Positions 1 through 64,000 of a DNA stretch of 64,000 nucleotides are shown here, one piece after another. This stretch comes from Gammaproteobacteria bacterium. GTDB taxonomy: Bacteria; Pseudomonadota; Gammaproteobacteria; G965277405. Location: contig OZ255726.1 of NCBI GenBank assembly GCA_965277405.1, forward strand, positions 896,001 through 960,000. The letters are read 5' to 3'. The notes below the pieces were generated by a model. It worked only from the letters and a program-made list of their open reading frames with translations. It did no database searches and had not been told where the DNA came from. The first letter of the stretch is position 1. Each line of letters opens with the position of its first letter. Made by a program: the position numbers and the translations under genes.

Positions 1-292
1 TACAGTTGCGGTCGATGCTGATGCAGATTTGGTCATTTGGAATCCAACGGCGAGCAAAACCCTCTCCGCCAAAACGCAGCAATCCAGCATAGAATTCAGT
101 ATCTTTGAAGGCATGGAAATTCATGGTATTCCAGAAACCACCATCTGTAACGGCAAGCTAGCGTGGCACGATGGCAGGCTCGCCGCCCAATCTGGAGACG
201 GACAATACATCAACAGACCACCGTATGCACCCTTCTACTCAGCCCTAAAAAAACGCCAACAAATGTGTAAACCAAAGGCTGTATTACGCTGA
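1..292 (+). CDS. hydA: Dihydropyrimidinase/D-hydantoinase, 3' end (truncated by window start)
   Basis: DADLVIWNP...SIFEGMEIHGIPETTICNG...GDGQYINRPP is the typical C-terminus of cyclic amidohydrolases. Confidence 0.8.
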   Translation, partial: TVAVDADADLVIWNPTASKTLSAKTQQSSIEFSIFEGMEIHGIPETTICNGKLAWHDGRLAAQSGDGQYINRPPYAPFYSALKKRQQMCKPKAVLR

Positions 293-315
293 ATAGCTGA
301 TATGAAAATGCCTAG

Positions 316-479
316 GGAAGCTCTGATTAACTCGCTAGTGGAGCGAGGTTGCCTGCAATTGCCGCGTATGTTGTGCTATACCTTGCTTGAATACTACAAT
401 ACTGCATTTTTGGGATATTCTTTGTCGGGTTGTAGTGGTTTGCATAAATTGCTTTATAAGCAACTGATTCAGAACTTCT
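316..479. mobile_element. Short MITE derivative with family ends and a different interior
   Basis: CTAG|GGAAGCTCTGATTAACTCGCTAGTGGAGCGAGGTTGCCTGCAATTGC matches one end of the full copies; the far end is degenerate (GATTCAGAACTTCT|TTAG) and its flank overlaps the bamE stop. Confidence 0.65.
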
Positions 480-839
480 TTAGATGGAAAAATCAAGTTC
501 GTCTACTGTTGGCATTGCTTTGATTACTTCATATGATTGTACAATTCCTTGTTGAAAATATACAATTATATGCCCGTTTTTTTCTGTCGTTGCAGAATTA
601 CGCGCATCAAAAGTAAAAACATAGTCCCAACGGTTTGGTGAGAACGTATCAATCAGCAGTGGATTACCCAATACAAACCGTACTTGGTCTTGCGTCATCC
701 CTACTTGTAAACGATCTAGCGCGGTTGTCTCAACAATAATGCCTTGCTGGACGGCCGTACGTTGTATGTATGGGTAGCAGCTAGTTAGAAAAAATCCTAT
801 GAAAACAAACAAGAATGAGTAAATTAGAATGATTCGCAT
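480..839 (-). CDS. bamE: Outer membrane protein assembly lipoprotein BamE (SmpA/OmlA)
   Basis: Lipobox LTSC; QQG...LQVGMTQDQVRFVLGNP..D.F...WDY motif; divergent from fur. Confidence 0.92.
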   Translation of the reverse strand: MRIILIYSFLFVFIGFFLTSCYPYIQRTAVQQGIIVETTALDRLQVGMTQDQVRFVLGNPLLIDTFSPNRWDYVFTFDARNSATTEKNGHIIVYFQQGIVQSYEVIKAMPTVDELDFSI

Positions 840-863
840 AAACAGTAGTGTAGGATAAAGATT

Positions 864-1301
864 ATGAATGTCGATAAAATTTTACGCGCAGCAGCTCTCA
901 AAGTCACTAAAGCAAGAAAAGATATATATGGTTTACTTGCACGTAGTAAATCACCGTTGCGTGCCGATGATATATACCATCAATTTAAAATAGATGGCAA
1001 CCCTACAAGTTTAGCAACAATTTATCGTGTCCTCCTCCAATTAGAACAGGTAGGCCTGTTAAGTAAACATCATTTTGACTCAACTACCGCTTGGTATGAA
1101 CTGGTAAGTATCAAACACCACGATCATCTGCGCTGCCTTGATTGTGGACAATTCGTTGAGTTTTATAACGAAACAATCGAACAAAAGCAAAAAGAAGTAG
1201 CGAGGCAACTTGGTTTTACCATGGTTGACCATACCCTGAATATTCAAGGTCATTGCCAACAAACAAATTGCGATCATAAACAGCAACAAACAGATACGTA
1301 A
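864..1301 (+). CDS. fur: Ferric uptake regulator
   Basis: LKVT..R, SLATIYRVL, HHDHL.C..CG...EF motifs. Confidence 0.93.
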   Translation: MNVDKILRAAALKVTKARKDIYGLLARSKSPLRADDIYHQFKIDGNPTSLATIYRVLLQLEQVGLLSKHHFDSTTAWYELVSIKHHDHLRCLDCGQFVEFYNETIEQKQKEVARQLGFTMVDHTLNIQGHCQQTNCDHKQQQTDT

Positions 1302-1303
1302 CT

Positions 1304-2224
1304 ATGATACAGCAGCGCACACTCAGAACATCCATCAATGCAAAAGGCATTGGTTTGCATTCTGGTGTTCCAGTTATGATGAAGTTACGCCCTGCACCAG
1401 TCAACACTGGGATTATCATCATTCGCACAGATCTGCAAGATAAACCACACATTCATGCAACGGCTACGAATGTCTGCGAAACAGTAATGTGTACTAAACT
1501 CGGCGCTAGCGGTGATACTGGCGTTACAGTTGCAACTGTAGAGCATCTCCTCTCGGCTTTTGCAGGACTTGGAATTGACAATGCGTATGTCGATGTAAAT
1601 GCTGGAGAAATCCCTATAATGGACGGCAGTTCTAGCCAGTTTGTTTTTTTAATTCAATCAGCAGGAATACAGGAACAGCAAGAAAATCGTACTTTTGTAC
1701 GCATCTTGAAAGAGATCAAGATTGACCAAGGCGATCGTTGGGTCAGTCTTAAGCCATTTGAAGGGTTTCTCTTAAAGTTTTCTATTGGCTTTGATCACCC
1801 TTTTTTTGCGAACAAAACATTATCCCAAGTATTCAATTTTTCTAGCACTTCGTACCTGCGTGAATGTATGCGTTCCAGAACATTTGGCTTTCAAAAAGAT
1901 ATTGACTATTTAAAATCAAAAAAACTTGCAATGGGTGGCAGTGAAAAAAATGCCATCGTTATCGGTGATAAAGGTGTAATAAACCCAAAAGGGCTGCGCC
2001 GTAACAACGAACTGATAATGCATAAAATTCTAGATGCTATTGGTGACTTATATCTGCTTGGCCACTTTATCATTGGCAAATTTGAAGGGTTTAAATCAGG
2101 TCATGCCTTAAACAATTTATTACTACGAAAACTACTTGAATCTCCTGACAGTTGGGAGTTTTATCAACCTCCGCCAAACACTGCAATGCCAAGTTACTTT
2201 GCTAAAACAGAAGAAACCGAATAA
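1304..2224 (+). CDS. lpxC: UDP-3-O-acyl-N-acetylglucosamine deacetylase
   Basis: QRTL, GIGLHSG, TVEHLLSA, IPIMDGSS, HKILDAIGDL, KSGH motifs. Confidence 0.97.
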   Translation: MIQQRTLRTSINAKGIGLHSGVPVMMKLRPAPVNTGIIIIRTDLQDKPHIHATATNVCETVMCTKLGASGDTGVTVATVEHLLSAFAGLGIDNAYVDVNAGEIPIMDGSSSQFVFLIQSAGIQEQQENRTFVRILKEIKIDQGDRWVSLKPFEGFLLKFSIGFDHPFFANKTLSQVFNFSSTSYLRECMRSRTFGFQKDIDYLKSKKLAMGGSEKNAIVIGDKGVINPKGLRRNNELIMHKILDAIGDLYLLGHFIIGKFEGFKSGHALNNLLLRKLLESPDSWEFYQPPPNTAMPSYFAKTEETE

Positions 2225-3582
2225 TTAACCAATTGCTTTTCATATTGTAACAACTCCTTGTATAACGCCCCATCAGCATCAAGCTCCTCTAATTCTGTAC
2301 GAAACGTGTGTAACCGCGTATGAATTGATTGTTTTTGCCATGTATCAAAGCGTACTCGCTCAATTTCGCTCATTGTTGCTGGTGCGTATCTGCATTTCAG
2401 CCGATTAAATAACTCTGGTAATCGTGAATCACGAAACTCGCATTGCTGCCATTGTGCAATAGGCTGTTGATGTAACGCTGCAGCTTTGAGCATATCCTGT
2501 TTGTTAAAAAACCCATTGTATAATTGTTCTTCAACATCATCAAGCCCTGTTGACCCAACACTAATTTCAGTACGTGACATCACTTGAAGAATTTTTTCAT
2601 GCAATCGATGTCGTTTTAACACCTCGTAATGTGCAAAGCATTCCTTTACATCTATTCCTAGCTGTATGGCGCGATCCTCGCCCAACAACTTTGCAGGCAT
2701 CACCATCGGACTGCGGTTCAAATGCATACCCTTAATGCGAATGGCAGGGGCGCCATCTTGCTGGCGCGACAGCAACGCACGTAATTCCTCAATTGTCGAT
2801 TGAATAATTAATTGTGGATCACAACTTAAATCAATAACATAGCAACAATTTTGATTATCAGGATCAAACACTATTGGCAGCACAATTGCAGCGCATCCAT
2901 GCGCTGCTGGAAACATTCCTGATATATGCAGCACTGGCTTGCCGATAACTATCTGCATTGCAACTGCATGCTTATTCCGCAATTGTAGCGCAAAAGAAAA
3001 TAGCTTAGGTTGGCGGGTTTGTACTATTTTCATTAGGGCAATCGTCGCATGAACATCCGCCAAAGCATCATGGGCATTGTGTGAAATATCATTGGCAGCT
3101 GTCAAATGCTCTAGGCGAAATGTTGGTATTCCATCAATAAGCTGCCATTGTAATGTTTTTGGACGAATTGCATACACCAACCGCAACACATCAAGCACGT
3201 CCCAGCGGCTATTTCCATTTTGATAATGCCACGTATATGGTTCATATAAATTTCGATAACAGGCATACCGAATAAACTGATCATCAAAGCGTGCAGAATT
3301 AAAACCAACAATGCACGTAGGGGTTTTGGTAAAACACGCATGGATATCTGTAATAAACTGATACTCATTAACCCCATGTTCGCTTGCTAGTTGCGGGGTA
3401 ATATGCGTGACCATCACAGCTTGTGGATGGATTACTTTTTCTAATGGAGGCTTACAATACCAAGGTCCATACGTTTCTATAAGCTGCAACTCGTCATCGG
3501 TACGGACACCTGCAAACTGTGCAATTGCATCTTGCGCAGGATTCAGTCCAAATGTTTCAAGGTCATACCAAACGAACTCCAT
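2194..3582 (-). CDS. sbcB: Exodeoxyribonuclease I
   Basis: WYDLETFG, QFAGVRTD, GFNSARFDD, NSRWD, AHDALADV motifs. Confidence 0.95.
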   Translation of the reverse strand: MEFVWYDLETFGLNPAQDAIAQFAGVRTDDELQLIETYGPWYCKPPLEKVIHPQAVMVTHITPQLASEHGVNEYQFITDIHACFTKTPTCIVGFNSARFDDQFIRYACYRNLYEPYTWHYQNGNSRWDVLDVLRLVYAIRPKTLQWQLIDGIPTFRLEHLTAANDISHNAHDALADVHATIALMKIVQTRQPKLFSFALQLRNKHAVAMQIVIGKPVLHISGMFPAAHGCAAIVLPIVFDPDNQNCCYVIDLSCDPQLIIQSTIEELRALLSRQQDGAPAIRIKGMHLNRSPMVMPAKLLGEDRAIQLGIDVKECFAHYEVLKRHRLHEKILQVMSRTEISVGSTGLDDVEEQLYNGFFNKQDMLKAAALHQQPIAQWQQCEFRDSRLPELFNRLKCRYAPATMSEIERVRFDTWQKQSIHTRLHTFRTELEELDADGALYKELLQYEKQLVNYSVSSVLAK

Positions 3583-3649
3583 ACTTGCCCAATTTCCTCT
3601 AATATTAAAATGGTATTAGATTAAACTGTAAAAGATAAATAATGTCAAA

Positions 3650-3677
3650 TTGACACCGTGGAATTGCTGCCTATTAT
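3650..3677 (+). promoter_or_regulatory. sigma70 promoter of tRNA-Ser
   Basis: TTGACA-16 bp-TATTAT, 9 bp upstream of the tRNA. Confidence 0.7.
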
Positions 3678-3686
3678 GCCAGTATT

Positions 3687-3776
3687 GGAGGGATGGCAGA
3701 GCGGTTGAATGCACTGGTCTTGAAAACCAGCAAGGGTTAACACCCTTCCAGGGTTCGAATCCCTGTCCCTCCGCCA
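3687..3776 (+). tRNA. tRNA-Ser(TGA)
   Basis: GGAGGGA acceptor stem, anticodon arm CTGGT-CTTGAAA-ACCAG, long variable arm, GGTTCGAATCC T-arm, encoded CCA. Confidence 0.97.
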
Positions 3777-3868
3777 TTGCTGTCAAACTCCACCACTTTT
3801 TTGGGTTGATGAAGCAGTTATTTCATGAAACTCTGATTCAATGTGGCGTAACAACAAAGAATTGTAAT

Positions 3869-4819
3869 ATGGCTCAAAAAATTATAATTGATACAGATCC
3901 AGGGCAGGATGACGCCGTTGCTTTGCTGCTGGCACTCGCTTCACCAGAAAATGTTGATGTTTTGGGGGTTGTTGCTGTAGCTGGCAATGTCGGTTTGGCA
4001 CAAAACGCGCAAAACGCCTTAAAAATTGTCGAGTTGAGCGGGAGAGTGGATGTGCCTGTATTTGCTGGTTCCTCTGCCCCGCTACAACGCCGGCCGGTGA
4101 CTGCCGAGCATGTGCATGGTGATACGGGTTTGAACGGTGCTGATCTGCCAGCTCCTCAAATCAAGCTGCAGGAACAAGACGGTGTGGATTTTATTATCGG
4201 CACCATCTTAGCCAATGCAGCCAACAGTGTTACTTTGTGTGCTCTGGGGCCGCTGACCAACATCGCTGTGGCGCTAACGCGGCAACCTAAAATTGCCAAC
4301 CGTATTCAAAAAATCGTGTTGATGGGTGGCGCCTATTTCCAAGTCGGCAACATTACCCCGGCTGCGGAATTTAATATCTATGTGGACCCTGAAGCTGCGG
4401 ATATTGTGTTCCGTTCTGGCGTGCCGATTGTCGTAGCTTCACTCGATGTTACCCACAAAGTTTTGACTAGTAAAAGGCGGCTGCTGAGGATTGCGAACAT
4501 TGGTAACGCATGCAGTGATGCCGTCGTAAAAATGCTCAAATTTTCCGCTCAGTTTGACTTGAAAAAATACGGCTGGGACGGCGCGCCGTTGCACGACCCG
4601 TGTGTGATTGCCTATTTGATCAAGCCCGAACTGTTTGTGGGACGGATGATCAATGTCTCCATTGAAACGCAAAGCGAATTAACGCGTGGGATGAGTGTTG
4701 CCGATTTTTGGAGCGTTATGGACCAAGCTGACTATCCAGCGAATGCCAAGTTTTTATCTGATGTCGATGCCAACGGGTTGTATGACCTGTTGTGCGCACG
4801 ACTGGCGCGGCTACCGTAA
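3869..4819 (+). CDS. Nucleoside hydrolase (IU-NH family)
   Basis: IIIDTDPGQDDA, HVHG..GL, LGPLTNIA, MGG, GNITPAAEFN, LHDP; start moved to ATG 3869, downstream of the tRNA. Confidence 0.93.
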   Translation: MAQKIIIDTDPGQDDAVALLLALASPENVDVLGVVAVAGNVGLAQNAQNALKIVELSGRVDVPVFAGSSAPLQRRPVTAEHVHGDTGLNGADLPAPQIKLQEQDGVDFIIGTILANAANSVTLCALGPLTNIAVALTRQPKIANRIQKIVLMGGAYFQVGNITPAAEFNIYVDPEAADIVFRSGVPIVVASLDVTHKVLTSKRRLLRIANIGNACSDAVVKMLKFSAQFDLKKYGWDGAPLHDPCVIAYLIKPELFVGRMINVSIETQSELTRGMSVADFWSVMDQADYPANAKFLSDVDANGLYDLLCARLARLP

Positions 4820-4994
4820 ATTTTTACCAGACATAATTTTTACTAGACATATATGCTGATAAGAATTATTAAGGGATAACATATAGCTGTTTTCTTTGTT
4901 GTGACAAAGGATTATTGCTGTCATCCCTTACTTAAATTTTCACAATAACAAGTGATTGTAATGCTGTCCTGCTGGTTGCTGTAGGCATCAAGAA

Positions 4995-5417
4995 CTAATT
5001 GACAGTAGTTGTGATTTCAATATTTCCTCGCGTTGCATTTGAATATGGGCAGACTTGGTGCGCGTCTTCCACAAGTTTTTCAGCAATATTTTGTTCCATG
5101 TCGGGCACACTGACCAATAATTCTACAGCAATAGCAAAGCCAACCCCTGTAACGTTTTCACCAATACCTACATGCGCAGTAGCGCTTACATTGTCACTGA
5201 TAGCGAGTTTTTGTTCCTTTGCTACATGTTGCATTGCTCCGATAAAACAAGCAGAATATCCTGCGGCAAAAAGCTGTTCTGGGTTAGTGCCGTTTCCTCC
5301 AGTGCCGCCAAGCTCCTTTGGCACACTCAATGAAACAGCTAATTTGTTATCATCACTGGCTGATGTTCCTTCTCGCCCGCCAGTTGATGTGGCTCGTGCT
5401 GTATATATATTTTGCAT
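4995..5417 (-). CDS. ohr: Organic hydroperoxide resistance protein
   Basis: GGREG, TNPEQLFAAGYSACF, AHQVCPYSNATRGN. Confidence 0.96.
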   Translation of the reverse strand: MQNIYTARATSTGGREGTSASDDNKLAVSLSVPKELGGTGGNGTNPEQLFAAGYSACFIGAMQHVAKEQKLAISDNVSATAHVGIGENVTGVGFAIAVELLVSVPDMEQNIAEKLVEDAHQVCPYSNATRGNIEITTTVN

Positions 5418-5491
5418 GTAATTTCCTTTTCCTTAGGTTGTAACAGATAGTATTCAGTCAATGATATGTTTGACTGAATGATTCGGCTTAG

Positions 5492-5774
5492 TGAAGCTCT
5501 GATTAATTCCATGATGGGCGAGACGGAGAAAAAACGCTGATGATAACTAGACGCAGCACTTGATAATACTGGTGGTATTATCAAGTGCTGCAACGACGTT
5601 AGCGCAGCGTTTTTTCCCGTCCTTCTGTTGAATATACAACGGTTTGATGGTAGCGGTACTTGCTGTGTTGCATCCCTTGGCGTATATGCTATGGCATGCG
5701 CCTGCGGAATGCGCCTTGCAATCATCAGCAATTGCCATCAAACTCGCCCCATCAGCGACTTAATCAGAGCTTCC
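5492..5774 (+). mobile_element. MITE, full copy, TSD TTAG/TTAG
   Basis: TIRs TGAAGCTCTGATTAA...TTAATCAGAGCTTCC; near-identical to copies at 13629, 16729, 36754 and 41192. Confidence 0.92.
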
Positions 5775-6123
5775 TTAGGCTATGATACTAGTAACTAGGA
5801 GCATTATTTCAAGTAATCAGAACTGCTTTGGCGAGGAATTGCTAATTATGATACTGATGTGTTGCTATTGCTATAAAAGTGTTAGCATGCTGTATTGTGA
5901 GAGTGGGCACAGTAACATTCACAATCCATCAATAAATAAGACGAAAGTTTTTTGATGAACTGTGATAGATTGCTCACTGTTAGTCGTCGTAGATAATATA
6001 AGTATGGGCTATGCGCAGGCTTGTGGGTGTTTCTACCTGAGTTATTCCCACAAACAGTTTTAGAAAATTTTACGATTCATTATATTTATGTACCAAAGAA
6101 AACCAATGTCCTTTGCCAATAAT

Positions 6124-7440
6124 ATGCGTATCAACAAGCTGTGTATTCAAACGATTATTGCGTTGACGGTGATGGTGTTTGGGCATGGAGTTTATGCGGA
6201 AGATAATGCCATCACAATTCAAATTTCTAAAGGCATTGTCGCACCAGTTACTATGGCAATTTCTCCATTTTTTCGTGCTGCAGGCATTGATGCGAATATT
6301 AATGTGGTTGATGTCATCAGGCAAGATATGCGCTTAAGTGGCGAGATTGTGGTATTGCCAGCGAATAAGTATTTAAGTTTGCCAAGCCGCGCTGATGAAG
6401 TGTTTTGGAGCGATTGGGAGAATATTGATGCAGAGTATTTATTGATTGGTCGTGTCCGCAAAGACGGAGCCAACCATCGCGTAGAATATGAATTATTCGA
6501 TGTTTTTGGTCGGCGTACAATCGGCGACGAGTATTTAATTTTTACCAAAAAAAATGTTCGGTCGGTCGGTCATTTGATTTCTGATTATATCTATAAAGAA
6601 ATCACTGGGCTACCAGGAGTGTATTCAACAAAATTGGCATATGTGCTAATTGATGGGAAACGAGAGACTCACCCAACATTCCTTTTGCAGATTTCCGACT
6701 ATGACGGCAAACGTGCCCAGACTATTTTAAAATCAAAACAGCCAATTATTTCGCCAACGTGGGCTCCCAATGGCTATGACATTGCGTATGTGTCGTATGA
6801 GCGCGGTCAGTCAAATATTTTTAGCCAAAACGTGCGCACAGGAAAGCGGCAGATCATTACTTGGTTTAAAGGCTTGAATAGTTCTCCAGCATGGTCGCCA
6901 GATGGCAAAAAACTTGCAATTGTGCTGTCCCGTGGTGCCAATGCAGATATTTATTTATATACCTTTGCCAACAAAAAATTTACCCGATTGACGAAGCATC
7001 TGGGGATTGATACGGAGCCTAGTTGGTCGGCAGATAGCAACACCTTGTTGTTTACCTCAGAACGTGCTGGCGGATCACCGCAGATTTTTAAATTGAATTT
7101 AACGAATAAAACTATTCACCAAATAACAAGCGAGGGTCAGTATGCAACCCATGCGCGCTACAGCAATGGCGGTCGTGCCATTGTATATATTAAGAAGATT
7201 GGCAATGTGTATAAATTAGTCCACCATAATTTAGCTACACGAGAAATAAAGCCGCTTGGCAATAGCCGCGATTATGATGAATCACCAAGCGTTTCTCCAA
7301 ATGGCAATAGAGTAATATTCTCAACAAAAATAAACGGGCGTAGTGTGTTAAAGATAGTCTCAGTAGACGGCACTGTTGAACATACACTGCCGTTTAAGAA
7401 AGGCGAAGTGCTTGACCCAGCTTGGTCTGGTTATCGATAA
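6124..7440 (+). CDS. tolB: Tol-Pal beta-propeller protein TolB
   Basis: Signal peptide, H..SD.IY..ITG..G, and repeated SP.WSPDG/DTEPSWS PD40 blades. Confidence 0.93.
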   Translation: MRINKLCIQTIIALTVMVFGHGVYAEDNAITIQISKGIVAPVTMAISPFFRAAGIDANINVVDVIRQDMRLSGEIVVLPANKYLSLPSRADEVFWSDWENIDAEYLLIGRVRKDGANHRVEYELFDVFGRRTIGDEYLIFTKKNVRSVGHLISDYIYKEITGLPGVYSTKLAYVLIDGKRETHPTFLLQISDYDGKRAQTILKSKQPIISPTWAPNGYDIAYVSYERGQSNIFSQNVRTGKRQIITWFKGLNSSPAWSPDGKKLAIVLSRGANADIYLYTFANKKFTRLTKHLGIDTEPSWSADSNTLLFTSERAGGSPQIFKLNLTNKTIHQITSEGQYATHARYSNGGRAIVYIKKIGNVYKLVHHNLATREIKPLGNSRDYDESPSVSPNGNRVIFSTKINGRSVLKIVSVDGTVEHTLPFKKGEVLDPAWSGYR

Positions 7441-7467
7441 TAACTAGCGTGCAATACGCAAATAATA

Positions 7468-8619
7468 ATGACCGCAACACTGCGCCCAGTCCGCTTTATC
7501 ACCATTGGTTCTGCGATGATAGATATCATTGCGTTGATTGGTAAAGATGACATAGAAAAAGTATCGTTTACTAACGCAATAACAGCTTTTCTATTGGTTG
7601 AACCAGGCCGAAAAATAGAAGCAAAAAAAATATTTACCAATGTCGGGGGTGGTGCAATCAATACCGCTGTGTCAATGAAACGCCTCGGTGGTGATGGTGC
7701 GGCAATGGTGCGGATTGGTGATGATTTTGATGGCAAAAAAATAACGCAATTCCTAGAAAAACATGACATTGCTACACGGCTCATAATCACTGACGCAGCG
7801 CAGCAAACAGGCAGCGCTGTGTTGATTACAGCGCATGATTATAATAATGCTATCTATACCTATCGCGGTGCCAACACTGCATTTATTGCAGCAGAATTTG
7901 CCGCTAAAATTTTTTTAGATGTTGATGTGCTACATATTTGTCCGTTGAGTGGTCGATCTGCAAACCACCTACCAAGAATCATTCAGCAAGCGCGAGCGCA
8001 GCCAAATGTTTTTATTTCAGTGAATCCTGGAATTCGCCAAATGACAGCGCATGCTACTAAACTTTTTTCTCTTGTCGCTCAAATCAATCTGCTCGCGTGT
8101 AACGCGGTAGAGGCTGGAGTTTTAGCGCAGGCCATTGCTCATTTTCTGCATGAAGATATTAGCGAACACAGCATAAAAAAACGCCATGTTGATATCAATA
8201 CAGCATGCAAACTTTTGCATACAGGCGCCCCAGTCGGCACAACTGGCCAGACTATTGATGTGCTATGGTTGATGCAAGTGCTCCTCAAGCAAGGACTTGA
8301 ATATGGCTTGATAACCGATGGCAGCAACGGCGCGTATTTATACAGCAAAAGCGGTATTTGGTATCAACCATCGCTGCTGAGTAAGGGGATTCGCGGCACA
8401 GCAGGGGCGGGGGATGCGTATATATCCACAGTAGTATATTTATTGAACACAGGGCTAGCACCTGAGTTAGTTGTTGCGTATGCTGCCATGAATGCGGTCA
8501 ATGTTATCGAACATTTAGACACTCACTCTGGATTATCGTCGCTAGCAAACTTGCAATTACAACGTGATGAAAACACTCCATCGCCGCAGTTTATTTGTTT
8601 TACGCATACACCGGGTTAA
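7468..8619 (+). CDS. PfkB-family carbohydrate kinase
   Basis: GGGAINTA, G.D..G and GTAGAGDAY signatures. Confidence 0.85.
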   Translation: MTATLRPVRFITIGSAMIDIIALIGKDDIEKVSFTNAITAFLLVEPGRKIEAKKIFTNVGGGAINTAVSMKRLGGDGAAMVRIGDDFDGKKITQFLEKHDIATRLIITDAAQQTGSAVLITAHDYNNAIYTYRGANTAFIAAEFAAKIFLDVDVLHICPLSGRSANHLPRIIQQARAQPNVFISVNPGIRQMTAHATKLFSLVAQINLLACNAVEAGVLAQAIAHFLHEDISEHSIKKRHVDINTACKLLHTGAPVGTTGQTIDVLWLMQVLLKQGLEYGLITDGSNGAYLYSKSGIWYQPSLLSKGIRGTAGAGDAYISTVVYLLNTGLAPELVVAYAAMNAVNVIEHLDTHSGLSSLANLQLQRDENTPSPQFICFTHTPG

Positions 8620-8623
8620 CGCT

Positions 8624-9919
8624 ATGACTACTGAATTGTTGTCGCCTGCAGGCACCCTCAAGCATTTGCAATATGCCATAGCATATGGCGCAGATGCAGT
8701 ATATGCTGGGCAGCCACGATATAGTTTACGCGTACGCAATAACTCATTTAATAAAATTGAACATATCAAAACAGGTATAGCAACCGCGCATGCCCAAGGA
8801 AAGTTATTTTTTTTAGCGAGCAATATTGCCGCGCATAATGACAAAGTTAAAACCTATATTCGCGACTTAGAGCCAATCATTGCCTGTCGTCCAGATGCGC
8901 TGATTATGTCTGATCCAGGGCTTATTATGCTGGTTCGTGAACGCTGGCCAGAGCAAGTCATCCATCTGTCAGTACAAAGCAATGTTGTCAATTACCAAGC
9001 GGTGACGTTCTGGCAGAACATCGGCGTGCAGCGCATTATTTTATCCCGTGAGTTATCGCTAGATGAGATTCGTGAAATCCGCCAACTATGCCCAGATATT
9101 GAATTAGAAGTATTTGTCCACGGTGCGCTGTGCATGGCGTATTCTGGTCGCTGCTTGTTGTCTGGATATTTTAATCATCGCGATGCAAATCAAGGCGCGT
9201 GCACCAATGCATGCCGTTGGAAATACGATACCTTTGCGACAAATAAAACAGCAAGTGGCGATTACGTGAAACAGCACGACCCCGTCGCTATCGAAGAAAA
9301 AACGCGTCCTGGTGAATACATGATTGCTGACGAAGATGAACACGGCACGTATATTATGAATTCAAAAGACCTGCGTGCCATCGAGCATGTCCACCAACTA
9401 TGCCGCATTGGTATAAATTCACTCAAAATTGAAGGGCGGACAAAGTCGTATTATTATGTAGCAAGAACCGCACAATTATACCGACGAGCAATCCACGCCG
9501 CTGAACAAGGTATCCCGTTCGACCCACAATGGCTATTCGAATTAGACAAACTGGCGAATCGTGGTTATACAGAAGGTTTTTACCGCAGGCACACCCCAGC
9601 AGATGAGTTGCAAAACTACGAACAGGGTAGTTCGCAAAACTTTAACCAGCAATTTGTTGGTGAAATTACTGATGTCATGGAAAAAGAATTGACGATTGAA
9701 GTCAAAAATAAGTTTGTTGTCGGCGACACATTAGAAGTCATCTCACCTACAGGCAATCATCAATTTGTGCTGGATTCAATGCGCGATAAAAACGGCATCG
9801 CCACAACTGCAGCGCTCGGCTCTGGGCATTTGGTGACTATTCCAAATCCAACAGGAATTGCTGATATACAATATGGCTTATTAGCGTGTAATCGTAACAA
9901 AATGGAACAGGCAGCATGA
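8624..9919 (+). CDS. trhP: U32-family prephenate-dependent tRNA hydroxylation protein TrhP (YegQ)
   Basis: ELLSPAG, YGADAVYAGQPRYSLRVRNN, VHGALCMAYSGRCLLSGY, CTNACRW, SLKIEGRTKS. Confidence 0.93.
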   Translation: MTTELLSPAGTLKHLQYAIAYGADAVYAGQPRYSLRVRNNSFNKIEHIKTGIATAHAQGKLFFLASNIAAHNDKVKTYIRDLEPIIACRPDALIMSDPGLIMLVRERWPEQVIHLSVQSNVVNYQAVTFWQNIGVQRIILSRELSLDEIREIRQLCPDIELEVFVHGALCMAYSGRCLLSGYFNHRDANQGACTNACRWKYDTFATNKTASGDYVKQHDPVAIEEKTRPGEYMIADEDEHGTYIMNSKDLRAIEHVHQLCRIGINSLKIEGRTKSYYYVARTAQLYRRAIHAAEQGIPFDPQWLFELDKLANRGYTEGFYRRHTPADELQNYEQGSSQNFNQQFVGEITDVMEKELTIEVKNKFVVGDTLEVISPTGNHQFVLDSMRDKNGIATTAALGSGHLVTIPNPTGIADIQYGLLACNRNKMEQAA

Positions 9920-10287
9920 GCAACAGACAACAACCAACTCCGCGCAGTGAGCGCCGCGAAAAAATCGCCAGTTTGATACAAAAAACACTCGCTCCATTGC
10001 TGCAACAATCGCATATTATTGGCATTGAATTGTTGAGTATTCATTATGTGCGGATGAATAAAGATTTAAGCATTGCAACTGTATATGTCGATAGTTTTGA
10101 TCTCGATAAAGATATGGCAGTGGTATGTAAGCAATTGAACGCACACAGTTATGTGTTGCGCCGACAATTAGCGACTCGCGTGGCGCTAAGACGCATACCT
10201 GAACTACGCTTTGCTATTGACGCATCGCTGACGCGTGGTAATCGAATTGAGAGTATTATCGACAACTACCAAGCGTTGCAAGAGTGA
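9916..10287 (+). CDS. rbfA: Ribosome-binding factor A
   Basis: DLSIATVY, LRRIPELRF..D.S motifs; lies upstream of truB. Confidence 0.9.
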   Translation: MSNRQQPTPRSERREKIASLIQKTLAPLLQQSHIIGIELLSIHYVRMNKDLSIATVYVDSFDLDKDMAVVCKQLNAHSYVLRRQLATRVALRRIPELRFAIDASLTRGNRIESIIDNYQALQE

Positions 10288-11198
10288 ATGGCTTTATTTG
10301 TGTAGACAAACCACAAGGATGCACCTCAAGCCAAGTAGTCGTCAAAATTAAGCGCTTGTTACGCAATTTTGACCCCATCCAACACCGAAAAATAAAAGTC
10401 GGCCACACTGGGACGCTTGACCCCATGGCAACTGGCGTGTTACTAGTGGCAATTGGCAAAGCCACCGTGCTCAGTGATTTTTTTTTGCATGGCGAGAAAA
10501 CCTATCGAGCGATACTGCAGCTAGGTTGCGCAACAACGACTGGAGACAGCGAGGGCGCAGTCATGCAGCGACAAATAATACCGCCGTACGATCTGCAAAT
10601 ACTCCAAAATATCGCGCAACAACTGCAAGGGACACAACAGCAAATTCCGCCGATGTATTCGGCCTTAAAACATAATGGCAAGCCGCTGTATGTATACGCA
10701 CGAGCAGGTGAAACTATTCCTCGCAAACCTAGACAAATCACTGTACACCATCTTGAGATACAGCCAGGGGTGAATACACACACCATAGCCATTACCGTGC
10801 ATTGTTCAGGGGGAACCTATGTGCGGGCATTGGCAGAAACCATTGCGCATAATATTGGCACATGTGGTCATTTAACGGCATTGCGGCGTATTAAAAGCGG
10901 TAATATTAGTATCAAGCAAGCATATTCAATTGATTATGTCGCCAAGCAAATTGCAGCGGGAATGGTGGATGACTTGCTGATGCCGATGAATATAATTACA
11001 CAATACATCCCTTGTATTAAAGCGGATAAACACCAGTTAGCACCAATTGCAAAAGGGCAGGCGATTACCATTCCAAATAAAATATCGCATGGTAGAGTAG
11101 CGCTGATTTTGCAACCAGAGAACGAAGTGGTTGCGTTATGTGACAACAAGGCGGATGGGATTTTTCCCAAACGCCTACTTCAACCGGAATTGCTGTAA
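10284..11198 (+). CDS. truB: tRNA pseudouridine-55 synthase
   Basis: DKPQG, KVGHTGTLDPMATGVL, QIPPMYSALK, CSGGTYVR. Confidence 0.96.
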   Translation: MNGFICVDKPQGCTSSQVVVKIKRLLRNFDPIQHRKIKVGHTGTLDPMATGVLLVAIGKATVLSDFFLHGEKTYRAILQLGCATTTGDSEGAVMQRQIIPPYDLQILQNIAQQLQGTQQQIPPMYSALKHNGKPLYVYARAGETIPRKPRQITVHHLEIQPGVNTHTIAITVHCSGGTYVRALAETIAHNIGTCGHLTALRRIKSGNISIKQAYSIDYVAKQIAAGMVDDLLMPMNIITQYIPCIKADKHQLAPIAKGQAITIPNKISHGRVALILQPENEVVALCDNKADGIFPKRLLQPELL

Positions 11199-11248
11199 AT
11201 ATGCATGGTAATGATGGTTTTTTTGGAAAGCATATTTAGGAGATAACA

Positions 11249-11518
11249 ATGGCACTTTCGTTTGAAGAAAAACGCGAAATTGTTGAACAATACGGTAAAA
11301 CCGCAACAGATACTGGCTCGTCCAAAGTGCAAATAGCTTTGCTAACTGCAGACATTAATAAACTGCAGGACCATTTTAAAAGACAAGGCAAAGATCACCA
11401 TTCTCGTCGTGGACTGATTCGCAAAGTAAATCAAAGACGAAAACTACTGCAATACCTGAAAAACTCAAGCATCCAAGCGTATGGCGAAATTATCCGCGCA
11501 CTTGGACTACGCCGCTAG
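11249..11518 (+). CDS. rpsO: 30S ribosomal protein S15
   Basis: [25 protein letters not shown]; AGGAG RBS. Confidence 0.97.
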
Positions 11519-11528
11519 GACATACAAC

Positions 11529-13628
11529 ATGACTCAAAATTCAATTAATTTTAATACCCAAACTGTCTCTTTTGCATTTGGTGACCAAACAATTTCTCTT
11601 GAAACCGGCAGAATTGCACGTCAAGCAAGCGGGGCCGTGCTGGCAACAATGGGTGGAACTGCAATATTGGCAACAACAGTTGTTTCCAAACGCGAAAGCC
11701 GTTTTGACTTTTTCCCGTTGACGGTGAATTATCAAGAAAAAATCTATTCTGCTGGAAAAATTCCAGGTGGTTTTTTCAAACGCGAAGGACGTCCAAGCGA
11801 AAAAGAAACGTTGACATCACGGTTGATTGACCGCCCAATTCGTCCATTGTTTCCAAGCGGATACATGCAAGAAGTGCAAGTCGTTTGTACAGTGATGTCT
11901 GCGGACAAAAACACCAATCCTGATATATTAGCGATGATTGCCGCCTCTGCGAGTTTGTGTATTTCAGGCGCTCCTTTTCAAGGCCCGATCGGCGCTGCGC
12001 GGGTCGGTGTTGGTGGTGATGGTTCGTATATTCTGAACCCATCATATGATGACATGGGTAAGTCATCGTTGGATATGGTCGTGGCAGGCAGCCAAGATGC
12101 AATTTTAATGGTCGAATCTGAAGCCAGCGAACTTGGCGAAGAACATATGCTTGAGGCAGTGATGTTTGCCCATGAACAAATGCAAACTGCAATAGCCGCA
12201 ATACAGGAATTGGTTGTCAAAGTTGGTAACCCCTCAAGTAAATGGGAAGCGCCAGCAACAGACGCAGCATTGGTTGATGGCGTAACTGCCAAGTTTGCAG
12301 AAAAAATTGCAGCTGCATATACCACCAGCGACAAACAGCAACGTAGCGAGCAACTCGATACAATTCGCCAACAAATTCATAGCGAATTTGACACAGAAGA
12401 CAGCAGCAACGCTGGTGAAATTGACTTGATTATAAAGTCAATTGAAAAGTCATCAGTGCGCCAGCGTTTGATTCGAGGCGAGCCACGGATTGACGGACGA
12501 GATTTAAAAACAGTTCGACCGATTGCCATTGAAATTGGTGTGCTACCGAATACACACGGCAGCGCATTGTTTACCCGTGGTGAAACACAGGCAATTGTTG
12601 TCAGTACGCTCGGTCCTGTAAAAAGCGCACAAATTATTGATGCGCTTGAAGGTGAATACCGTGATGGATTTATGTTGCATTATAATTTTCCGCCATTTTG
12701 CGTTGGTGAAACAGGAATGATGGTTGGACCCAAGCGCCGTGAGATTGGTCATGGACGGTTAGCAAGAAGAGGTATTGCTGCGGTGTTGCCACCACAAGAG
12801 CAATTTCCATATACGATTCGTGTGGTTTCTGAAATTACTGAATCGAATGGTTCAAGTTCTATGGCAAGTATTTGCGGCACCAGTCTTTCATTAATGGATG
12901 CTGGTGTGCCAATTAAAGCCGCAGTTGCTGGGGTGGCGATGGGATTAGTAAAAGAGGCTGAAGGACATGCAATTATTACCGACATCCTCGGTGATGAAGA
13001 TCACTTAGGCGATATGGACTTTAAAGTTGCCGGAACTGAAAAAGGTGTGACTGCGCTGCAAATGGATATTAAAATTAGCGGAATTACTCGAGAAATTATG
13101 GAAGAAGCGTTGACACAGGCGCGTGAAGGACGCTTACATATTCTTGGTGAAATGAACAAAGTCATTACCAAATCACGGGATCAGCTTGCTGCGTCTGCGC
13201 CAACATTGCTGACATTAAAAATCAAGCAAGATAAAATTCGTGATGTTATTGGTAAAGGTGGTGCAGTAATCAGACAAATGATAGAAGATAGCGGTGCGAC
13301 AATTGATATAGCTGATGACGGTATGGTGCAAGTGTATGGAGAAGGTCGTGATTCAGCAGAAGCTGCGATTCAAATGGTCAAAGACATAGTTGCAGAAGCT
13401 GAAGTAGGGCAACAAATTACAGGTACAGTCCGCTCGATTGTTGATTTTGGCGCATTCGTTAACATTCTGCCAAACACTGATGGCTTGCTGCATATTTCTG
13501 AAGTATCAAAACGACGTATCCAAAATGTCAATGAATTCTTAAAAGAAGGACAGAAAATTGAGGTAATTGTCAAAGAAGTTGACCCGCGCGGGCGTATTAA
13601 GCTCAGTTTAGTGAATATTTTTGACTAA
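11529..13628 (+). CDS. pnp: Polyribonucleotide nucleotidyltransferase
   Basis: [45 protein letters not shown] and S1 domains. Confidence 0.98.
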
Positions 13629-13914
13629 GGAACCTCTGATTAATTCCATGATGGGCGAGACGGAGAAAAAACGCTGATGAAACTTAAGCGCAGTGCGCAG
13701 ATAATACTGGTGGTATTATCAAGTGCTGCAACGACGTTAGCGCAGCGTTTTTTTTCCGTCCTTCTATTGAATATATGATGGTTTGCCTACAAGCGGTACT
13801 TGCTGTGTTGCATCCCTTGGCGTATATGCTACGGCATGCGCCTACGGAATGCGCCTTGCAATCATCAGCAATTGCAGGCAAACTCGCTCCATCAGCAAGT
13901 TAATCAGAGGTTCC
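13629..13914 (+). mobile_element. MITE, full copy, inserted at the pnp stop (TSD CTAA/CGAA)
   Basis: GGAACCTCTGATTAA...TTAATCAGAGGTTCC; the left TSD contains the pnp TAA. Confidence 0.92.
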
Positions 13915-14017
13915 CGAAGCATTGCTATGGTTCACATTGACAGGATGGAATAAACTAGCAGTCATACATAAACTCACTTATCAAAGGGCTGTAATGTTGG
14001 GGGTAGTCACTTTTTTT

Positions 14018-14284
14018 ATGAAGGAAAAACAAAAAAACAAACAATTAATTCAGCCGTTTCTGCAGCAACGGTTTGAAGAATTTTTCGCAGCACTTGGTGA
14101 TGAGAAAATGCCGAGTCTGTATACAACAGTCATGCGCCAATGTGAAATTCCTCTGATTCGCGCCGCACTCAAACATTGTAATGATAATAAATCAAAAACT
14201 GCTTGTTTGCTTTCTGTCAGCCGAGTAACGCTGCGCAATAAAATGCATAAATACAGTATTGAAAGCAGCGCAAATAGCTCATAG
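14018..14284 (+). CDS. fis: Fis-like DNA-binding protein
   Basis: LY..VM...E.PLI...L.....N..K.A.LL...R.TLR.K...Y HTH_8 pattern. Confidence 0.8.
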   Translation: MKEKQKNKQLIQPFLQQRFEEFFAALGDEKMPSLYTTVMRQCEIPLIRAALKHCNDNKSKTACLLSVSRVTLRNKMHKYSIESSANSS

Positions 14285-14288
14285 GCAT

Positions 14289-14334
14289 GGAAACTCTGAT
14301 TAAGTCGCTCCATGATGGGAAAATCAGAGTTTGC
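14289..14334. repeat. 46-bp minimal MITE derivative (two TIRs forming a hairpin)
   Basis: GGAAACTCTGATT-AAGTCGCTCCATGATGGGAA-AATCAGAGTTTGC; the loop joins subterminal sequence from both ends of the element. Confidence 0.7.
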
Positions 14335-14336
14335 GT

Positions 14337-15674
14337 ATGAATACCAACCAATTTGACATCATAGTTATTGGCGCAGGATCAGCAGGCGTACGCGCTGCGC
14401 GTGTTGCCGCAGCACTAGGGCGGTCTGTTGCTATTGTAGAAGCAGATAAAGTTGGTGGCACCTGCGTCAACGTTGGCTGTATTCCCAAAAAATTCTACGC
14501 ATACGCTGGTGCTTTTCGGCACGACCTCGCCGTTATGCAAGGATATGGCTGGGATACAACTGCGTCATTTAGTTGGGATAGGCTGCGCGAGAATAAGACC
14601 AATGAAATCACGCGGTTGAATGGCATCTATAACAACATGCTCAAAGATGTAACGTTGCTGCATGGCTTGGCAACATGTGTTGATGCGCACACCATTAGTG
14701 TCGCTGGCAACCAATATTCCGCGAAATATATTATTATTGCAACTGGTGGAACACCATTCGTCCCGCAATTTCCAGGCAACGGCCTAGTTGAAACCTCAGA
14801 CACTATTTTTGATATTGGCGCATTACCCAAAAAAATCATTGTTGTCGGCGGCGGGTATATTGCCGCAGAATTTGCCAGTATTTTTAATGGTTTAGGCTGT
14901 GAAACCACATTGTTATACCGTGGTAAGCAAATATTTAGGGGCTTCGATAGCCAAATAGCACGGTTCACTCAACAACAAATGATAGAACACGGAATCGACA
15001 TCCGCTTACACAGCGTTGTTGCTGCCATCAAGCAAAATGATGCCAGCTTACAGGTAGTCGTAGCTGATAAAACCATCAACGCTGATATCGTGTTACATGC
15101 CACAGGTCGCTCAGCAAATACGGCAAAACTTGCATTGGAGAATGCCGGGGTGCTGCTGAACGACAATGGCAGTATTCCTGTCGATGAGCATTACCGCACC
15201 AATCAAAGCCATATCTACGCTATTGGCGATATTCTTTCCCATTTGCAGCTTACACCAGTTGCAATTAAACAGGCGATGCACGTTATCAGCCATATAACTA
15301 ACCAAACAACGCATCCGCTTGACTATGCAACTATACCTACAGCCGTGTTCTGTACGCCGAATATTGGCACTGTTGGTCTCGGTGAAGAAGATGCAATCAA
15401 GCGGTATGGCAGTGCAGACATTGAGATTTTTTTCAGTAATTTTCGCGCGCTAAAAATCACCATGTCCGCTGCGACTGACAAAACAATGACTAAATTGGTT
15501 GTGCAAAAATCCACACAGAAAATACTGGGAATTCATATGGCTGGTGACCATGCTGGTGAGGTTATTCAAGGGTTTGCGGTGGCGGTGCAAATGGGAGTTA
15601 GCAAACAACAGCTCGACGCAACAGTGGGCATCCACCCGACCACTGCAGAAGAATTTGTTACAATGCGCAACTAA
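14337..15674 (+). CDS. gor: Glutathione-disulfide reductase
   Basis: GAGSAG, GGTCVNVGCIPKK, GGGYIA, LTPVA, IHPTTAEEFVTMR. Confidence 0.96.
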   Translation: MNTNQFDIIVIGAGSAGVRAARVAAALGRSVAIVEADKVGGTCVNVGCIPKKFYAYAGAFRHDLAVMQGYGWDTTASFSWDRLRENKTNEITRLNGIYNNMLKDVTLLHGLATCVDAHTISVAGNQYSAKYIIIATGGTPFVPQFPGNGLVETSDTIFDIGALPKKIIVVGGGYIAAEFASIFNGLGCETTLLYRGKQIFRGFDSQIARFTQQQMIEHGIDIRLHSVVAAIKQNDASLQVVVADKTINADIVLHATGRSANTAKLALENAGVLLNDNGSIPVDEHYRTNQSHIYAIGDILSHLQLTPVAIKQAMHVISHITNQTTHPLDYATIPTAVFCTPNIGTVGLGEEDAIKRYGSADIEIFFSNFRALKITMSAATDKTMTKLVVQKSTQKILGIHMAGDHAGEVIQGFAVAVQMGVSKQQLDATVGIHPTTAEEFVTMRN

Positions 15675-16558
15675 TGCGTGGTTTGTATTTACTGGCACCT
15701 GCAAAATTAAATTTATTTCTCCATGTGTTTGCACCACGTAGTGATGGCTATCATCCGTTACATACGTATTTTCAATATATTGGGTTATTCGATGAACTGT
15801 ATTTTGCTATACTACCAACCACACGTTTGCAGCCACAAATAACGATAACTATGCAAGGATGTGGTACGGCAATACAAAATAATATCATCAACCAAGCTGC
15901 GCAATTGTTGTATGCCTACATTACAACACCCAAGCCAAATATTCACGTTGCCGTTTGCAAACATATCCCAATTGGCGCAGGGCTAGGCGGTGGTAGTAGT
16001 AACGCGGCAACGACACTCCATGCGTTAAATATGTTGTGGAAATTGCAATTGCCGCAACAACAAATACAAGAATTATCACTCGAACTTGGCGCAGACCTGC
16101 CGTTTTTTGTCAAAGGAGAAAGTGGCTTTGCTAGCGGAATTGGTGAAGTCATGACAGCGTATGCATATCCAGATTTGTATTGTGTAGTGGTTTTGAGTGG
16201 AATTCATTGCGTTACAAGTGCAGTGTTTTTGCATAAACAATTGACAACCAAAAAGCAGATGACAACAATACCGCCCGCCTATCAAGAGCTAACTATCAAT
16301 GAGGTGGTTGGACTGGGAAACGATTGTATTGACGCAGCGTTTGCTGAATATCCAAAGCTCAAACAGGTATACAGTATAATCAGCAACTATGGTCAGTTTG
16401 CAATGACTGGAACAGGCTCCACGTTTTTTGCAGTATACCAAAGCAAACAACAAGCGATGCAGCTGGCAAAGCGAATATGCGATGAGCGTGCACTCAACGC
16501 AATAGTAGTACCAAGTATTGCACGATGGCACACGTATTGGGGTGTAGCCAAGTGGTAA
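15674..16558 (+). CDS. ispE: 4-diphosphocytidyl-2-C-methyl-D-erythritol kinase
   Basis: APAKLNLFL, KHIPIGAGLGGGSSNAA, LGADLPFF, MTGTGS. Confidence 0.95.
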   Translation: MRGLYLLAPAKLNLFLHVFAPRSDGYHPLHTYFQYIGLFDELYFAILPTTRLQPQITITMQGCGTAIQNNIINQAAQLLYAYITTPKPNIHVAVCKHIPIGAGLGGGSSNAATTLHALNMLWKLQLPQQQIQELSLELGADLPFFVKGESGFASGIGEVMTAYAYPDLYCVVVLSGIHCVTSAVFLHKQLTTKKQMTTIPPAYQELTINEVVGLGNDCIDAAFAEYPKLKQVYSIISNYGQFAMTGTGSTFFAVYQSKQQAMQLAKRICDERALNAIVVPSIARWHTYWGVAKW

Positions 16559-16612
16559 GGCAGCGGGTTTTGATCCCGCCATGCGGAGGTTCGAATCCTC
16601 CCACCCCAGCCA
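16538..16612 (+). tRNA. tRNA-Gln(TTG)
   Basis: TGGGGTG acceptor, GCGGG-TTTTGAT-CCCGC anticodon arm, GGTTCGAATCC, CCA end; overlaps the last 21 bp of ispE. Confidence 0.96.
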
Positions 16613-16728
16613 ATTTAATAATGACTGCTTCACACTGAACTCTGTATCAAAAAGGACGCGCATTGACATTGATCAAGCGCAACTCAAACTTAATAATGGC
16701 TGCTGCGCTCACTGCATAAGTTCCCTAG

Positions 16729-17013
16729 GGAAGCTCTGATTAACTCGCTGATGGAGCGAGTTTGCCTGCAATTGCTGATGATTGCAAGGCGCATTTCGCA
16801 GGCGTATGCCGTAGCATATACGCCAAGGGATGCAACACAGCAAGTACCGCTTGTAGGCAAACCATCATATATTCAATAGAAGGACGGGAAAAAACGCTGC
16901 GCTAACGTCGTTACAGCACTTGATAATACCACCAGTGTTATCTGCGCACTGCGTCTAGTTATCATCAGCGTTTTTTCTCCGTCTCGCCCATCATGGACTT
17001 AATCAGAGCTTCC
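16729..17013 (-). mobile_element. MITE, full copy, reverse orientation, flanks CTAG/TTTG
   Basis: Reverse complement of the 13629 copy with intact TIRs. Confidence 0.92.
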
Positions 17014-17513
17014 TTTGTTAAGGCGCGAGCAGTTTACTGGCGACCACTGACTTGCATAGATTGTAAAGTTTTTTATCATATCTTCCAGTCTGTCGCCTGC
17101 ATTGCTGCTGCTTTTAATTGATCTCTATGTTTTGCGTGATTTACCTCTGTATTCGATCTTTTTTTTATACTGAACATGGATACACTTGCGTATCTGTCCC
17201 AGCTGGGGCATGTTATACACCCTGATTTTGGTCTCGGCCTGCATCAAGGTCACAGATGTGAGCGTTGATTGTAACGCCTGCATAAATTTGGTATCGTTGC
17301 GCTGCAGTCAGTCTGCTAGATGTCTTTGGCATGGTGATTTCACATTGGCTGAATGACCGTGAGATCCACTCACTGACCGTCAACATTCAATGTGTCGCGC
17401 TAGCGATTGAAGTCTACGTTTGCATGAAATAATCTAATTGCGTTGTTAATACTGTCAACACATCAGCTATTTCGTGAGAATGTAAGTATAACTACTTTGT
17501 CTAAGGAGGGATA

Positions 17514-19445
17514 ATGAGTAAAAAAGCAATTCCTAATGCTACAAAAGAGCGAGCATTAATCAACCCAGCGCAATATCAACAAATGTATGATGAATCTATT
17601 CAGGATCCTGAAGCATTTTGGCATAAACAAGGTAGGCGCATAGATTGGATAACACCATATACGCAAACCAAAACAACATCATTTGCACAAGATAATGTGT
17701 CGATTGAATGGTACCGCGATGGTGGATTAAACGTTGCAGCGAATTGCCTAGATAGGCATTTAGAGCAACGCGGTGATCAAGTTGCAATTATATGGGAAGG
17801 CGATAACTCCCAAGAAAAACGCACAATAACATACACTGAATTACACCATCTTGTCTGCCAATGTGGCAATGCACTGCAGCGGATGGGGGTCGCTAAAGGT
17901 GACGTTGTAACAATATATATGCCAATGATCCCAGAGGCAGCAATAGCCATGCTTGCATGTGCCAGAATTGGCGCGGTGCATTCTGTCATCTTTGCTGGGT
18001 TTTCTCCAGAAGCGATTGCCGGAAGAGTGGAAAATAGCGCGTCTACACTCATTATCACCGCGGATAGCGGCCCACGAGCTGGTAAGCAAACACCACTCAA
18101 AGCAAATGTTGATACAGCTATAGCAAAACTCGGGTTTGCTGTGCAAACCCTGGTGGTTAAGCGCTCAGGAGAACCCGTTGCTTGGGATGATACGCGTGAT
18201 CATTGGTGGCACGACATGCTGGACTCTGCCGACTGCCCGCCTGTAGAAATGAACGCAGAAGACCCTTTATTTATTTTGTATACTTCTGGATCTACTGGAG
18301 CACCCAAAGGACTAACGCATACATCGGGCGGTTATTTGGTCTACGCATCGATTACATATGAATATATTTTTGACTACCACCCGGGTGACATTTTTTGGTG
18401 CAGCGCCGATGTTGGATGGATAACTGGGCATTCATATATAGTGTATGGACCGCTTGCCAATGGTGCGACGACAGTGATGTTTGAAGGTGTACCGACATAT
18501 CCTGACACCAGTCGTTGGGGGCAAATTATTGAACAATACGGCGTAACAGTTTTTTATACGGCGCCGACAGCCATTCGCGCGTTAATGGCAGATGGAGATA
18601 ATGTATTAGGCAACAGCGATTTATCTTCATTAAAATTATTAGGCACCGTTGGTGAACCAATAAACCCAGAAGCATGGGAATGGTATAGCCGAGTTTTTGG
18701 CAATGGCAAGTTAGCAATTGTAGACACTTGGTGGCAAACAGAAACTGGCGCCGCGCTAATATCACCTCTTCCTGGGGCAATCGAAGCCAAACCTGGGTCG
18801 GCAACGAAGCCGTTTTTTGGCATTCAACCTGCATTAGTCGACGCAGATGGGGTGATTTTGGAGGGTGCTGCGGCTGGAAATTTAGTGCTGCTCGATTCTT
18901 GGCCAGGTCAAGCCCGCAGCATTTGGGGAGACCACCCACGCTTTGTGGCCACATATTTTTCAACATATGCGGGTAAATATTTTACCAGCGATGGCGCGCG
19001 TCGCGACGAAGACGGGTATTATTGGATTACTGGTCGCGTCGACGATGTTATGAATATATCTGGTCATCGGCTTGGCACAGCAGAAGTCGAGAGTGCGCTG
19101 GTGGCGCACCCGCTCGTTGTCGAGGCGGCGGTTGTTGGTTTTCACCACGATATTAAGGGTCAAGCAATTTATGCATACGTTACGCTCAAGCACGGAGTAG
19201 CAGATACGGACGCCCTCAATGCCGAGTTGAAGCAGTGGGTGCGCCAAGAGATTGGTGCTATCGCCACACCAGAGACTATTCAATGGGCACCAGGGCTGCC
19301 CAAAACCCGCTCTGGAAAAATTATGCGCAGGATATTGCGTCAAATTGCTAAAAATGAATATGAGCAACTTGGAGATATCAGCACACTCGCAGATACAAGT
19401 GTTGTCAGCAGCTTAATTGCAGAACATAAATACATCAGCGGCTAA
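17514..19445 (+). CDS. acs: Acetyl-CoA synthetase
   Basis: [35 protein letters not shown]; AAGGAGG RBS. Confidence 0.97.
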
Positions 19446-20330
19446 CAGCAATCTTAGCAATTGCCCTAAGCGTTTGTATAAACCTTGCTGCTTTTCCGTT
19501 TGTCTGCGGCCTGTATGGTTTGGTAAAAACGTGCTTGATTTGACAAGCATCAAGATATCGATTTACGAACTTTGGTCGATATGCAGGACCGTTGCCTGTC
19601 ATCAGCCGTTGCACCGCTATTCCCAAAGATGAAAAATGCTCCAATGATCGGTGCATAAACCCCTGAGTCGTTGCCTTTTTCTCATTAGGAAGCACCGCCA
19701 CAAACGCCCATCGACTATGGTCATCAATACCAACATGGACGCACTCAATACCATGGCCTGTATTTGCTGTTGCAGGAGCACCAAATTTATGCCCAGGTGG
19801 AGTAAAACGTTGCAGTTTCTTGATGTCCAGATGCAGCATGTCGCCAGGGTGCTCATATCAATGCGCTTTTTCTCTTGTTAAGGTCTTTTTTGTAAGGCAC
19901 AGCCGTCTCAAAATTTTGGTGACAGTGGCGTATGCCAATTGCAAATACTTGGCAATGCTCCGTGCATTCATTTGTGACTCTAAATAGAGTTTTTGGATGC
20001 GTTGAGCCAAGATCTCAGCGAGTTTAGCTGGGTTTGAAATTGGCCTGCTGGAAAGATATTGTACAGTGCAGATGTTCCACCTGATGTATAGCGTCTGCGC
20101 CACTTGTAAACAGTTAGTAGCGTAATAGTAGCGAAATGGCAAAATCGTTGGCTACGCGATTCACAGGGTGCTTGTCGACAAGCACCCTGTGAACCATAAC
20201 TTCTCGACTATGAAACGTTGTTTTGGCACAATGATGTGGGTTGTTCATGCTGTACTCCTTTGTTTAGTAACTAATACAGTACCAGCTTGTTAGTTAGCTG
20301 ATGTGTGAACACACCTCCGTAGCATTTACA
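19446..20330 (-). mobile_element. IS481-family element, degenerate (frameshifted transposase, 3' truncated)
   Basis: LHLDIKKL, IDDHSR, TGNG (normally TDNG), KPYRPQTNGKAARFIQT (normally KAERF); ATG at 20248 with AAGGAG; TGT-starting end at 20330. Confidence 0.88.
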
Positions 20331-21295
20331 CTTAATAAGGTATAATGTTTCTTTTCCTGAGATAATTCGATACGAGGAACTGATTTCACCCAAGCTAGAA
20401 TGTTCAGCACCCTGTCGCCTGTAAGCGCAGTACCCCAAAATCAGCCAATTCGCCATATCAAGAAAATGGTCGATGTGGCGTTGTAGGAAGTGAAAAGCTT
20501 CCACATGAAAGACGACGATGACCACAATTATGGCAGCAGCAACAAACGGATTGATGTTAAAGGCAAGAAACGCCACCGCGCTACCCACCAATCTACCACA
20601 GATCCCGAAGCGCGCTTTGGCAAGAAAAGCCAAGCCCAAGCGGCAATACCGTGTTACGTGGGCAATATTATGATTGAGAACCGCAATGGTTTGGTGGTAG
20701 ATGCACATAGCAAACAGTTCAGCGGCACCGCTGCAACCGATGCTGCGATACCGATGCTGCGATAGAAATGCTTGCCAATATTCCAAGAAATCGCCAAGTG
20801 ACATTGGCAGCGGACAAGAAATACGACACCAAAGTCCTTGTCAAGCAATGCCAAGCAATGCCAAGCAATGCCGTGAATTGAGCGTAACGCCCCACGTTGC
20901 GCAAAACACAGCAAAACGAAGTTCATCAATAGATCAACGAACGACGAGACACCCCGGGTATCAAACCAGCCAAAAAGTACGCAAACGCATACAAGAAGTC
21001 TTTGGCTGGGCTAAGACTATTGGCGGACTTCACAAAGGAAAGTATGTGGTAATAGCAAAGTGAACCATCAATTTGTATTCACCATGGCCGCGTATCACTT
21101 GGTACGCATGCGCAATCTTGGTGCTGTATCATGCTGATTTGCAACGACAGCGGACAGCCACGCCCAACAATTGGAAACGTGGTAGTTTCACACGGAATAC
21201 CACCAAAATCCTCCCTAATAACAGCTGCTGTGCGCAAAAAAATCAATTTTGGCAGTCTTGAGGCTTATTTTATATGATAAATTTTTAACAGCCTG
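20331..21295 (+). mobile_element. IS5/IS1182-type element remnant (internally deleted, frameshifted)
   Basis: N-terminal RGTD..QARMFS..SP...VP...PIR..K.MVD.AL at 20370; TH.STTDPEAR, ENRNGLVV, ADKKYD, RKRI.E.FGWAKT fragments; right end TTTTAACAGCCTG|TTAA. Confidence 0.85.
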
Positions 21296-21549
21296 TTAAG
21301 ATCAACCAAACAGACAGATATTTTATTCTTCTGCATCAATAGTGATGCAAACTGAAAGTACCCCAAAGACATATTGGCACCACTTCCATGAAAAAAAACT
21401 AGTGTTTTACCATTGTCGCTATTCGCTGCATAATAGCGAATATGAATATATTCCTTATCGTATTTTGATTGAACAAACAGGGGTTGGCTTGAAACTAGCT
21501 TTATGGCTTCTAATTTGTTAATAAAGTTATAAAATTTAACATATGACAA
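21296..21549 (-). pseudogene. Alpha/beta hydrolase N-terminal fragment truncated by the IS end
   Basis: TLVFFHGSG...VCLVDL, after which the frame runs into the IS terminal repeat. Confidence 0.7.
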
Positions 21550-22176
21550 CTAGTCTTCTGTAGCTATTTTCTTAACTACGTCAAGCATTGACTGTATTCT
21601 TAATTTATTAGAATTATCTGTAGTCCTTAGCAAATCCTCAAGTTTTTCAATAATATAATTAAAATCTGATTTTGCTAATCCTCCTTGCCCAAGGAAATCG
21701 GGAATGTTTTTGTTGATTATCGCCCGTTCGAATCTTGCTGCCAAGTTGTTAGGATTTTGAGAAACAGCTTTAGCCATCATTCTAGTTGCACTCCTTAAAT
21801 ACGAGTAGGCAGTACCTAAATTTTTCTCTTGCCCAGCTCGTAAAACTAGTAATCCACCATTTACGACTTGTATTAATGGATCTTTATACAATTCATGTAA
21901 TTTTTCGATTAACTTCGCCCCTTGTTCAAACTCGAGTATCTGGTTCTCTTTTTGTTGACCGATAAAAATAAATATTAACATTGATAGCTCTTGAGCCTCT
22001 AGCAGCGTGAGCTTATTGATATCTTTTTTATTCAATTAGTGAAATAGGTCATGCCTTTGATCCATTTCTACTGGTATTTTAATTAGTAAAACTAAGTTAT
22101 CATTAGACTGTACCTTTTGTATAGAAATAAAACACGTCAAACAAACGAAAATCAGTAAACTAGTCAATTTTTTCAT
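21550..22176 (-). pseudogene. AT-rich secreted helical (TPR-like) protein with an in-frame TAA at codon 47
   Basis: GGAGAG RBS and signal peptide MKKLTSLLIFVCL at 22176, in frame with ORF 21550..22035 across TAA 22036-22038. Confidence 0.6.
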
Positions 22177-22279
22177 TGTTAATCTCTCCATTGTTAATAC
22201 ATATACAAATGGTTGCTGCGTGTACTATAGAGGCATATAGTATGCCGCATGATACGCCGACACACCTAAAACATATACC

Positions 22280-22813
22280 ATGAAAGAAGATTTAAATATG
22301 GCAGTTGCGATCCTAACTACAGGAGGGACAATTGCAAAAATATACGAAAATGGCGACATGATAGATTGTGCTAACGAGAATGTCTCGAATACTATTGGTA
22401 ATTTACGTTTAGAAGGAACGGAAGTTTTGATAAATGATATTTTGCACAAAGACTCATTGGACTTTGACGATAACGATAGGCAAATCATGTATACCGCAAT
22501 ACAAGCACAGTTGGCTAATGACAAGATAGATGCAATCTTGGTTACGCACGGCACAGATACAATGGTTGTAACGATCAAAAACTACGTTAAACTATTCAGC
22601 CATACAGTAGCAAAACCAGTGATTTTCACAGGGGCAATGCGCCCACTAGAAGTGCAAAACTCTGATGGTGTGCAAAATATAACAGAAGCATTGTTAGCAT
22701 GTCGTTTAGTAGCTGCGGGAATATATATATCCTTCCACGGCAGGGTGTTGTCATGGCCTGGAATTATTAAGGACTATGAACGCGGAACATTTAAAAAGGC
22801 CATTTCTGACTAA
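22280..22813 (+). CDS. Asparaginase-domain protein (short form)
   Basis: TTGGTIAK, HKDSLD, THGTDTM, FTGAM. Confidence 0.88.
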   Translation: MKEDLNMAVAILTTGGTIAKIYENGDMIDCANENVSNTIGNLRLEGTEVLINDILHKDSLDFDDNDRQIMYTAIQAQLANDKIDAILVTHGTDTMVVTIKNYVKLFSHTVAKPVIFTGAMRPLEVQNSDGVQNITEALLACRLVAAGIYISFHGRVLSWPGIIKDYERGTFKKAISD

Positions 22814-22856
22814 ATCGCAGCCATATGCAACCCGCAACAGCCATATTCAAATGACG

Positions 22857-25070
22857 CTACTGCAGATCAAATGGGTCGACATTAATATGCCAGCGGGTGC
22901 GATTCATTGTTGTTGTTGCTGTAATAGCAATGCATAATTGGCGTAAAATTGCATTGCGCTCACTGTGACTTGGCGCGTTGATAATAATCTGCCAGCGGTA
23001 AAATAATTTTATTTTATTGCGTTCTGGCTGCGACGGAGCAAAAACATAGTGGTGTAGTTGCTGGGGTAGTGCCGCGTGTAGGTTGGTAAAAACATCATGT
23101 ATACCATCTTGAGCGCGCTTGATATTTTGGCTTTCAACGCGAAACAATGCCAACTGGCTATACGGGGGTAAGCGTTGTTGCTGGCGAATTGGCAACAATT
23201 CTTTGCAAATATTGGCGTAATTATTCGTGATGATCTGGCTGATGAGGCGGTGGTGAGCCAACGCTGTTTGCAGAATTGCTGTCCCTTGTTTATCGCCACG
23301 CCCGACTCTGCCAATGACTTGTAACAGTTGTTGGCAGGTATGCTCTGGCGCTTTAAAATCCGCAGAAAATAACCCGCCATCAGCCTGCACGATTACAACT
23401 AAAGTAATATTATGAAAATCATGCCCTTTTGACAACATTTGCGTACCAACTAGAATCATCGGTTGTTGTTGATGGACGCGCTTGTATAATTTTCTAAACG
23501 CATCTTTACCGCGCATGGTATTGCTATCAACACGGACAATATCAACGTCGGCAAAGTAGCGCTGCAGATTATCTTCGATGCGCTGCGAGCCGCTACCAAC
23601 ACTCAATAATGACTTTTGTAAGCAGTTTGGACATTCCACTGGCATCTGGGTATTATGCCCGCACAGGTGGCAGTGCAGACGTATTGGCAAAGGTTGCTGA
23701 TGGATGGTTAAATTGGCGTCGCAGTTCTCACATGTAGCCTGCCAACCGCAGTTCCAGCAATGGAGTGTTGGAGCATACCCTCTGCGGTTAATGTAGATCA
23801 TGACTTGATTACCCGCAGCGATATGGGTGCGGATTGCCTGAATTGATGCGGCGTGTAATCCAGCAGAATTTACGCCGTGTTGCGTACTGGTATCCACGCA
23901 TTGAATAATGGGGGCAAACTTCGCACTAGGTCGATTGCGTAGCACAACATGTTTAAATCGCTTCGCTGCAATGTTGCGGATAGTTTCTAGGGAAAGTGTT
24001 GCGCTACCTAAGACAACAGGAATATTAAGCAGCTGTGCCCGCTTAATTGCAAGATCGCGGGCATGATAGCGAAAACCATCGTTTTGTTTGAACGACCCAT
24101 CATGCTCTTCATCGATAATAATGATTCCTAGATTAGGCAACGGTGTAAACAATGCAGAGCGCGTACCAATGACGAGCCCAGCTTCCGCCAATTGCGCCAA
24201 TTGCCATTGCTGCAAACGTTGTTGTGGCTTCATCCCAGAATGCATTTCAATGACGTGTGTATTTAAGCAGGCTTGAAAGCGCGAGACCGTTTGTGGGGTT
24301 AGGCCAATTTCAGGGACCAACACCAGTGCTGTTTTTTGGCGTGCGAGTATTGCGGTTATAGCATGAATATACACATCGGTTTTGCCACTACCGGTGACAC
24401 CATCAACAGCAACTACGGCAAAGCTTGCGAACGACTGCTGAATCACTTGCAAGGCATGCTGCTGTTCTGCAGATAATTGTTGGAGTGGCTTGCTAGCTGT
24501 TGGTCTAGCTGGCAAAGCAAGAGTTTTTGTGCTGATATCGAGCAGCCCTCTTGCTGTAAGTGCATTGACCGTGCTGATTGAAATTTTTTGCGCAAGAACG
24601 ATATGTTCATCAAAAAAGTTAAATTGTTGGAAGCGTTTAAAAGCTCGCTGCTGCGGCTGAGTGAGCTGTAGTTTGTCGATATTGCTAGCGCTACCTTTGG
24701 TAGAAATTGACCAATGTCGCTGGCGTAAGTCAGGAACCACAGCACTGCGCAAAATGCTTGGTAACGCGCTTGTCAGTACATGCCCAATTGGGCAGAAATA
24801 ATATGCTGCCGCCCAGCGTAATAACGCAAACAACTCTTCGCTAATGAGTGGCTGGATATCGAGTAATTGTTTAATTTTCTTGAGTAATGGTGGAGCCAGT
24901 GAGCTGCTACTGGCAGCAATGACAATACCAACAATCAATTTATTGCTTTTGCCAAAAGGAACGAGCACGCGTGCCCCTGGTAAATATTGGGCTATAGTTG
25001 TTGCTGGCGCAGGCAGATAATCGAACGTTTGAAACAACGCGCTGTCAATTGCAACGGCTATCGTGCGCAT
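22857..25070 (-). CDS. priA: Primosomal protein N'
   Basis: GVTGSGKT, LVPEIGLTPQ, DEEHD, GSAT, double zinc-finger CxxC, GTQMLSKGHDF. Confidence 0.96.
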   Translation of the reverse strand: MRTIAVAIDSALFQTFDYLPAPATTIAQYLPGARVLVPFGKSNKLIVGIVIAASSSSLAPPLLKKIKQLLDIQPLISEELFALLRWAAAYYFCPIGHVLTSALPSILRSAVVPDLRQRHWSISTKGSASNIDKLQLTQPQQRAFKRFQQFNFFDEHIVLAQKISISTVNALTARGLLDISTKTLALPARPTASKPLQQLSAEQQHALQVIQQSFASFAVVAVDGVTGSGKTDVYIHAITAILARQKTALVLVPEIGLTPQTVSRFQACLNTHVIEMHSGMKPQQRLQQWQLAQLAEAGLVIGTRSALFTPLPNLGIIIIDEEHDGSFKQNDGFRYHARDLAIKRAQLLNIPVVLGSATLSLETIRNIAAKRFKHVVLRNRPSAKFAPIIQCVDTSTQHGVNSAGLHAASIQAIRTHIAAGNQVMIYINRRGYAPTLHCWNCGWQATCENCDANLTIHQQPLPIRLHCHLCGHNTQMPVECPNCLQKSLLSVGSGSQRIEDNLQRYFADVDIVRVDSNTMRGKDAFRKLYKRVHQQQPMILVGTQMLSKGHDFHNITLVVIVQADGGLFSADFKAPEHTCQQLLQVIGRVGRGDKQGTAILQTALAHHRLISQIITNNYANICKELLPIRQQQRLPPYSQLALFRVESQNIKRAQDGIHDVFTNLHAALPQQLHHYVFAPSQPERNKIKLFYRWQIIINAPSHSERNAILRQLCIAITATTTMNRTRWHINVDPFDLQ

Positions 25071-25099
25071 CTATGAAGATAAAATGGAATCATACAAAT

Positions 25100-26251
25100 A
25101 TGACAAACATGCAAATACCGAGCCACCAGTTGCTGTCATGGGTGCAACGTTTATTATTGGTGTGGCTGATGGTCACGGCAATTATTGTATACAACATTCC
25201 TCAGCATATTCTATGGAATAACGAACTCCTACCCCAAACAGTGATACAAACTGATGTGTTGTTACCACCACAGCAATTTGTCATGCCGCCACCGCCAACA
25301 GTCCACGTTCATGCTGCAACTATGGCTATTGTCGGCAAACAAATTCTAGCGGCGTGGTTTGGCGGTAGTAGCGAGGGTGGTACAGACGTATCAATTTATG
25401 GGTCATGGTTTGATCAACAGGCATTGCAATGGTCGCCAGTGCAATTACTAGTAAGCAGAGATGATATTGCCGAGCGTGTTGGTCGATACGTAAAAAAACT
25501 CGGCAACCCTGTATTGTTTACCGATGCGCAACATGTGTATCTTGGAGTAGTAGCCGTGTCGTTAGGTGGCTGGTCTGGAAGTTCGATTACCGTGCTAAAA
25601 GGAGCTGCCCAACAGCAGCGAATTATCTGGCAAGAGGGTGGTACGCGTCTGACATTATCACCATTTATCAATGTCAGTACTTTGGTTCGCAACCCTCCTA
25701 TTGCGCTTACAAGCGGGTGGATATTTCCTGTTTATCATGAGTTGATAACAACAAGCAGCCAAGCTGTACACCTTAGCGCTGATTTTCATGTCAAAGATAA
25801 ACAACGCATGGCAACAACAACTTCAGCATTACAGCCAGCGTTGACTCAGCATGGCAATAATCAGCTATACGCCTGGTCAAGAAATGGCAGTGATCAGCGA
25901 CAACGCCATGTTTTAACCAGCCACTATCAGCACGGTCGTTGGCAGGCAGGAGCGTCTACAACTATGCGTAACCCGAATTCTGCAGTTGCAGGATTACCGC
26001 TCAATGATACCACGGTGTTGCTGGCAGGAAACGACCAATATGCAACACGAACATCGATAGATTTAGTTGTTATTGATGTATTGAGTGGTGATATGCTTGG
26101 AAAACACACTATCGCAACTGGCAAGCGGTTGGGGTATCCTGCGTTATTGCGTGGTAGTGAAGGAATTATTCATATATTGTATAGCGATAACCGCAGCAAA
26201 ATTGTTCATCAGCTCTTCAGCACAGCTTGGGTGGCAACATGGACATCGTAA
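25100..26251 (+). CDS. Membrane-anchored BNR-repeat / exo-alpha-sialidase-like protein
   Basis: N-terminal TM; HAAT, AWFGGSSEG..DV.I, KLGNPV, GGWSGS, NPNS, YP motifs; start uncertain. Confidence 0.7.
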   Translation: MTNMQIPSHQLLSWVQRLLLVWLMVTAIIVYNIPQHILWNNELLPQTVIQTDVLLPPQQFVMPPPPTVHVHAATMAIVGKQILAAWFGGSSEGGTDVSIYGSWFDQQALQWSPVQLLVSRDDIAERVGRYVKKLGNPVLFTDAQHVYLGVVAVSLGGWSGSSITVLKGAAQQQRIIWQEGGTRLTLSPFINVSTLVRNPPIALTSGWIFPVYHELITTSSQAVHLSADFHVKDKQRMATTTSALQPALTQHGNNQLYAWSRNGSDQRQRHVLTSHYQHGRWQAGASTTMRNPNSAVAGLPLNDTTVLLAGNDQYATRTSIDLVVIDVLSGDMLGKHTIATGKRLGYPALLRGSEGIIHILYSDNRSKIVHQLFSTAWVATWTS

Positions 26252-26853
26252 TTGCGCACATCTGGTTTTTTATTGTGGTTTTGGCATTTGTCTGGCGGAT
26301 TATTCGATTGCTGCAGCTGCCGCGTTGGTTGGTGTTATGTGGAGTTATATTGCTGCCAATACCCGGGTTTCTCGGCTGGTATATCTACGCTGTGATTGGC
26401 GATTTGAGCGTATTATCGTTGCTGACGCTGGTATTCTGGCAGCGACGAACACCCACTGTCAACTTAAGTGTTGCTGTTGCTGTTGCTGTTGCTGGTATAG
26501 TGTTGTATGCGAGTACATTAAGCAGCAGCAATATTGACATATATCGTTGGGGTTTTGTTGCTGCTGAAGTGGCAGGAATCCATCTATTCGCCGGCACGCT
26601 GGTATTGATAGCAGCCTATTTACTCTACTGCAAGCAACTTGTTGGGGTAGTCAGCCTACTGGTAGCTGTGAATGCGTGGTATTTTAAGATTTTACCAAGC
26701 GATAATCTTTGGGACTATGTGGTGGATGTTTGGCTGGTGTTGGGGATTATCGCATGGTTACTATACAAAGCAGCAAAAACACTCGCAACACGGCGTTGCT
26801 TGATGATTTCAAAGCGCGGTGTTGGTAGTAATTCAACGGGAGATTCAGCGTAA
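26239..26853 (+). CDS. Hypothetical integral membrane protein
   Basis: Multiple hydrophobic segments, GDLS and S.NLWDY..D motifs; overlaps the end of the sialidase-like gene. Confidence 0.65.
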   Translation: MDIVIAHIWFFIVVLAFVWRIIRLLQLPRWLVLCGVILLPIPGFLGWYIYAVIGDLSVLSLLTLVFWQRRTPTVNLSVAVAVAVAGIVLYASTLSSSNIDIYRWGFVAAEVAGIHLFAGTLVLIAAYLLYCKQLVGVVSLLVAVNAWYFKILPSDNLWDYVVDVWLVLGIIAWLLYKAAKTLATRRCLMISKRGVGSNSTGDSA

Positions 26854-27296
26854 ATTAACATTGGGGTAGCTAGCATGCGCTGATCGATAGTCGCTATGAC
26901 TGTTGCGGTGTTGATGCGTTGAAACGGTGGGTCGATAAACATAATGTCAAACTGCAGCGGTTGGGTTCTGATGTAGGCAAACGCGTCGCGTTGTTCGACT
27001 GTTATTTTGCCACCATCCACATGGCGCATGCACAACTGCGCATTTTTACGCAGATAGCCTGCTTGTAGCTGGCTGGTTTCCATGAATGTGATTTGTTGCA
27101 CACCCCGCGAATACGCCTCAAAACCCAGCACTCCAGAGCCTGCAAAGGCATCGAGTGCCGAAACAAGGGTGTATGGTTGCAACCAATTAAACAACATCTC
27201 ACGGCAGCGCGATGTTGTCGGTCGCAATTCTTGGTGTGAGGCGAAGGTTATTTTGCGTCTGCGCAGCTGTCCTGCGATAATTTGAACGGTATTCAC
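26715..27296 (-). CDS. rsmD: 16S rRNA m2G966 methyltransferase
   Basis: IIAG..R, LRPT...RE.LFNWL, LDAFAGSG.LGFEA.SRG, FIDPPF. Confidence 0.92.
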   Translation of the reverse strand: MNTVQIIAGQLRRRKITFASHQELRPTTSRCREMLFNWLQPYTLVSALDAFAGSGVLGFEAYSRGVQQITFMETSQLQAGYLRKNAQLCMRHVDGGKITVEQRDAFAYIRTQPLQFDIMFIDPPFQRINTATVIATIDQRMLATPMLIYAESPVELLPTPRFEIIKQRRVASVFAALYSNHAIIPNTSQTSTT

Positions 27297-28012
27297 GCGT
27301 TACGAACAAGTGCTTTTAGGCTGTTGATGTCGTCTTGGCTAAGCTCAAAAAACTGCTTTGGTTTGACGCTTGGCAACAACATGATTGTACCAAAACGGAC
27401 GCGAATAAGCCTACTTACTTGGGCGTCGACTGCCTGCCATAGCCGCCGTACTTGGCGATGCCCTCCGCTTTGTAACACGACATGGAACCAGTGATTCATA
27501 TTTTCACCTTTGCCTACAGCAATATCGGTAAACCTGGCGACGCCGTCTTCCAGTTCAATGCCAGTACGCAGTGCTGCTAGCATTGTGTCAGTAATATTTC
27601 CGTAAACCCGTACCGCATATTCCCGGTCAATCTTGTTGGCACGTTTGGTAAGCTGATGGAGTAACATCCCGTCGTTGGTGCAGAGCAATAGTCCTGAAGT
27701 ATTGACATCCAGTCTGCCGATATATTGCCAGTGACCATCGTTTATATTAGGCAGGCTACTAAAAATAGACGGCGTATCAGTTCGGCTGCAAAACTCACCA
27801 ACAGGTTTGTGGTATGCAATAACCCTGGTGTTAAATCCAGCAGATTTGAGCGCCCCCTTATTGACGATAATCGTATCGTGATGGGTGACAGGTTGACCAA
27901 TAATTGCTTGTTTCCCATTCACAAAAACTAAGCCATTACGGATAAGTTCTTCTGCTTGACGCAGCGAATACTGGCTATTTTTTGCAATGAGTTTATGAAT
28001 GCGGGTTGCCAT
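27293..28012 (-). CDS. rluB: 23S rRNA pseudouridine synthase RluB-like
   Basis: S4 domain, GRLDVNTSGLLL.TNDG, REYAVRV, VSRLIRVRFG; follows scpB. Confidence 0.88.
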   Translation of the reverse strand: MATRIHKLIAKNSQYSLRQAEELIRNGLVFVNGKQAIIGQPVTHHDTIIVNKGALKSAGFNTRVIAYHKPVGEFCSRTDTPSIFSSLPNINDGHWQYIGRLDVNTSGLLLCTNDGMLLHQLTKRANKIDREYAVRVYGNITDTMLAALRTGIELEDGVARFTDIAVGKGENMNHWFHVVLQSGGHRQVRRLWQAVDAQVSRLIRVRFGTIMLLPSVKPKQFFELSQDDINSLKALVRNA

Positions 28013-28563
28013 TATTGTTGTGGTGTTTGTTCATACAGCAGTTCGCGTTGTGGCGGCTTAAGTGGCGGTAGATCGTTGACGGACTGCAAGCCAAAATGAT
28101 CGAGAAATTCTTTAGTTGTGGCTAATAAGCTAGGCTTGCCTGGTACATCGCGTTGACCGATAACCCGAATCCAGTTATGTTCAAACAGCGTTCTGATAAT
28201 TGACGAACTTGCCTGAACTCCACGAATATATTCAATTTCACTGCGGGTAATAGGCTGTTTATATGCAATGAGTGCGAGTGTTTCAAGCAATGCTGGTGAA
28301 TACTTGCTCGGTTTTTCTTGCCACAATGTGTGAATCAGTGGTGCAAATTGCTGTTTAATTTGTAATCGCCATCCAGTTGCAACTTCGACAAGATCAAGCG
28401 ACTGCTGCGCCGTATATGTTTGCTGTATGTGTTGCAGCGCAGCAATAATGTCTTCTGCAGTGATACTGGTTGGTAGACAATGTTGAATTGTTGCTATATC
28501 CAACGGCTTATCTGCTGCGAACAGCAATGCGCTGATCATGTGTGGTAATGCGAGCTTTGCCAT
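28012..28563 (-). CDS. scpB: SMC-Scp complex subunit ScpB
   Basis: LETLALIAYKQPITRSEIE.IRGV, PGKP....TT..FL..FGL. Confidence 0.95.
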   Translation of the reverse strand: MAKLALPHMISALLFAADKPLDIATIQHCLPTSITAEDIIAALQHIQQTYTAQQSLDLVEVATGWRLQIKQQFAPLIHTLWQEKPSKYSPALLETLALIAYKQPITRSEIEYIRGVQASSSIIRTLFEHNWIRVIGQRDVPGKPSLLATTKEFLDHFGLQSVNDLPPLKPPQRELLYEQTPQQ

Positions 28564-28565
28564 AT

Positions 28566-29351
28566 TTATTGGGTGCGGATGTGCAGTTCATCATATAATT
28601 GCGGCTGTATCGCCACAATCGTATTATCACGGAGCATTTCGAGTATTGCGACAAAACTTACCACAACACCTGCTAGCCCTTCTTGATGCTCAAAGCATTG
28701 TGAGAACGAACAAAATTCCTGTGTAATCGCCAGCAATGATTTAATATAACTAATCCTGGTGGTAACTGATAGGACTTGTTGATCAATGACAAATGTCTTA
28801 CTAAATTGTGCGCGTCTGCTAATAGCTGCCAGCGCTGCGGTTAATTGCTCGAGTGTCACTGTAGCAATCGCCTTTGGTATTTCTGTATTTATATGAACAT
28901 TCGCTGGCATGACGTCGCGGTGGTATTGTGGTATTTCTGCAATTAATGTGGCTGCTTCTTTTATTTGTGAATACGTTTGCAGTCGTTGTAACAACGCTGC
29001 GCGCGGGTCTTGTTCCTCGTCATCATCAAATATTGTTGTTGGCAATAGATAGCGTGATTTTAATTCGGTTAACCACGCAGCCATTGCTAAATAATCAGCA
29101 GCTAGCTCTAAATCGAATGCATTCATTTTGTCAATATACGCAATATATTGATCCGTTATCAATGCCACATTAATGGTGACAATATCGATGTTTTGTTTTT
29201 TTGTGAGGTATAGCAGTAAATCAAGAGGTCCTTCAAATTGTTCTAACAACACCCGCAGTGCATCAGGTGGTATATACAGATCTTTGGGAAATGTATGGAT
29301 ATAGTCATCACCTATTTTAGCAACTGCTGGCTGAGTCAAAATAGCTTCCAT
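28566..29351 (-). CDS. scpA: SMC-Scp complex kleisin ScpA
   Basis: DLYIPPDAL, FEGPLDLLLYL, AADYL.MAA.L. Confidence 0.95.
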   Translation of the reverse strand: MEAILTQPAVAKIGDDYIHTFPKDLYIPPDALRVLLEQFEGPLDLLLYLTKKQNIDIVTINVALITDQYIAYIDKMNAFDLELAADYLAMAAWLTELKSRYLLPTTIFDDDEEQDPRAALLQRLQTYSQIKEAATLIAEIPQYHRDVMPANVHINTEIPKAIATVTLEQLTAALAAISRRAQFSKTFVIDQQVLSVTTRISYIKSLLAITQEFCSFSQCFEHQEGLAGVVVSFVAILEMLRDNTIVAIQPQLYDELHIRTQ

Positions 29352-29383
29352 TATAGCGATTTATTCAAAGTGCTGCGAGATAT

Positions 29384-31078
29384 TCACGGCTGTATGTGCT
29401 GTGCATCATCTTGTGTATTCTGTGTGTCCTTTCCCGCAACGTTATCCAAAGGCTGTATACCTTTTCCTTCAGTTGCAATAACCTCAGCTGATGGAGTATC
29501 AGTTGCTATGTCTACACGCGTTGGCACTGGCGTATCGTTACTATCATCTTCACCACCTATAGTTTCTAAGATATCCAGCTTAAATTGGACAAATTCGAGG
29601 AATTGCTGCCGGCGAATTTTAATATCCTCATTGCGTTTTGTTTGCATTAAACGGAAGTTATCCAAAGCTGTCACAGTCAGCCGCGCATCCTTGCCATTTC
29701 TGGTGCGGACTATGTCGACTTTTACTTGATCTATCGTCTCCCAGCGGTAGTCACGATCATAATCAAAAAGATTGCCTGCAAGCAATTGTTGGTTGTCAAT
29801 TGTTTGCCCCAGTTGTTCTGCAATATTGGTATACAGTCCGCGGTATTGCAGATTTTGTATGTTTCTAAATGTTAATTCGAATTGACTAAATTGATTGTTG
29901 TAGGTATACAAAATATTTAGTTCATTTGAACCTGGCCAAAATGAGAATGAATAATACATATCGCCCCAATTATTCATGTCTTGTGAGCGAACTTTAACGT
30001 CAAGAAACCCCAGGTATATTTGCATTGTCTCCCTATCGATACATTTGATCTTGTGATCAAAAAAAATAGTTAGACCTTTACGAGCACAATAACTATAGCG
30101 TTGAATTCTATCTATATCTGTTAACGCCTGTTCTAATTGTGACTGCTTATATAATTCAAGTGCCATTACTTTGTTGACTGCAATGCCAATCCCAAATTCA
30201 TAGGCAACACCGAGTTGGTATGCTGCTGGTTTTGAATGCAACATCGCAGCGCTTTCCAACAACTTGGTAGATTTTTCATAATCTTTGGACAGCCATCTTC
30301 CTTCACGGTAATACATGGCCAAACGAAACATAGCTGCTGCTGACTGCTGTTCAAGCGCACGTCGATACCAACGAATAGCAAGCTCATGGTCGACTGCAAC
30401 GTCACGACCTGTGCGGTAACGGTATGCCAAGTCAAGCTGTGCTGCTAAGCTACCTTGGCGAGCTGAGCGCGTTAACCATATCATACCTTTTTCTATATCG
30501 CGAAGATTGTATGCAGCAGATTTTTCGCTGAGATACACCTTAGCTAGCAATGTGGTTACTGTTTTATTTCCAAGAGCTGCTGCGTAATTGTAATATTCTA
30601 ATGCTTTGTTTATATCAGTGGCAACAGTGATGCCAATCTCATAAAACCGGCCTAAATGCTCCAACGCTTTTGCGTCTTTTCGATTGGCAGCTTTGGTATA
30701 ATACCAGCGTGCCAGTTCGTTGTTGCTTGCACCAAACTGACCGTTTTCGTACAGTTCTCCAATTCGGCGCAACGCAGGTGCGTAGTTTTGTGCAGCAGCG
30801 GCACGATACAACGCAATAGCCTTAGCCGCATCCTGTGAAACAATATCGTTACCATAATCATATCCCTCAGCAACTGTGAACTGGGCATCGGCATCACCTG
30901 CTGCGGCGCGCTCAACCGCTTGCTCAAATATAACAGCCGAGTTAAGTGTTGGGGTTTGCGCATCTTCTATTTGCGCAATCTTCGGGGAAAAAGTACAGCT
31001 GGATAGCAGTATGCCCACAACAACCAGTCCATAAAATTGGTTGCGCGTCTGCCGTTGCAATACTATTCGTGCTACCAT
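29384..31078 (-). CDS. Sel1-like repeat lipoprotein with an unrecognised C-terminal domain
   Basis: Lipobox LSSC; about seven A...LG..Y..G.G...D...A..WY..AA repeats. Confidence 0.88.
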   Translation of the reverse strand: MVARIVLQRQTRNQFYGLVVVGILLSSCTFSPKIAQIEDAQTPTLNSAVIFEQAVERAAAGDADAQFTVAEGYDYGNDIVSQDAAKAIALYRAAAAQNYAPALRRIGELYENGQFGASNNELARWYYTKAANRKDAKALEHLGRFYEIGITVATDINKALEYYNYAAALGNKTVTTLLAKVYLSEKSAAYNLRDIEKGMIWLTRSARQGSLAAQLDLAYRYRTGRDVAVDHELAIRWYRRALEQQSAAAMFRLAMYYREGRWLSKDYEKSTKLLESAAMLHSKPAAYQLGVAYEFGIGIAVNKVMALELYKQSQLEQALTDIDRIQRYSYCARKGLTIFFDHKIKCIDRETMQIYLGFLDVKVRSQDMNNWGDMYYSFSFWPGSNELNILYTYNNQFSQFELTFRNIQNLQYRGLYTNIAEQLGQTIDNQQLLAGNLFDYDRDYRWETIDQVKVDIVRTRNGKDARLTVTALDNFRLMQTKRNEDIKIRRQQFLEFVQFKLDILETIGGEDDSNDTPVPTRVDIATDTPSAEVIATEGKGIQPLDNVAGKDTQNTQDDAQHIQP

Positions 31079-31081
31079 GTT

Positions 31082-32632
31082 TTAATGATAAAAATGGCGG
31101 CGGTGGGTCGAAATCATTGTTATATTGTTGTTTTTAGCATGTTCAACCACAGCATCGTGTTGTCCGCCACCACCAGGTTGGATAATACACCAAACACCAA
31201 TAGCTATAGAGGCATCAACACTATCACAAAATGGTAAAAATGCATCTGATGCAAGTACTGGATTTTGATAGAGTTTAGCAAACTTTTTTGCTTGTCGTAT
31301 AGCGTTGTCTATTGCGTTAATACGGCTTACTTGTCCAGCGCCAAGACCGATTAAACGCCCATCTTTTACCAACACAATCGCATTTGACTTGACGTGGGCG
31401 ACGAGTGCCCATGCTAGTAATATATCCGTTTTTTGAACATCAGAAAATTGTGCAAAACTGGTGTTCTTTCCTGTTTCAATCCTCCAGTTTTCCGTATCGA
31501 ATGCTACGACATCTATTGATTGTGCTATTGACAGCGCAGGGTCTAAATTGACTATTTGAAAATCAGGCTGTCGCTGGCTAGGTAGACTCACTAGCCGGAC
31601 ATTCGGCTTGTATGCGGCAGCGGCCACAGCACAGTCACTGATTGCTGGAGCAATAATCACTTCAATAAATTGGTTTGCTAGCATGTGAGACACCAACGCG
31701 GCGTTGATGGGCTGGTAAAAGGCAATGATGCCACCAAATGCCGCTTGTGGCTCAGCAGCAAACGCGTGGTCATATGCTTGTTGGGGCGTTGCTGCCAGTG
31801 CTGCGCCACATGGATTTGCATGTTTGACAATGACGCATGCGGCTTGACAAGCGTTTGGTATCGCAGCAATCGAGGCGCAGATGCGCATTGCTGCATACAT
31901 GTCGATGATGTTATTATACGATAATGGCTTACCACAGTGCTGAGTGTAGGGTAAAACATCGTTGGTAGAATATAGCTGTGCCTGTTGTTGTGGGTTTTCT
32001 CCATAGCGCAATACTTGCTGGTTGTGTTTGCTGATATGCAGCAGTTGCGGCAACATTCTAGGCGCTGCTCTCTCGTTGAAATATGCTGCAATGTTACTGT
32101 CGTACACCGCTACATGGTTAAAGGCTTTAGCCGCGCAACAACAGCGGGTTTTTTCTGTTACGTCTGCGTCAATCAATTGATAGTCGCTGGGGTCGCACAG
32201 CACTAATACATCAGCATAGTTTTTGGCAGCAGCACGTAATAAAGTTGGTCCGCCAATATCAATATTTTCAATATGGACATTGTGATCGCAACTATTGGCA
32301 ACTGCTTGGGCAAATGGATATAAATTGACAGCAACAATATCAATAGCAGGTAGAGAAAACTTAGTAATTTGCGCTGCATCAATGTTGCGACGTGCCAGGA
32401 TGCCGCCATGGATGATTGGGTGGAGTGTTTTTACCCTGCCTCCGAGCATTGGCGCAACGCCGGTGAGTGTGGCGACATCAACGTGGTCGATGTTGTGTTC
32501 AGTCAATACGGCGCTGGTACCGCCTGTAGCTACAAGCGTGTAGTGTTGCGCTGTCAACGCTTGTGCAAAAGAGATAATTCCTGTTTTATCGAATACCGAT
32601 AACAGGGCAAAGCGTTGTTTTGGTTTATCCAT
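31082..32632 (-). CDS. purH: Bifunctional AICAR transformylase/IMP cyclohydrolase
   Basis: ALLSVFDKTG, GRVKTLHP, ENIDIGGP, LRYGENP, KHANPCG, ASDAF. Confidence 0.96.
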   Translation of the reverse strand: MDKPKQRFALLSVFDKTGIISFAQALTAQHYTLVATGGTSAVLTEHNIDHVDVATLTGVAPMLGGRVKTLHPIIHGGILARRNIDAAQITKFSLPAIDIVAVNLYPFAQAVANSCDHNVHIENIDIGGPTLLRAAAKNYADVLVLCDPSDYQLIDADVTEKTRCCCAAKAFNHVAVYDSNIAAYFNERAAPRMLPQLLHISKHNQQVLRYGENPQQQAQLYSTNDVLPYTQHCGKPLSYNNIIDMYAAMRICASIAAIPNACQAACVIVKHANPCGAALAATPQQAYDHAFAAEPQAAFGGIIAFYQPINAALVSHMLANQFIEVIIAPAISDCAVAAAAYKPNVRLVSLPSQRQPDFQIVNLDPALSIAQSIDVVAFDTENWRIETGKNTSFAQFSDVQKTDILLAWALVAHVKSNAIVLVKDGRLIGLGAGQVSRINAIDNAIRQAKKFAKLYQNPVLASDAFLPFCDSVDASIAIGVWCIIQPGGGGQHDAVVEHAKNNNITMISTHRRHFYH

Positions 32633-33473
32633 CAATATATAGTTTATGTTGGTAGACATGGGCAGTTGCTGCAGCATAACCATGGACTTGACCACAGTCA
32701 AAACGCAGGCCACGGTGGCGCACGGCTATGACTTTGCCTTGTGCCGCGAGTATCGCTAAAGCATCAGTTATTTGAATCTCTCCATGCTGTGTTGTTTTAA
32801 TTTGCTTAGCTAACACTGCAAAAACTTCAGGTATAAGAATGTATCTACCAATGATCGCTAAATTTGATGGCGGGTTGTTGCTCGGTTTTTCAATCATGCT
32901 GTCGACGCGCAGTATGTCCTCATCAATGGCTGTTGCGGTGACGATGCCATAATTATGCGTAGTTTGTATTGGCACTTCTTCAACGGCAATTACACAACAT
33001 TGATGCGCAATATACGCAGCAATCATTTGCTGTAAAATTGAACTTGCAGCAACGCCTGTTGCCGTCAAGCATAAATCGTCAGCTAGAATAACTGCAAAAG
33101 GGTTGTCACCGATCAGTGAGGCACCAGTATATATAGCATGGCCGAGCCCAGCTATTATGCGTTGCCGAGTAAAGGAAAACGTACACGACTCCATCAGTTG
33201 CCGAATTGAAATCATGCTATTTTCTTTGCTGCTACCAGCGATTTGCTGATCTAGCTCAAAGTTACTATCAAAATAATTCATTACAGGTTCTTTATTGCGA
33301 CCAAGCACAAAATGAATATTATGCACACCTGCGTTTACCGCTTCTTCTACGGCAAAATGAATAAGCGGCTTATTGACGATTGGCAACATTTCTTTAGGCA
33401 GCGATTTCGTCGCAGGAAGAAACCGCGTGCCATATCCCGCAGCAGGGTATAAACAATGTTGAATTGCAGCCAT
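32625..33473 (-). CDS. galU: UTP-glucose-1-phosphate uridylyltransferase
   Basis: PAAGYGTRFLPATK..PKEMLP, GLGHA, IEKP, EIQITDA, RFDCG. Confidence 0.95.
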   Translation of the reverse strand: MAAIQHCLYPAAGYGTRFLPATKSLPKEMLPIVNKPLIHFAVEEAVNAGVHNIHFVLGRNKEPVMNYFDSNFELDQQIAGSSKENSMISIRQLMESCTFSFTRQRIIAGLGHAIYTGASLIGDNPFAVILADDLCLTATGVAASSILQQMIAAYIAHQCCVIAVEEVPIQTTHNYGIVTATAIDEDILRVDSMIEKPSNNPPSNLAIIGRYILIPEVFAVLAKQIKTTQHGEIQITDALAILAAQGKVIAVRHRGLRFDCGQVHGYAAATAHVYQHKLYIDG

Positions 33474-34366
33474 TACGCAGTTGGTGTAGTTGATAGCAAA
33501 GACCAGTGTATTGGCACGGACACCTCAATTGTTGCTGCTTTGCCGATCGGTTTAAAGCCGATGGTCTCTGCGTGTAAATGTAACCTACTGGCTGGAGTAT
33601 TGCTGTATACAGAATCACCAATGACAGGATGTTGTGCGCTGGCACAATGACTGCGAATTTGATGGTTGCGACCTGTTATTGGGAATGCATGCAGCACACT
33701 GACAATCCCAAGCTCTGGGTCATGAACAGTCTTTTGCTTGGTAAAGCGTGTAAGTGATTGCTTCCCCATGGGTTGAGATATACTCAAAGTTTGTCCAGAT
33801 ATAAATTGCTTGGTTAAGGGAATATCGATTTCTCGCAAGTCATCAGGCCAGTCTCCGGCAACGACACAATTATATTGCTTGTAGACAGCGCGATGCTTAA
33901 GCTGCTGTTGCAATGCCAATAGTGCCGCACGGTTTTTTGAGATAAGCAGGCAACCTGAGGTGTCTTTATCGATTCTATGCACAAGTTCGTATTCGTTGTT
34001 CCATACTGTCCGCACCAGATTTATCAAGCCAAATTGATGACCAGAGCCACCATGCACAGGAATTCCAGCAGGCTTATTGACAACAATACACGCTTCATCT
34101 TCATACACAATTGCATCAATAACCCAACTGCTGCGCTCAAAACTTGGTTGCATTGGGATATGCTGTTCAAGCCACGGAGGTAGGCGAATAATGTCTCCTG
34201 TAGCAACGCGTTGCATCGGTTTACAGCGCGACTTATTGCAACGCACTTGACCAGATCTGATTAGTTTGTAGATATTTGAGCGAGCCAGCGACCGCACTTT
34301 GCCTAATAAAAAATTATCCAGCCGTTGACCATGATGCTGCGTATCAACAATCATGGTGTTACTCAT
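33473..34366 (-). CDS. rluC: 23S rRNA pseudouridine synthase RluC-like
   Basis: GQRLDNFL S4 domain, NKPAG..VHGGSG, HRIDKDTSG, TGRNHQIR. Confidence 0.9.
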   Translation of the reverse strand: MSNTMIVDTQHHGQRLDNFLLGKVRSLARSNIYKLIRSGQVRCNKSRCKPMQRVATGDIIRLPPWLEQHIPMQPSFERSSWVIDAIVYEDEACIVVNKPAGIPVHGGSGHQFGLINLVRTVWNNEYELVHRIDKDTSGCLLISKNRAALLALQQQLKHRAVYKQYNCVVAGDWPDDLREIDIPLTKQFISGQTLSISQPMGKQSLTRFTKQKTVHDPELGIVSVLHAFPITGRNHQIRSHCASAQHPVIGDSVYSNTPASRLHLHAETIGFKPIGKAATIEVSVPIHWSLLSTTPTA

Positions 34367-35435
34367 CAGCTAGTCCGGCCATGAGTCGCGCTTGATGTTC
34401 TTGTTGCAAAGCAGTGATGGTTTCGTCTAAATCACCTTCGACAATAGTATCGAGTTTATACAGCGTTAAACCAATACGATGGTCTGTCATCCGTCCTTGG
34501 GGAAAGTTATAAGTACGGATTCGTTGCGACCGGTCACCACTACCGATTAAATTTCTACGTGTTTCTGCTTGTTGCTGATGCGCTTGCTGACGCTGCTGAT
34601 CTTCGAGTCTTGCCCCAAGCAATGATAGCGCACGCGCTTTGTTTTTATGCTGTGAGCGCTCATCTTGACATTCAACGACAACGCCTGTTGGAACATGGGT
34701 GATGCGTATCGCAGAATCAGTGGTATTAACATGTTGCCCGCCAGCACCAGAAGAGCGAAAGGTATCAATGCGCAAGTCACTTTTGTCAATTTGTATTGCT
34801 AACTCTTCTGGTTCGACTAGTACAGCCACTGTGCACGCCGATGTATGAATACGCCCTTGCGACTCAGTCGCTGGCACCCGTTGGACACGGTGTGCGCCTG
34901 ATTCAAATTTCAAATGCCGATAAACATCTTTTCCTTCAACCCGGGTGATAATTTCACGATAGCCTCCTTGTTCACTTTCGCTAATCGATACAACTTGCGT
35001 CGTCCAACGGTGTTGCTCAGCAAAACGCAGATACATCCGCTGCAGGTCAGCACAAAAAAGTGCAGCTTCGCTGCCACCAGTCCCTGCGCGGATTTCGACG
35101 AATACATTGGCGCCATCATCTTTATCTTTTGGTAACAATAGTGTTTTGATAGTCATTAATGTGTCGTCAATTCCATGTTGCAGGTCTTGCAGTTCCGTTA
35201 CCGCAAGATTATGCATTTCTGCATCCGCTAATAATACAGATGTTGATTGGTGCTGCGCTTCAAAGCCTATATATGTCAACCATGCATTGTGGATTGGCTC
35301 TAAGTCGGCAATTTCTTGCATCAACGCCTTGTATACATCAATATCGTTAGTAATGTCTGGCTGTGCCAGCTGATTCGCAACAATGGTATGACGCTCTTCA
35401 AGAGCTTGGAGCCGATTGCGCAGTTGATTATTCAT
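34359..35435 (-). CDS. prfA: Peptide chain release factor 1
   Basis: PAT motif (RVPATE), GAGGQHVN, RIRTYNFPQ. Confidence 0.97.
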   Translation of the reverse strand: MNNQLRNRLQALEERHTIVANQLAQPDITNDIDVYKALMQEIADLEPIHNAWLTYIGFEAQHQSTSVLLADAEMHNLAVTELQDLQHGIDDTLMTIKTLLLPKDKDDGANVFVEIRAGTGGSEAALFCADLQRMYLRFAEQHRWTTQVVSISESEQGGYREIITRVEGKDVYRHLKFESGAHRVQRVPATESQGRIHTSACTVAVLVEPEELAIQIDKSDLRIDTFRSSGAGGQHVNTTDSAIRITHVPTGVVVECQDERSQHKNKARALSLLGARLEDQQRQQAHQQQAETRRNLIGSGDRSQRIRTYNFPQGRMTDHRIGLTLYKLDTIVEGDLDETITALQQEHQARLMAGLADE

Positions 35436-36742
35436 GGTGTTGGTGTTTGCTGTTTGCTGTTTACGCTGGTAGCGGGTGGATGGATTGCAAAGAGGGTATG
35501 CGCTGCTTGCAAGAGTTGGGTATCGCCTTTCTTTCCGGCTTCACGCATTGCTACGGTTGGATGGTGGGCAATTTTTTGGATGAGCGCAGACGCCATCCGC
35601 TCGATGACGTATTTTGGATCATCTCCTCTGTTGAGCATAGTATATGCTTTGCGTATTTCTACATCTCGAACTGATTGTATATGTGCGCGAAATGGCCGCA
35701 ACAATGCGTTATGATTGGTTTGATTGATGCGCTGTTGCAGCTCATACATGGCTGTATTGATGATCAAGTGTGCGTGTTGAGCTGCTTGTTTGCGTAACTT
35801 ACTGTTGCCTTCGATAATGGCTCCTAAGTCGTCAACACAATATAAAAATACATGGTCTATTGCAGCCACTTCATATTCAATATCACGCGGTACCGCTAAG
35901 TCAAAATACAGTTGAGTTGCATATTTTCGTTGTTTGCCTGCCTGCTCTACTTGCCCTTTTCCTACCAGCGGTAATGTGCTAGATGTTGCGCTGACTATAA
36001 TATCTGCTTGGTGAAGTAGTTCAGGAATTTCATACAGCGGGTAGGTGCTTCCCCCAGTTTTTTGCGCCAACCGCGTGCCACGAACACTACTGCGGTTGCA
36101 TATCCAAGGAGGTGGACAGCCCAAATCTGACAGATATTGGGCGACCAAAACGATGGTATCGCCAGCACCAATAAGTAACACGCGTTTATTGTCAAATCTA
36201 GAGAATATATTTTTTGCCAATGAAACCGCTATATGGGCGACCGACATTGGTGATTGGCCAATTGCGGTGTTGTGACGAATGCGTTTAACAATATGGAATA
36301 CAAACGGGATGACTGTAGCAAAAAAATCCCCACAGTAATCAAGCTGCTTGGCGTGGTCGTACGCTGCTTTCATTTGCCCAAATATTTGCGGCTCACCGAG
36401 CGCCATCGATTCAAGACCGCAGGCAACTATAATTAAGTGCCTAATTGCCTCGTCGCCAGTATAGCAATAATGGTCAGCAATTTTTTCGGCGACAACAAAG
36501 CGCAGCCACGTGTCAAGGATGCGTTGCAAGCAAACCTCAGTTGCCAACGTCTTGGCAACGATATACCACTCTATTCTATTGCAGGTTGATAGCACAAAAC
36601 ACTCATCAACGCCATGCTGTTGTAGTTCGGCGTATATCAACTCTATCGCAGCGGCATTTGGCAATAATCGCTCGCGCTGAGCAATATCTGTTTTGCGGTG
36701 ATCTATGCCAACGATAAGGCATTGCATACTGTTGAGTTTCAT
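35432..36742 (-). CDS. hemA: Glutamyl-tRNA reductase
   Basis: STCNR.E, GLES...GEPQIFGQ, IGAG, DLAVPRDI. Confidence 0.97.
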   Translation of the reverse strand: MKLNSMQCLIVGIDHRKTDIAQRERLLPNAAAIELIYAELQQHGVDECFVLSTCNRIEWYIVAKTLATEVCLQRILDTWLRFVVAEKIADHYCYTGDEAIRHLIIVACGLESMALGEPQIFGQMKAAYDHAKQLDYCGDFFATVIPFVFHIVKRIRHNTAIGQSPMSVAHIAVSLAKNIFSRFDNKRVLLIGAGDTIVLVAQYLSDLGCPPPWICNRSSVRGTRLAQKTGGSTYPLYEIPELLHQADIIVSATSSTLPLVGKGQVEQAGKQRKYATQLYFDLAVPRDIEYEVAAIDHVFLYCVDDLGAIIEGNSKLRKQAAQHAHLIINTAMYELQQRINQTNHNALLRPFRAHIQSVRDVEIRKAYTMLNRGDDPKYVIERMASALIQKIAHHPTVAMREAGKKGDTQLLQAAHTLFAIHPPATSVNSKQQTPTP

Positions 36743-36753
36743 ACGTATGCTAA

Positions 36754-37037
36754 GGAACCTCTGATTAAGTCCATGATGGGCGAGACGGAGAAAAAACGCT
36801 GATGATAACTAGACGCAGTGCGCAGATAATACTGGTGGTATTATTAAGTGCTGCAACGACGTTAGCGCAGCGTTTTTTCCCGTCCTTCTGTTGAATATAC
36901 AACAGTTTGATGGTAGCGGTACTTGCTGTGTTGCATCCTTTGGCGTATATGCTACGGCATACGCCTGCGGAATGCGCCTTGCAATCATCAGCAATTACCA
37001 TCAAACTCGCTCCATCAGCGACTTAATCAGAGGTCCC
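36754..37037 (+). mobile_element. MITE, full copy, TSD CTAA/CTAA, between the plsC stop and the hemA start
   Basis: GGAACCTCTGATTAA...TTAATCAGAGGTCCC; the right TSD holds the plsC TAG (minus strand). Confidence 0.92.
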
Positions 37038-37757
37038 CTAATGAATGGAGCTACAAGTAGCTTCGATCCAGGTTCTTAGTTGTTGTGTTGCTAACTTACT
37101 ATCTGGCATTGGTTGTATATGCGGACCAAAAATCACGCGGATAGTTCCAGGGTATTTAGTTATTTGATGCGCGGGCCAACGCGACCCAGCATTGTGTGCA
37201 AATGGAATAATTGGGCATTTGTTTTCATGCGCCAGTTTTGTCGCGGTGCGGGTAAATGGTCCAAGTTCAGGTGCATAACGTCTGGTTCCTTCAGGGAAAA
37301 TGAGTAAATTATGACCTTGAGATAAGTGGACACTTCCTTGCGCAATAACTTGGCGAAGTGCCTGTGTCTTATTTTTTCTAATCAGTGTTACTGGTTTGAG
37401 CAATGCTAATGCCCAACCAAATATTGGAATCCAAATCAGCTCATACTTTAATACACTGACCATTGGCATTGCAAATGATTGAATAACCAGTGTTTCCCAT
37501 GGGCTTTGGTGGTTACCGGCAAACACACAGGCACGATGCGCTTGCAATGCGGTGCGGATATGTTCTAAGCCATCGATTTGCATGGAAATATTGCAGCTGA
37601 GTTTTAGCCAAAATAACACAAACCGCGTGAGTACAGCAGGCACTATAAAGCGTTTTTTGAACGGCAGCATCCAACCAAATAGCAGCGATGCCACGCACAC
37701 TATAGTGACCGCTACCACGTAGCCGATATAAAAAATTATTGAACGGAAAATCAACAT
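37038..37757 (-). CDS. plsC: 1-acyl-sn-glycerol-3-phosphate acyltransferase
   Basis: NHQSPWE and IFPEGTR motifs. Confidence 0.9.
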   Translation of the reverse strand: MLIFRSIIFYIGYVVAVTIVCVASLLFGWMLPFKKRFIVPAVLTRFVLFWLKLSCNISMQIDGLEHIRTALQAHRACVFAGNHQSPWETLVIQSFAMPMVSVLKYELIWIPIFGWALALLKPVTLIRKNKTQALRQVIAQGSVHLSQGHNLLIFPEGTRRYAPELGPFTRTATKLAHENKCPIIPFAHNAGSRWPAHQITKYPGTIRVIFGPHIQPMPDSKLATQQLRTWIEATCSSIH

Positions 37758-37761
37758 TTAG

Positions 37762-37966
37762 AGAATCTCTGATGTAATTGCTAGTGAAACACTGTATGTG
37801 TCGCCAATTAGTTGCGGTAACATCGCCGCTACAACAGCAGGGCAAGATTTACTGTGAACGGCTGGTGTGCATGGGCTTGCCAAGGCAGCACCATTTACAG
37901 CAAACCGCCGTGCTTTTCAACCTGTAAAGTTGCCTCACACCCATCATGGGCTTAATCAGCGCTTCT
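37762..37966. mobile_element. Degenerate MITE-family element with an unrelated interior
   Basis: TTAG|AGAATCTCTGATG...CCCATCATGGGCTTAATCAGCGCTTCT; fills the plsC-yaaA spacer. Confidence 0.55.
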
Positions 37967-37968
37967 CT

Positions 37969-38745
37969 CTATACAGTAACAGGATGCCTGCGTAAAAACA
38001 CCCAAGTATTGGCGGTGCTACGCTCACATGAAAAGCTATAGCTATCCATTGCGAATAACTGTAATTCTTCAATACTTGTAATATTATTTTCAGCCACAAA
38101 ACGCACAAACCTGCCGCGTGCATGCTTTGCATACACGCCGATAGTTTTTACCACAGCGTTTTTTTCTTCTACAAATGAAATATTGATAACGTGGCGTTGT
38201 TGGCTTATTGCCTGCAAGTCGAGCGCTTTGGCGTATTCAATCGATGCTAAGTTGATAATTGCAGCGGTTGCTGCTGTTTGCTCAAGCAGCGTCTCGGTGA
38301 GTTGTTTCTTCCAGAAAGCGTATAAATTACCACCTGCTGGATTTGGCATTTTAGCACCCATTTCTAGACGATACGGCATAATTCCATCGCTGGGACGCAG
38401 CAGCCCGTACAGCCCTGAAAGAATGCGCACATGGCTGTTGATGTACTCACGTCCAGCGGCATCGATTGTAGCAATATCAAGACCGCGGTATACATCTCCT
38501 TGGAACATCCAAATCGACTGGAAGCCAGCGCCAGCATCAACCGACCAGTTATTATGGTAGGACAGCGTGCGTTGCGCTACGGCAGGCGAAATCCCCAGCA
38601 ACTGTTGTAAGTCATGCTGCGAATATTGACGCAATATTCCATGGAGCTGTTGTGCTTGTTGGCTAAATTCAGGAACCGTGGCTGCAGGAAGACCTGCGTG
38701 GAATTCCGTTCGCAGTTTTTTCGCTGGAGAAATCAGGAATTTCAT
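37969..38745 (-). CDS. yaaA: Peroxide stress protein YaaA (UPF0246)
   Basis: ISPAK, F.GDVY.GL, ILSGLYGLLRP.D...PYRLEMG, NLAS.EY, AK.ARG. Confidence 0.93.
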   Translation of the reverse strand: MKFLISPAKKLRTEFHAGLPAATVPEFSQQAQQLHGILRQYSQHDLQQLLGISPAVAQRTLSYHNNWSVDAGAGFQSIWMFQGDVYRGLDIATIDAAGREYINSHVRILSGLYGLLRPSDGIMPYRLEMGAKMPNPAGGNLYAFWKKQLTETLLEQTAATAAIINLASIEYAKALDLQAISQQRHVINISFVEEKNAVVKTIGVYAKHARGRFVRFVAENNITSIEELQLFAMDSYSFSCERSTANTWVFLRRHPVTV

Positions 38746-39147
38746 TTGCTATACCATCGAGCAGTCTTCAAAATGAACAAACAAGCATTGCGCTTCGCTA
38801 CGAATGCGTCGGGGGGCTATGTTGCCACATTTGCTTAGGCTGTCATCGCTTTGACGCCAATTGTGTTGGATATTTACCAAGATATATTTGCTCGATAGAT
38901 GTATTTGCTCGATAGCTGCCGCTAAAATTCGAAAAACACCTGATATTTGTCCGTTATTCAGTACTCCAATGAGCTAATGCTGGCTGTAAAACTCCTTGCC
39001 AAGTTATTTTTTTAACAAAAAAAATAATTTTTAGCAAATTTGTGCATTTTTGGTATCATGAACACGCTCAATATTGGTTTGCAACATTGCTGCGTCAAGA
39101 ACATCAAATGTGGTCAGTTTTTCGAGATTTGTTAGGGTATATTTAAA

Positions 39148-40014
39148 ATGAATGGAAAGTTTTTATATTACCAAGGTGTTTACGCAGAGGCAGAAAAATA
39201 CCCATTTTTGCTGGCTCATGCGCTGCATTATGCAACGTCCGTTTTCGAAGGGATACGAGTTTACAATGGCGCACCATTTTTGCTCGAAGAGCATCTCTCA
39301 CGGCTGATAACCTCTTGCGAACTCATCGGCATTGATTGTCCGGCAACGGTCCAAGAACTATCCAAGATCTGCTACAACCTTATCGACAAGACTGGGGTGC
39401 AAAATGCCTACCTAAGACCGGTGGTATTCAAAGGCGGTCCCGATCTTGGCGTGTATGCACCCAAAAACACGATTGAGTTAAGTGTCATCATCTGGGAATG
39501 GCCATCAGTCTTCGGCGCAGCTGCGGTTTCTAAGGGAATATCGCTAACTTCAGATATCCCTTATAGACGACCGCCACCAACGTGTTTTCCAACTCAAGCA
39601 AAGAGTTCAGCAGCGTATCTCATAGGCGCAATTAACCGGCAAAAAGCGGAAAACGACGGCTTCAATGACGCCCTACTTTTCACCCACGCAGGGATGGTTG
39701 CGGAAGCAACTGGCGCCAATATTTTTTTAGTCAATGGCAACACTGTTACTACACCACCTGCAAATGATTTCCTCAATGGCCTTACCCGCCAGACGGTGAT
39801 TGGATTGCTGGCAAGCGGTCAAGTTGAGGAAAGAGAAATCACGTTGGATGATGTTAAATCGGCAGATGAGGTCTTTCTCACTGGCACTGCCTACGAAGTA
39901 ATTGGCGTCTCAAAAATTGACGATTGTGAAAAATCCGTTGGTCAATTTACCAGCAACATTCGCAATGCCTACCTCAAACTTACCAAAACAACCAACCTTA
40001 AAGGCGCGGCCTGA
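39148..40014 (+). CDS. Class IV PLP aminotransferase (IlvE-like, accessory copy)
   Basis: LHYATSVFEGIR, YLRP, AK....Y, AEATGANIF, L.G.TR, ADEVFLTGTA. Confidence 0.9.
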   Translation: MNGKFLYYQGVYAEAEKYPFLLAHALHYATSVFEGIRVYNGAPFLLEEHLSRLITSCELIGIDCPATVQELSKICYNLIDKTGVQNAYLRPVVFKGGPDLGVYAPKNTIELSVIIWEWPSVFGAAAVSKGISLTSDIPYRRPPPTCFPTQAKSSAAYLIGAINRQKAENDGFNDALLFTHAGMVAEATGANIFLVNGNTVTTPPANDFLNGLTRQTVIGLLASGQVEEREITLDDVKSADEVFLTGTAYEVIGVSKIDDCEKSVGQFTSNIRNAYLKLTKTTNLKGAA

Positions 40015-40028
40015 ACACGACAGAATGT

Positions 40029-40172
40029 ATGATGGCTGCTAACACCAAAATTCGCAAAATTTACACGCTTGGCCCTGGAGGCACAAACTGCGCAGCAGCG
40101 GCTGCTGAACTCTGTCGATCTGGTGGAGTAGCAGCCTGTATACCAACATTACCTGCAGCCAAAGCCAAATGA
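40029..40172 (+). pseudogene. Prephenate decarboxylase (BacA/AerD-like) N-terminal relic
   Basis: 47-codon ORF containing IYTLGPGGTNCAAAA, which resembles the TLGP.GT....AA start of prephenate decarboxylases/dehydratases. Confidence 0.5.
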
Positions 40173-40212
40173 AAAAGCACTTTCTGCACGACGCAAACCT
40201 GCGGGGCTGCTG

Positions 40213-41169
40213 ATGATAGGTATTAGTCACCCTTTTTCAAAACACATGCGGCTGTTGGCGCTGACGATCAGTATTCTTGCCTGCTTCACAGCAAGCTGGG
40301 TGTTGGCTAAAAACATCATCGAAAGTGCCCCTGCGTATGCTTCGGCTACCGGCCGGGTGTTGGCGACTAGTCTGTTCCTTTGGGCTTTTCTCCTACTCCG
40401 TCCTGGCGAACGCGTAAAGTCGATGGTAGTGTTGCGCCGCTGGCCAGCTATCATCGTATTAGCTTTGCTGGGTTTTGTCCTGTATTCGCTACTGACATTT
40501 CTCGCCTTGACGGTGCTAAATCCATCGGATCTGGGAATGACGCTGGCGCTTATACCTGGGTTTACCTACGTGCTTGGGTTGGCTTTTTTTAGCGACCAAA
40601 TTCACCATCTCAAATTGCTCGGTGTTTCTTTGGCCAGCGGGGCGGCGCTATACTACACCACCAACGGCTTCCTAAGTTTGACAACAGCAGATGCTTTTGG
40701 AATCACAATGGCAGCGGGGGCGGCACTTAGCTATGCCCTGTATGGTTTAACGTATAAAAAGCTCATGGCAGACTTGCCCACAACAAGCGTGTTACCGTTT
40801 ATCACTGCCGTTGCTTTCCTCATGTTGCTACCCTGGTTGCTGTTTGTCAGCCCAGCAGAAAGGTCAATTGACCTTTGGACAGCTGCTAAATTGCTGATGC
40901 TCGGTGCTGGGCTGTCTGCGCCAGTATTCTTAATGTATCATGCCGTGCTTGATTTAGGCGGGGTGCTGTATGCAAATTCAATCGGAATTCTTGCGCCTTT
41001 TGCGATCTTACTCACCGAATGGGGCTGCGGCTATCGCAGTAGCGTCAGCCTAGGAGAACTAAGCGCGATGGCGATCTGTGCAGTCGGCGTCGCTTTAATT
41101 TTTAAAGACGCCGCCAGACCAAATCGCGTATCTGCGAACATCGCCGTATCTAACCGCCCCACTGATTAG
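40213..41169 (+). CDS. DMT/EamA-family transporter
   Basis: About ten hydrophobic helices in two EamA-like halves. Confidence 0.85.
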   Translation: MIGISHPFSKHMRLLALTISILACFTASWVLAKNIIESAPAYASATGRVLATSLFLWAFLLLRPGERVKSMVVLRRWPAIIVLALLGFVLYSLLTFLALTVLNPSDLGMTLALIPGFTYVLGLAFFSDQIHHLKLLGVSLASGAALYYTTNGFLSLTTADAFGITMAAGAALSYALYGLTYKKLMADLPTTSVLPFITAVAFLMLLPWLLFVSPAERSIDLWTAAKLLMLGAGLSAPVFLMYHAVLDLGGVLYANSIGILAPFAILLTEWGCGYRSSVSLGELSAMAICAVGVALIFKDAARPNRVSANIAVSNRPTD

Positions 41170-41191
41170 GATAATTTAGGAGGAATACTAT

Positions 41192-41474
41192 GGAAGCTAT
41201 GATTAAGTCCATGACGGGCGAGACGGAGAAAAAACGCTGATGATAACTAGACGCAGTGCGCAGATAATACTGGTGGTATTATCAAGTGCTGCAACGACGT
41301 TAGCGCAGCGTTTTTTTCCGTCCTTCTGTTGAATATATGATGGTTTGCTGCAGCGGTACTTGCTGTGTTGCATCCCTTGGCGTATATGCTACGGCATGCG
41401 CCTGCGGAATGCGCCTTGCAATCATCAGCAATTGCAGGCAAACTCGCTCCATCAGCGACTTAATCAGAGCTTCC
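41192..41474 (+). mobile_element. MITE, full copy, TSD CTAT/CTAT, inserted at the start codon of the ligase gene
   Basis: AGGAGGAATA-CTAT|GGAAGCTATGATTAA...CAGAGCTTCC|CTAT-GGGC. Confidence 0.93.
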
Positions 41475-41476
41475 CT

Positions 41477-42742
41477 ATGGGCCTTACATTAGGGTTGGTC
41501 TGTCAGCGCAATAACAACGTGCCGTTCCTATTTGAAGCAGCGGCAGCCAATCGATGTGGTTTAGTACTTATTCACGCACCCGGTGAATCTCCCCCGACGC
41601 ATATGCCAGCTGTTGTCCACACGTTGGAGCTCGACGTATTTGCTCATCCACAAGCCGCGCTCTCACAGCTTGAGGCTGAAAAAATCGGACTAGATGGCAT
41701 ATTAACCTGCCGTGAAGAGGCTGTGCCCTGGACTGCCTTAGCAGCCCAACGCCTCAAACTACCTGGACTCAACCCCGATGCGGCACTCATCACCCGCGAT
41801 AAAGCACAGATGAGAAAAGCTTTTGCAGTGGCGGGGTTAAATGTTCCAAGCTATACCTCCCTGTCAGCAGACGCCCCAGTAACACTATCCGCTAGCATGT
41901 CATACCCGCTAGTCGTCAAACCCACAGGTGGCTACGCAAGCCAAGGTGTCATTCGCGTTGATAAAGCGAGTGATCTGAAAAATACAGTAGCTAAAGTGCG
42001 AGCAATCAATGCCAATGACCTCGACGCTTTCGCCACCACTACCAGCGGAATCAATTGGGGCGCTGTTATCGTTGAAGAGTATATCGACGGCCCCGAATAT
42101 GCAGTAGAGGTGTTTGCAACCGAAGGGCGGGTACATGTACTCTCCATTGGTTACAAAGGCGAGCCCAAGGGTCCTTACTTTGAGGAGACAGTTTACCTCG
42201 CGCCACCACACCTCGCGCCAGCTACACATAAGGCAATTGTGGAGCAAGCAATTGGCGGCATGGAATCTTTAGGCCTTACTGACGGCCCAGGCCACTGCGA
42301 GTTAAGACTGCAAAATAGCACGAAACCCTATCTGCTTGAGATTGGAGCAAGGATCGGCGGGTCTGGGGTAAGCCAATTTATAGTACAGGAAAGTTCAGGA
42401 ATTGATTATGCTGGCCTACAGTTCCGCCAGTCCGCCAAGTCCTCCCTTCCCGAACTTCCTGACATAGCGACGCCAATCGCGACTGCAGGAAACTGGATTA
42501 TCCCACTCGGTGGTCATGGAAAATTGGTTGATATTGCAGGTCTACAAGTGGTTCATGAGCATCCAGAAACCAAGCGCGTGCTAACCTTCCTCGAACCTGG
42601 CACCGCTGTGCAACCCTATCCAATTTTCAGTGGGTATCCAGGTTTCGTGTTATCACGCCACACCGACTGGCAGTCTGGTATAGACTATCATCGCTGGCTC
42701 AGCCAAAAACTCCGTACACATTGGGTGGAGGTAGAAACTTAA
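41477..42742 (+). CDS. ATP-grasp L-amino acid ligase (BL00235/TabS type)
   Basis: YPLVVKP..G..SQGV.RVD, VHVLSIGYKG..KGP.FEE, GARIGGSGVS, AGN.IIP, PYP.FSGYPGF, recalled from the B. licheniformis Lal; true start MGLTLG. Confidence 0.87.
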   Translation: MGLTLGLVCQRNNNVPFLFEAAAANRCGLVLIHAPGESPPTHMPAVVHTLELDVFAHPQAALSQLEAEKIGLDGILTCREEAVPWTALAAQRLKLPGLNPDAALITRDKAQMRKAFAVAGLNVPSYTSLSADAPVTLSASMSYPLVVKPTGGYASQGVIRVDKASDLKNTVAKVRAINANDLDAFATTTSGINWGAVIVEEYIDGPEYAVEVFATEGRVHVLSIGYKGEPKGPYFEETVYLAPPHLAPATHKAIVEQAIGGMESLGLTDGPGHCELRLQNSTKPYLLEIGARIGGSGVSQFIVQESSGIDYAGLQFRQSAKSSLPELPDIATPIATAGNWIIPLGGHGKLVDIAGLQVVHEHPETKRVLTFLEPGTAVQPYPIFSGYPGFVLSRHTDWQSGIDYHRWLSQKLRTHWVEVET

Positions 42743-42824
42743 ATCGCCTGTTAATCCTATGTTATCGCTATGCAGTTAGCAGATTATGCCGCTCTTATTA
42801 CATACTAATACATACTAATACATA

Positions 42825-43109
42825 CTATAAAATTTTCGGAACTGTATAAAAATGGTCAGTAACATAGGGATTATCCCTTTGCAGCTCTGCTCTGCTATGG
42901 TGTTTGGCAACAATATCTGCGCGCAATGGCTGTGCTTGTTCCAATGGGGTGTGGAGGGGTTCTAACCCTGTCACGTCGATTGTTTTCATTGTTTCAATCA
43001 TTTGTAAAACATTTTCAAGATCAGCGCTGAATGCGGCAGCTTGCTCATCACTCAGTTGAAGTTTTGCCAGTGTGCAGAGTTTTTGTATGTCGATATGTAA
43101 CGGCGTCAT
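42825..43109 (-). CDS. gatC: Asp/Glu-tRNA amidotransferase subunit C
   Basis: LAKL.L, L..V......D..G.EP...P, LRAD, Y.VPKI. Confidence 0.85.
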   Translation of the reverse strand: MTPLHIDIQKLCTLAKLQLSDEQAAAFSADLENVLQMIETMKTIDVTGLEPLHTPLEQAQPLRADIVAKHHSRAELQRDNPYVTDHFYTVPKIL

Positions 43110-43111
43110 AT

Positions 43112-43995
43112 TTAATGAACCTCTGATTTAAAATGTTTACATGAATATCGCTGTGCTTGGACAGCTGTCATTGCGCTGGTCGCTATAATATCGTCAATAC
43201 TGCAACCACGCGAGAGCTCATTCACTGGTTTGTTTGACCCTTGTAAAAAGGTCCAATCGCAGTCCCTCCGCCCATTCGCCCATTCGCCCATTAGTTGCGC
43301 AATTGTATCGCCACTATTCGCAACCTCTAGCGCTGGAAATATTAAAACATTGGCGCTGCATTGGCTGATTATTAACCAACCACAACCAATCACCATCAAC
43401 AACCGCGTGCTATTGTGCCACGCTGGTATGAATATGCAGTATATTTTTGCTTGTAAACTGTCGCAGCCATGAGTTTTGTGATCCCCAGCAATGGCACATA
43501 TGCATGCGTCGCCGGGTAATTGCATGCTGCATGCAACAGATATTGTTCTTGTGTATCAATATAATCTTCTATAAACGGCGGATACCACAGCGGTAGTGGG
43601 TCGTAGCACGTAGTAAGCTGTTCAAGGTATGCGCTGCACCAATGCTGCCGTACATTTGTTTGCTTCCTTTTTACAGCACTTTGATAAACGCTTCTTGTAT
43701 TGTCATTTGTATCATATACCGCTCCTGCTAAATAATTTCTCAGTAACGACCTATGGTCAATCAAGATAATGCGAGATTGAATAGCAACCGCGCAGCAACT
43801 GTACTGAATTTTGCACCATGCAGACACATCCAACAATAATTGCTGCGTAACTATCACGCTTGTCCAAACTCCCCCCAGCTACGAAAGCACCACCGCCCCA
43901 TTAAAAAATCTATGCTGCATACCAACTATCAACGCCTAAACTATAAATTCTAAATAGTTATGTCTCGCTTCACAATTGGTGCGGGCAAATACAAT
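43112..43995 (-). pseudogene. pta: Phosphate acetyltransferase pseudogene
   Basis: Frameshifted fragments LAGAVYDT, ANVLIFPALE and FLQGSNKPVNELSRGCSIDDII...A.TAVQA match Pta VSGAVHTT, IFPDL and LQG..KPVNDLSRG...DDI. Confidence 0.75.
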
Positions 43996-44009
43996 CCCAA
44001 AGCATCTAG

Positions 44010-44153
44010 GGAACCTCTGATTAAGTCCATAATGGGCGAAACGGAGCAAAAACGACGTGAGCACAGCGTTTTTCCTGTTCCTCTGTTGCATATACTGTTC
44101 AATATACAACGGTTTGGAGCAATTGCTGCATCAGCGCCTTAATTAGGACTTCC
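44010..44153 (+). mobile_element. Internally deleted MITE copy (flanks CTAG/TTAA)
   Basis: GGAACCTCTGATTAAGTCCATAATGGGCG...CATCAGCGCCTTAATTAGGACTTCC. Confidence 0.8.
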
Positions 44154-44276
44154 TTAAGTCAAAAAATCTAAAAATGATTCATATGGGGTATACGGCATAC
44201 GTTTATCATATTATCATATTATCATTAGTCATATTACAACACTTGCTATTTACAAGCTTTGCCTAAGGAGAAATAC

Positions 44277-46076
44277 ATGACTGCTTCTATGCCTAATCGT
44301 CTATTCAACACCCCGATAGATACGCAAGACGATATAACAGCACTTATTCCTGATTTCCCGTTTGATTACGCAGTTTTCTTGGACACCGCTAAGATCAATC
44401 GCAAACCGTTGTTCAATATTCCTTCAGCCAATTATGGACAAGAAGTCTGTATTGTTGGAGGTGGCATGGCCGGCTTGACGGCAGCATACGAACTTATGAG
44501 AAGCGGACTCAAACCGATCATTTTTGAAGCTGATCGGATTGGCGGGCGTATGGACGCTAAGCCGATGAGTAACTCCGGCACATTGGCTGAAATGGGTTCG
44601 ATGAGGTTTCCGCTAAGTGGGAAAGCATTGTTCCACTATATCAATAAGGTTGGAGCCTATACTGCGCCATTTCCAAACCCAGGTACAGCTGCATCTTTTG
44701 GGAATCTGGTCAATTACCGCGGCGAAAACTTCTATTACGAACGTGATAGTAAAAATTTCCCGATACCATCACACTTCGTTGCGCTTGAGCAAGATTGGCA
44801 GGACATGCTGGACGGTTCACCGACCAATTTTCAGCAGATGCGCCAGGCGCTAATTCGCAAGGATATAACTACGATCAAGAGAATATGGAATAATCTTATC
44901 ACGGGGACGGAGAGCATAGACAGTTTTGATAACATCAGTTTTTACAACTATCTAAAGATGTACGGCAACTGGTCAATGGATGAAATTGACCTGTTTGGTC
45001 AAGTGGGCTTTGGCACAGGTGGATGGAATACAGATTTTCCAAACTGTATACTTGAGGTCCTTAGGGTCGCGATGACCTACCTTGATTCCGACCACCAGTT
45101 GATTTATGAAGGCTCCACTTTTGTACCTAGCTCACTTCTACAGCAGACCCCTAGTGTATTGGGTGACGTCATGGTGCATTGGTCTGAAAATACAACTGTT
45201 CAGTCTCTAACAGAATCGGTCTTGAATAGTGTATCTGGCAACAAAGTTAATGCTTTTCAACCTTCTAACAGCGACACTAACAAAATCAAAGTTGAATACT
45301 CAGGTCCGAATGGCGAAAAGAAATCCCGAGATTTCAGTGCTGTAATTTACACTCCTCAAGTGCGCTGCCTACAGCAAATGGGTCATAATTACGCTGAACA
45401 AAATTCCTATAGCATTCTTACCCAGGATATTATCGAAGCAGTTCAATACACTCACTACATGCAATCAGCAAAAACATTCATTGAGCTTAAAACACCATTC
45501 TGGAAGGAACGCGATTCAACTACCGGAAAGTATAAGATGAGTATCACTCTTACAGACCGTAAGACACGTGGGACCTATCTTCTTGACTATACCCGCGATG
45601 ATGAAACACCGCGTCCTGTTGTATGCATCTCATACACTTGGAACGATGATGCGCTGAAATATCTTCCGCTTAAATCCGCCGACCGTCTATATGGAGGAAT
45701 TACGACCCTGTACGACATTGATCCAAATTTAATGGGGCATCTGGGGCATGAGGTGACCGGCGACCCCATTACTATCTCCTGGGAAAACGAACTGTTCTAC
45801 CTTGGTGCCTTCAAAAATAACCTTCCTGGCCAATACAGAATGCAAAGACGCCTGTTCACTCAGTTCATGCAAAATACAAGCTCGGTCAAAGATCGTTTTA
45901 TCTTGGCAGGTGACGACATTTCTTGGACGGCTGGATGGGCAGAAGGAGCAGTATCAACTGCCATAAATGCAGCAAATGCCGTCGCGGGCTTGTTCGAAGG
46001 CTCAACTTATCAAAATAACTCTGATCCTGTAAGCCGTTTTAATGACTTAAAGCCGGTCGAACTGAATGCTGTTTGA
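44277..46076 (+). CDS. Flavin amino-acid 2-monooxygenase (DavB/IaaM family)
   Basis: PDFPF, GGGMAGL.AAYEL, AEMG.MRFP, FGQVGFGTGGW, HYMQS.KTF, TDR.TRGTYL, AGDDISWT..W.EGA; AAGGAG RBS. Confidence 0.92.
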   Translation: MTASMPNRLFNTPIDTQDDITALIPDFPFDYAVFLDTAKINRKPLFNIPSANYGQEVCIVGGGMAGLTAAYELMRSGLKPIIFEADRIGGRMDAKPMSNSGTLAEMGSMRFPLSGKALFHYINKVGAYTAPFPNPGTAASFGNLVNYRGENFYYERDSKNFPIPSHFVALEQDWQDMLDGSPTNFQQMRQALIRKDITTIKRIWNNLITGTESIDSFDNISFYNYLKMYGNWSMDEIDLFGQVGFGTGGWNTDFPNCILEVLRVAMTYLDSDHQLIYEGSTFVPSSLLQQTPSVLGDVMVHWSENTTVQSLTESVLNSVSGNKVNAFQPSNSDTNKIKVEYSGPNGEKKSRDFSAVIYTPQVRCLQQMGHNYAEQNSYSILTQDIIEAVQYTHYMQSAKTFIELKTPFWKERDSTTGKYKMSITLTDRKTRGTYLLDYTRDDETPRPVVCISYTWNDDALKYLPLKSADRLYGGITTLYDIDPNLMGHLGHEVTGDPITISWENELFYLGAFKNNLPGQYRMQRRLFTQFMQNTSSVKDRFILAGDDISWTAGWAEGAVSTAINAANAVAGLFEGSTYQNNSDPVSRFNDLKPVELNAV

Positions 46077-46129
46077 CAGGAAATTTGGCAGCGGTGTCTA
46101 AACTAGCGCTGAACAGCGTTGTAGCCTAG

Positions 46130-46421
46130 GGGATCTCTGATGAACTAGCTGACGGAATGAGTTTGCCTGCAATTGCTGATGATTACAAGGCGTAGAGCGC
46201 ATGACCTAGCTATACGCCAAGGGATGCAATACAGCAAGCGTAAGCAATTGCCGCAAACCAAAAGTGTATTCAACACAACGACGGAGAAAAAACGCTGTGC
46301 TACCGTCGTTGCAGCACTTGGCAATACCCACAGGACCCACCAATATTATCTGCGCACTGCGCTTAAGTTTCATCAAGCGTTTTTCTCCGTCTCGTCCAGC
46401 ATGGACTGAATCAGAGCTTCC
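46130..46421 (-). mobile_element. MITE, diverged full copy, reverse orientation (flanks CTAG/TTTA)
   Basis: Colinear with the 16729 copy; ends in AATCAGAGCTTCC. Confidence 0.88.
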
Positions 46422-46689
46422 TTTATGGGACAGCCGCTGAGTTCACTTGTCAACCAGACCGCGTGGAGTGTAGTAACTAATACGTTGAAATCTTCAAGCC
46501 TAGTGCCCGATAGTCGAAAAATAATGCAGGTTGCGCGCTTAGAACCTTACAGAAGCTTAATAATATGACACTCCAACTATTCAGACCTAACATCGTATAA
46601 AAACAGCCTATTTGTGCAGCACGTCTGTTTAATCTAGGTAATTTCTAAGCTATAATTCGTTTTCGCAGTATATTTTGGGGGAATGGAAT

Positions 46690-47643
46690 ATGGTGCCAAA
46701 AGAATATTTTCAACCGTTAAGTGGCAACGAAATGCCCCGTTTTGCTGGGCTGTCTACTATGATGCGTCTGCCTGCTAAGCACACTGCACTTGACCTTGAT
46801 GCCTGTTTTATCGGTATCCCGTTAGATATTGGCACATCGAACCGATCAGGAACACGCTTTGGACCGCGACAAATACGTGCTGAGTCTAGCATGCTGCGCC
46901 CCTATAATATGGCGACTGGTGCGGCACCCTTTGATGCCATGCGGGTTGCCGATATCGGTGATGTGCCAATTAATACATTTAATTTAAAAGACAGTATACA
47001 GCTAATTTCAAAGTATTATTGCGATCTGCTAAAACATGATGTTATTCCTCTAACGATGGGCGGGGATCATACGATTAGCTTCCCTATTTTGCAGGCAATC
47101 GCGGCCAAACATGGACCAGTAGCTTTAATCCACATTGACGCTCACGCCGACATTAATGACGAGATGTTTGGTGAAAAAATTGCCCATGGCACACCCTTTA
47201 GACGGGCCTTTGATGATGGTTTACTGAACAACGACAAGGTTTTCCAGATAGGATTGCGCGGCACAGGATATTCACCAGAAGACTTTAACTGGTCCCGTCA
47301 ACAAGGGTGGACGGTTGTTCAAGCCGAAGAGTGCTGGGGCAAATCTCTTGCACCATTAATAAAGAATATCAGCAAAAAAATCGGCAACACCCCAACGTAT
47401 ATCACCTACGATATTGACAGCCTTGACCCGGCATTTGCACCTGGCACTGGTACGGTAGAGATAGGTGGGTTGACCACATGGCAGGCTTTGGAACTCGTGC
47501 GGGGATGTGCTGGTCTTAATATCGTAGGAGGTGATCTGGTTGAGGTGTCACCACCGTATGACCCCAGCGGCAATACCGCTTTAATTGCAGCAAATCTGCT
47601 GTATGAAATGCTCTGCGTGCTACCAAAAAACTATCAAGACTGA
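46690..47643 (+). CDS. Ureohydrolase, guanidinobutyrase (GbuA)/agmatinase type
   Basis: QPL.GNEMPRF N-terminus as in Pseudomonas GbuA; GGDH, DAHAD, HGTPF, DIDSLDP..APGTGT. Confidence 0.9.
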   Translation: MVPKEYFQPLSGNEMPRFAGLSTMMRLPAKHTALDLDACFIGIPLDIGTSNRSGTRFGPRQIRAESSMLRPYNMATGAAPFDAMRVADIGDVPINTFNLKDSIQLISKYYCDLLKHDVIPLTMGGDHTISFPILQAIAAKHGPVALIHIDAHADINDEMFGEKIAHGTPFRRAFDDGLLNNDKVFQIGLRGTGYSPEDFNWSRQQGWTVVQAEECWGKSLAPLIKNISKKIGNTPTYITYDIDSLDPAFAPGTGTVEIGGLTTWQALELVRGCAGLNIVGGDLVEVSPPYDPSGNTALIAANLLYEMLCVLPKNYQD

Positions 47644-47669
47644 CTAAATCTAAACAGGGAGAAAATAAT

Positions 47670-48773
47670 ATGTCGAAACGCAAACAAACAATCAAATTGA
47701 GCCGCCGCGCCTTTGTCGGCACTGCGATTACAGCAGGAGTTGTGGCGGCCTCAATAGGCGCGCCTTCAATCTTACGGGGAGCAGCAGATCGAACCCTCAA
47801 AGTGGGGGTATACGGCGGTTACTTTCAGGAATCTTTCGACAAGCATATTTTTCCTGATTTTACAACTGCAACGGGTATCAAGCTTGAATCAATTGGAGAG
47901 CCGACAGGTGAAGCATGGTTGGTACAGCTGATGGCGGCTGCGCGGGCAAACCAAGCGCCTGCTGATGTCTCGATGATGGCACAAGTTGCACGTTTGAAAG
48001 GTGAGAAAGCAAAACTTTGGGGAGCGTTGGATGATAGCGCATTAACGAATGCTGCTAACTTACCTGATCACTTCGTGCACCGGTATGAAGATGGCAAAAT
48101 CAATAGCTTAGGCGCTGTGGCTTGGTATGTCACATTGGTTACAAACACTGATGTTTACAAAGATGCGCCAACATCATGGAAATCTTTATGGGATTCGGCA
48201 AATGCTGATAGTCTTGGCCTTATGGCACTCGTAACCAACTCTTTTCTTTTAGAAATCACAGCTAAGACATGGTTCGGTGGCACCGGAATCTTGGACACAA
48301 AAGATGGCATTTTGCAGACCATGCACAAGCTGGAAGAAGTAAAACCAAACGTGCGACTGTGGTATCGCGACGAAGGTCAATTCCAGCAAGCCTTGGAAAC
48401 TGGCGAGATCCCTATGGGCGAGTATTATCACGATGTTACTGGACTGGCTGCGTCTGCAGGAAAGCCTGTAAGATCAACGTTCCCAGTAGAAGGTGGGGTG
48501 CTTGACTCAGGGTCTTGGTGTGTTTCCAAAGCATCCAAAAAAGTGACAGAAGCACAAGAATTCATCAACTATATGTGCCAACCTGAAATTCAAGCTAAAC
48601 TGTCGCGTTTCGTCGGTACGGCACCAACTGTACGGCGTGATCTGACGGATTTGACCGATGAAGAATATGCCGCAGTTGCAAGCCCCATTGATCCAATCAT
48701 CCCACGTTATGATTTATATAGCGAACGTGAAGATTGGCTGACTCAAAAATGGTCTGAATTGGTAACTGGATAA
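47670..48773 (+). CDS. ABC transporter substrate-binding protein (polyamine-type, Tat signal)
   Basis: SRRAFVG twin-arginine signal; PTSW..LWD, FP.EG and A.EFINY motifs. Confidence 0.88.
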   Translation: MSKRKQTIKLSRRAFVGTAITAGVVAASIGAPSILRGAADRTLKVGVYGGYFQESFDKHIFPDFTTATGIKLESIGEPTGEAWLVQLMAAARANQAPADVSMMAQVARLKGEKAKLWGALDDSALTNAANLPDHFVHRYEDGKINSLGAVAWYVTLVTNTDVYKDAPTSWKSLWDSANADSLGLMALVTNSFLLEITAKTWFGGTGILDTKDGILQTMHKLEEVKPNVRLWYRDEGQFQQALETGEIPMGEYYHDVTGLAASAGKPVRSTFPVEGGVLDSGSWCVSKASKKVTEAQEFINYMCQPEIQAKLSRFVGTAPTVRRDLTDLTDEEYAAVASPIDPIIPRYDLYSEREDWLTQKWSELVTG

Positions 48774-48838
48774 ACCAATACTGGCTCGCCAAAAAATTTT
48801 GACGGGGACCATACACATCAACTATTGCGAGAATATTC

Positions 48839-49891
48839 ATTAGCCAGGTTAAAATTGAAAATTTCACAAAGAAATTTGGTCATTTTACCGCCGTTGATAA
48901 CGTCTCTCTTGATGTTGCTGATGGTAGTTTAGTCTGCTTGCTTGGTCCTTCTGGTTGCGGCAAGACGACTTTGCTGCGCTTGATTGCTGGTTTAGAAGAC
49001 CTGACAGCAGGAAAATTAACGGTTGGCGGCGAAGATTATGGCGAGGTTCCAGCGCATAAACGTAATTTTGGGATGGTATTTCAATCTCTAGCTCTTTTCC
49101 CGCATCTGACAGTCGGCGAAAATATTGCATATCCGCTTAAGATCAGGGGAGCTTCTGCCACCAAGCAGCGAACTCGTGCAACCGAATTGCTCGAATTGGT
49201 AAAACTGGCAGGTCTGGAAGATCGCAAAATTTATCAACTATCTGGTGGTCAGCGGCAACGCGTGGCAATCGCACGTGGTCTAGCAATTGACCCCAACGTA
49301 TTTTTGTTAGATGAACCGCTTTCGGCACTTGATGCCAATTTACGGGAACATATGCAGATTGAACTCAGACAATTGCAACAAGATTTGGGCGTAACAACAA
49401 TTGTAGTGACCCATGACCAGCGTGAGGCCATGTCGATGGCTGATATAGTTATTGTTATGGAAGCAGGAAAAGTACAACAAGTTGGATCGCCCATCGACAT
49501 TTATCGTAACCCAGAAAACACCTTTGTCGCCAATTTTATCGGCGTCAACAATTTACTAACAGGACAGATGCTCGACGCAACAACCTTTGATTTTGACGGC
49601 AATCATATCGACCTTACGGACGATGATAGCGTACATTACGAAATTGGCAGGCCAGCCATATTATCATTTCGGCCTGAGGATGTCGTTGTATCTACTAAAA
49701 AAGGTAGCGCACAACTTAACGGTGAAGTTCTTTTTATTCGCGATCTGGGGGCAAGCGTAGAGATTTTGACCCGTGTTGGCGATATTGAGATCACTGCGGT
49801 TTGTGCGCCCAAACATCGACCAGATGTGAATATTGGTGATGTCGTCTGGCTTGAGATCCACACTGGTCGCACAACGGTACTGGCATCATAA
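48839..49891 (+). CDS. ABC transporter ATP-binding protein (PotA-like), apparent ATT start
   Basis: GPSGCGKT, LSGGQRQR, LLDEP; family-typical sequence (SQVKIENFTKKFGHFTAVD) extends upstream to ATT 48839. Confidence 0.9.
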   Translation: MSQVKIENFTKKFGHFTAVDNVSLDVADGSLVCLLGPSGCGKTTLLRLIAGLEDLTAGKLTVGGEDYGEVPAHKRNFGMVFQSLALFPHLTVGENIAYPLKIRGASATKQRTRATELLELVKLAGLEDRKIYQLSGGQRQRVAIARGLAIDPNVFLLDEPLSALDANLREHMQIELRQLQQDLGVTTIVVTHDQREAMSMADIVIVMEAGKVQQVGSPIDIYRNPENTFVANFIGVNNLLTGQMLDATTFDFDGNHIDLTDDDSVHYEIGRPAILSFRPEDVVVSTKKGSAQLNGEVLFIRDLGASVEILTRVGDIEITAVCAPKHRPDVNIGDVVWLEIHTGRTTVLAS

Positions 49892-49899
49892 GCACGCGC

Positions 49900-50733
49900 A
49901 TGTCTTTGTTTAAGGATAATAAAGGGGTTAGCTATGCACTGCTAATGTTGGTCGTATTTTTCTTTATTCCCTTTTTGATTATGTTTGCGGTCAGCTTCTT
50001 CAATCGAGACGAAGGTGCATTTTTTCATACCGCCTTTGAGTTGAATAACTATGTGCGTTTCCTAACGCCGTTCTTCGGAAAAGTACTGTTAACATCGCTT
50101 GGCCTGTCCATAGCGACGGCTGTCATTTCTGTATCAGTTGCCCTGCCATTCACCTATTTCGTGACCCGTATGTCAGCGGTTCGGCAATCGATTATTCTGG
50201 TTTTTCTATTGTCAGTGTTATCGCTATCAGAAGTCATAATCGGTTTTGCATGGTCCATCTTGTTGTCAAAGACAGCAGGCGTGGGCAACCTGCTAGCTGC
50301 GCTCGGAATTCTTGAAGCATCAAAGAGTTTTACGCCCAGTCTGGGTGCATTACTGCTCGGCGTGACTTATCTTGGGTTTCCCTACGCGGTTTTGGTGATC
50401 TACCCCGCCTTGTCGCGGCTTGACCCTGAGATTCCCGAAGCGGCGCGGATGTTTGGCGCATCTCCAATCAAAAGCTTCCTAAATGTCACTGTCCCTTTGA
50501 TGAAAAACACCATTATAGGAACGCTCATTCTGGTGTTCGCCTTCACCTTGGGTGCATATCTGTTGCCACAGGTGCTGGGTCGCCCCCAGCATTGGACATT
50601 ATCCGTACATATTACTGACCAGGCAATTTTTCAATCTAATCTTCCATTTGCGGCAGCAATGGCTATCTTCTTGATGCTTGTCTCATTGGCATTGGTTGGG
50701 CTGTCGGCACTGGTCATCAAAAAAACGGCATAA
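49900..50733 (+). CDS. ABC transporter permease (PotB-like)
   Basis: TM helices and EAARMFGAS EAA loop. Confidence 0.9.
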   Translation: MSLFKDNKGVSYALLMLVVFFFIPFLIMFAVSFFNRDEGAFFHTAFELNNYVRFLTPFFGKVLLTSLGLSIATAVISVSVALPFTYFVTRMSAVRQSIILVFLLSVLSLSEVIIGFAWSILLSKTAGVGNLLAALGILEASKSFTPSLGALLLGVTYLGFPYAVLVIYPALSRLDPEIPEAARMFGASPIKSFLNVTVPLMKNTIIGTLILVFAFTLGAYLLPQVLGRPQHWTLSVHITDQAIFQSNLPFAAAMAIFLMLVSLALVGLSALVIKKTA

Positions 50734-50736
50734 CTC

Positions 50737-51534
50737 ATGTCCAAGCTGATAAAAAACACTTTTATCCTGCTGGTCTTGGTATTCCTTGCCGCGCCACTTG
50801 TTGTTGTTCTTGGTGTCTCCTTAAATAAATCCAAGCAGATGTTGTTCCCGCCTGAAGACTTTTCGCTACATTGGTATGCTGATTTTTTTCAGGCAAAGGA
50901 TTGGCTAAATGCGTTGAGCAATTCTCTGGTTATTGCGCTTGGGGCAAGCACGCTTGCAGTCTCAATTGCCTTGCCGTTGGCACTCTACATTTGGCGAAAA
51001 CAGAACAGCCTCGCCAAAGCACTTTTTGGGCTTGGCGTCGCGCCGTTCATGCTGCCACCAGTCATTTCTGCACTCGGCTTTATGATATTCTGGATAACCA
51101 TCGGATTTTACGGGCAAATCTCTGCAACGATAATTTCTCATGGAGTATTTCTGGTGACACTACCACTTGTCACGATTTCACTGGGTCTTGATTCCATCGA
51201 CAAACAGTTGATTGAAGTCTCGCGCACCATGGGAGCCGACAAGAGAACAGTCTTGCGAACAATTATCTGGCCGTTGGTAAGGCCCTACATGGTTTCAGGT
51301 TTTGCCTTTGCGTTCGTCCTCAGCCTGAACGAGTATATTATCGCATATATGGTGTCAGGCTTTACAGCGGAAACACTGCCAATCAAAATATTCAATTCGC
51401 TTAGATATGGCTATACACCAGTCATGGCTGTTGTTGCGGTGTTTTTCGTGATGACTGCGGTTGTGGTATTCGGAACCTTTGCTCTGTTTGGGGATTTGCC
51501 TAAACTTTTGGGCGCAGAGAGAGCGGACAAATGA
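50737..51534 (+). CDS. ABC transporter permease (PotC-like)
   Basis: FSL.WY, NSL.IA, E.SRTMGA, F.LSLNE, TLPI. Confidence 0.9.
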   Translation: MSKLIKNTFILLVLVFLAAPLVVVLGVSLNKSKQMLFPPEDFSLHWYADFFQAKDWLNALSNSLVIALGASTLAVSIALPLALYIWRKQNSLAKALFGLGVAPFMLPPVISALGFMIFWITIGFYGQISATIISHGVFLVTLPLVTISLGLDSIDKQLIEVSRTMGADKRTVLRTIIWPLVRPYMVSGFAFAFVLSLNEYIIAYMVSGFTAETLPIKIFNSLRYGYTPVMAVVAVFFVMTAVVVFGTFALFGDLPKLLGAERADK

Positions 51535-52340
51535 GTGGAACTGATAAAGAAATGATCTTAGGTCTTTGGCAAGGCGTCGGTATCCGCGGTGAGGTGACGT
51601 CGAACATCGAAGACATTCAGCGAATAGCAATACAGGCAGCTGCTGAGGGTGTCGAACTTCTGGTTTTTCCCGAATGTTTTTTGACGGGATACTTAGCGTC
51701 GGCAGATGTAGCAGAGATCGCAGCGCAAGTAGATGGTCTTGTCTTTGATAAATTGGAGAGCATCGCGGATGAATACAACATCGCCTTGGTTGTTGGCTCC
51801 TATGAAGTCTCCACGCGAGGGGTCTATAATGCGGCCTTTGTCGTGCATCCTGGAATAGGATTAGTCGGAATTTATCGAAAACGCATGCTCTATGGCGCTT
51901 GGGAAAAGCGGACATTCCAGCAAGGCACCGAACCGCTGACCTTCAAATGGAAGGGACTAACAGTCGGGGTGTTGATCTGCTTTGATATTGAGTTTCCAGA
52001 GCGCACCAGAGAATTGGCAAACTTAGGAGTCGATTTGATTGTTACACCAACCGCACTGATGGAGCCGTTTGCTAAAATTTCATCGCTTGTTGTCCCAACG
52101 CGGGCGCTGGAAAACGGTATATATGTAGGCTACGCAAACCGGATAGATCGTGAAGAAGAATTTGAATATGTCGGTGGTAGTTGTATTATTGCCCCAGATG
52201 GGACGGATATGGCGCGGGCGGAAAAAGCAACAGCAACGCTGCTGACTGCTAGTATATCAACACAATACCGCGATTTGATAACATCAAAAATCAACTACCT
52301 TGTTGAAGTTTCTCGCGAAAATACGCATGTCATTGATTGA
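51531..52340 (+). CDS. Carbon-nitrogen hydrolase (amidase, DavA-like)
   Basis: LLVFPECFLTGY, YRK, ICFDIEFPE, VPTRALEN (E-K-C triad). Confidence 0.9.
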   Translation: MSGTDKEMILGLWQGVGIRGEVTSNIEDIQRIAIQAAAEGVELLVFPECFLTGYLASADVAEIAAQVDGLVFDKLESIADEYNIALVVGSYEVSTRGVYNAAFVVHPGIGLVGIYRKRMLYGAWEKRTFQQGTEPLTFKWKGLTVGVLICFDIEFPERTRELANLGVDLIVTPTALMEPFAKISSLVVPTRALENGIYVGYANRIDREEEFEYVGGSCIIAPDGTDMARAEKATATLLTASISTQYRDLITSKINYLVEVSRENTHVID

Positions 52341-52522
52341 GTATCCCCGCACAATGAAAAATGCAACATCAGGAATGGTTGCTTATCTTTAACAACGAGG
52401 ATATGCGCTAACAACGAGGATATGCGCTAAGCATAAAATTCCACATTCTCCAGCAAGGACTCCTACTGCGGCTGTAGCCCTTAAGATCTGCACCAGTTGA
52501 GAACACCTATCCGGCAACAATA

Positions 52523-52596
52523 ACAACCTTTAATTAGAGGTTGTCAAGCAACAATTATTGCGAGTTTTCTTCTTGTAACTCCTCTAATTTTAGAGG
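52523..52596. promoter_or_regulatory. Two related palindromes (candidate operators) upstream of the sugar ABC operon
   Basis: ACAACCTTTAATTAGAGGTTGT (52523-52544) and CCTCTAATTTTAGAGG (52581-52596). Confidence 0.45.
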
Positions 52597-52713
52597 GGAT
52601 ATCATGATGCCGAAAAAATAAAACATCTATGTAAATTGTGATATAATGTAAACTAAGTGTGTTGGATGTACTGGATGCATAGATGCATCCAAACGAACAA
52701 CAAGGAGAAAAAT

Positions 52714-54297
52714 ATGACCAAAATGCTTAAGCAATCTCTGATTACGTCGATAATTAGCAAGACGGGGCAACAAGATGATAATAATAGCCGCAGTACGCAG
52801 ACAATACTGCTGGGTATTATCGAGTACTTTAACGACCTTCGCGCAGCGCTGTTTGCCGCCGATGTGTTGAAGATACTGTTGGTTTACGGTACATGTTGTG
52901 TTACTCGCTTGGCGGATATGCTCAGGTCTGCGGTTTGCGCCTTGCAATCATCAGCAATTGCCATCAAGCTCGCCAATCAGCGCCTTAATCAGAGCTTCCT
53001 TAGAATACTAGCTATTTCTGCCACAGTATTTGTCACATTGCCGGTTTTGGCAAAGGACACTCCTGTTACTTGGTGGTATGAACGCGCCACCCCTGAGCAA
53101 CAAGCTGCACTGTCGGAACTGATGATTGATAAATTCAATGCTGCTGACAATGGCAACACTCTCACAATCGACTACCGTGGCAACGAATTGGATAAGCAGC
53201 TGCGGATTGCACTTTTATCAGGAACTGGTCCGGATGTAGTCAATACACCTGGTCCGTCTTTCGTGGCAACAATGGCACGCGCTGGGCAATTGCTGGCACT
53301 CGATGATATCGCTGTTAAAAAAGGCTGGAACGACCGAATCCTGCCATTCTTCATGGATTTGGGTCGGTTCGATGGCCATCTGTATGCGCTGCCAAAAACC
53401 TATGAAACACTTGGATTGTTCTACAACAAAAAGGTCATGGCAGAGAATGGCTGGGCGGTACCTACAACTCTTGCAGAACTGACGACAGTTGCCGATGCAA
53501 TGCTGTCTAAAAACATTATCCCATTTGGGTCTGGCAACTCGGACTGGCGTCCAGCCAACGAATTTCAGGTATCAATTGCTCTCAACTCCATCGCTGGTCC
53601 AGACAACATGCAAAAAGCGCTAACAGGTGAGTTGCCGTGGACGGCAGAACCTTTTGCCAAAGCCATCAATACACTAGATAGCTGGTGGAAAAAAGGCTAT
53701 TTTGGACCTGACTACTTCTCACTCACCGGTGATCAGGTCATGGCTAACCTGGCTAATGGTTCTGCTGCGATGGTGCCAACCGGCACATGGAACTTCCAAC
53801 TAGTCCCAGAATATTTTGGCGATCAACTTGACAACATTGGTTTTGTAGGTTTTCCCAGCGGCGAAGGAGTGGCATACCCAATATACGCACTTGGCATTGG
53901 CTCCACACTCTCTATCGCGGCAAAAGCCAACAACCCTGAAGGTGCTGCCAACGTCATTGATTTTATCTTTAGTAAAGGTTTCTATCAGGACATGAACAGT
54001 GTTTGGCAAGGTGAGTGGAACATGCCGCTGCGTGACCTCAGCAACGTAAAACTGAGCGAAGATATCATCCCGCTGTATACGGAATCTATGGCTGCCTTGG
54101 CTGAATCCGTGAATCAAAGTCAATACGGTTACACTACTTGGACGTTCTTCCCTCCTGCAAGCAACTCTTACATTGTGAGTGGCATCGAGCAAGTTTGGCT
54201 GGATGATATTACTACCGAAGAATTCCTCGCAGAACTTGATGATATTTTCAAGCAGGAATTGGCTGAAGGCAAAGTCGCGGATATCCCTGCGCGTTAA
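52714..54297 (+). CDS. Sugar ABC substrate-binding protein with an in-frame 91-codon MITE insert in its signal peptide
   Basis: AAGGAG-ATG 52714; GPDV, DG.LYALP, LFYNK motifs; removing the insert restores MTKML(K/R)ILAISATVFVTLPVLA. Confidence 0.88.
   Translation: MTKMLKQSLITSIISKTGQQDDNNSRSTQTILLGIIEYFNDLRAALFAADVLKILLVYGTCCVTRLADMLRSAVCALQSSAIAIKLANQRLNQSFLRILAISATVFVTLPVLAKDTPVTWWYERATPEQQAALSELMIDKFNAADNGNTLTIDYRGNELDKQLRIALLSGTGPDVVNTPGPSFVATMARAGQLLALDDIAVKKGWNDRILPFFMDLGRFDGHLYALPKTYETLGLFYNKKVMAENGWAVPTTLAELTTVADAMLSKNIIPFGSGNSDWRPANEFQVSIALNSIAGPDNMQKALTGELPWTAEPFAKAINTLDSWWKKGYFGPDYFSLTGDQVMANLANGSAAMVPTGTWNFQLVPEYFGDQLDNIGFVGFPSGEGVAYPIYALGIGSTLSIAAKANNPEGAANVIDFIFSKGFYQDMNSVWQGEWNMPLRDLSNVKLSEDIIPLYTESMAALAESVNQSQYGYTTWTFFPPASNSYIVSGIEQVWLDDITTEEFLAELDDIFKQELAEGKVADIPAR
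52731..52999 (+). mobile_element. MITE, strongly diverged copy inside a CDS (TSD TTAA/TTAG)
   Basis: GCAATCTCTGATTA...GCGCCTTGCAATCATCAGCAATTGCCATCAAGCTCGCC...TTAATCAGAGCTTCC. Confidence 0.88.
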
Positions 54298-54385
54298 ATC
54301 CTGACTAACAACAATGGTGTGCCAGGCTAGATTATGCCGCAACTATGTTAAAAAATAGTTGAAAAATAGTTAAAAAATACTGAAA

Positions 54386-55237
54386 TTGCCGATGCACCGT
54401 TTGTTTGTTATACCGACATTGCTCATCAGCGTTTCTATCATCATGTTACCAGCAATATTAACCATATTGCTTGCATTCTTAAGATGGGATGGGGTTTCTG
54501 TCCCGCAGTTTATTGGCCTAGAAAATTTTGAGAAACTTTGGAATGATCGTATTTTTTGGCGCTCACTCGCAAATAACTTAAAATGGACAGTTCTGTTTAT
54601 GACGTTTCCCATCATAATCGGCCTTGTCGCTGCCTCTTTGTTGTTGATTGTGAAACGAGGTAAGACATTCTTTCAGGTTATCTACTTTTTGCCAGTCATC
54701 ATTGCGTCCGTGATTACGGCGCGTATTTGGCAAGGTATGATCTACAACCCGCAAACGGGCATTGTGGCATTGCTGAATCGATATGGGTTTGAGTTGAACG
54801 ATCCGCTCGCCCGCATGTCTTCCGCGCTCTACGGCGTGGCTGTGGTTGATCTTTGGCACTGGTGGGGGTTCATTGCGATGATTTTCTTTGCGTCCCTGCG
54901 GCAGGTTCCGACCGAACAGATCGAAGCTGCGCGGATTGATGGGGCTAGCTACTTGCAACAAATGCGCTGGGTGCTGATCCCCGCAATCAAACCAACGATC
55001 ACACTGATGATGATCATGACCGTGATCTGGTCGTTCCTTGTCTTCGATTTCATCTACGTTATGACCCAAGGCGGTCCTGCGTTTTCTAGCGAAGTTCTTT
55101 CAACAATGTCCTATCGCGAGGCGTTTTACGAACTCAAGGTCGGGCGTGCTGCTGCGACTGCGCTAGTAATCAGCCTGTGCGGGGTCGCAGCATCGTTTTT
55201 CTATATCAGACTTCAAGCCAAAGAGGTCGAAGAATGA
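54386..55237 (+). CDS. Carbohydrate ABC transporter permease
   Basis: FIGLENF, YFLP, EAARIDGA. Confidence 0.92.
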   Translation: MPMHRLFVIPTLLISVSIIMLPAILTILLAFLRWDGVSVPQFIGLENFEKLWNDRIFWRSLANNLKWTVLFMTFPIIIGLVAASLLLIVKRGKTFFQVIYFLPVIIASVITARIWQGMIYNPQTGIVALLNRYGFELNDPLARMSSALYGVAVVDLWHWWGFIAMIFFASLRQVPTEQIEAARIDGASYLQQMRWVLIPAIKPTITLMMIMTVIWSFLVFDFIYVMTQGGPAFSSEVLSTMSYREAFYELKVGRAAATALVISLCGVAASFFYIRLQAKEVEE

Positions 55238-56067
55238 ATCCCATCGAAAGCCGCTTAACGATGATAATTACCTACATGATATTAAGCATCGCGGCGTTTA
55301 CAGCATTGTTCCCGATAGCATTGATGGTGCTGAACTCACTAAAAACTAACCCAGAAATCACGCTTAATCCGTTGTCATTTCCGGTCACCGCCGCATGGGA
55401 AAACTTCACACGCGCTTGGAAAGGAGCGAATTTCTCGCAAACGTTCTTTAACTCGGCATTACTCGTGTTCATTACGATTGTTTTGGTGATCTCAACGGGG
55501 TCGCTGACAGCATATGTTCTGGCACGCAAAAAAATCAAATCATGGAAAATTCTGAGCGCCTACCTGCTGGCCACGACAACGGCTCCTATTCAGCTATTTA
55601 TGTTCCCGCTGTATTTTGGGTTCGCTAAGCTGGGTATAATCAACAACGTGTTCGCGGTTGCGGTAATTTATTGCGCACTGTATAGCCCGTTTTCAATCAT
55701 GCTTTTGCGGACGTATTTTCTGGCTGTGCCGGTAGAGCTAGAAGATGCAGCTCTCATTGACGGAGCAACTCCATGGCAGGTTTTCTACCGGGTTTATTTG
55801 CCGCTTGTCTGGCCAGGGATACTGACTGTGACGCTGATCATCGGGCTATACACATGGAATGAATTCCTGATCGCAACAACGTTCCTACAAGCATTAGAAT
55901 CAAGAACTGCGGTTGTGTCTTACTTCATGCTCTCCGGGCAATTCCTAAGCGATTGGGGTGAATTAATGGCTGGTGCTCTTTTGGTCGTACTGCCAATCGT
56001 CGTTTTGTTTATCATTCTGCAAAAACGCTTTATCGAAGGCATCACTAGCGGATCCGTTAAGGGCTAA
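55234..56067 (+). CDS. Carbohydrate ABC transporter permease
   Basis: P.ELEDAALIDGA, WNEFL, QKRFIEG...G.VKG. Confidence 0.92.
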   Translation: MNPIESRLTMIITYMILSIAAFTALFPIALMVLNSLKTNPEITLNPLSFPVTAAWENFTRAWKGANFSQTFFNSALLVFITIVLVISTGSLTAYVLARKKIKSWKILSAYLLATTTAPIQLFMFPLYFGFAKLGIINNVFAVAVIYCALYSPFSIMLLRTYFLAVPVELEDAALIDGATPWQVFYRVYLPLVWPGILTVTLIIGLYTWNEFLIATTFLQALESRTAVVSYFMLSGQFLSDWGELMAGALLVVLPIVVLFIILQKRFIEGITSGSVKG

Positions 56068-56084
56068 AGTTTTAAGAGCTTACA

Positions 56085-58202
56085 ATGATTATGAAATTGC
56101 AAGACGACTATCTTGAACGAGTTTATGCGGGGGTGCTAGGCAAGCTTATCGGGGTCTATCTCGGGCGTCCGTTTGAGGGCTGGAGCTATGAGCGCATCAT
56201 GAAAGAGCTCGGAACGATTAAATACTACGTTCATGAACAACTCGGTGACCCGTTGGTCATTACCGATGATGATATCTCGGGTACATTTACGTTTTTGCGG
56301 GCGCTGGAGGATTATGATCTCTCTGAAAACCTCAAATCAGCAGATATCGGTAAGGCTTGGATGAATTATATTGTTGAAAAACGGTCTATCCTCTGGTGGG
56401 GTGGCAATGGCAATTCAACCGAGCACACCGCTTGGCTGAACCTGCGTAAAGGCATCCTGGCGCCACAAAGTGGTTGTATTGCAACCAACGGTCTGACCGT
56501 GGCTGAACAAATCGGCGCGCAGATTTTTATCGATGGTTGGGCTTTGGTTGCGCCAGGGCAACCAGCATTGGCGGCCAAGTTTGCCAAAGAAGCTGGCAGC
56601 GTGAGTCACGGTGGGGAATCCGTCTTCGCCGCTATGCTGTGGGCTGCGATGGAGAGTGAAGCCTTCCACTCTAAAGATATTGATCACTTGTTGGATACAG
56701 GCCTTTCTTTCATTCCAACCAACAGCGAACTTGCCACGATGATCAGAGATGTTCGCAAATGGAACAGCAAAATCGTCGACTGGCGAGATTGTCGTCAGAA
56801 GATTGCCGATAACTACGGTTACGACAAATACCTTGGTAATTGTCATATTATCCCAAATCATGCGATCATGGTGATGACGATGCTGTATGCGAGAGGGGAT
56901 TTTTCTTTCGCCCAACAGATTATAAACACCTCTGGCTGGGACACAGATTGCAACGCAGGTAACGTTGGCTGCCTCCACGGGATTATGTTGGGTCTCGATG
57001 GTTTGAGTAAGGGTCAAGATTGGCGAGGACCAATTGCTGACCGCATGCTGATCTCGTCTGCTGATGGTGGAAACTCCATTAACGACGCAGTCAAGATGGC
57101 TTACTACATTGCCAACCTCGGCAAGACCCTTGCTGGCGAGACACTGATTGAGTCGCCAAAAGGCGGTGCCCAATATCATTTCTCGCTTCCAGGCGCACAG
57201 CAGGGGTTTCAACTAACCGAACAAACTGGTGGTGATTTTGCTGCGCGCGTACAGGGAACATCGCATCACGGAACTGGGATGCTGGAAATTCGCTTCAATG
57301 GATTATCACTGGGAGGTGAAGTAGTGACAACCACACCAACCTTTGCTCCATTGGATGTTTTGCGGATGAGAACATATGATCTGATGGCAACACCGTTGAT
57401 CTATTCTGGTCAAACTCTTGTCGCTCGTGTCATTTCAGACGAAAACACAAGCGGCAAAATTGTCGTCAAATTGCGCATCCGCCATTACGGCGCAGCGGAC
57501 CAATTGGTTAATGTTGATAGCGACCCAATACACATTATCGCTGGGAACACGGGCGAAGTCAGGTGGCAGCTTCCAGAGTGTGGGTCTCAACCAATCGCAG
57601 CAATTGGTCTTGTTGTATCTAGTGCAGATGGTCGGGTGACGGGTCGAGTATATCTTGACTGGATGGGGTGGACAGGCCCCCCTGAACTCACTCTACGCCG
57701 CCCAAGTGAGCCAAGCGATTTCTGGCATCGTGCGTGGGTGAACGGCGTAGATATTTTCTCCAAACATTTCCCTGAAAGTTTTCACATTTCACAAGATCGT
57801 GGCGCAGGTTTGATCATTCATGGCACACGCCAGTGGACTGACTACAAAGTAACAGCGGATGTCGTCGTACATTTGGGGCGATACGCTGGATTGACCGCAC
57901 GTACACAAGGTTTGCGTAGATTTTACGCAGCACGGATATCCGCAAAAGGACTATTTGAAATAACCCGTAGTTACGATGACGAAATCGAAGTTCTTGCGTC
58001 AGCAGCTTTTGAGTTTAGATTGGATAACTGGGTTTCCATGTTCATGATAGTTCTGGGAACGACAGTCACCGCAGGTGCAGACAAAATAACCCTTACTGTG
58101 GATGACACATCAAATAAAGTTTTGAAGGATGGTGGTATCGGTCTGATGGTGGCTGAAGGAGCAGCGTCAGCAAATATTTTCTATGTAACATCAGAAACTT
58201 AA
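56085..58202 (+). CDS. ADP-ribosylglycohydrolase-family protein with a long C-terminal extension
   Basis: ERVYAG.LGK.IGV.LG.PFEGW, TDDD, E.IGAQI..D, GWDTDCNAG. Confidence 0.88.
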   Translation: MIMKLQDDYLERVYAGVLGKLIGVYLGRPFEGWSYERIMKELGTIKYYVHEQLGDPLVITDDDISGTFTFLRALEDYDLSENLKSADIGKAWMNYIVEKRSILWWGGNGNSTEHTAWLNLRKGILAPQSGCIATNGLTVAEQIGAQIFIDGWALVAPGQPALAAKFAKEAGSVSHGGESVFAAMLWAAMESEAFHSKDIDHLLDTGLSFIPTNSELATMIRDVRKWNSKIVDWRDCRQKIADNYGYDKYLGNCHIIPNHAIMVMTMLYARGDFSFAQQIINTSGWDTDCNAGNVGCLHGIMLGLDGLSKGQDWRGPIADRMLISSADGGNSINDAVKMAYYIANLGKTLAGETLIESPKGGAQYHFSLPGAQQGFQLTEQTGGDFAARVQGTSHHGTGMLEIRFNGLSLGGEVVTTTPTFAPLDVLRMRTYDLMATPLIYSGQTLVARVISDENTSGKIVVKLRIRHYGAADQLVNVDSDPIHIIAGNTGEVRWQLPECGSQPIAAIGLVVSSADGRVTGRVYLDWMGWTGPPELTLRRPSEPSDFWHRAWVNGVDIFSKHFPESFHISQDRGAGLIIHGTRQWTDYKVTADVVVHLGRYAGLTARTQGLRRFYAARISAKGLFEITRSYDDEIEVLASAAFEFRLDNWVSMFMIVLGTTVTAGADKITLTVDDTSNKVLKDGGIGLMVAEGAASANIFYVTSET

Positions 58203-58251
58203 CGCATGACGCGAAAATCATGCATAGAGAATTATTACAAGACGGAGAAAA

Positions 58252-59316
58252 ATGGCAAGCGTTGAAATTAAAAACGTCTTCAAGTATTTTGATGATACAC
58301 AAGTTTTGGAAGACATCTCGGTCAAAATTGAGGATGGAGAATTTCTGGTTCTCGTTGGCCCTTCCGGATGTGGAAAATCGACATTGTTGCGCATGGTTGC
58401 AGGTTTGGAAGACATTACTAGCGGTGAGATTTTGATAAACGCTACGTTGGTAAACAAGCTCCCCCCCAAAGCACGTGATGTGGCTATGGTTTTTCAGAAT
58501 TACGCGTTATATCCGCATTTAACTGTAGCCGAAAATATGGGGTTTTCTTTGATGCTGGCGGGGGCACCAAAATTAGAAAAAGTAAAACGTGTCAACGACG
58601 TCGCAACAATGTTGGGTCTTGCAGATCTGTTGGATCGCAAACCAAAAAATCTGTCAGGCGGGCAAAGACAGCGGGTCGCGATGGGGCGAGCGATCGTTCG
58701 AAAACCGCAGCTGTTTCTGTTTGATGAGCCATTGAGTAACCTCGACGCGAAATTGCGGGTTGCTATGCGCAGCGAGATCAAATCTCTGCACCAAAAAATG
58801 AAGAGCACAGCAATCTACGTGACACATGATCAAGTCGAAGCGATGACGATGGCTGACCGGATTGTTGTAATGAACGAAGGGCGTATTGAGCAAATTGGAC
58901 GCCCTTTGGAACTATACGATAACCCAGTCAACGTTTTCGTTGCTGGTTTTATTGGAACTCCATCGATGAATTTCCTCGCCGCTCGTGTGGATTTGACTGG
59001 CTCAATGCCCAAAGCGACTCTTCCTACAGGGGATGAACTACCGCTGCCAGAATTGAACGGTCTTAGACAAAGCGAAAACATTATCTATGGAATGCGTCCG
59101 GAACATTGTAGCATTGCTGATGCAGGCACAGCTGTTGTAGTCGATGTCATTGAACCTATGGGTGCTGAAACGCAACTCATTCTGAAATTAGGCTATGCGT
59201 CAATCGTAGTTACTATTCGCGATCGTGTTTCCTTACACCATGGAGAAAAAATTAAAATTTTGCCAGATGTGTCGAAAGTAGTGATTTTTAAAGTGGATAC
59301 TGGAACTCGAGTTTAG
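58252..59316 (+). CDS. Carbohydrate ABC ATP-binding protein (MalK/UgpC-like)
   Basis: GPSGCGKST, VFQNYALYPH, LSGGQRQR, DEPLSNLDAKLR, FIG.P.MN. Confidence 0.94.
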   Translation: MASVEIKNVFKYFDDTQVLEDISVKIEDGEFLVLVGPSGCGKSTLLRMVAGLEDITSGEILINATLVNKLPPKARDVAMVFQNYALYPHLTVAENMGFSLMLAGAPKLEKVKRVNDVATMLGLADLLDRKPKNLSGGQRQRVAMGRAIVRKPQLFLFDEPLSNLDAKLRVAMRSEIKSLHQKMKSTAIYVTHDQVEAMTMADRIVVMNEGRIEQIGRPLELYDNPVNVFVAGFIGTPSMNFLAARVDLTGSMPKATLPTGDELPLPELNGLRQSENIIYGMRPEHCSIADAGTAVVVDVIEPMGAETQLILKLGYASIVVTIRDRVSLHHGEKIKILPDVSKVVIFKVDTGTRV

Positions 59317-59679
59317 CAGTGGCTTGGACCTAGTTGACTGAATGACAAATGAGGTAGCGGGTGAATTCAGACAATAATTCGATTTTTACTGCAACATTCG
59401 CAAGCTAATCGACCTCACCCGTTTAACCCCGCCGCCGTCGCTCTTACACAGCGTGTAAGGAACAATACAGCAACTATCGCAATTACGGCAAACCATCATA
59501 TATTCAACAGATGAACGGAAAAACCGCTGCGCTGCGTCATTGCAGCACTTGGTAATACCCACAAGACCCACAAGACCCACAAGACCCCCAAGACCCACCA
59601 GTGCTATCTGCGCACTTCGCTTAAGTTTCATCAGTGTTTTTGCTCGGTCTCGCCCATCATCGACTTCATCAGAGCTTCC
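59317..59679 (-). mobile_element. MITE, diverged reverse copy with a 9-bp tandem expansion (probable TSD TTAG/TTAG)
   Basis: Clear homology over about 59455-59679; the left end is inferred from GACCTAGTTGACTGAATGA resembling the 46130 copy; the left TTAG contains the ATPase stop. Confidence 0.75.
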
Positions 59680-59906
59680 TTAGATGATGCGCGGATGAAT
59701 CATCTCCGCGCGGAGATTGTGCTCAATTTTGCGCCATGCAGCTACATCTAGCAATAATTACTACGTAACTATCACACTTGCCTAGATTCTCTCCATCGCC
59801 GCTACCATCACCGCCCCGAGGAAAAAATTTATGCCGCACCCTAACTATCATAACCAAATACTGAATAGTCATGTCTCGCATCACTATTTGTGTAGACAAA
59901 TACAAT
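59680..59906 (-). repeat. Diverged direct-repeat partner of 43761-43995 (pta 5' fragment)
   Basis: 59725-59780 matches 43807-43862 at 48/56 positions (hand count); similarity continues on both sides. Confidence 0.8.
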
Positions 59907-60041
59907 AACCAGGGGTTTAACAAACAATGTAAGAAAACGAGCGCACCTTAAATCCTCAACTGTATATTATAATACGTTACAATGCCGCATTCTTACATGG
60001 GTGCTTACATGGGTGCTATTCACCAATTTTATAATTAAGAA

Positions 60042-60071
60042 TTGCACAAGATCACATTTGCCTGCTACCAT
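60042..60071 (+). promoter_or_regulatory. Probable sigma70 promoter of SRP RNA
   Basis: TTGCAC-18 bp-TACCAT with TG extended -10. Confidence 0.5.
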
Positions 60072-60077
60072 GCACTC

Positions 60078-60183
60078 GCAGTTCTGCTGGTTTCATCGCG
60101 ACGGAACCCATGAACCCCGTCAGATCAGGAATGAAGCAGCGGTAGTGGTCGTACGTGCGCCGATGGGTTGCTGACAGGGCTGC
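60078..60183 (+). ncRNA. ffs: Signal recognition particle 4.5S RNA
   Basis: Long hairpin GCAGTTCTG...CAGGGCTGC with domain IV motif GTCAGATCA-GGAA-TGAAGCAGC. Confidence 0.9.
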
Positions 60184-60239
60184 ACATCAATGTCACTGCA
60201 ACAATAACCAAGCAATAACCATACGCGAGATATACATCT

Positions 60240-60935
60240 ATGCGACAACTCGCGCTGCCGCTCACACACACTTATATCCAAACATTTGAGAACCTTATCA
60301 TTTCTCAAAATATCACGACAATAAGTATTGTTCAGGATCGCATACAAAAAATAATTCAAAGGCAACAGCAACACATTTACATTTGGGGCGTTGCTAACAG
60401 TGGTTGTACCCATGTATTGAAAGCCTGCTGCCAAGTCCTCCTTGGCGAAAATATACACTGTGGCTTCTTTTCGGCTAAAGAAACACTCCATCCACAGCTT
60501 ATCGCCACACATGATTATGATTGCCTAGTAATCGATGATGTCGAGGCAACACTGACGCAGCCAGACGCCCAAGAACAATTAATGCATATTTTTAATGCTG
60601 CTCAAGACAGTGGTTGTAGCTTGTTACTCAGCAGCGCCGCACCACCCAAAAAAATGTCAATTCTACTAGATTTACAAACACGGTTATCGTCGATGCTCAT
60701 AGTGCGCATGCACCCGCTGAACCAAGCTGATTTACAACAATTTATTGAACACTCTAGCCAAGCTCGAGGATTTACCATAGACCACAAAGTAATTAGCTAT
60801 ATACTGAAGCACTGTGACCGCTCTGTTGCAGCACTCCTAGACATCGTAGAGCAACTCGATGTTGCATCACTGCAGCAACAACGAAACATAACCATCCAAC
60901 TAACGAAAGAGGTACTCGATATTGGAACAACCTGA
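60240..60935 (+). CDS. hda: DnaA regulatory inactivator Hda
   Basis: N-terminal clamp-binding QLALPL, TFEN, YIWG...SG.TH, IDDV, DL.TRL. Confidence 0.85.
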   Translation: MRQLALPLTHTYIQTFENLIISQNITTISIVQDRIQKIIQRQQQHIYIWGVANSGCTHVLKACCQVLLGENIHCGFFSAKETLHPQLIATHDYDCLVIDDVEATLTQPDAQEQLMHIFNAAQDSGCSLLLSSAAPPKKMSILLDLQTRLSSMLIVRMHPLNQADLQQFIEHSSQARGFTIDHKVISYILKHCDRSVAALLDIVEQLDVASLQQQRNITIQLTKEVLDIGTT

Positions 60936-63111
60936 GCATATCCCCAGCCGAGAGAAGATTCTTGCTGCCATTCGCAACGCCGCCACTCCGCTCACCCAAA
61001 TTGCGCTGCAGCAACATACTGGCTATGGCGATAATTCCATTGAAACCGTCCAAAAACGCTTGTGCGCCATGGAACGCGATGGGCAAATCTCCATCAACAC
61101 CGACCTCCTATTAGCTATTACCACAACTGAGTTCATTGGCGCGGTTGTCAAATGCCAACGCGACGGTCGGATGACATGTATCAATACGCAAACTGATGAG
61201 CGTATATTTCTCGGTAGACGTCAAGCTGCCAAAGTTTTTGATGGAGATGAGGTGCGGGTTATCACGCACACTTCATACCAAAAATTGATGGGGAAAATTG
61301 TTGAAGTCACCCAGCGCAATACCACATCGGTTGTCGGGACGCTGTCCCGAGTTAATACACAGTGGCTGCTGCATCCACAAAACCCACGTAATACCCATAC
61401 AATTTATATTGACGGCAAACATCACGGTAAAGTTAATGACTTAGTCACCTGCACCATCACCGCACAGCCAACATCACACCTGCCACCGCGCGGCACGGTT
61501 ACCCAAGTCCTTGGCAAAACCGTAGACGAGCACACTATCATCGCCATGATGATTCATGAGTTTCACCTTGAAACAACGTTTTCTCAAGGCAGCCTGCGCC
61601 AATGCAAAAAACTCCCAGCCAATGTTGGTAATGACGATTTACACTGCCGCTTTGATCTACGCGACACACCATTTGTTACCATCGATGGCGAAGACGCCAA
61701 AGACTTTGACGATGCGGTGTACTGCCAAACAGTTGCCGACGGGTGGAAATTATCCGTAGCAATTGCCGATGTTGCTGAATACGTGCCGCTCGACAGTCCG
61801 CTCGATGCAGACGCAAAAATACGCGGCACCTCGGTGTATTTTCCAAATACGGTTATGCCGATGCTCCCAGAGCAGCTTGCAAATAACTTATGTTCATTGT
61901 TGCCGCAGCAAGACCGCTTAGTGGTTACCTGCGCGATGAAAATATCAGCAACAGGCGAGCTTACAGAATTTGAATTATTTGAAGGAGTCATCCATTCACA
62001 GGCCCGCTTAACATACACAGAAGTAGCAGCTTTCATCGCCACACAATCGAGCACTGTATCCCCAGCAGTACAGCACAGTCTGTTAGCATTGCATGGCTTA
62101 TTTAAACACTTGCACGCAATGCGGCAAGAGCGCGGCGCGATTGAGTTTACCAGCATACAGTCTACACCACGTTTCTCAAAAGATGGCAATATTGAAAGCT
62201 TTCAAGCCACACCAAGAAACTGCGCACACTTGATGATTGAAGAGGCAATGCTGCTGACGAATGTCTGCGTTGCCAAGTTCATGCTAACGCATAAATCACC
62301 AGGATTATACCGTGTCCATAGCAATCCTACCGTAACCGACGTTGCCGCGTTGCGCGACACGTTACTCGCGCTTGGCATCAAACCAACATGGCAAGGGACA
62401 ACTGTAACACCCAAGCAAATGCAACAATTACTAGGGTTAGTCAAACAACGTCAACCAAACTATTTTTCTCTGGTTGAATACGCGCTGCTGCGCAGCTTAC
62501 CTCAAGCCAATTATCAAGAGTCTAACGCCGGCCATTTTGGCTTAGGGTATCAACAGTATTGCCACTTTACTTCGCCGATTCGCCGCTATCCAGATTTAGT
62601 GACCCATCGTGCAGTAAAGGCGGCAATTCATTCTAAACTCCGCACATATATTCGTAAACACCAGGCAGCAACAGCACGGCCTCGTCCAGTTCACCAACAT
62701 TTACCCAGCATTGCCGCAGCATGTTCGCGAACAGAGCGCGTGGCAGAAAAAGCCTCGCGCATGGCCAATAGGTATTTTCAATGTTTGTTAGCGCAACAGC
62801 ACTTAAACAATGTAATGACTGGGGTCATCCGCAATGTGACCGCGTTTGGATTATTCGTCAACCTGCCAATCGAAATCGAAGGTCTGCTGCATATACGCAA
62901 CCTTGACAATGAATATTATGTATACGCAAGTGAACAACAAGCGCTGATTGGGCAACGCAGCCAGCGTCGTTTTGCCATGGGCGACAGTATCAAAGTCAAA
63001 ATTGCTGCTGTAGATATCCAGCAACAAGAGGTCGACTTGCGGCTGGTTGACGACACCGCGGCAGCAAAAAAATTGCGCAAATCTAGCAAACATAAGCGCA
63101 ACAAAAAATAA
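60922..63111 (+). CDS. rnr: Ribonuclease R
   Basis: TIDGEDAKDFDDA, RGTSVYFP, HFTSPIRRYPDL, S1 domain, basic tail. Confidence 0.95.
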   Translation: MEQPEHIPSREKILAAIRNAATPLTQIALQQHTGYGDNSIETVQKRLCAMERDGQISINTDLLLAITTTEFIGAVVKCQRDGRMTCINTQTDERIFLGRRQAAKVFDGDEVRVITHTSYQKLMGKIVEVTQRNTTSVVGTLSRVNTQWLLHPQNPRNTHTIYIDGKHHGKVNDLVTCTITAQPTSHLPPRGTVTQVLGKTVDEHTIIAMMIHEFHLETTFSQGSLRQCKKLPANVGNDDLHCRFDLRDTPFVTIDGEDAKDFDDAVYCQTVADGWKLSVAIADVAEYVPLDSPLDADAKIRGTSVYFPNTVMPMLPEQLANNLCSLLPQQDRLVVTCAMKISATGELTEFELFEGVIHSQARLTYTEVAAFIATQSSTVSPAVQHSLLALHGLFKHLHAMRQERGAIEFTSIQSTPRFSKDGNIESFQATPRNCAHLMIEEAMLLTNVCVAKFMLTHKSPGLYRVHSNPTVTDVAALRDTLLALGIKPTWQGTTVTPKQMQQLLGLVKQRQPNYFSLVEYALLRSLPQANYQESNAGHFGLGYQQYCHFTSPIRRYPDLVTHRAVKAAIHSKLRTYIRKHQAATARPRPVHQHLPSIAAACSRTERVAEKASRMANRYFQCLLAQQHLNNVMTGVIRNVTAFGLFVNLPIEIEGLLHIRNLDNEYYVYASEQQALIGQRSQRRFAMGDSIKVKIAAVDIQQQEVDLRLVDDTAAAKKLRKSSKHKRNKK

Positions 63112-63118
63112 GGATGAT

Positions 63119-63868
63119 ATGGCAAAGACAGCGCATAAAATCCCTATCCCTGGCTTTCATGCAATCGAGGCATTGTGTGAAGACTACCCTCATATGCTGC
63201 TAGAAATTTGGCACAAACCTCTATCCGCAAGTGCACGTCTCAAACATATTCAAACCATTGCAACCGCCAATGGGATTGCGGTGCACGAAGTCCGTCCGGA
63301 TACCTTAGAGCAAATAACCCAAAGCCACCAAGGCATCATTGCTTGGGCACGACCGCCACAGGTGATGGATATTAAACTCCTTCCGCAGCATATTACCGCT
63401 AAACCTTCAGTAATAATTTTAGTCCTTGCTGCAATTCTCGACCCGCATAATGTTGGCGCATGTTTACGCAGTGCGGAAGCCTGCGGTACTGATGCGGTAG
63501 TACTGGTAGGGTCTACCACCCCTAAAACAGCAACCGTCGTCAAAACATCTACAGGTGCGGTATATCGGCTACCATTGTTCTCTGCTGGGATGGAGCAAGC
63601 ATTAGCCGTATTTAAATCTAACGCCATCGAGACAATTGCAACAACAATGACGGCGCAAACCACGCTTTGGGATGGGGAGTTTTCTAGCCGGGTCGCTGTC
63701 ATTATGGGGGGTGAGCAACAAGGCATTCACGAGTCCATTATCCGCAAGTGCGACCAACAGGTGTCAATCCCCATGGCTGGTAAAACAGCGAGCCTCAACG
63801 TTTCGGTTGCATCTGGTGTCATGCTCTACGAATTACGCCGTAGACAACAACAGACTTTGTCAGATTAA
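63119..63868 (+). CDS. rlmB: 23S rRNA Gm2251 methyltransferase
   Basis: HQG, DPHNVGACLRSA, MGGE..G, IPM.G...SLNVSVA; follows rnr. Confidence 0.92.
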   Translation: MAKTAHKIPIPGFHAIEALCEDYPHMLLEIWHKPLSASARLKHIQTIATANGIAVHEVRPDTLEQITQSHQGIIAWARPPQVMDIKLLPQHITAKPSVIILVLAAILDPHNVGACLRSAEACGTDAVVLVGSTTPKTATVVKTSTGAVYRLPLFSAGMEQALAVFKSNAIETIATTMTAQTTLWDGEFSSRVAVIMGGEQQGIHESIIRKCDQQVSIPMAGKTASLNVSVASGVMLYELRRRQQQTLSD

Positions 63869-64000
63869 CGCTGACCCAGCAAGTTTTAAACTTGATCACC
63901 TACCTGCAAAGTTATAAGATGAATGAAACTATGTAACTTATGTGGTCTGTTGCAAATAGGTCAAAACTTGCTATAAATTGAAAATTTTGTACAAACACAG

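Follow-up and report, generated by a model that had tools for sequence, protein, structure and literature searches.

A probable IS5-group MITE family dispersed between the genes of a gammaproteobacterial genome

A short repeat recurs throughout the window, the whole 64-kb stretch of DNA analyzed here, and the question that it raises is whether the copies are mobile DNA or a structured sequence that serves the host.

Extent and age of the repeat family

BLASTN combined with an nhmmer profile recovered 12 repeat loci that together make up 2,650 bp (4.1% of the window). Every locus named in an earlier sequence-only reading was among them, and the family proposed in that reading is real. All 12 loci are intergenic and comprise seven full-length copies (269 to 292 bp), one copy of 363 bp, one deletion derivative, one mini-element, and two solo ends. 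A typical full copy consists of ~285 bp of non-coding DNA between imperfect inverted repeats of ~31 bp, and the copies occur in both orientations relative to the neighboring genes. The 15-nt end motif was matched 17 times with up to 2 mismatches when 0.16 matches were expected in the window, and none of 100 shuffles reached 17. The loci are listed by coordinates and strand.

316..364, minus strand: solo right-hand end of 49 bp (nhmmer model positions 237-285, E=1.3e-9), preceded by CTAG
5492..5774, plus strand: full-length copy of 283 bp with the exact duplication TTAG/TTAG, between ohr-like and tolB genes
13629..13914, plus strand: full-length copy of 286 bp, flanks CTAA/CGAA
14289..14334, no strand assigned: 46-bp mini-element consisting of two degenerate ends, flanks GCAT/GTAT, between fis-like and glutathione reductase genes
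16729..17013, minus strand: full-length copy of 285 bp, flanks CAAA/CTAG, downstream of tRNA-Gln
36754..37037, plus strand: full-length copy of 284 bp with the exact duplication CTAA/CTAA
37901..37966, minus strand: relic of a left-hand end that resembles the window family over 31 bp and the family in related metagenome-assembled genomes (MAGs) over ~66 bp at 71 to 73%
41192..41474, plus strand: full-length copy of 283 bp with the exact duplication CTAT/CTAT
44010..44153, plus strand: internal-deletion derivative of 144 bp with both ends kept, flanks CTAG/TTAA
46130..46421, minus strand: older full-length copy of 292 bp, with 72 to 77% identity to the young copies and flanks TAAA/CTAG
52731..52999, plus strand: oldest full-length copy, 269 bp, 62 to 74% identical, flanks TTAA/TTAG
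59317..59679, minus strand: copy of 363 bp with homology over 59458-59679 only and the exact duplication CTAA/CTAA (TTAG on the plus strand)

The far end of the 363-bp copy is unrecognizable by sequence, and a 9-bp unit is repeated 4.7 times in tandem within its hairpin loop (59557-59598). Although homology begins at 59458, the exact 4-bp duplication supports the boundary at 59317 that was assigned in the sequence-only reading. The boundary that the same reading placed at 37762 found no support, as family resemblance was confined to the last 31 to 66 bp (37901-37966). Five copies, beginning at 5492, 13629, 16729, 36754, and 41192, had also been described as near-identical, a description that does not hold at a pairwise identity of 88.5 to 95.1%. 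The copies as a whole fall into three identity classes (88.5 to 95%, 72 to 77%, and 62 to 74%), a pattern compatible with the several waves of insertion suggested previously. No two copies are identical, and with at least three age classes the past activity was either repeated or prolonged.

The full-length copies, at 269 to 292 bp, lie within the size range of MITEs (~50 to 800 bp), and 12 dispersed loci with unrelated flanks in 64 kb are likewise as expected of a MITE. Deletion derivatives, which are typical of MITEs, were present both in the window (144 bp and 46 bp) and in the MAGs (161 bp and 68 bp). Moreover, no Pfam family was found in the ORFs that overlap copies.

Ends, target sites, and mobilization

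The terminal inverted repeat, previously given as 15 bp, spans ~31 bp, with 29 paired columns and 92.3% of cells paired among 13 copies. Like the inverted repeats of the IS5 group, the ends belong to the GGAAG type. The transposase-side end of Escherichia coli IS5, represented by IS5A from the E. coli K-12 annotation, was compared with 14 MITE ends at 25 anchored positions; identities averaged 16.2 and reached 18, and the binomial probability of 18 or more identities in 25 is ~1e-6. Control ends of IS1, IS2, IS3, IS30, and IS186 (10 ends) gave at most 10 of 25 anchored identities and at most 12 when offsets of up to 3 bases were allowed. The likeness of this MITE family to IS5 at its ends, as judged by sequence, is new here.

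IS5 prefers YTAR targets and duplicates 4 bp upon insertion. Of the 10 two-ended copies in the window, 4 are bordered by exact direct duplications of 4 bp (TTAG, CTAA, CTAT, and CTAA). The sequence-only reading had reported TTAG, CTAA, and CTAT as exact, and all three are present, but its count was one short, as the copy at 59317-59679 adds a second CTAA. The 6 two-ended copies without an exact duplication include three pairs of flanks that agree at 3 of 4 positions (CTAA/CGAA, TTAA/TTAG, and GCAT/GTAT) and two pairs that agree at only 1 or 2. Among the MAG copies for which both flanks were present (n=7), two had exact duplications and three agreed at 3 of 4 positions. YTAR was found in 14 of the 22 flanking 4-mers in the window versus 1.1% of window positions. 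Thus, the similarity of the ends, the true 4-bp direct repeat, and the YTAR enrichment of the flanks all agree with the IS5-type assignment made in the sequence-only reading.

YTAR contains TAA or TAG, and selection acts against insertions within genes, with the result that copies accumulate between genes and some lie exactly on the stop codon of a neighbor. The pnp stop codon (13626-13628) is inside the left flank of copy 13629-13914, which begins directly after it. The stop codon of a minus-strand acyltransferase gene (37038-37040) is within the right flank of copy 36754-37037, and copy 59317-59679 has in its flank the stop codon (59314-59316) of an ABC ATPase gene lying upstream. Where a copy sits exactly on a stop codon, the duplication preserves the stop codon of the neighbor. 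By analogy with IS5-family elements, both ends would be bound by a DDE transposase that is encoded at another site and that excises the element. The enzyme would then cut a YTAR target with a 4-bp stagger and insert the element there, and the 4-bp direct duplication would result when the cut is repaired.

No transposase was found in the 64-kb window when 54 ORFs were searched against NCBIfam and 16 against Pfam. Similarly, tblastn with the E. coli IS5 transposase gave a best E value of 4.8 in the window and best E values of 1.0 to 4.8 over the window and 12 related loci, and neither an IS5-type transposase nor a longer element with MITE ends was found in any of these. The ORF family searches and the IS5 tblastn, all negative, bear out the earlier statement that the window contains no matching transposase. 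Single-end matches in three related loci, L001, L004, and L009, adjoin ORFs for GGDEF/EAL, SPOR-domain, CBS-domain, and other proteins; these ORFs were rejected as the partner transposase, as their domains are not those of transposases. The match in L001 is a 68-bp mini-element, that in L004 is a solo end, and that in L009 is a 265-bp copy. Because no partner transposase was found there, we can only infer that this non-autonomous element is mobilized in trans.

Comparison of one half of the element with the other half inverted gave ~60% identity, with scores 3.4 to 4.9 sd above an end-keeping null in 4 of 6 copies and weak homology in the other two (2.5 sd in L003 and 0.6 sd in L009). Inverted duplication of one IS end is the probable origin of the element, given the weak homology of the inverted halves and the likeness of both ends to the same, transposase-side end of IS5. 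We conclude from the ends, the flanks, and the dispersal of the copies that the repeat family is likely an unnamed IS5-group MITE, selfish mobile DNA of an ordinary kind.

Fold and alternative explanations

A single strand of the element folds as a Y, with an end stem and two hairpins of ~100 nt each, and copy 13629-13914 folds with -130 and -120.6 kcal/mol on its two strands (z about -9.9). In a pairing alignment of 13 copies from the window and four other genomes, 92.4% of cells were paired versus 33 to 43% with slid partners, and both sides had changed in 35 of 70 pairs versus 7 to 16 with slid partners, although the sequences fall into few clades such that many cells reflect few events. 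The internal hairpin of ~100 nt was compensatory in 24 of 32 pairs, and its sequence has been almost wholly replaced between lineages with the pairing kept. The consensus of the second hairpin was weak, at 11 pairs and -4.8 kcal/mol. In the window family, an A-run is paired to a T-run at the base of the hairpin, which results in a stem followed by T's in either reading direction.

One way in which pairing could outlast sequence is if the Y-fold, above all the internal hairpin, is under selection across distant gammaproteobacteria since the fold acts for the element or the host, which we regard as unlikely. If selected for the element, the fold could be, for example, a structure recognized by the transposase or a host factor, or could serve in read-through transcript protection; if selected for the host, it could be a portable bidirectional terminator placed exactly at stop codons. 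A selected fold of either sort would make the family a structured, functionally constrained MITE and not inert junk. Alternatively, the family could be a host-selected structured nucleic acid, such as a bidirectional terminator, an RNA stabilizer, or a small-RNA gene, that merely spread as a MITE. Consistent with this alternative, the folds are very stable on both strands, pairing is maintained by changes on both sides, the A-run and T-run pair at the hairpin base in the window family, and one copy directly follows the pnp stop codon. The MAG family, however, is without the T-run, a scan of copy 13629 gave 0 terminators and 2 promoters versus 1.3 expected, and the copies lie in either orientation relative to their neighbors. 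Moreover, no copy matched an Rfam 15 family at gathering scores and the best relaxed match was mir-3660 (E=0.09, 20.9 bits versus a cut-off of 70), such that the Rfam comparison suggested in the sequence-only reading yielded no family at either threshold. The small number of clades and the poorly supported second hairpin also count against this alternative. Finally, hairpin-templated repair of quasi-palindromes can yield seemingly compensatory blocks without selection, and a block of compensatory appearance sets copies 5492 and 36754 apart from copies 13629 and 16729. On balance, that the family is in essence a structured host nucleic acid is distinctly unlikely.

A different alternative keeps the MITE and changes its parentage, to a TA-duplicating IS630/Tc1-type family with an inverted repeat one base longer or to another DDE family that duplicates 4 bp. 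Most flanks contain TA, two of the MAG duplications (CTAG and TTAA) are palindromes that accord with both models, and a partner transposase was found neither in the window nor in the 12 related loci, each of which would be compatible with such parentage. The TA model, however, would assign flank bases 1 and 4 to unrelated flanking DNA and to the inverted repeat, and no match is then expected, whereas both repeat directly in TTAG, CTAA, CTAT, and CTAA. The TA model is therefore unfit, and IS630/Tc1-type TA duplication is excluded by the four non-palindromic exact 4-bp duplications. The ends are also far closer to IS5 than to the five other IS families, in a comparison that covered IS1, IS2, IS3, IS30, and IS186. 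We regard origin from another DDE family as highly unlikely, and an IS5-group MITE is the reading we prefer.

Relatives, genomic impact, and known systems

At least five further MAGs of Gammaproteobacteria carry related elements of ~275 bp with the same ends, with at least eight loci in one MAG among the matches listed, which points to a putative, unrecognized IS5-group lineage that is shared or exchanged. BLASTN of a full copy (word 11) against PLSDB plasmids and phage records gave no match, and a 50-nt end searched against plasmids at E values up to 10 gave nine records at chance level (E=3, under unrelated genes). Literature searches found neither the end strings of the MITE nor a MITE report tied to Endozoicomonadaceae or Endozoicomonas, and the matches listed included no MITE report for Sedimenticolaceae, Thiodiazotropha, or Chromatiales. 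A broad search of the symbiont, IS5, and MITE literature returned nothing relevant.

At 4.1% of the window, the MITE represents a large share of the intergenic DNA in a seemingly small genome (contig of 2,174,577 bp, ~2.17 Mb). By extrapolation, there would be several hundred copies genome-wide if the density of the window held, a number close to the highest count in a published census, 468 MITEs in a single genome, as given in the excerpted text of PMC11602168. Masking the family prevents mis-annotation, as several long ORF calls, among them 41345-42742, 52657-54297, and 5339-5731, begin within copies or extend through them. The genome also seems to carry some gene fragments. In related MAGs, contigs break because MITE copies are there, three contigs ending 55 to 92 bp into a copy.

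IS5 of E. coli resembles the MITE in terminal sequence (up to 18 of 25 positions), in its 4-bp duplication, and in its YTAR target, but is 1,195 bp long and encodes a 326-aa transposase, whereas the MITE has no gene and a length of ~285 bp. On inspection, no similarity between the two was noticed outside the ends. Correia, ERIC, RUP, and RPE elements are likewise short, multi-copy, mostly intergenic, and fold into long hairpins. The window MITE would differ from these four in size and duplication, as Correia and RUP elements generate TA duplications and the length of ERIC is ~127 bp.

Closer in kind are the IS5-family-derived MITEs BrickBuilt and MITE293/700 of Porphyromonas gingivalis and ATR of Neisseria, which are non-autonomous, are placed in the IS5 family because of their ends, and, as described in the excerpted text of PMC4596501, have no transposase remnant. 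BrickBuilt also contains an internal tandem array, as does copy 59317-59679. According to the same excerpt, however, their ends are of the GAGACC... type rather than the GGAAG type, and BrickBuilt duplications vary in length whereas those of the window MITE are consistently 4 bp (PMC4596501). The bcr1 repeat of the Bacillus cereus group is likewise small, dispersed, and associated with short direct repeats, and compensatory changes preserve its fold, but it is ~155 bp with 5-bp direct repeats, occurs in Firmicutes, and has no IS5 relation stated in the excerpted text of PMC3184786. Most MITEs go unnamed, and only 1.6% of the conserved MITEs in a published catalog were similar to any described before, as reported in the excerpt of PMC11602168. 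We conclude that the IS5-group MITE is a kind of element already known, of which this member is itself unnamed, and that its stop-codon-compatible target and structure-preserving evolution both have precedents.

Copies of the MITE family in the window

Matches to the 15-nt end motif with at most two mismatches numbered 17 in the window, against 0.16 expected, and 17 was reached in none of 100 shuffles. Twelve loci were recovered by BLASTN, queried with copy 13629-13914, and by an nhmmer profile derived from seven copies, in agreement with the sequence-only reading, which had counted about 12 dispersed copies; a boundary proposed there at 37762 found no support.

MITE loci in the window
5492-5774, full-length copy (full-length copies, n = 7, measure 269-292 bp)
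13629-13914, full-length copy
16729-17013, full-length copy
36754-37037, full-length copy
41192-41474, full-length copy
46130-46421, full-length copy
52731-52999, full-length copy
59317-59679, 363-bp copy, recognizable only over 59458-59679
44010-44153, 144-bp internal-deletion derivative with both ends present
14289-14334, 46-bp mini-element
316-364, solo end
ending at 37966, relic

Together the loci occupy 2,650 bp (4.1%) of the window, and all 12 are intergenic. The MITE has no coding capacity, as ORFs overlapping copies match no family. Long ORF calls begin or run within copies at 41345-42742, 52657-54297, 5339-5731, and 52627-52947; family matches in the two real genes among such ORFs begin only at residues 63 and 156-176, placing their true starts downstream of the copies, and the other two, with no family match, look spurious.

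Five full-length copies that had been described as near-identical proved to be 88.5-95.1% identical in pairwise comparison and fell into two sub-lineages. Copy 46130 was 72-77% identical to those five, and copy 52731 shared 62-74% identity with the remaining full-length ones. Pairwise identities of the window copies gave no sign of very recent movement. These identity classes fit activity that would have been repeated or prolonged, as the earlier suggestion of several waves implied.

Ends, target duplications, and relationship to IS5

Terminal 25-mers anchored at the tip were compared between annotated IS5A of E. coli K-12 and the seven full copies (14 ends). Of the 25 positions, MITE ends matched the transposase-side IS5 end at 16.2 on average and at up to 18 (binomial P of at least 18/25, about 1e-6) and the other IS5 end at 12.4 on average, whereas ten control ends from IS1, IS2, IS3, IS30, and IS186 were matched at no more than 10, or 12 if shifts of as many as 3 bases were permitted. 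IS5 duplicates 4 bp at YTAR. Exact 4-bp direct repeats flanked 4 of 10 two-ended window copies (TTAG, CTAA, CTAT, and CTAA), and three more agreed at three of four positions; the three duplications listed in the sequence-only reading thus held, but its list was short by one, at 59317-59679. Moreover, YTAR made up 14 of 22 flanking 4-mers, compared to 1.1% of all window positions. The inverted repeat extended over about 31 bp rather than the 15 bp first reported. An IS630/Tc1 model, with a TA duplication and an inverted repeat one base longer, did not fit, as the four window duplications are non-palindromic and directly repeat their first and fourth bases. We conclude that by ends, duplication, and target the family belongs with the IS5 group, as first assigned, and, judging from sequence, would work like IS5-group elements.

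No IS5-type transposase was found among the window ORFs scanned (54 against NCBIfam and 16 against Pfam), and tblastn of the window and related loci with the E. coli IS5 transposase gave best E values of 1.0-4.8, consistent with the earlier statement that the window holds no matching transposase. Both MITE ends resemble one and the same IS5 end, and aligning the left half with the right half in reverse complement gave about 60% identity. Relative to a null in which the ends were kept and the interior shuffled, the half-versus-half score was 3.4-4.9 standard deviations (sd) higher in four of six copies tested and weaker in two related loci, L003 (2.5 sd) and L009 (0.6 sd). The simplest origin would be inverted duplication of one end of a parent IS.

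Because a stop codon is embedded in YTAR, insertion can occur at the stop of a gene, with the duplication restoring it. A neighbor's stop codon lay inside the 4-bp flank at 3 of 12 loci and 2-4 nt away at two more.

Stop codons inside a 4-bp flank
13626-13628, stop of pnp
37038-40, minus strand, stop of an acyltransferase gene
59314-59316, stop of an ABC ATPase gene

Host consequences of insertion are partly shown and partly what we infer. At the base of the first hairpin in the window family, an A-run pairs with a T-run, which can be read as a stem followed by T's in both directions; this feature is missing from the copies in other genomes, and a simple terminator scan of copy 13629 found nothing.

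Relatives and conservation of the fold

Among representative genomes, a 26-nt end pattern matched at least 12 loci in at least five metagenome-assembled genomes (MAGs), labeled Chromatiales, Sedimenticolaceae, or Gammaproteobacteria and none of them the window's genome; at least eight loci lay in one MAG. No similar sequence was found in plasmid and phage collections. At three of the loci in that one MAG, labeled Chromatiales (L006, L007, and L008), the contig breaks off inside a copy, after 55-92 bp, indicating that the repeat breaks that assembly and that copy number there is under-counted. Related elements measured 275, 274, 265, 161, and 68 bp. Three single-end matches resolved to a mini-element, a solo end, and the 265-bp copy, and their adjoining ORFs encoded no transposases. 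Exact duplications flanked two of seven MAG copies (CTAG and TTAA), and three agreed at three of four positions. MAG elements aligned with the window family end to end, with ends and right part conserved and the left-center almost wholly different in sequence.

Either strand of a copy was predicted to fold into a closing stem, formed by the inverted repeats, and a pair of hairpins, each about 100 nt long (folding energies of -130 and -120.6 kcal/mol; z about -9.9), and DNA-parameter folds of other copies gave the Y shape again in most cases. Thirteen full copies (seven window, six MAG) were aligned for covariation, with a consensus fold of 70 pairs. Paired cells amounted to 92.4%, versus 33-43% when partners were slid by 1-3 columns, and 35 of 70 pairs had changed on both sides, versus 7-16 when slid, although the copies form few clades and cells therefore overstate the number of events. 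On four of five measures, every shuffle fell short of the observed value. The first internal hairpin was the main source of signal (24 of 32 pairs compensatory); the second was weakly recovered in the consensus (11 pairs, -4.8 kcal/mol). In quasi-palindromes, hairpin-templated repair can "correct" pairing without selection. Within the window's genome, GTTTGCCT...AGGCAAAC in copies 13629 and 16729 is replaced as a block by GTTTGATGG...CCATCAAAC in 5492 and 36754, a change of the kind expected of such repair and a caveat on reading the covariation as selection. A precedent for structure-preserving change in small dispersed repeats is reported for bcr1 of the Bacillus cereus group (PMC3184786).

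Genomic setting and comparison with known MITEs

The window carries an ordinary gammaproteobacterial housekeeping set (fur, lpxC, sbcB, tolB, rbfA, truB, pnp, gor, ispE, acs, priA, purH, prfA, hemA, hda, and rnr), polyamine and sugar ABC transporters, two tRNAs, and SRP RNA. Its PNPase lies on a 2,174,577-bp contig and is only 65% identical to its best other relatives (under names such as Pseudomonadales, Endozoicomonas, and Teredinibacter), so the source seems to branch deeply within the Gammaproteobacteria and to have a rather small genome. An IS481-family transposase fragment (19435-19839, minus strand; 134 aa) covers model positions 131-241 of 284. In the roughly 2.4 kb that follow (19840-22250), ORFs 20271-20804, 20701-21063, 21550-22035, and 22225-22578 match no family; the whole may represent mobile or foreign DNA in decay. 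Fragments of phosphate acetyltransferase (pta; 43112-43525, minus strand, C-terminal ~65 residues only) and asparaginase (22280-22813, plus strand, N-terminal half, 177 aa versus models of about 340) suggest some gene decay. A polyamine-type ABC ATPase ORF (48938-49891, plus strand) aligns from model position 33-35, lacks the first ~34 residues, and follows a 165-nt gap; a frameshift or wrong start may account for the missing residues. Within a sugar (chitobiose-type) ABC transporter operon, 56085-58202 (plus strand) encodes a 705-aa protein whose N-terminal domain (residues 16-308) is an ADP-ribosylglycohydrolase; about 400 of its residues match no family. A Sel1-repeat protein (29384-31078, minus strand; 564 aa, six repeats) belongs to a kind common in host-associated bacteria.

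In copy 59317-59679, the apical loop of the first hairpin holds 4.7 units of the 9-bp sequence ACCCACAAG (59557-59598), and copy 46130-46421 has one additional similar unit in the same place. The loop seems to be a hotspot of minisatellite growth, as in the BrickBuilt MITE of Porphyromonas gingivalis.

No paper containing the end strings was found, nor literature linking MITEs with the taxa of the related MAGs or nearest relatives. Known IS5-family MITEs described in PMC4596501 include BrickBuilt and MITE293/700 of P. gingivalis and ATR of Neisseria. According to a census of 183,232 genomes, just 1.6% of conserved MITEs are similar to any described before, and the highest count in one genome is 468 (PMC11602168). 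The family is therefore an unnamed IS5-group-type MITE of an already known sort; with its density, its presence across several gammaproteobacterial lineages, and its structure-preserving evolution, it is a good example rather than a surprise.

Follow-up and report, generated by a model that had tools for sequence, protein, structure and literature searches.

Does a mobile repeat that can fold along its whole length owe this shape to selection, or does the shape simply come with the sequence? The question was raised by a repeat in a 64,000-nt stretch of a gammaproteobacterial genome, called the window here. The repeat was identified as a non-autonomous IS5-family MITE of about 287 bp. The whole 2.17-Mb genome contained 171 full copies (89 on the plus and 82 on the minus strand; 251-329 bp, median 287 bp) and 152 partial, non-overlapping copies, which together covered 67,059 bp or 3.1% of the sequence. 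Seven full copies were located in the window. No transposase gene was present inside the MITE. GGAAnCTCTGATTAAGTC was the terminal inverted repeat (TIR) at both ends, and CTCTGATTAA, with at most one mismatch, occurred 22 times in the window compared to 3.6 expected, a number that none of 100 shuffles reached. The 4-nt flanks were identical at 64 of 156 copies (TTAG 31, CTAA 19), corresponding to the target duplication, and among the 156 copies a YTAR-type flank was observed on the left in 92 and on the right in 100. Nearest-neighbour identity showed a median of 95.4% and reached 98.9% or more in the highest tenth, and such near-identical dispersed copies indicate recent mobility. The copies were mostly intergenic, and 19 of 156 lay directly on a stop codon. 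A 715-aa PNPase-like ORF ends in a TAA stop (13626-13628), and the copy starting at 13629 had inserted precisely there. The MITE was not found in 40 related genomes, GTDB representative genomes, metagenome contigs (exact-pattern scans) or a plasmid collection.

A resident insertion sequence (IS) was present in 12 copies of 1,208-1,239 bp, each with an ORF of 315-319 aa. This ORF matched the IS5 family transposase model NF033581 with 330.3 bits (cut-off 140), PF01609 with 106 bits and DUF772 with 69.5 bits, and it shared 51-53% identity with plasmid-borne transposases annotated as IS5 family. The PF01609 matches of the genome fell in the 1.2-kb IS copies, and none fell in MITEs. The terminal 18-20 nt were common to the MITE and the 12 IS copies, and the CTAA/TTAG duplication also flanked the IS copies. 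The target of the IS5 group is YTAR, and this duplication fits it. Because ends and target were shared, we infer that the MITE is moved in trans by the resident IS5-family transposase, which would recognise the common 18-20-bp ends and duplicate the CTAA/TTAG target. The MITE is an ordinary kind of element, though unusually abundant. It was similar to IS5-derived bacterial MITEs in that it was short, had no transposase and carried TIRs of 18-20 bp identical to those of a resident IS, with the same 4-bp CTAA/TTAG duplication. It differed from them in its very high load and in its interior, which was unrelated to the partner IS and consisted of two related long palindromes and a loop minisatellite.

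The features of the window are listed in Table 1. The two palindromes, each an imperfect repeat of about 100 nt, were designated arm 1 and arm 2. In the reference copy, 36754-36783 paired with 37007-37036 in a closing helix of 27 pairs. In RNA fold prediction, the top strand gave -135.5 kcal/mol (z -13) and the bottom strand -130.9 kcal/mol (z -10). The top strand outfolded the bottom strand in 154 of the 171 copies (-122.4 versus -113.3 kcal/mol), with 11.2 G.U pairs in the predicted folds compared to 5.5 for the bottom strand. Cells were paired at 91.7%, versus 33-48% with slid partners, which was far above chance. The predicted TIR-closed two-arm fold is a real feature of this sequence. An earlier note on this DNA had proposed such a structure, including a second arm in which the AAAAAACGCTG/CAGCGTTTTTT stem encloses the GATAATAC/GTATTATC hairpin. 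Both the structure and this arm (arm 1 here) were borne out, and the upkeep by selection that the note added was not. Because the interior is made up of these two related palindromes, the top and the bottom strand alike, as RNA or as single-stranded DNA, can adopt a TIR-closed form with several arms. The fold is best read as a by-product of nested inverted repeats, and the potential to fold would pass down with the sequence of the two-palindrome interior.

Table 1. MITE copies, fragments and parts of the reference copy in the 64-kb window.
Feature	Position	Strand	Remark
Reference full MITE, 284 bp	36754-37037	+	CTAA duplication 36750-36753 and 37038-37041; ATGG/CAT subfamily
Left TIR (GGAAnCTCTGATTAAGTC) and subterminal repeat	36754-36783	+	5' strand of closing helix
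Arm 1, 101-nt imperfect palindrome	36784-36884	+	AAAAAACGCTG/CAGCGTTTTTT stem and GATAATAC/GTATTATT apex
Arm-1 stem AAAAAACGCTG/CAGCGTTTTTT	36791-36801/36868-36878	+	present in reference copy
Arm-1 apex GATAATAC/GTATTATC	36825-36832/36838-36845	+	present in reference copy
Central hairpin TGTTG-AATATA-CAACA	36889-36904	+	only in CAAC-allele copies
Arm 2, 102-nt imperfect palindrome	36905-37006	+	outer stem and GC-TACG-GC hairpin
Arm-2 outer stem GTTTGATGGTA/TACCATCAAAC	36905-36915/36996-37006	+	sole helix with concerted switch
GC-TACG-GC hairpin	36951-36958	+	inside arm 2
Right subterminal repeat and right TIR	37007-37037	+	reference MITE
Full MITE	5492-5774	+	TTAG duplication; ATGG/CAT subfamily
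Full MITE	13629-13914	+	CCTA/AGG subfamily
Full MITE	16729-17013	-	CCTA/AGG subfamily; just downstream of tRNA gene 16538-16609
Full MITE	41192-41474	+	CTGC/AGG subfamily
Full MITE, older, diverged	46130-46421	-	position 5 G opposite A; one loop minisatellite unit
Full MITE, most diverged in window	52731-52999	+	TIR position 5 T opposite C
Partial MITE	59463-59683	-	profile positions 1-187
Solo left end, 49 bp	44006-44054	+	MITE fragment
Solo right end, 53 bp	312-364	-	MITE fragment
Mini element, ~46 bp	14289-14334	+	two TIR-like arms around short loop; A at position 5 in both

Compensatory changes were tested over 91-110 pairs. Outside the outer helix of arm 2, double changes kept pairing versus broke it at 107:70, where independent columns predicted 71.8:48.2. 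Of 94 pairs, 7 had changed on both sides in three or more copies, which was no excess over the slid controls with 4-11. A pair-count tool, run on the 7 window copies and the 40 most divergent others (47 copies), gave 25 pairs with a both-sided change compared to 19.8 ± 2.7 (22 of 500 shuffles were as high), and slid controls gave 19-32. Its observed measures were reached by 22-84 of 500 shuffles, which meant no significant covariation. RNAalifold, which had been suggested as a check, gave a consensus of -2.48 kcal/mol with a covariation term of only -0.17 kcal/mol, again not significant. Rare variants per column were 2.3-2.7 in stems and 2.9 in loops. In the case of arm 1, pairs were essentially invariant or varied on one side only. 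A common variant of the 3' arm of the apex created an A.C mismatch in about 55 copies without a compensating change. Selection maintaining the fold was not supported; the MITE copies decayed without detectable regard to pairing, and they held almost no evidence of selection preserving the folded shape.

Two further features had been offered as signs of selection. TIR position 5 was said to covary between the two ends. The six cases cited for this were as described, and the covariation failed, with window copies 46130 and 52731 mismatched. Genome-wide, position 5 was complementary in 73 of 156 copies compared to 67.5 expected (chi-square for the G/C 2x2 table, p = 0.18), and among the 12 intact IS copies position 5 matched in a single one. 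The inner stem of arm 2 and its ATGC-TACG-GCAT hairpin, read as a C(UACG)G loop, do exist, and they were uninformative on selection because they hardly vary. The C(UACG)G / GC-TACG-GC form was found in 97 of 171 copies; as a single loop sequence it was indistinguishable from chance. Other loop forms (TACA 11, TAGGT 14, TATG 6 and others) came without a compensating change.

It was considered whether the MITE is a structured RNA, co-transcribed with neighbouring genes as a 3'-end stabiliser, terminator-like hairpin or RNase target, with a fold selected as RNA. We regard this as unlikely. The predicted fold is very stable, the copies on stop codons probably end up in transcripts, either at the 3' end or as spacers within an operon, and the arm-1 stem lies between an A run and a T run, which makes it resemble a terminator in either direction. 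Correia, ERIC and bcr1 are precedents (PMC10969869, PMC3184786). The top strand was co-oriented with tandem genes at 51:29 (p = 0.018, from crude ORF calls and as one of several tests). Together with the better top-strand folding, this gave a weak hint of an RNA-level effect. However, 29 of the 80 copies in tandem context lay in the opposite orientation, and the strand asymmetry stems from one common ancestor and counts as a single observation. With respect to replication direction, the top strand showed no bias (81:75). The lack of an excess of compensatory changes argues against RNA selection, as do rare variants, which were equal in stems and loops. Single rare transitions yielded 49 G.U and 49 A.C, and no strand-specific tolerance of G.U was seen. 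The common arm-1 variants broke pairs uncompensated in about 50 copies. The Rfam scan of the 64-kb window, with its 7 full copies, matched only two tRNAs and the SRP RNA, and no family matched the MITE. A conserved structured RNA was disfavoured on the grounds that compensatory change was not above chance and stem variants were unconstrained, with the outer stem of arm 2 as the exception.

In the case of this stem, a concerted switch is real. The earlier note had seen two distant stem strands change together, and this was confirmed between the reference copy and 13781-13791/13873-13883 and held genome-wide. The two blocks concerned, D and F, were scored where every anchor was present (139 of 171 copies). 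ATGG occurred with CAT in 19 copies and with AGG in 2, CCTA with AGG in 27 and with CAT in 0, and the ratios for CTGC and CGGC were 29:6 and 18:12. The coupled classes were young (nearest-neighbour identity 97-99%) and uncoupled CGGC was old (91-95%). CGGC, an allele compatible with both partners, occurred with both, as selection on pairing would likewise predict. When alleles were permuted within backbone clusters, the coupling was equalled in 0 of 3000 permutations at 5% divergence and in 10 of 3000 at 4%, and it faded at 3% (106 of 3000). Supported branches gave only 2 independent contrasts. Since the switch separates young subfamilies, it represents about 1-3 events only. Two copies with backbones 1.3% apart had about 8 differences concentrated in the two pairing blocks and about 6 outside both. 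Part of the coupling may be more than shared descent. No other helix showed coupling among the 91-110 pairs.

The most probable explanation, in which we have somewhat more than even confidence, is that of a non-autonomous IS5-family MITE whose fold is inherited without detectable selection and whose switch was a templated quasi-palindrome mutation. Template switching between the arms would have exchanged a 3-nt block on each side of the outer stem of arm 2 for a mutually complementary one, and the GATGG/CCATC motif in the closing helix may have served as the seed. The change would have arisen once or a few times and then multiplied as master copies amplified into young subfamilies. The earlier note had kept template switching as its fallback, and a single concerted change in both strands of one stem fits it. 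Where inverted repeats are not identical, template switching from one to the other homogenises the arms and causes multi-nucleotide changes that make imperfect arms complementary (PMC7202029, PMC8604942). The outer-stem switch and the fold-back mini elements of 46-52 bp bear this signature; the class to which the ~46-bp element of the window belongs had 14 members genome-wide. The origin of the switch was deduced from its end products. The process would not have been frequent, as G.T mismatches persisted in arm 1 of 140-159 of the 171 copies and should otherwise have been erased.

Two other readings of the switch were weighed. An intact arm-2 hairpin might aid amplification, for example as folded ssDNA in replication or transposition, so that multiplication is limited to master copies whose stem strands match, and selection would act on the transposon, not on the host. 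Three prolific young classes (ATGG/CAT, CCTA/AGG, CTGC/AGG) were well paired and accounted for 75 of the 114 copies whose F is CAT or AGG, mismatched combinations were rarer and older, and coupling persisted inside tight backbone clusters. However, the best-paired allele was not the most numerous (19 copies versus 27 and 29), the old CGGC class, whose outer stem has an internal loop, was likewise large (34 copies), and coupling was absent in every other helix. IS4/IS5-type DDE transposases act on double-stranded ends and are not known to need internal hairpins. This reading appeared quite improbable to us. Still less credence was given to simple co-inheritance within two or three subfamilies, unrelated to pairing and complementary by coincidence, which is very unlikely. 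It is consistent with the homogeneous young bursts that form the coupled classes, with the two contrasts and with the marginal tightest cluster control. However, two blocks of 3-4 nt about 85 nt apart became exact complements between the closely related backbones, and an unrelated 3-nt change would match its partner by chance about once in 64.

These results were compared with published descriptions of other folding repeats. Prokaryotic MITEs likewise lie mainly between genes and have transcripts that fold strongly (PMC10969869); the fold is a predicted one here. The ~155-bp bcr1 of the Bacillus cereus group is a mobile repeat with direct-repeat flanks and a predicted cruciform-like RNA, for which base-pair compensatory changes and transcription were reported (Delihas 2011, PMC3184786). 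Our MITE shared mobility, direct-repeat flanks and a predicted elaborate fold with bcr1. In contrast, its compensatory change did not exceed the independent-column expectation except in one helix, and no sequence relationship was seen. Correia (Neisseria) and ERIC/IRU (enterobacteria) are MITE-like, co-transcribed with genes and folded through inverted repeats; cleavage of Correia-containing mRNAs by RNase III, an influence of ERIC on transcript levels and effects of RNase III/RNase E on the mRNA were reported (PMC10969869). The likeness lies in a MITE-like repeat with inverted-repeat folding, which is a predicted one in our case. Ends, size and transposase family differ, and the Rfam scan of the window gave no match. 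A Porphyromonas gingivalis MITE carries an internal variable short tandem repeat (PMC4596501), which differs in organism, sequence and repeat position. A comparable internal minisatellite was observed in the arm-1 loop, where a unit of 9-10 nt varied from 0 to about 4 copies between MITEs.

The repeat family was genuine. The core 10-mer of its ends, CTCTGATTAA, occurred 22 times in the window with at most one mismatch, compared with 3.6 expected, and none of 100 shuffles reached 22. The copies in the window were sorted into families by a repeat finder, and seven full copies of the MITE, a repeat of about 287 bp, were found together with three fragments and one mini element of about 46 bp. The source genome is a single contig of 2,174,577 bp with 44.8% G+C, of which the window covers positions 896001-960000. 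A genome-wide census was performed using iterated nhmmer, and removal of overlaps from the 637 hits left 323 copies (171 full-length and 152 partial). These occupied 67,059 bp and accounted for 3.1% of the genome. All full copies were initially matched on both strands because the left half was approximately 60% identical to the reverse-complemented right half over its full length. The orientation was unambiguous, with a median alignment score of 426 versus 88 on the other strand. The median identity between nearest neighbours was 95.4%, and the top tenth reached 98.9% or more.

The ends of the MITE read GGAAnCTCTGATTAAGTC. Identical 4-nt flanks were present in 64 of the 156 MITEs with both ends recognisable, and they were mainly TTAG (31) and CTAA (19), which are one target site read from opposite strands. 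A resident IS of 1.2 kb had the same ends and flanks. Twelve IS copies of 1,208-1,239 bp carried an ORF of 315-319 aa, and seven further copies carried shorter ORFs. The ORF scored 330 bits against NF033581 (IS5 family transposase, cut-off 140) and also matched PF01609 and DUF772. The protein shared 51-53% identity with plasmid-borne transposases annotated as IS5-family. Judged by these homologies, the ORF is an IS5-family transposase. The only sequence common to the IS and the MITE was the ends of about 20 bp. Because the ends and flanks were shared with the IS and some copies were nearly identical, the repeat is, by its sequence features, a recently active non-autonomous IS5-family MITE, and it would be mobilised in trans by the IS transposase. 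IS5-derived MITEs are the closest known kind. In addition, MITE/IS and IS/IS pairs stood head to tail with one CTAA/TTAG between them, for example at genome positions 53721-55236 (sequence piece L089, 701-2220). A single shared CTAA/TTAG was seen at the IS-IS junctions at 1249556/1249561, 1386361/1386366, 1422395/1422400, and 2030531/2030536. It appears that the duplicated target beside an existing copy is a preferred site of the element.

The MITE was not found in 40 genomes of the same class, the nearest available to this isolated lineage, and the sole match among them was a 22-nt end in the distant, high-G+C genome G015. Exact-pattern scans, which are blind to diverged relatives, gave one chance match without a MITE in the genome-collection contigs and no match in the metagenome contigs. 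The plasmid collection also gave no match. G015 carried a different MITE of about 150 bp with the identical 22-nt end and CTAA-type flanks (piece L086, 1500-1665), and many of its copies lay about 105 nt away from contig ends. The TIR (terminal inverted repeat) type is therefore far more widespread than the MITE interior studied here.

The predicted fold of one reference copy is listed in the table below. Its RNA folding energy was −135.5 kcal/mol (z −13), and that of the opposite strand was −130.9 kcal/mol (z −10). Over all copies, 91.7% of the cells in 94 consensus pairs were paired, compared with 33-48% when the partners were slid by 1-3 columns. In the alignment of 47 copies made for the covariation tools, the corresponding values were 83.9% and 34-47%. 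These results indicated that the pairing potential proposed in the earlier note was genuine. The apical loop of arm 1 contained a variable minisatellite with a unit of 9-10 nt, about GGGTCTTGT, which was present in 0 to about 4 units per copy (alignment columns 106-145, e.g., copies L101, L113, L106, L128, and L131). One unit was present in the copy at window 46130-46421.

Parts of the predicted fold of the reference MITE copy (window coordinates, top strand)
Feature	Copy	Extent
Closing helix	36754-37037	27 pairs, TIRs and subterminal repeats
Arm 1	36754-37037	101 nt
Central hairpin	36754-37037	16 nt
Arm 2	36754-37037	102 nt

Pairing that is kept up by selection should be seen as compensatory change, and the earlier note had proposed on this ground a conserved folded RNA or single-stranded DNA. 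Outside the outer stem of arm 2, nearly all consensus pairs showed a single Watson-Crick type. A change on both sides in at least three copies was found in 7 of the 94 pairs, compared with 4-11 in the slid controls. An apparent excess of double changes in the stems was gone when the expectation from independent columns was used. There were 107 pair-keeping and 70 pair-breaking double changes, where 71.8 and 48.2 were predicted, so that the pair-breaking class was equally in excess and the ratio was 1.53 versus 1.49 expected. Both classes were inflated about 1.5-fold because of a few diverged copies. The common variants of arm 1 broke or weakened pairs in about 50 copies with the opposite base unchanged. 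Rare variants were as common in stems (2.3-2.7 per column) as in loops (2.9 per column), and single rare transitions produced G.U and A.C equally often (49 each).

Alignment-based tools gave results consistent with these counts. The set of 47 copies consisted of the seven window copies and the 40 most mutually divergent others (farthest-point sampling). For this set, RNAalifold returned 11 pairs; the consensus energy was −2.48 kcal/mol and the covariation term −0.17. It returned an empty structure for the MAFFT alignment of all 171 full-length copies. A pair counter found 25 pairs with both-sided change in the 47 copies, compared with 19.8 ± 2.7 after shuffling (25 or more in 22 of 500 shuffles) and 19-32 after sliding. 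Its covariation score was 0.088 versus 0.084 (31 of 500). By the tool's own calibration, these values were within the range of unconstrained related sequences. The C(UACG)G tetraloop hairpin was present in 97 of the 171 copies, and its variation was uncompensated. Taken over the whole fold, the proposed upkeep by selection was unsupported. The arm-2 block GCGGAATGCG was replaced in other copies by GCGGTTTGCG and was sometimes tandemly duplicated (columns 236-243 when all 171 copies are aligned, around window 36971-36981). This block, and also TIR position 5, varied even inside subfamilies with 98-99% identity.

Covariation had also been claimed for TIR position 5. The six cited cases were complementary, but both remaining full copies of the window were mismatched, and complementarity was found in 73 of 156 copies versus 67.5 expected from the base frequencies of the ends (p = 0.18). 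In the intact IS (12 copies), the left and right ends agreed at this position only once. Position 5 is hypervariable and unconstrained. The cited A:T case (window 14289-14334) was a member of a separate class of mini elements of 46-52 bp. Fourteen were found genome-wide, each with two TIR arms around a loop of 7-16 nt. The arms were mostly of the right-end type, and position 5 was identical in 11 of the 14. In this arrangement, the mini elements resemble fold-back copies of a single MITE end.

The concerted change of the arm-2 outer stem was different, and it was borne out genome-wide. The 5' and 3' strands of this stem are denoted D and F. They were studied by anchored extraction because the 5' strand of arm 2 is rich in indels and was misaligned by MAFFT. 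All four anchors were present in 139 of 171 copies, which supplied the counts; the 32 copies lacking an anchor were excluded. ATGG went mainly with CAT, and CCTA only with AGG. ATGG/CAT gave an 11-bp stem that was perfect in some copies, and pairing by hand showed one G.T in its majority form, in which the third base of the 3' strand is G. By the same hand pairing, CCTA/AGG had one A.C mismatch and CTGC/AGG had a bulge, while CGGC fitted CAT and AGG about equally.

Number of copies with each combination of D and F alleles in the outer stem of arm 2
D allele	F = CAT	F = AGG
ATGG	19	2
CCTA	0	27
CTGC	6	29
CGGC	12	18

The coupled classes were young and homogeneous, with nearest-neighbour identities of 97-99%, and the uncoupled CGGC class was old (91-95%). 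The association therefore represents about one to three events, whose products were later multiplied. When F was permuted within backbone clusters, the signal was kept at cluster widths of 5% (0 of 3000) and 4% (10 of 3000) and was lost at 3% (106 of 3000); these clusters were built by complete linkage, and subfamilies less than 2% apart stay unseparated even so. Average linkage was dropped as a phylogenetic control, as 92 of 114 copies fell into one cluster. A tree-based contrast test was powerless because the backbone tree was poorly supported and gave only 2-3 independent contrasts on supported branches. In addition, the argument that linkage equilibrium of block alleles would mark the D/F coupling as selected was rejected, since young subfamilies merely share backbone alleles.

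Template switching, which the earlier note had given as a fallback, fitted this one change. Two copies with a backbone divergence of 1.3% had about eight differences concentrated in D and F, and the changed blocks were mutually complementary. According to two reports (PMC7202029, PMC8604942), templated multi-nucleotide mutation in imperfect inverted repeats leaves such complementary block changes. The D/F change bears the signature of such a mutation. The template of the new allele may have been the GATGG/CCATC motif already present in the neighbouring closing helix. It is rather unlikely, in our judgement, that a fold-specific process keeps the complementarity of this stem, either by hairpin selection during amplification or by recurrent templated repair within the hairpin, with a benefit at the RNA level when co-transcribed. 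Frequent templating was disfavoured because the G.T mismatches of arm 1 persisted in 140-159 of 171 copies. If such upkeep did operate, the family would be a palindromic transposon that corrects itself, and its copies would document quasi-palindrome template switching in nature.

Weak hints of an RNA-level action of the MITE were obtained. The predicted RNA fold of the top strand was better than that of the bottom strand in 154 of 171 copies (−122.4 versus −113.3 kcal/mol), which counts as one observation because all copies descend from one ancestor. In tandem-gene contexts, the top strand was co-oriented with both neighbours in a ratio of 51:29 (p = 0.018, with crude ORF calls and several tests). 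The MITE was found at the stop codons of housekeeping genes, pnp among them; the stop codon of a PNPase-like ORF (11481-13628) at window 13626-13628 directly abutted a MITE. Exact adjacency to a stop codon was seen for 19 of 156 MITEs by crude ORF calls, and the stop was part of the duplicated CTAA/TTAG, since this target contains TAA or TAG (e.g., window 13625-13629 and 37038-37041). Seven more ORFs ended 11 nt into the TIR, which had stops in two frames. With so many copies placed on stop codons, many are, on these predicted gene ends, probably co-transcribed as 3' ends or operon spacers. Arm 1 went unflagged in a simple terminator scan. Because its stem exceeds the scan template in length and in interruptions, this negative carries little weight. 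As possible RNA hairpins, the bcr1 repeats (PMC3184786) and the Correia and ERIC repeats (PMC10969869) were the closest to the MITE in behaviour. The orientation of the top strand showed no bias with respect to replication direction (81:75). The cumulative GC skew was lowest near 463 kb and highest near 2,163 kb. The replichores inferred from these extremes therefore differ strongly in length, unless the skew has been disturbed. The inferred leading strand carried 948 of 1,586 crude ORFs.

What sets the MITE apart is mainly its load, considering that the genome is small and the lineage isolated. The family is useful for annotation in this lineage without close sequenced relatives, and it is a compact system to study IS5-type trans-mobilisation and inverted-repeat mutagenesis. 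It is also a cautionary case, because a palindromic mobile element mimics a covarying structured RNA if few copies are read. Once all 171 were included, what had looked like covariation shrank to one subfamily-defining and probably templated block change. Among sequencing runs, window 5001-14900 was matched by three DNA runs of one study and by no RNA run. Short-read assemblies were broken by the family as well; contigs from these three DNA runs (X1-X3, window 1-20000) broke off at every MITE copy. Run X2 differed from the window by a handful of single bases, which indicated a slightly different strain or clone.

Follow-up and report, generated by a model that had tools for sequence, protein, structure and literature searches.

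A decayed IS5-type MITE spans 91 in-frame codons of a predicted Sec leader in a gammaproteobacterial binding-protein gene

How does a gene for an exported protein stay readable when a transposable element lies between its start codon and the hydrophobic core of its signal peptide? The question is raised by a locus in a 64,000-nucleotide stretch of a Gammaproteobacteria bacterium genome, hereafter the window, which corresponds to positions 896001–960000 of a single-contig, 2.17 Mb genome with 44.8% G+C. An open reading frame at 52657..54297 (window coordinates, plus strand throughout) extends for 546 codons from stop to stop, and from the ATG at 52714 to the stop codon at 54295–54297 it encodes 527 amino acids. 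The original prediction held that, behind an AAGGAG motif, a 269-bp MITE and its 4-bp target duplication add up to 273 bp, which is 91 codons devoid of stops; coordinates, motif and arithmetic all agree with the sequence and the reading frame.

The 527-residue protein is a member of the extracellular solute-binding protein family 1. It matches Pfam SBP_bac_1 at 104.3 bits, above the gathering score (cut-off 26, E = 1.6e-29), and permease and ATPase genes are adjacent; in an NCBIfam search of the protein for substrate assignment, every match scored below its own cut-off. The mature periplasmic protein (53053..54297, 414 residues plus the stop codon) is intact by its Pfam match and by end-to-end alignment with homologues, in which this part is conserved, as had been predicted for the gene downstream of the insert. 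It is followed by two intact ABC permease genes (54386–55237 and 55177–56067, BPD_transp_1 in each), and the operon ends with intact genes for an ADP-ribosylglycohydrolase-family protein (705 aa) and a MalK-type ABC ATPase (354 aa) at 56085..59316. With the mature part and all four downstream transporter-operon genes intact, the gene appears to have stayed functional despite the insert, which supports the earlier description of the insert as tolerated by its host gene.

On both sides of the insert, the native 5′ end of the gene can be recognized. The start codon at 52714..52716 begins an MTK sequence as in the homologues, a placement backed by the homologue alignment and by homologous loci. 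Six nucleotides before it stands the native Shine-Dalgarno motif AAGGAG (52702..52707), whose anti-Shine-Dalgarno duplex of −8.5 kcal/mol is the strongest among 13 in-frame start candidates; metagenome loci bearing a homologous gene have an alike arrangement, GGAG(G)AAAAnATG. A perfect 9-bp inverted repeat with a 2-nt spacer, read from the sequence 23 nt 5′ of the start (52672..52691), is possibly an operator or a 5′-UTR hairpin of the native leader region. Beyond the insert, the remainder of the native signal peptide (53002..53052) comprises an arginine and the hydrophobic core ILAISATVFVTLPVLA, with cleavage predicted after VLA; its extent rests on an alignment of 12 homologue leaders and on the hydropathy peak.

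Homologues lack the insert. All 12 that were aligned (436–441 aa, 61–86% identity) start with MT.., continue directly into the hydrophobic signal-peptide core and are without exactly the 91-codon stretch, so that the extra residues of the window protein fall between MTKM(L) and RILAISATVFVTLPVLA|KD. The predicted splitting of an apparently normal Sec-type leader, with the native Shine-Dalgarno motif and ATG upstream and the core and VLA|KD downstream, is therefore supported. A search of 5.8 billion protein sequences returned 433 relatives, the best two being 87% and 86% identical; nearly all of the 120 relatives listed measure 426–445 aa, and among the matches listed, no orthologue exceeded 87% identity or contained the insert. 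The nearest homologues of the binding protein come from marine and Hyphomicrobiales-labelled metagenome assemblies. A metagenome scan for homologous loci reached 79% identity at most. None of 40 genomes searched was a closer relative than ‘same class’, and an orthologue of the binding-protein gene was present in none of the 40.

The insert is a copy of an abundant element. Queried by BLAST, the 281-bp insert stretch gave 160 further genome matches of at least 200 bp, and a hidden Markov model (HMM) built from 143 aligned copies detected 316 MITE loci, 172 of them full-length, together amounting to 3.0% of the genome. The 285-bp consensus possesses perfect 18-bp terminal inverted repeats, contains stops in all frames and folds into a long hairpin (−134 kcal/mol). 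Identical 4-bp flanks were found at 65 of the 165 two-ended copies, and in 50 of these 65 the flank is TTAG/CTAA. A resident insertion sequence (IS) of 1,228 bp is bounded by the same 18-bp terminal repeats; the 315-residue transposase that it encodes scores 327.5 bits with the IS5-family model NF033581 of NCBIfam (cut-off 140), and DDE_Tnp_1 is matched 70 times in the genome. Both the terminal repeats and the 4-bp TTAG/CTAA duplication are thus common to the MITE and to IS5-family insertion sequences. Sequence sharing between MITE and IS is confined to the terminal 16–19 bp and their interiors are unrelated, so the MITE is not a simple deletion derivative; from the shared ends we infer that it was mobilized in trans by the resident IS. 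Short and without a transposase gene, with terminal inverted repeats, a target-site duplication, many dispersed copies and an autonomous partner that has the same ends, the element has all the hallmarks of a prokaryotic MITE, as the original prediction had proposed for the insert and its 4-bp duplication. A scan of foreign contigs with the 18-nt terminal repeat gave at least 110 matching stretches in many phyla, which represent a widespread IS group and not the MITE; nhmmer with the MITE model over 102 foreign loci gave two weak partial matches.

Members of this family do interrupt genes. When 165 copies were excised exactly in silico, 24 sites regained an open reading frame of 150 aa or more, about seven of them with no fewer than 57 codons on each side, and all interrupting copies are young (HMM scores 264–341) and contain stops. 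At three other sites, a copy lies directly upstream of an apparently live gene, with an open frame that reads out of the element into that gene.

Within the binding-protein gene, the copy occupies 52731..52999, as delimited by BLAST, HMM and alignment to the consensus, and with its duplication it makes up codons 6–96. The right target-site duplication is TTAG (53000..53003); the left one now reads TTAA (52727..52730) and retains three of the four bases of TTAG. The left and right terminal inverted repeats match at 15 and 17 of 18 bases, respectively. The heavy divergence noted at the outset is evident by several measures: identity to the consensus is 81%, against a family median of 93.5% (rank 141 of 143), the HMM score ranks 167 of 172, and no MITE copy in the genome is more than 81% identical to this one. 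Fold stability has dropped to −0.30 kcal/mol per nt (rank 168 of 172), and a z-score of −0.39 against shuffled sequences indicates no stable RNA structure in the copy. The 49 substitutions relative to the consensus include 20 private ones, common to at most two copies, and 13 subfamily variants common to at least ten. Judged by this divergence, the copy is among the oldest of its family.

The present reading frame is not that of the family. Placed at this site, the consensus has, in its entry frame, MTKMLREALIKSMMGETEKKR followed by TGA TGA TAA, as expected from the CGC-TGA-TGA-TAA originally described for young copies. In the exit frame, the consensus contains approximately 78 codons free of stops that reach the right end and cross it, an ATG among them. 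Seven indels separate the window copy from the consensus, and six of them switch frame: i) a 1-bp deletion directly before TGATGATAA, which converts the CGC TGA TGA TAA of the consensus to GAT GAT AAT, ii) a 1-bp deletion at AAC TAG, iii) a 1-bp insertion in a variable tandem-repeat region where the alignment is ambiguous, iv) a 7-bp deletion, v) a 1-bp deletion, vi) an in-frame 6-bp deletion in a variable region, and vii) a 1-bp deletion directly before a TAA. Translation from the native ATG would consequently pass through consensus frames 0, 1, 2, 1, 2, 0 and 1 by way of −1, −1, +1, −7, −1, (−6) and −1. The first two 1-bp deletions and the last abut consensus stops; in a summary count all four private 1-bp deletions were placed before such stops, and the detailed path places three there. 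None of the 49 substitutions removes a stop.

These indels are almost all peculiar to this copy. Among 171 other copies, the four 1-bp deletions and the 7-bp deletion each occur in none or one, and the 6-bp deletion occurs in 16; a subfamily origin of the four 1-bp deletions and the 7-bp deletion is thereby excluded. Logan contigs from two runs show no difference to the window over 52300–52957 and 52938/52976–54400, and assembly error in the window is thereby rejected as the source of the private 1-bp deletions. Both runs may be the window’s own source sample. The locus is present in three runs of one study, in all of which the DNA contigs are identical to the window, and no RNA run was among those listed for it; the contig differences listed, at 52964 and 52968 alone, derive from other repeat copies.

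How readily could such a frame open by chance? The scan for further in-frame copies, called for in the original prediction, yielded none: among 210 MITE loci of at least 150 bp, the copy in the binding-protein gene is the sole one open inside a long reading frame, the other open MITE frames belonging to reading frames of 167 aa or shorter, and any of the six frames is open in only three of 143 full-length BLAST copies. In a simulation of neutral decay, the consensus was placed at the site and given 51 substitutions and seven indels in 100,000 runs per setting. The outcome was in frame and free of stops in 797 runs when indel sizes were random and in 2,443 when the observed sizes were put at random places. 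The open frame thus exceeds the chance expectation, yet not overwhelmingly; a probability of 1–2% has to be taken seriously for a feature selected for being open. At the amino acid level, 12 of the 49 substitutions are synonymous in the frame now open, the random expectation being 23.6%; a share so close to this expectation speaks for no constraint on the insert peptide, and at most the frame itself would have been kept open. The suggestion that the insert had been domesticated is not supported by this count, in distinction to the suggestion that it is tolerated.

Taken together, a history of the locus can be proposed. An IS5-type MITE would have inserted into the gene for the binding protein of a carbohydrate ABC transporter, at a TTAG 13 nt inside its coding sequence, a site that separates the short, charged MTKML from the hydrophobic core of the predicted Sec signal peptide. 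In the fresh copy, translation from the native start would have ended at TGA TGA TAA; with read-through blocked, expression of the gene most likely depended initially on a start within the element. As the copy decayed, neutral small indels would have wandered until the native Shine-Dalgarno motif and ATG were joined to the exit frame with no stop between them. The open state was then probably kept by selection, since it returned the gene to the control of its strong native start. Initiation at ATG 52714 would today yield a 527-residue precursor with a 113-residue leader, in which the insert constitutes a long, cytoplasmic, positively charged n-region; with the core and VLA|KD unchanged, the Sec machinery and signal peptidase I would release the normal mature protein, and the insert would be discarded with the leader. 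We infer from the sequence that ribosomes start at 52714, that the product is exported and cleaved and that selection has acted for the open frame; on balance we favor translation of the insert from the native start and its removal with the signal. The fuller reading, that a functional 113-residue Sec signal peptide consists mostly of decayed transposon and that selection stitched a non-coding MITE into frame through compensating indels, stands at about even chances; in that reading, selection could act for the frame because the leader is the sole part of the protein in which 91 arbitrary residues cost nothing.

The layout of the leader bears on whether such a precursor could be exported. A 113-residue bacterial Sec leader would be unusually long. 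The hydrophobic core and VLA|KD, which align with the leaders of homologues, both follow after the end of the insert, so the topology would permit cleavage of the insert together with the leader; the n-region would measure 97 residues. The loop preceding the native core carries charges of +5/−1, a positive stretch that fits an N-in orientation of this core, and the predicted cleavage after VLA would accordingly release the usual mature protein. The insert also encodes a hydrophobic stretch of its own at residues 44–63 (52843..52902, by hydropathy), with a 19-residue Kyte-Doolittle mean of 1.9 at residue 45 versus 2.1 at residue 95 in the true core; this stretch might serve as a signal anchor and upset the topology. 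In an AlphaFold2 model of the precursor built from 13 sequences, residues 1–113 were predicted with low confidence (block means 31–54) as one long helix, and the fold is uninformative. No Pfam family matched residues 1–112 at E ≤ 0.01.

The strongest rival to read-through, though we regard it as unlikely, is initiation within the element at the ATG of codon 69 (52918..52920, the consensus ATG in frame 0) or at a nearby TTG. The protein would then have a 45-residue leader, MLRS...FLR followed by the native core, and the open frame up to the native ATG would be a neutral by-product. An internal start must once have been in use, as a fresh insertion blocks read-through and its exit frame keeps approximately 78 open codons with an ATG. 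The three mutually compensating frameshifts (−7, −1, −1) require tolerated intermediates and thus imply periods of broken read-through, during which the gene must have used an internal start. Furthermore, the copies that adjoin apparently live genes and read out into them indicate that gene expression in this genome can take place beside the element or run through it, and the insert peptide itself is without constraint. ATG 52918 is in frame and preceded by a weak Shine-Dalgarno-like GGCGG (−4.8 kcal/mol), but this motif lies merely 2 nt from the ATG. The native Shine-Dalgarno motif and ATG are intact and much stronger (−8.5 vs −4.8 kcal/mol), and ribosomes coming from upstream would occlude the internal site. 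Were the internal start alone to matter, a stop-free, in-frame connection from the native ATG to 52918 would arise in just 1,630 or 4,881 of 100,000 simulated runs, that is, 1.6–4.9%. Evidence for a promoter in the element amounts to one 9/12 consensus match, with four such matches in the region against 2.0 ± 1.6 in shuffles.

The gene could alternatively be dead, its precursor not exported or the gene not expressed, with the open insert and the intact mature part being chance survivals; this we hold to be improbable. The genome is rich in mobile copies, as the 70 DDE_Tnp_1 matches and 316 MITE loci illustrate, excision of MITE copies restores interrupted frames at 24 of 165 sites, and export could be blocked by the second hydrophobic stretch, which the insert encodes. 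Counted at positions on which four outgroups agree, unique changes number 15 in the window protein and four in the homologue P0002. The same count against P0003 is balanced, with 13 unique amino acid changes to 12, which argues against gross decay of the binding-protein gene and would leave at most a mild acceleration in the window lineage. Against a dead gene stands, above all, the disparity between neighbors: over 285 bp the element has collected seven indels along with 20 or more private substitutions, whereas the mature part next to it, 415 codons or 1,245 bp, is free of stops and frameshifts and is 88% identical to P0002, its nearest homologue. The permease genes, the ATPase gene and the fourth operon gene are likewise intact.

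Removal of the insert from the RNA by splicing or processing, or its skipping by the ribosome, so that it would be absent from the protein, is highly improbable: the hairpin of the young consensus could in principle be a processing target and nothing else speaks for it, while the fold is lost in the window copy, no Rfam family, whether self-splicing intron or other known structured RNA, matches 52300–53300 at E ≤ 1, removal would have to be exact enough for the frame to be regained, and an open frame would be unnecessary. To our knowledge, no precise RNA-level removal activity exists for IS5-type MITEs.

If read-through from the native start holds, what would the locus signify? Known in-frame MITE inserts as a rule remain part of the mature protein and belong to families that carry an open reading frame; new here would be a non-coding element made readable after its insertion, in a part of the protein that is discarded. 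The locus would offer a natural test of the n-region length and hydrophobicity that the Sec pathway tolerates, and cleaved leaders would be a safe harbor for mobile DNA inside essential reading frames. If the long precursor is made and exported, it sets a natural upper bound for the tolerance of Sec leaders and documents the recovery of a gene from a disruptive insertion without excision; it would also caution genome annotators that an exceptionally long ‘signal peptide’ in a genome rich in repeats may be the remnant of a transposon. Should translation begin at the internal start instead, a secreted protein would have received a new start and n-region from the MITE. As a single locus in a single genome, the case carries modest general weight. 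Among the papers listed by full-text literature searches and screened by title and abstract, none describes a MITE read through inside a prokaryotic signal peptide.

In-frame fusions of intragenic MITEs with host reading frames are, according to a 2024 review, not unusual, and Rickettsia palindromic elements (RPEs) form them at high frequency (PMC10969869). As presented there, RPEs, together with ERIC, BOX, QMITE1 and Anabaena MITEs, resemble the window insert in that a small palindromic element sits in frame inside an apparently functional host gene (PMC10969869). The analogy to RPEs drawn in the original prediction is a loose one. It holds for the host gene, which is intact and conserved around the insert; it fails for the family, which is not coding-competent and lacks a conserved, recurrent reading frame. 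RPE families, as far as that account describes them, have a conserved open reading frame found in frame in many genes, whereas the window MITE has stops in its entry frame and is read through at one of 210 loci. Two further differences from RPEs as depicted in that account are that the frame arose after insertion through indels and that the insert lies in a leader predicted to be cleaved, leaving the mature protein unchanged.

MITEAba12, which can provide neighboring genes with their first residues and a promoter in the account given of it (PMC6382973), is similar in other respects: like the window MITE it is IS-derived, is found at or near the 5′ end of genes and has frames that read out across the terminal repeat (PMC6382973). 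In fusions of that type, as reported there, a few residues come from the end of the element; in the window, the whole element with its 91 codons is spanned from an upstream start. The extended signal peptide region (ESPR) of autotransporter and TPS proteins is, as outlined for that extension (PMC2805444), comparable in placing extra sequence N-terminal to a normal n-h-c signal. The ESPR so outlined is a conserved motif of about 25 residues, and a Pfam match of the kind it would produce is absent from residues 1–112 of the window protein; the extension found here comprises 91 residues of transposon origin.

Beyond the focal copy, three other MITE copies lie directly 5′ of apparently intact genes, and from the end of each copy an open frame continues into the adjoining gene. 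The three loci are L173:790-2097 and L174:622-1899 on the forward strand and L175:336-1952 on the reverse strand, each in a separate stretch of the same genome. ORF callers consequently report ‘extensions’ (for example, MRLAIISNC...SELI..) ahead of the likely true gene start. At the right end of the MITE consensus, two of the three outward frames are free of stops; N-termini are therefore likely to be mis-annotated across the genome.

The window also holds six full-length MITE copies beside the focal one, along with several partial ones. Copies were located at 5493-5774, 13629-13914, 16729-17013, 36754-37036, 41192-41474, 46131-46421 and 59462-59679, and fragments at 316-364 and 44010-44097. 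With the exception of the copy at 46131-46421 (HMM score 262) and the partial ones, these further copies are young, with HMM scores of 319-336.

In the central region of the family alignment, copies contain differing numbers of a GGTCTTGTGGGT-like short unit, and only some of them carry a block of 13 nt close to the right arm. Judged from this alignment, the MITE family possesses internal hot spots of variable length, which explains why copy lengths range from 254 to 311 bp. Two old copies, at positions 129439-129728 and 131110-131399 of the contig, lie 1.7 kb apart and are identical in HMM score, length and fold energy; they are probably parts of a segmental duplication.

A 1,228-bp IS5-family IS bearing the terminal repeats of the MITE is present in many copies on the same contig (for example, 1421168-1422395, corresponding to L060:993-2220 in the numbering of a separate stretch), some of them back to back or in tandem (for example, 1421168-1423607). 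This load, with 70 DDE_Tnp_1 matches in the 2.17-Mb genome, suggests that selection is relaxed in the lineage or that it has recently become host-restricted.

Upstream of the operon, the intergenic region carries a near-tandem direct repeat at window 52400-52433 (GATATGCGCTAA.. twice, ~20 nt apart). The binding-protein start is preceded, 23 nt away, by a perfect inverted repeat (52672-52691; 9-bp arms, 2-nt spacer) that may be an operator or a 5′-UTR hairpin. Within the operon, a 705-aa ADP-ribosylglycohydrolase-family gene (56085-58202) is flanked by the permeases and the ATPase; it is an unusual partner for a sugar-type ABC operon, and hints at the transporter substrate.
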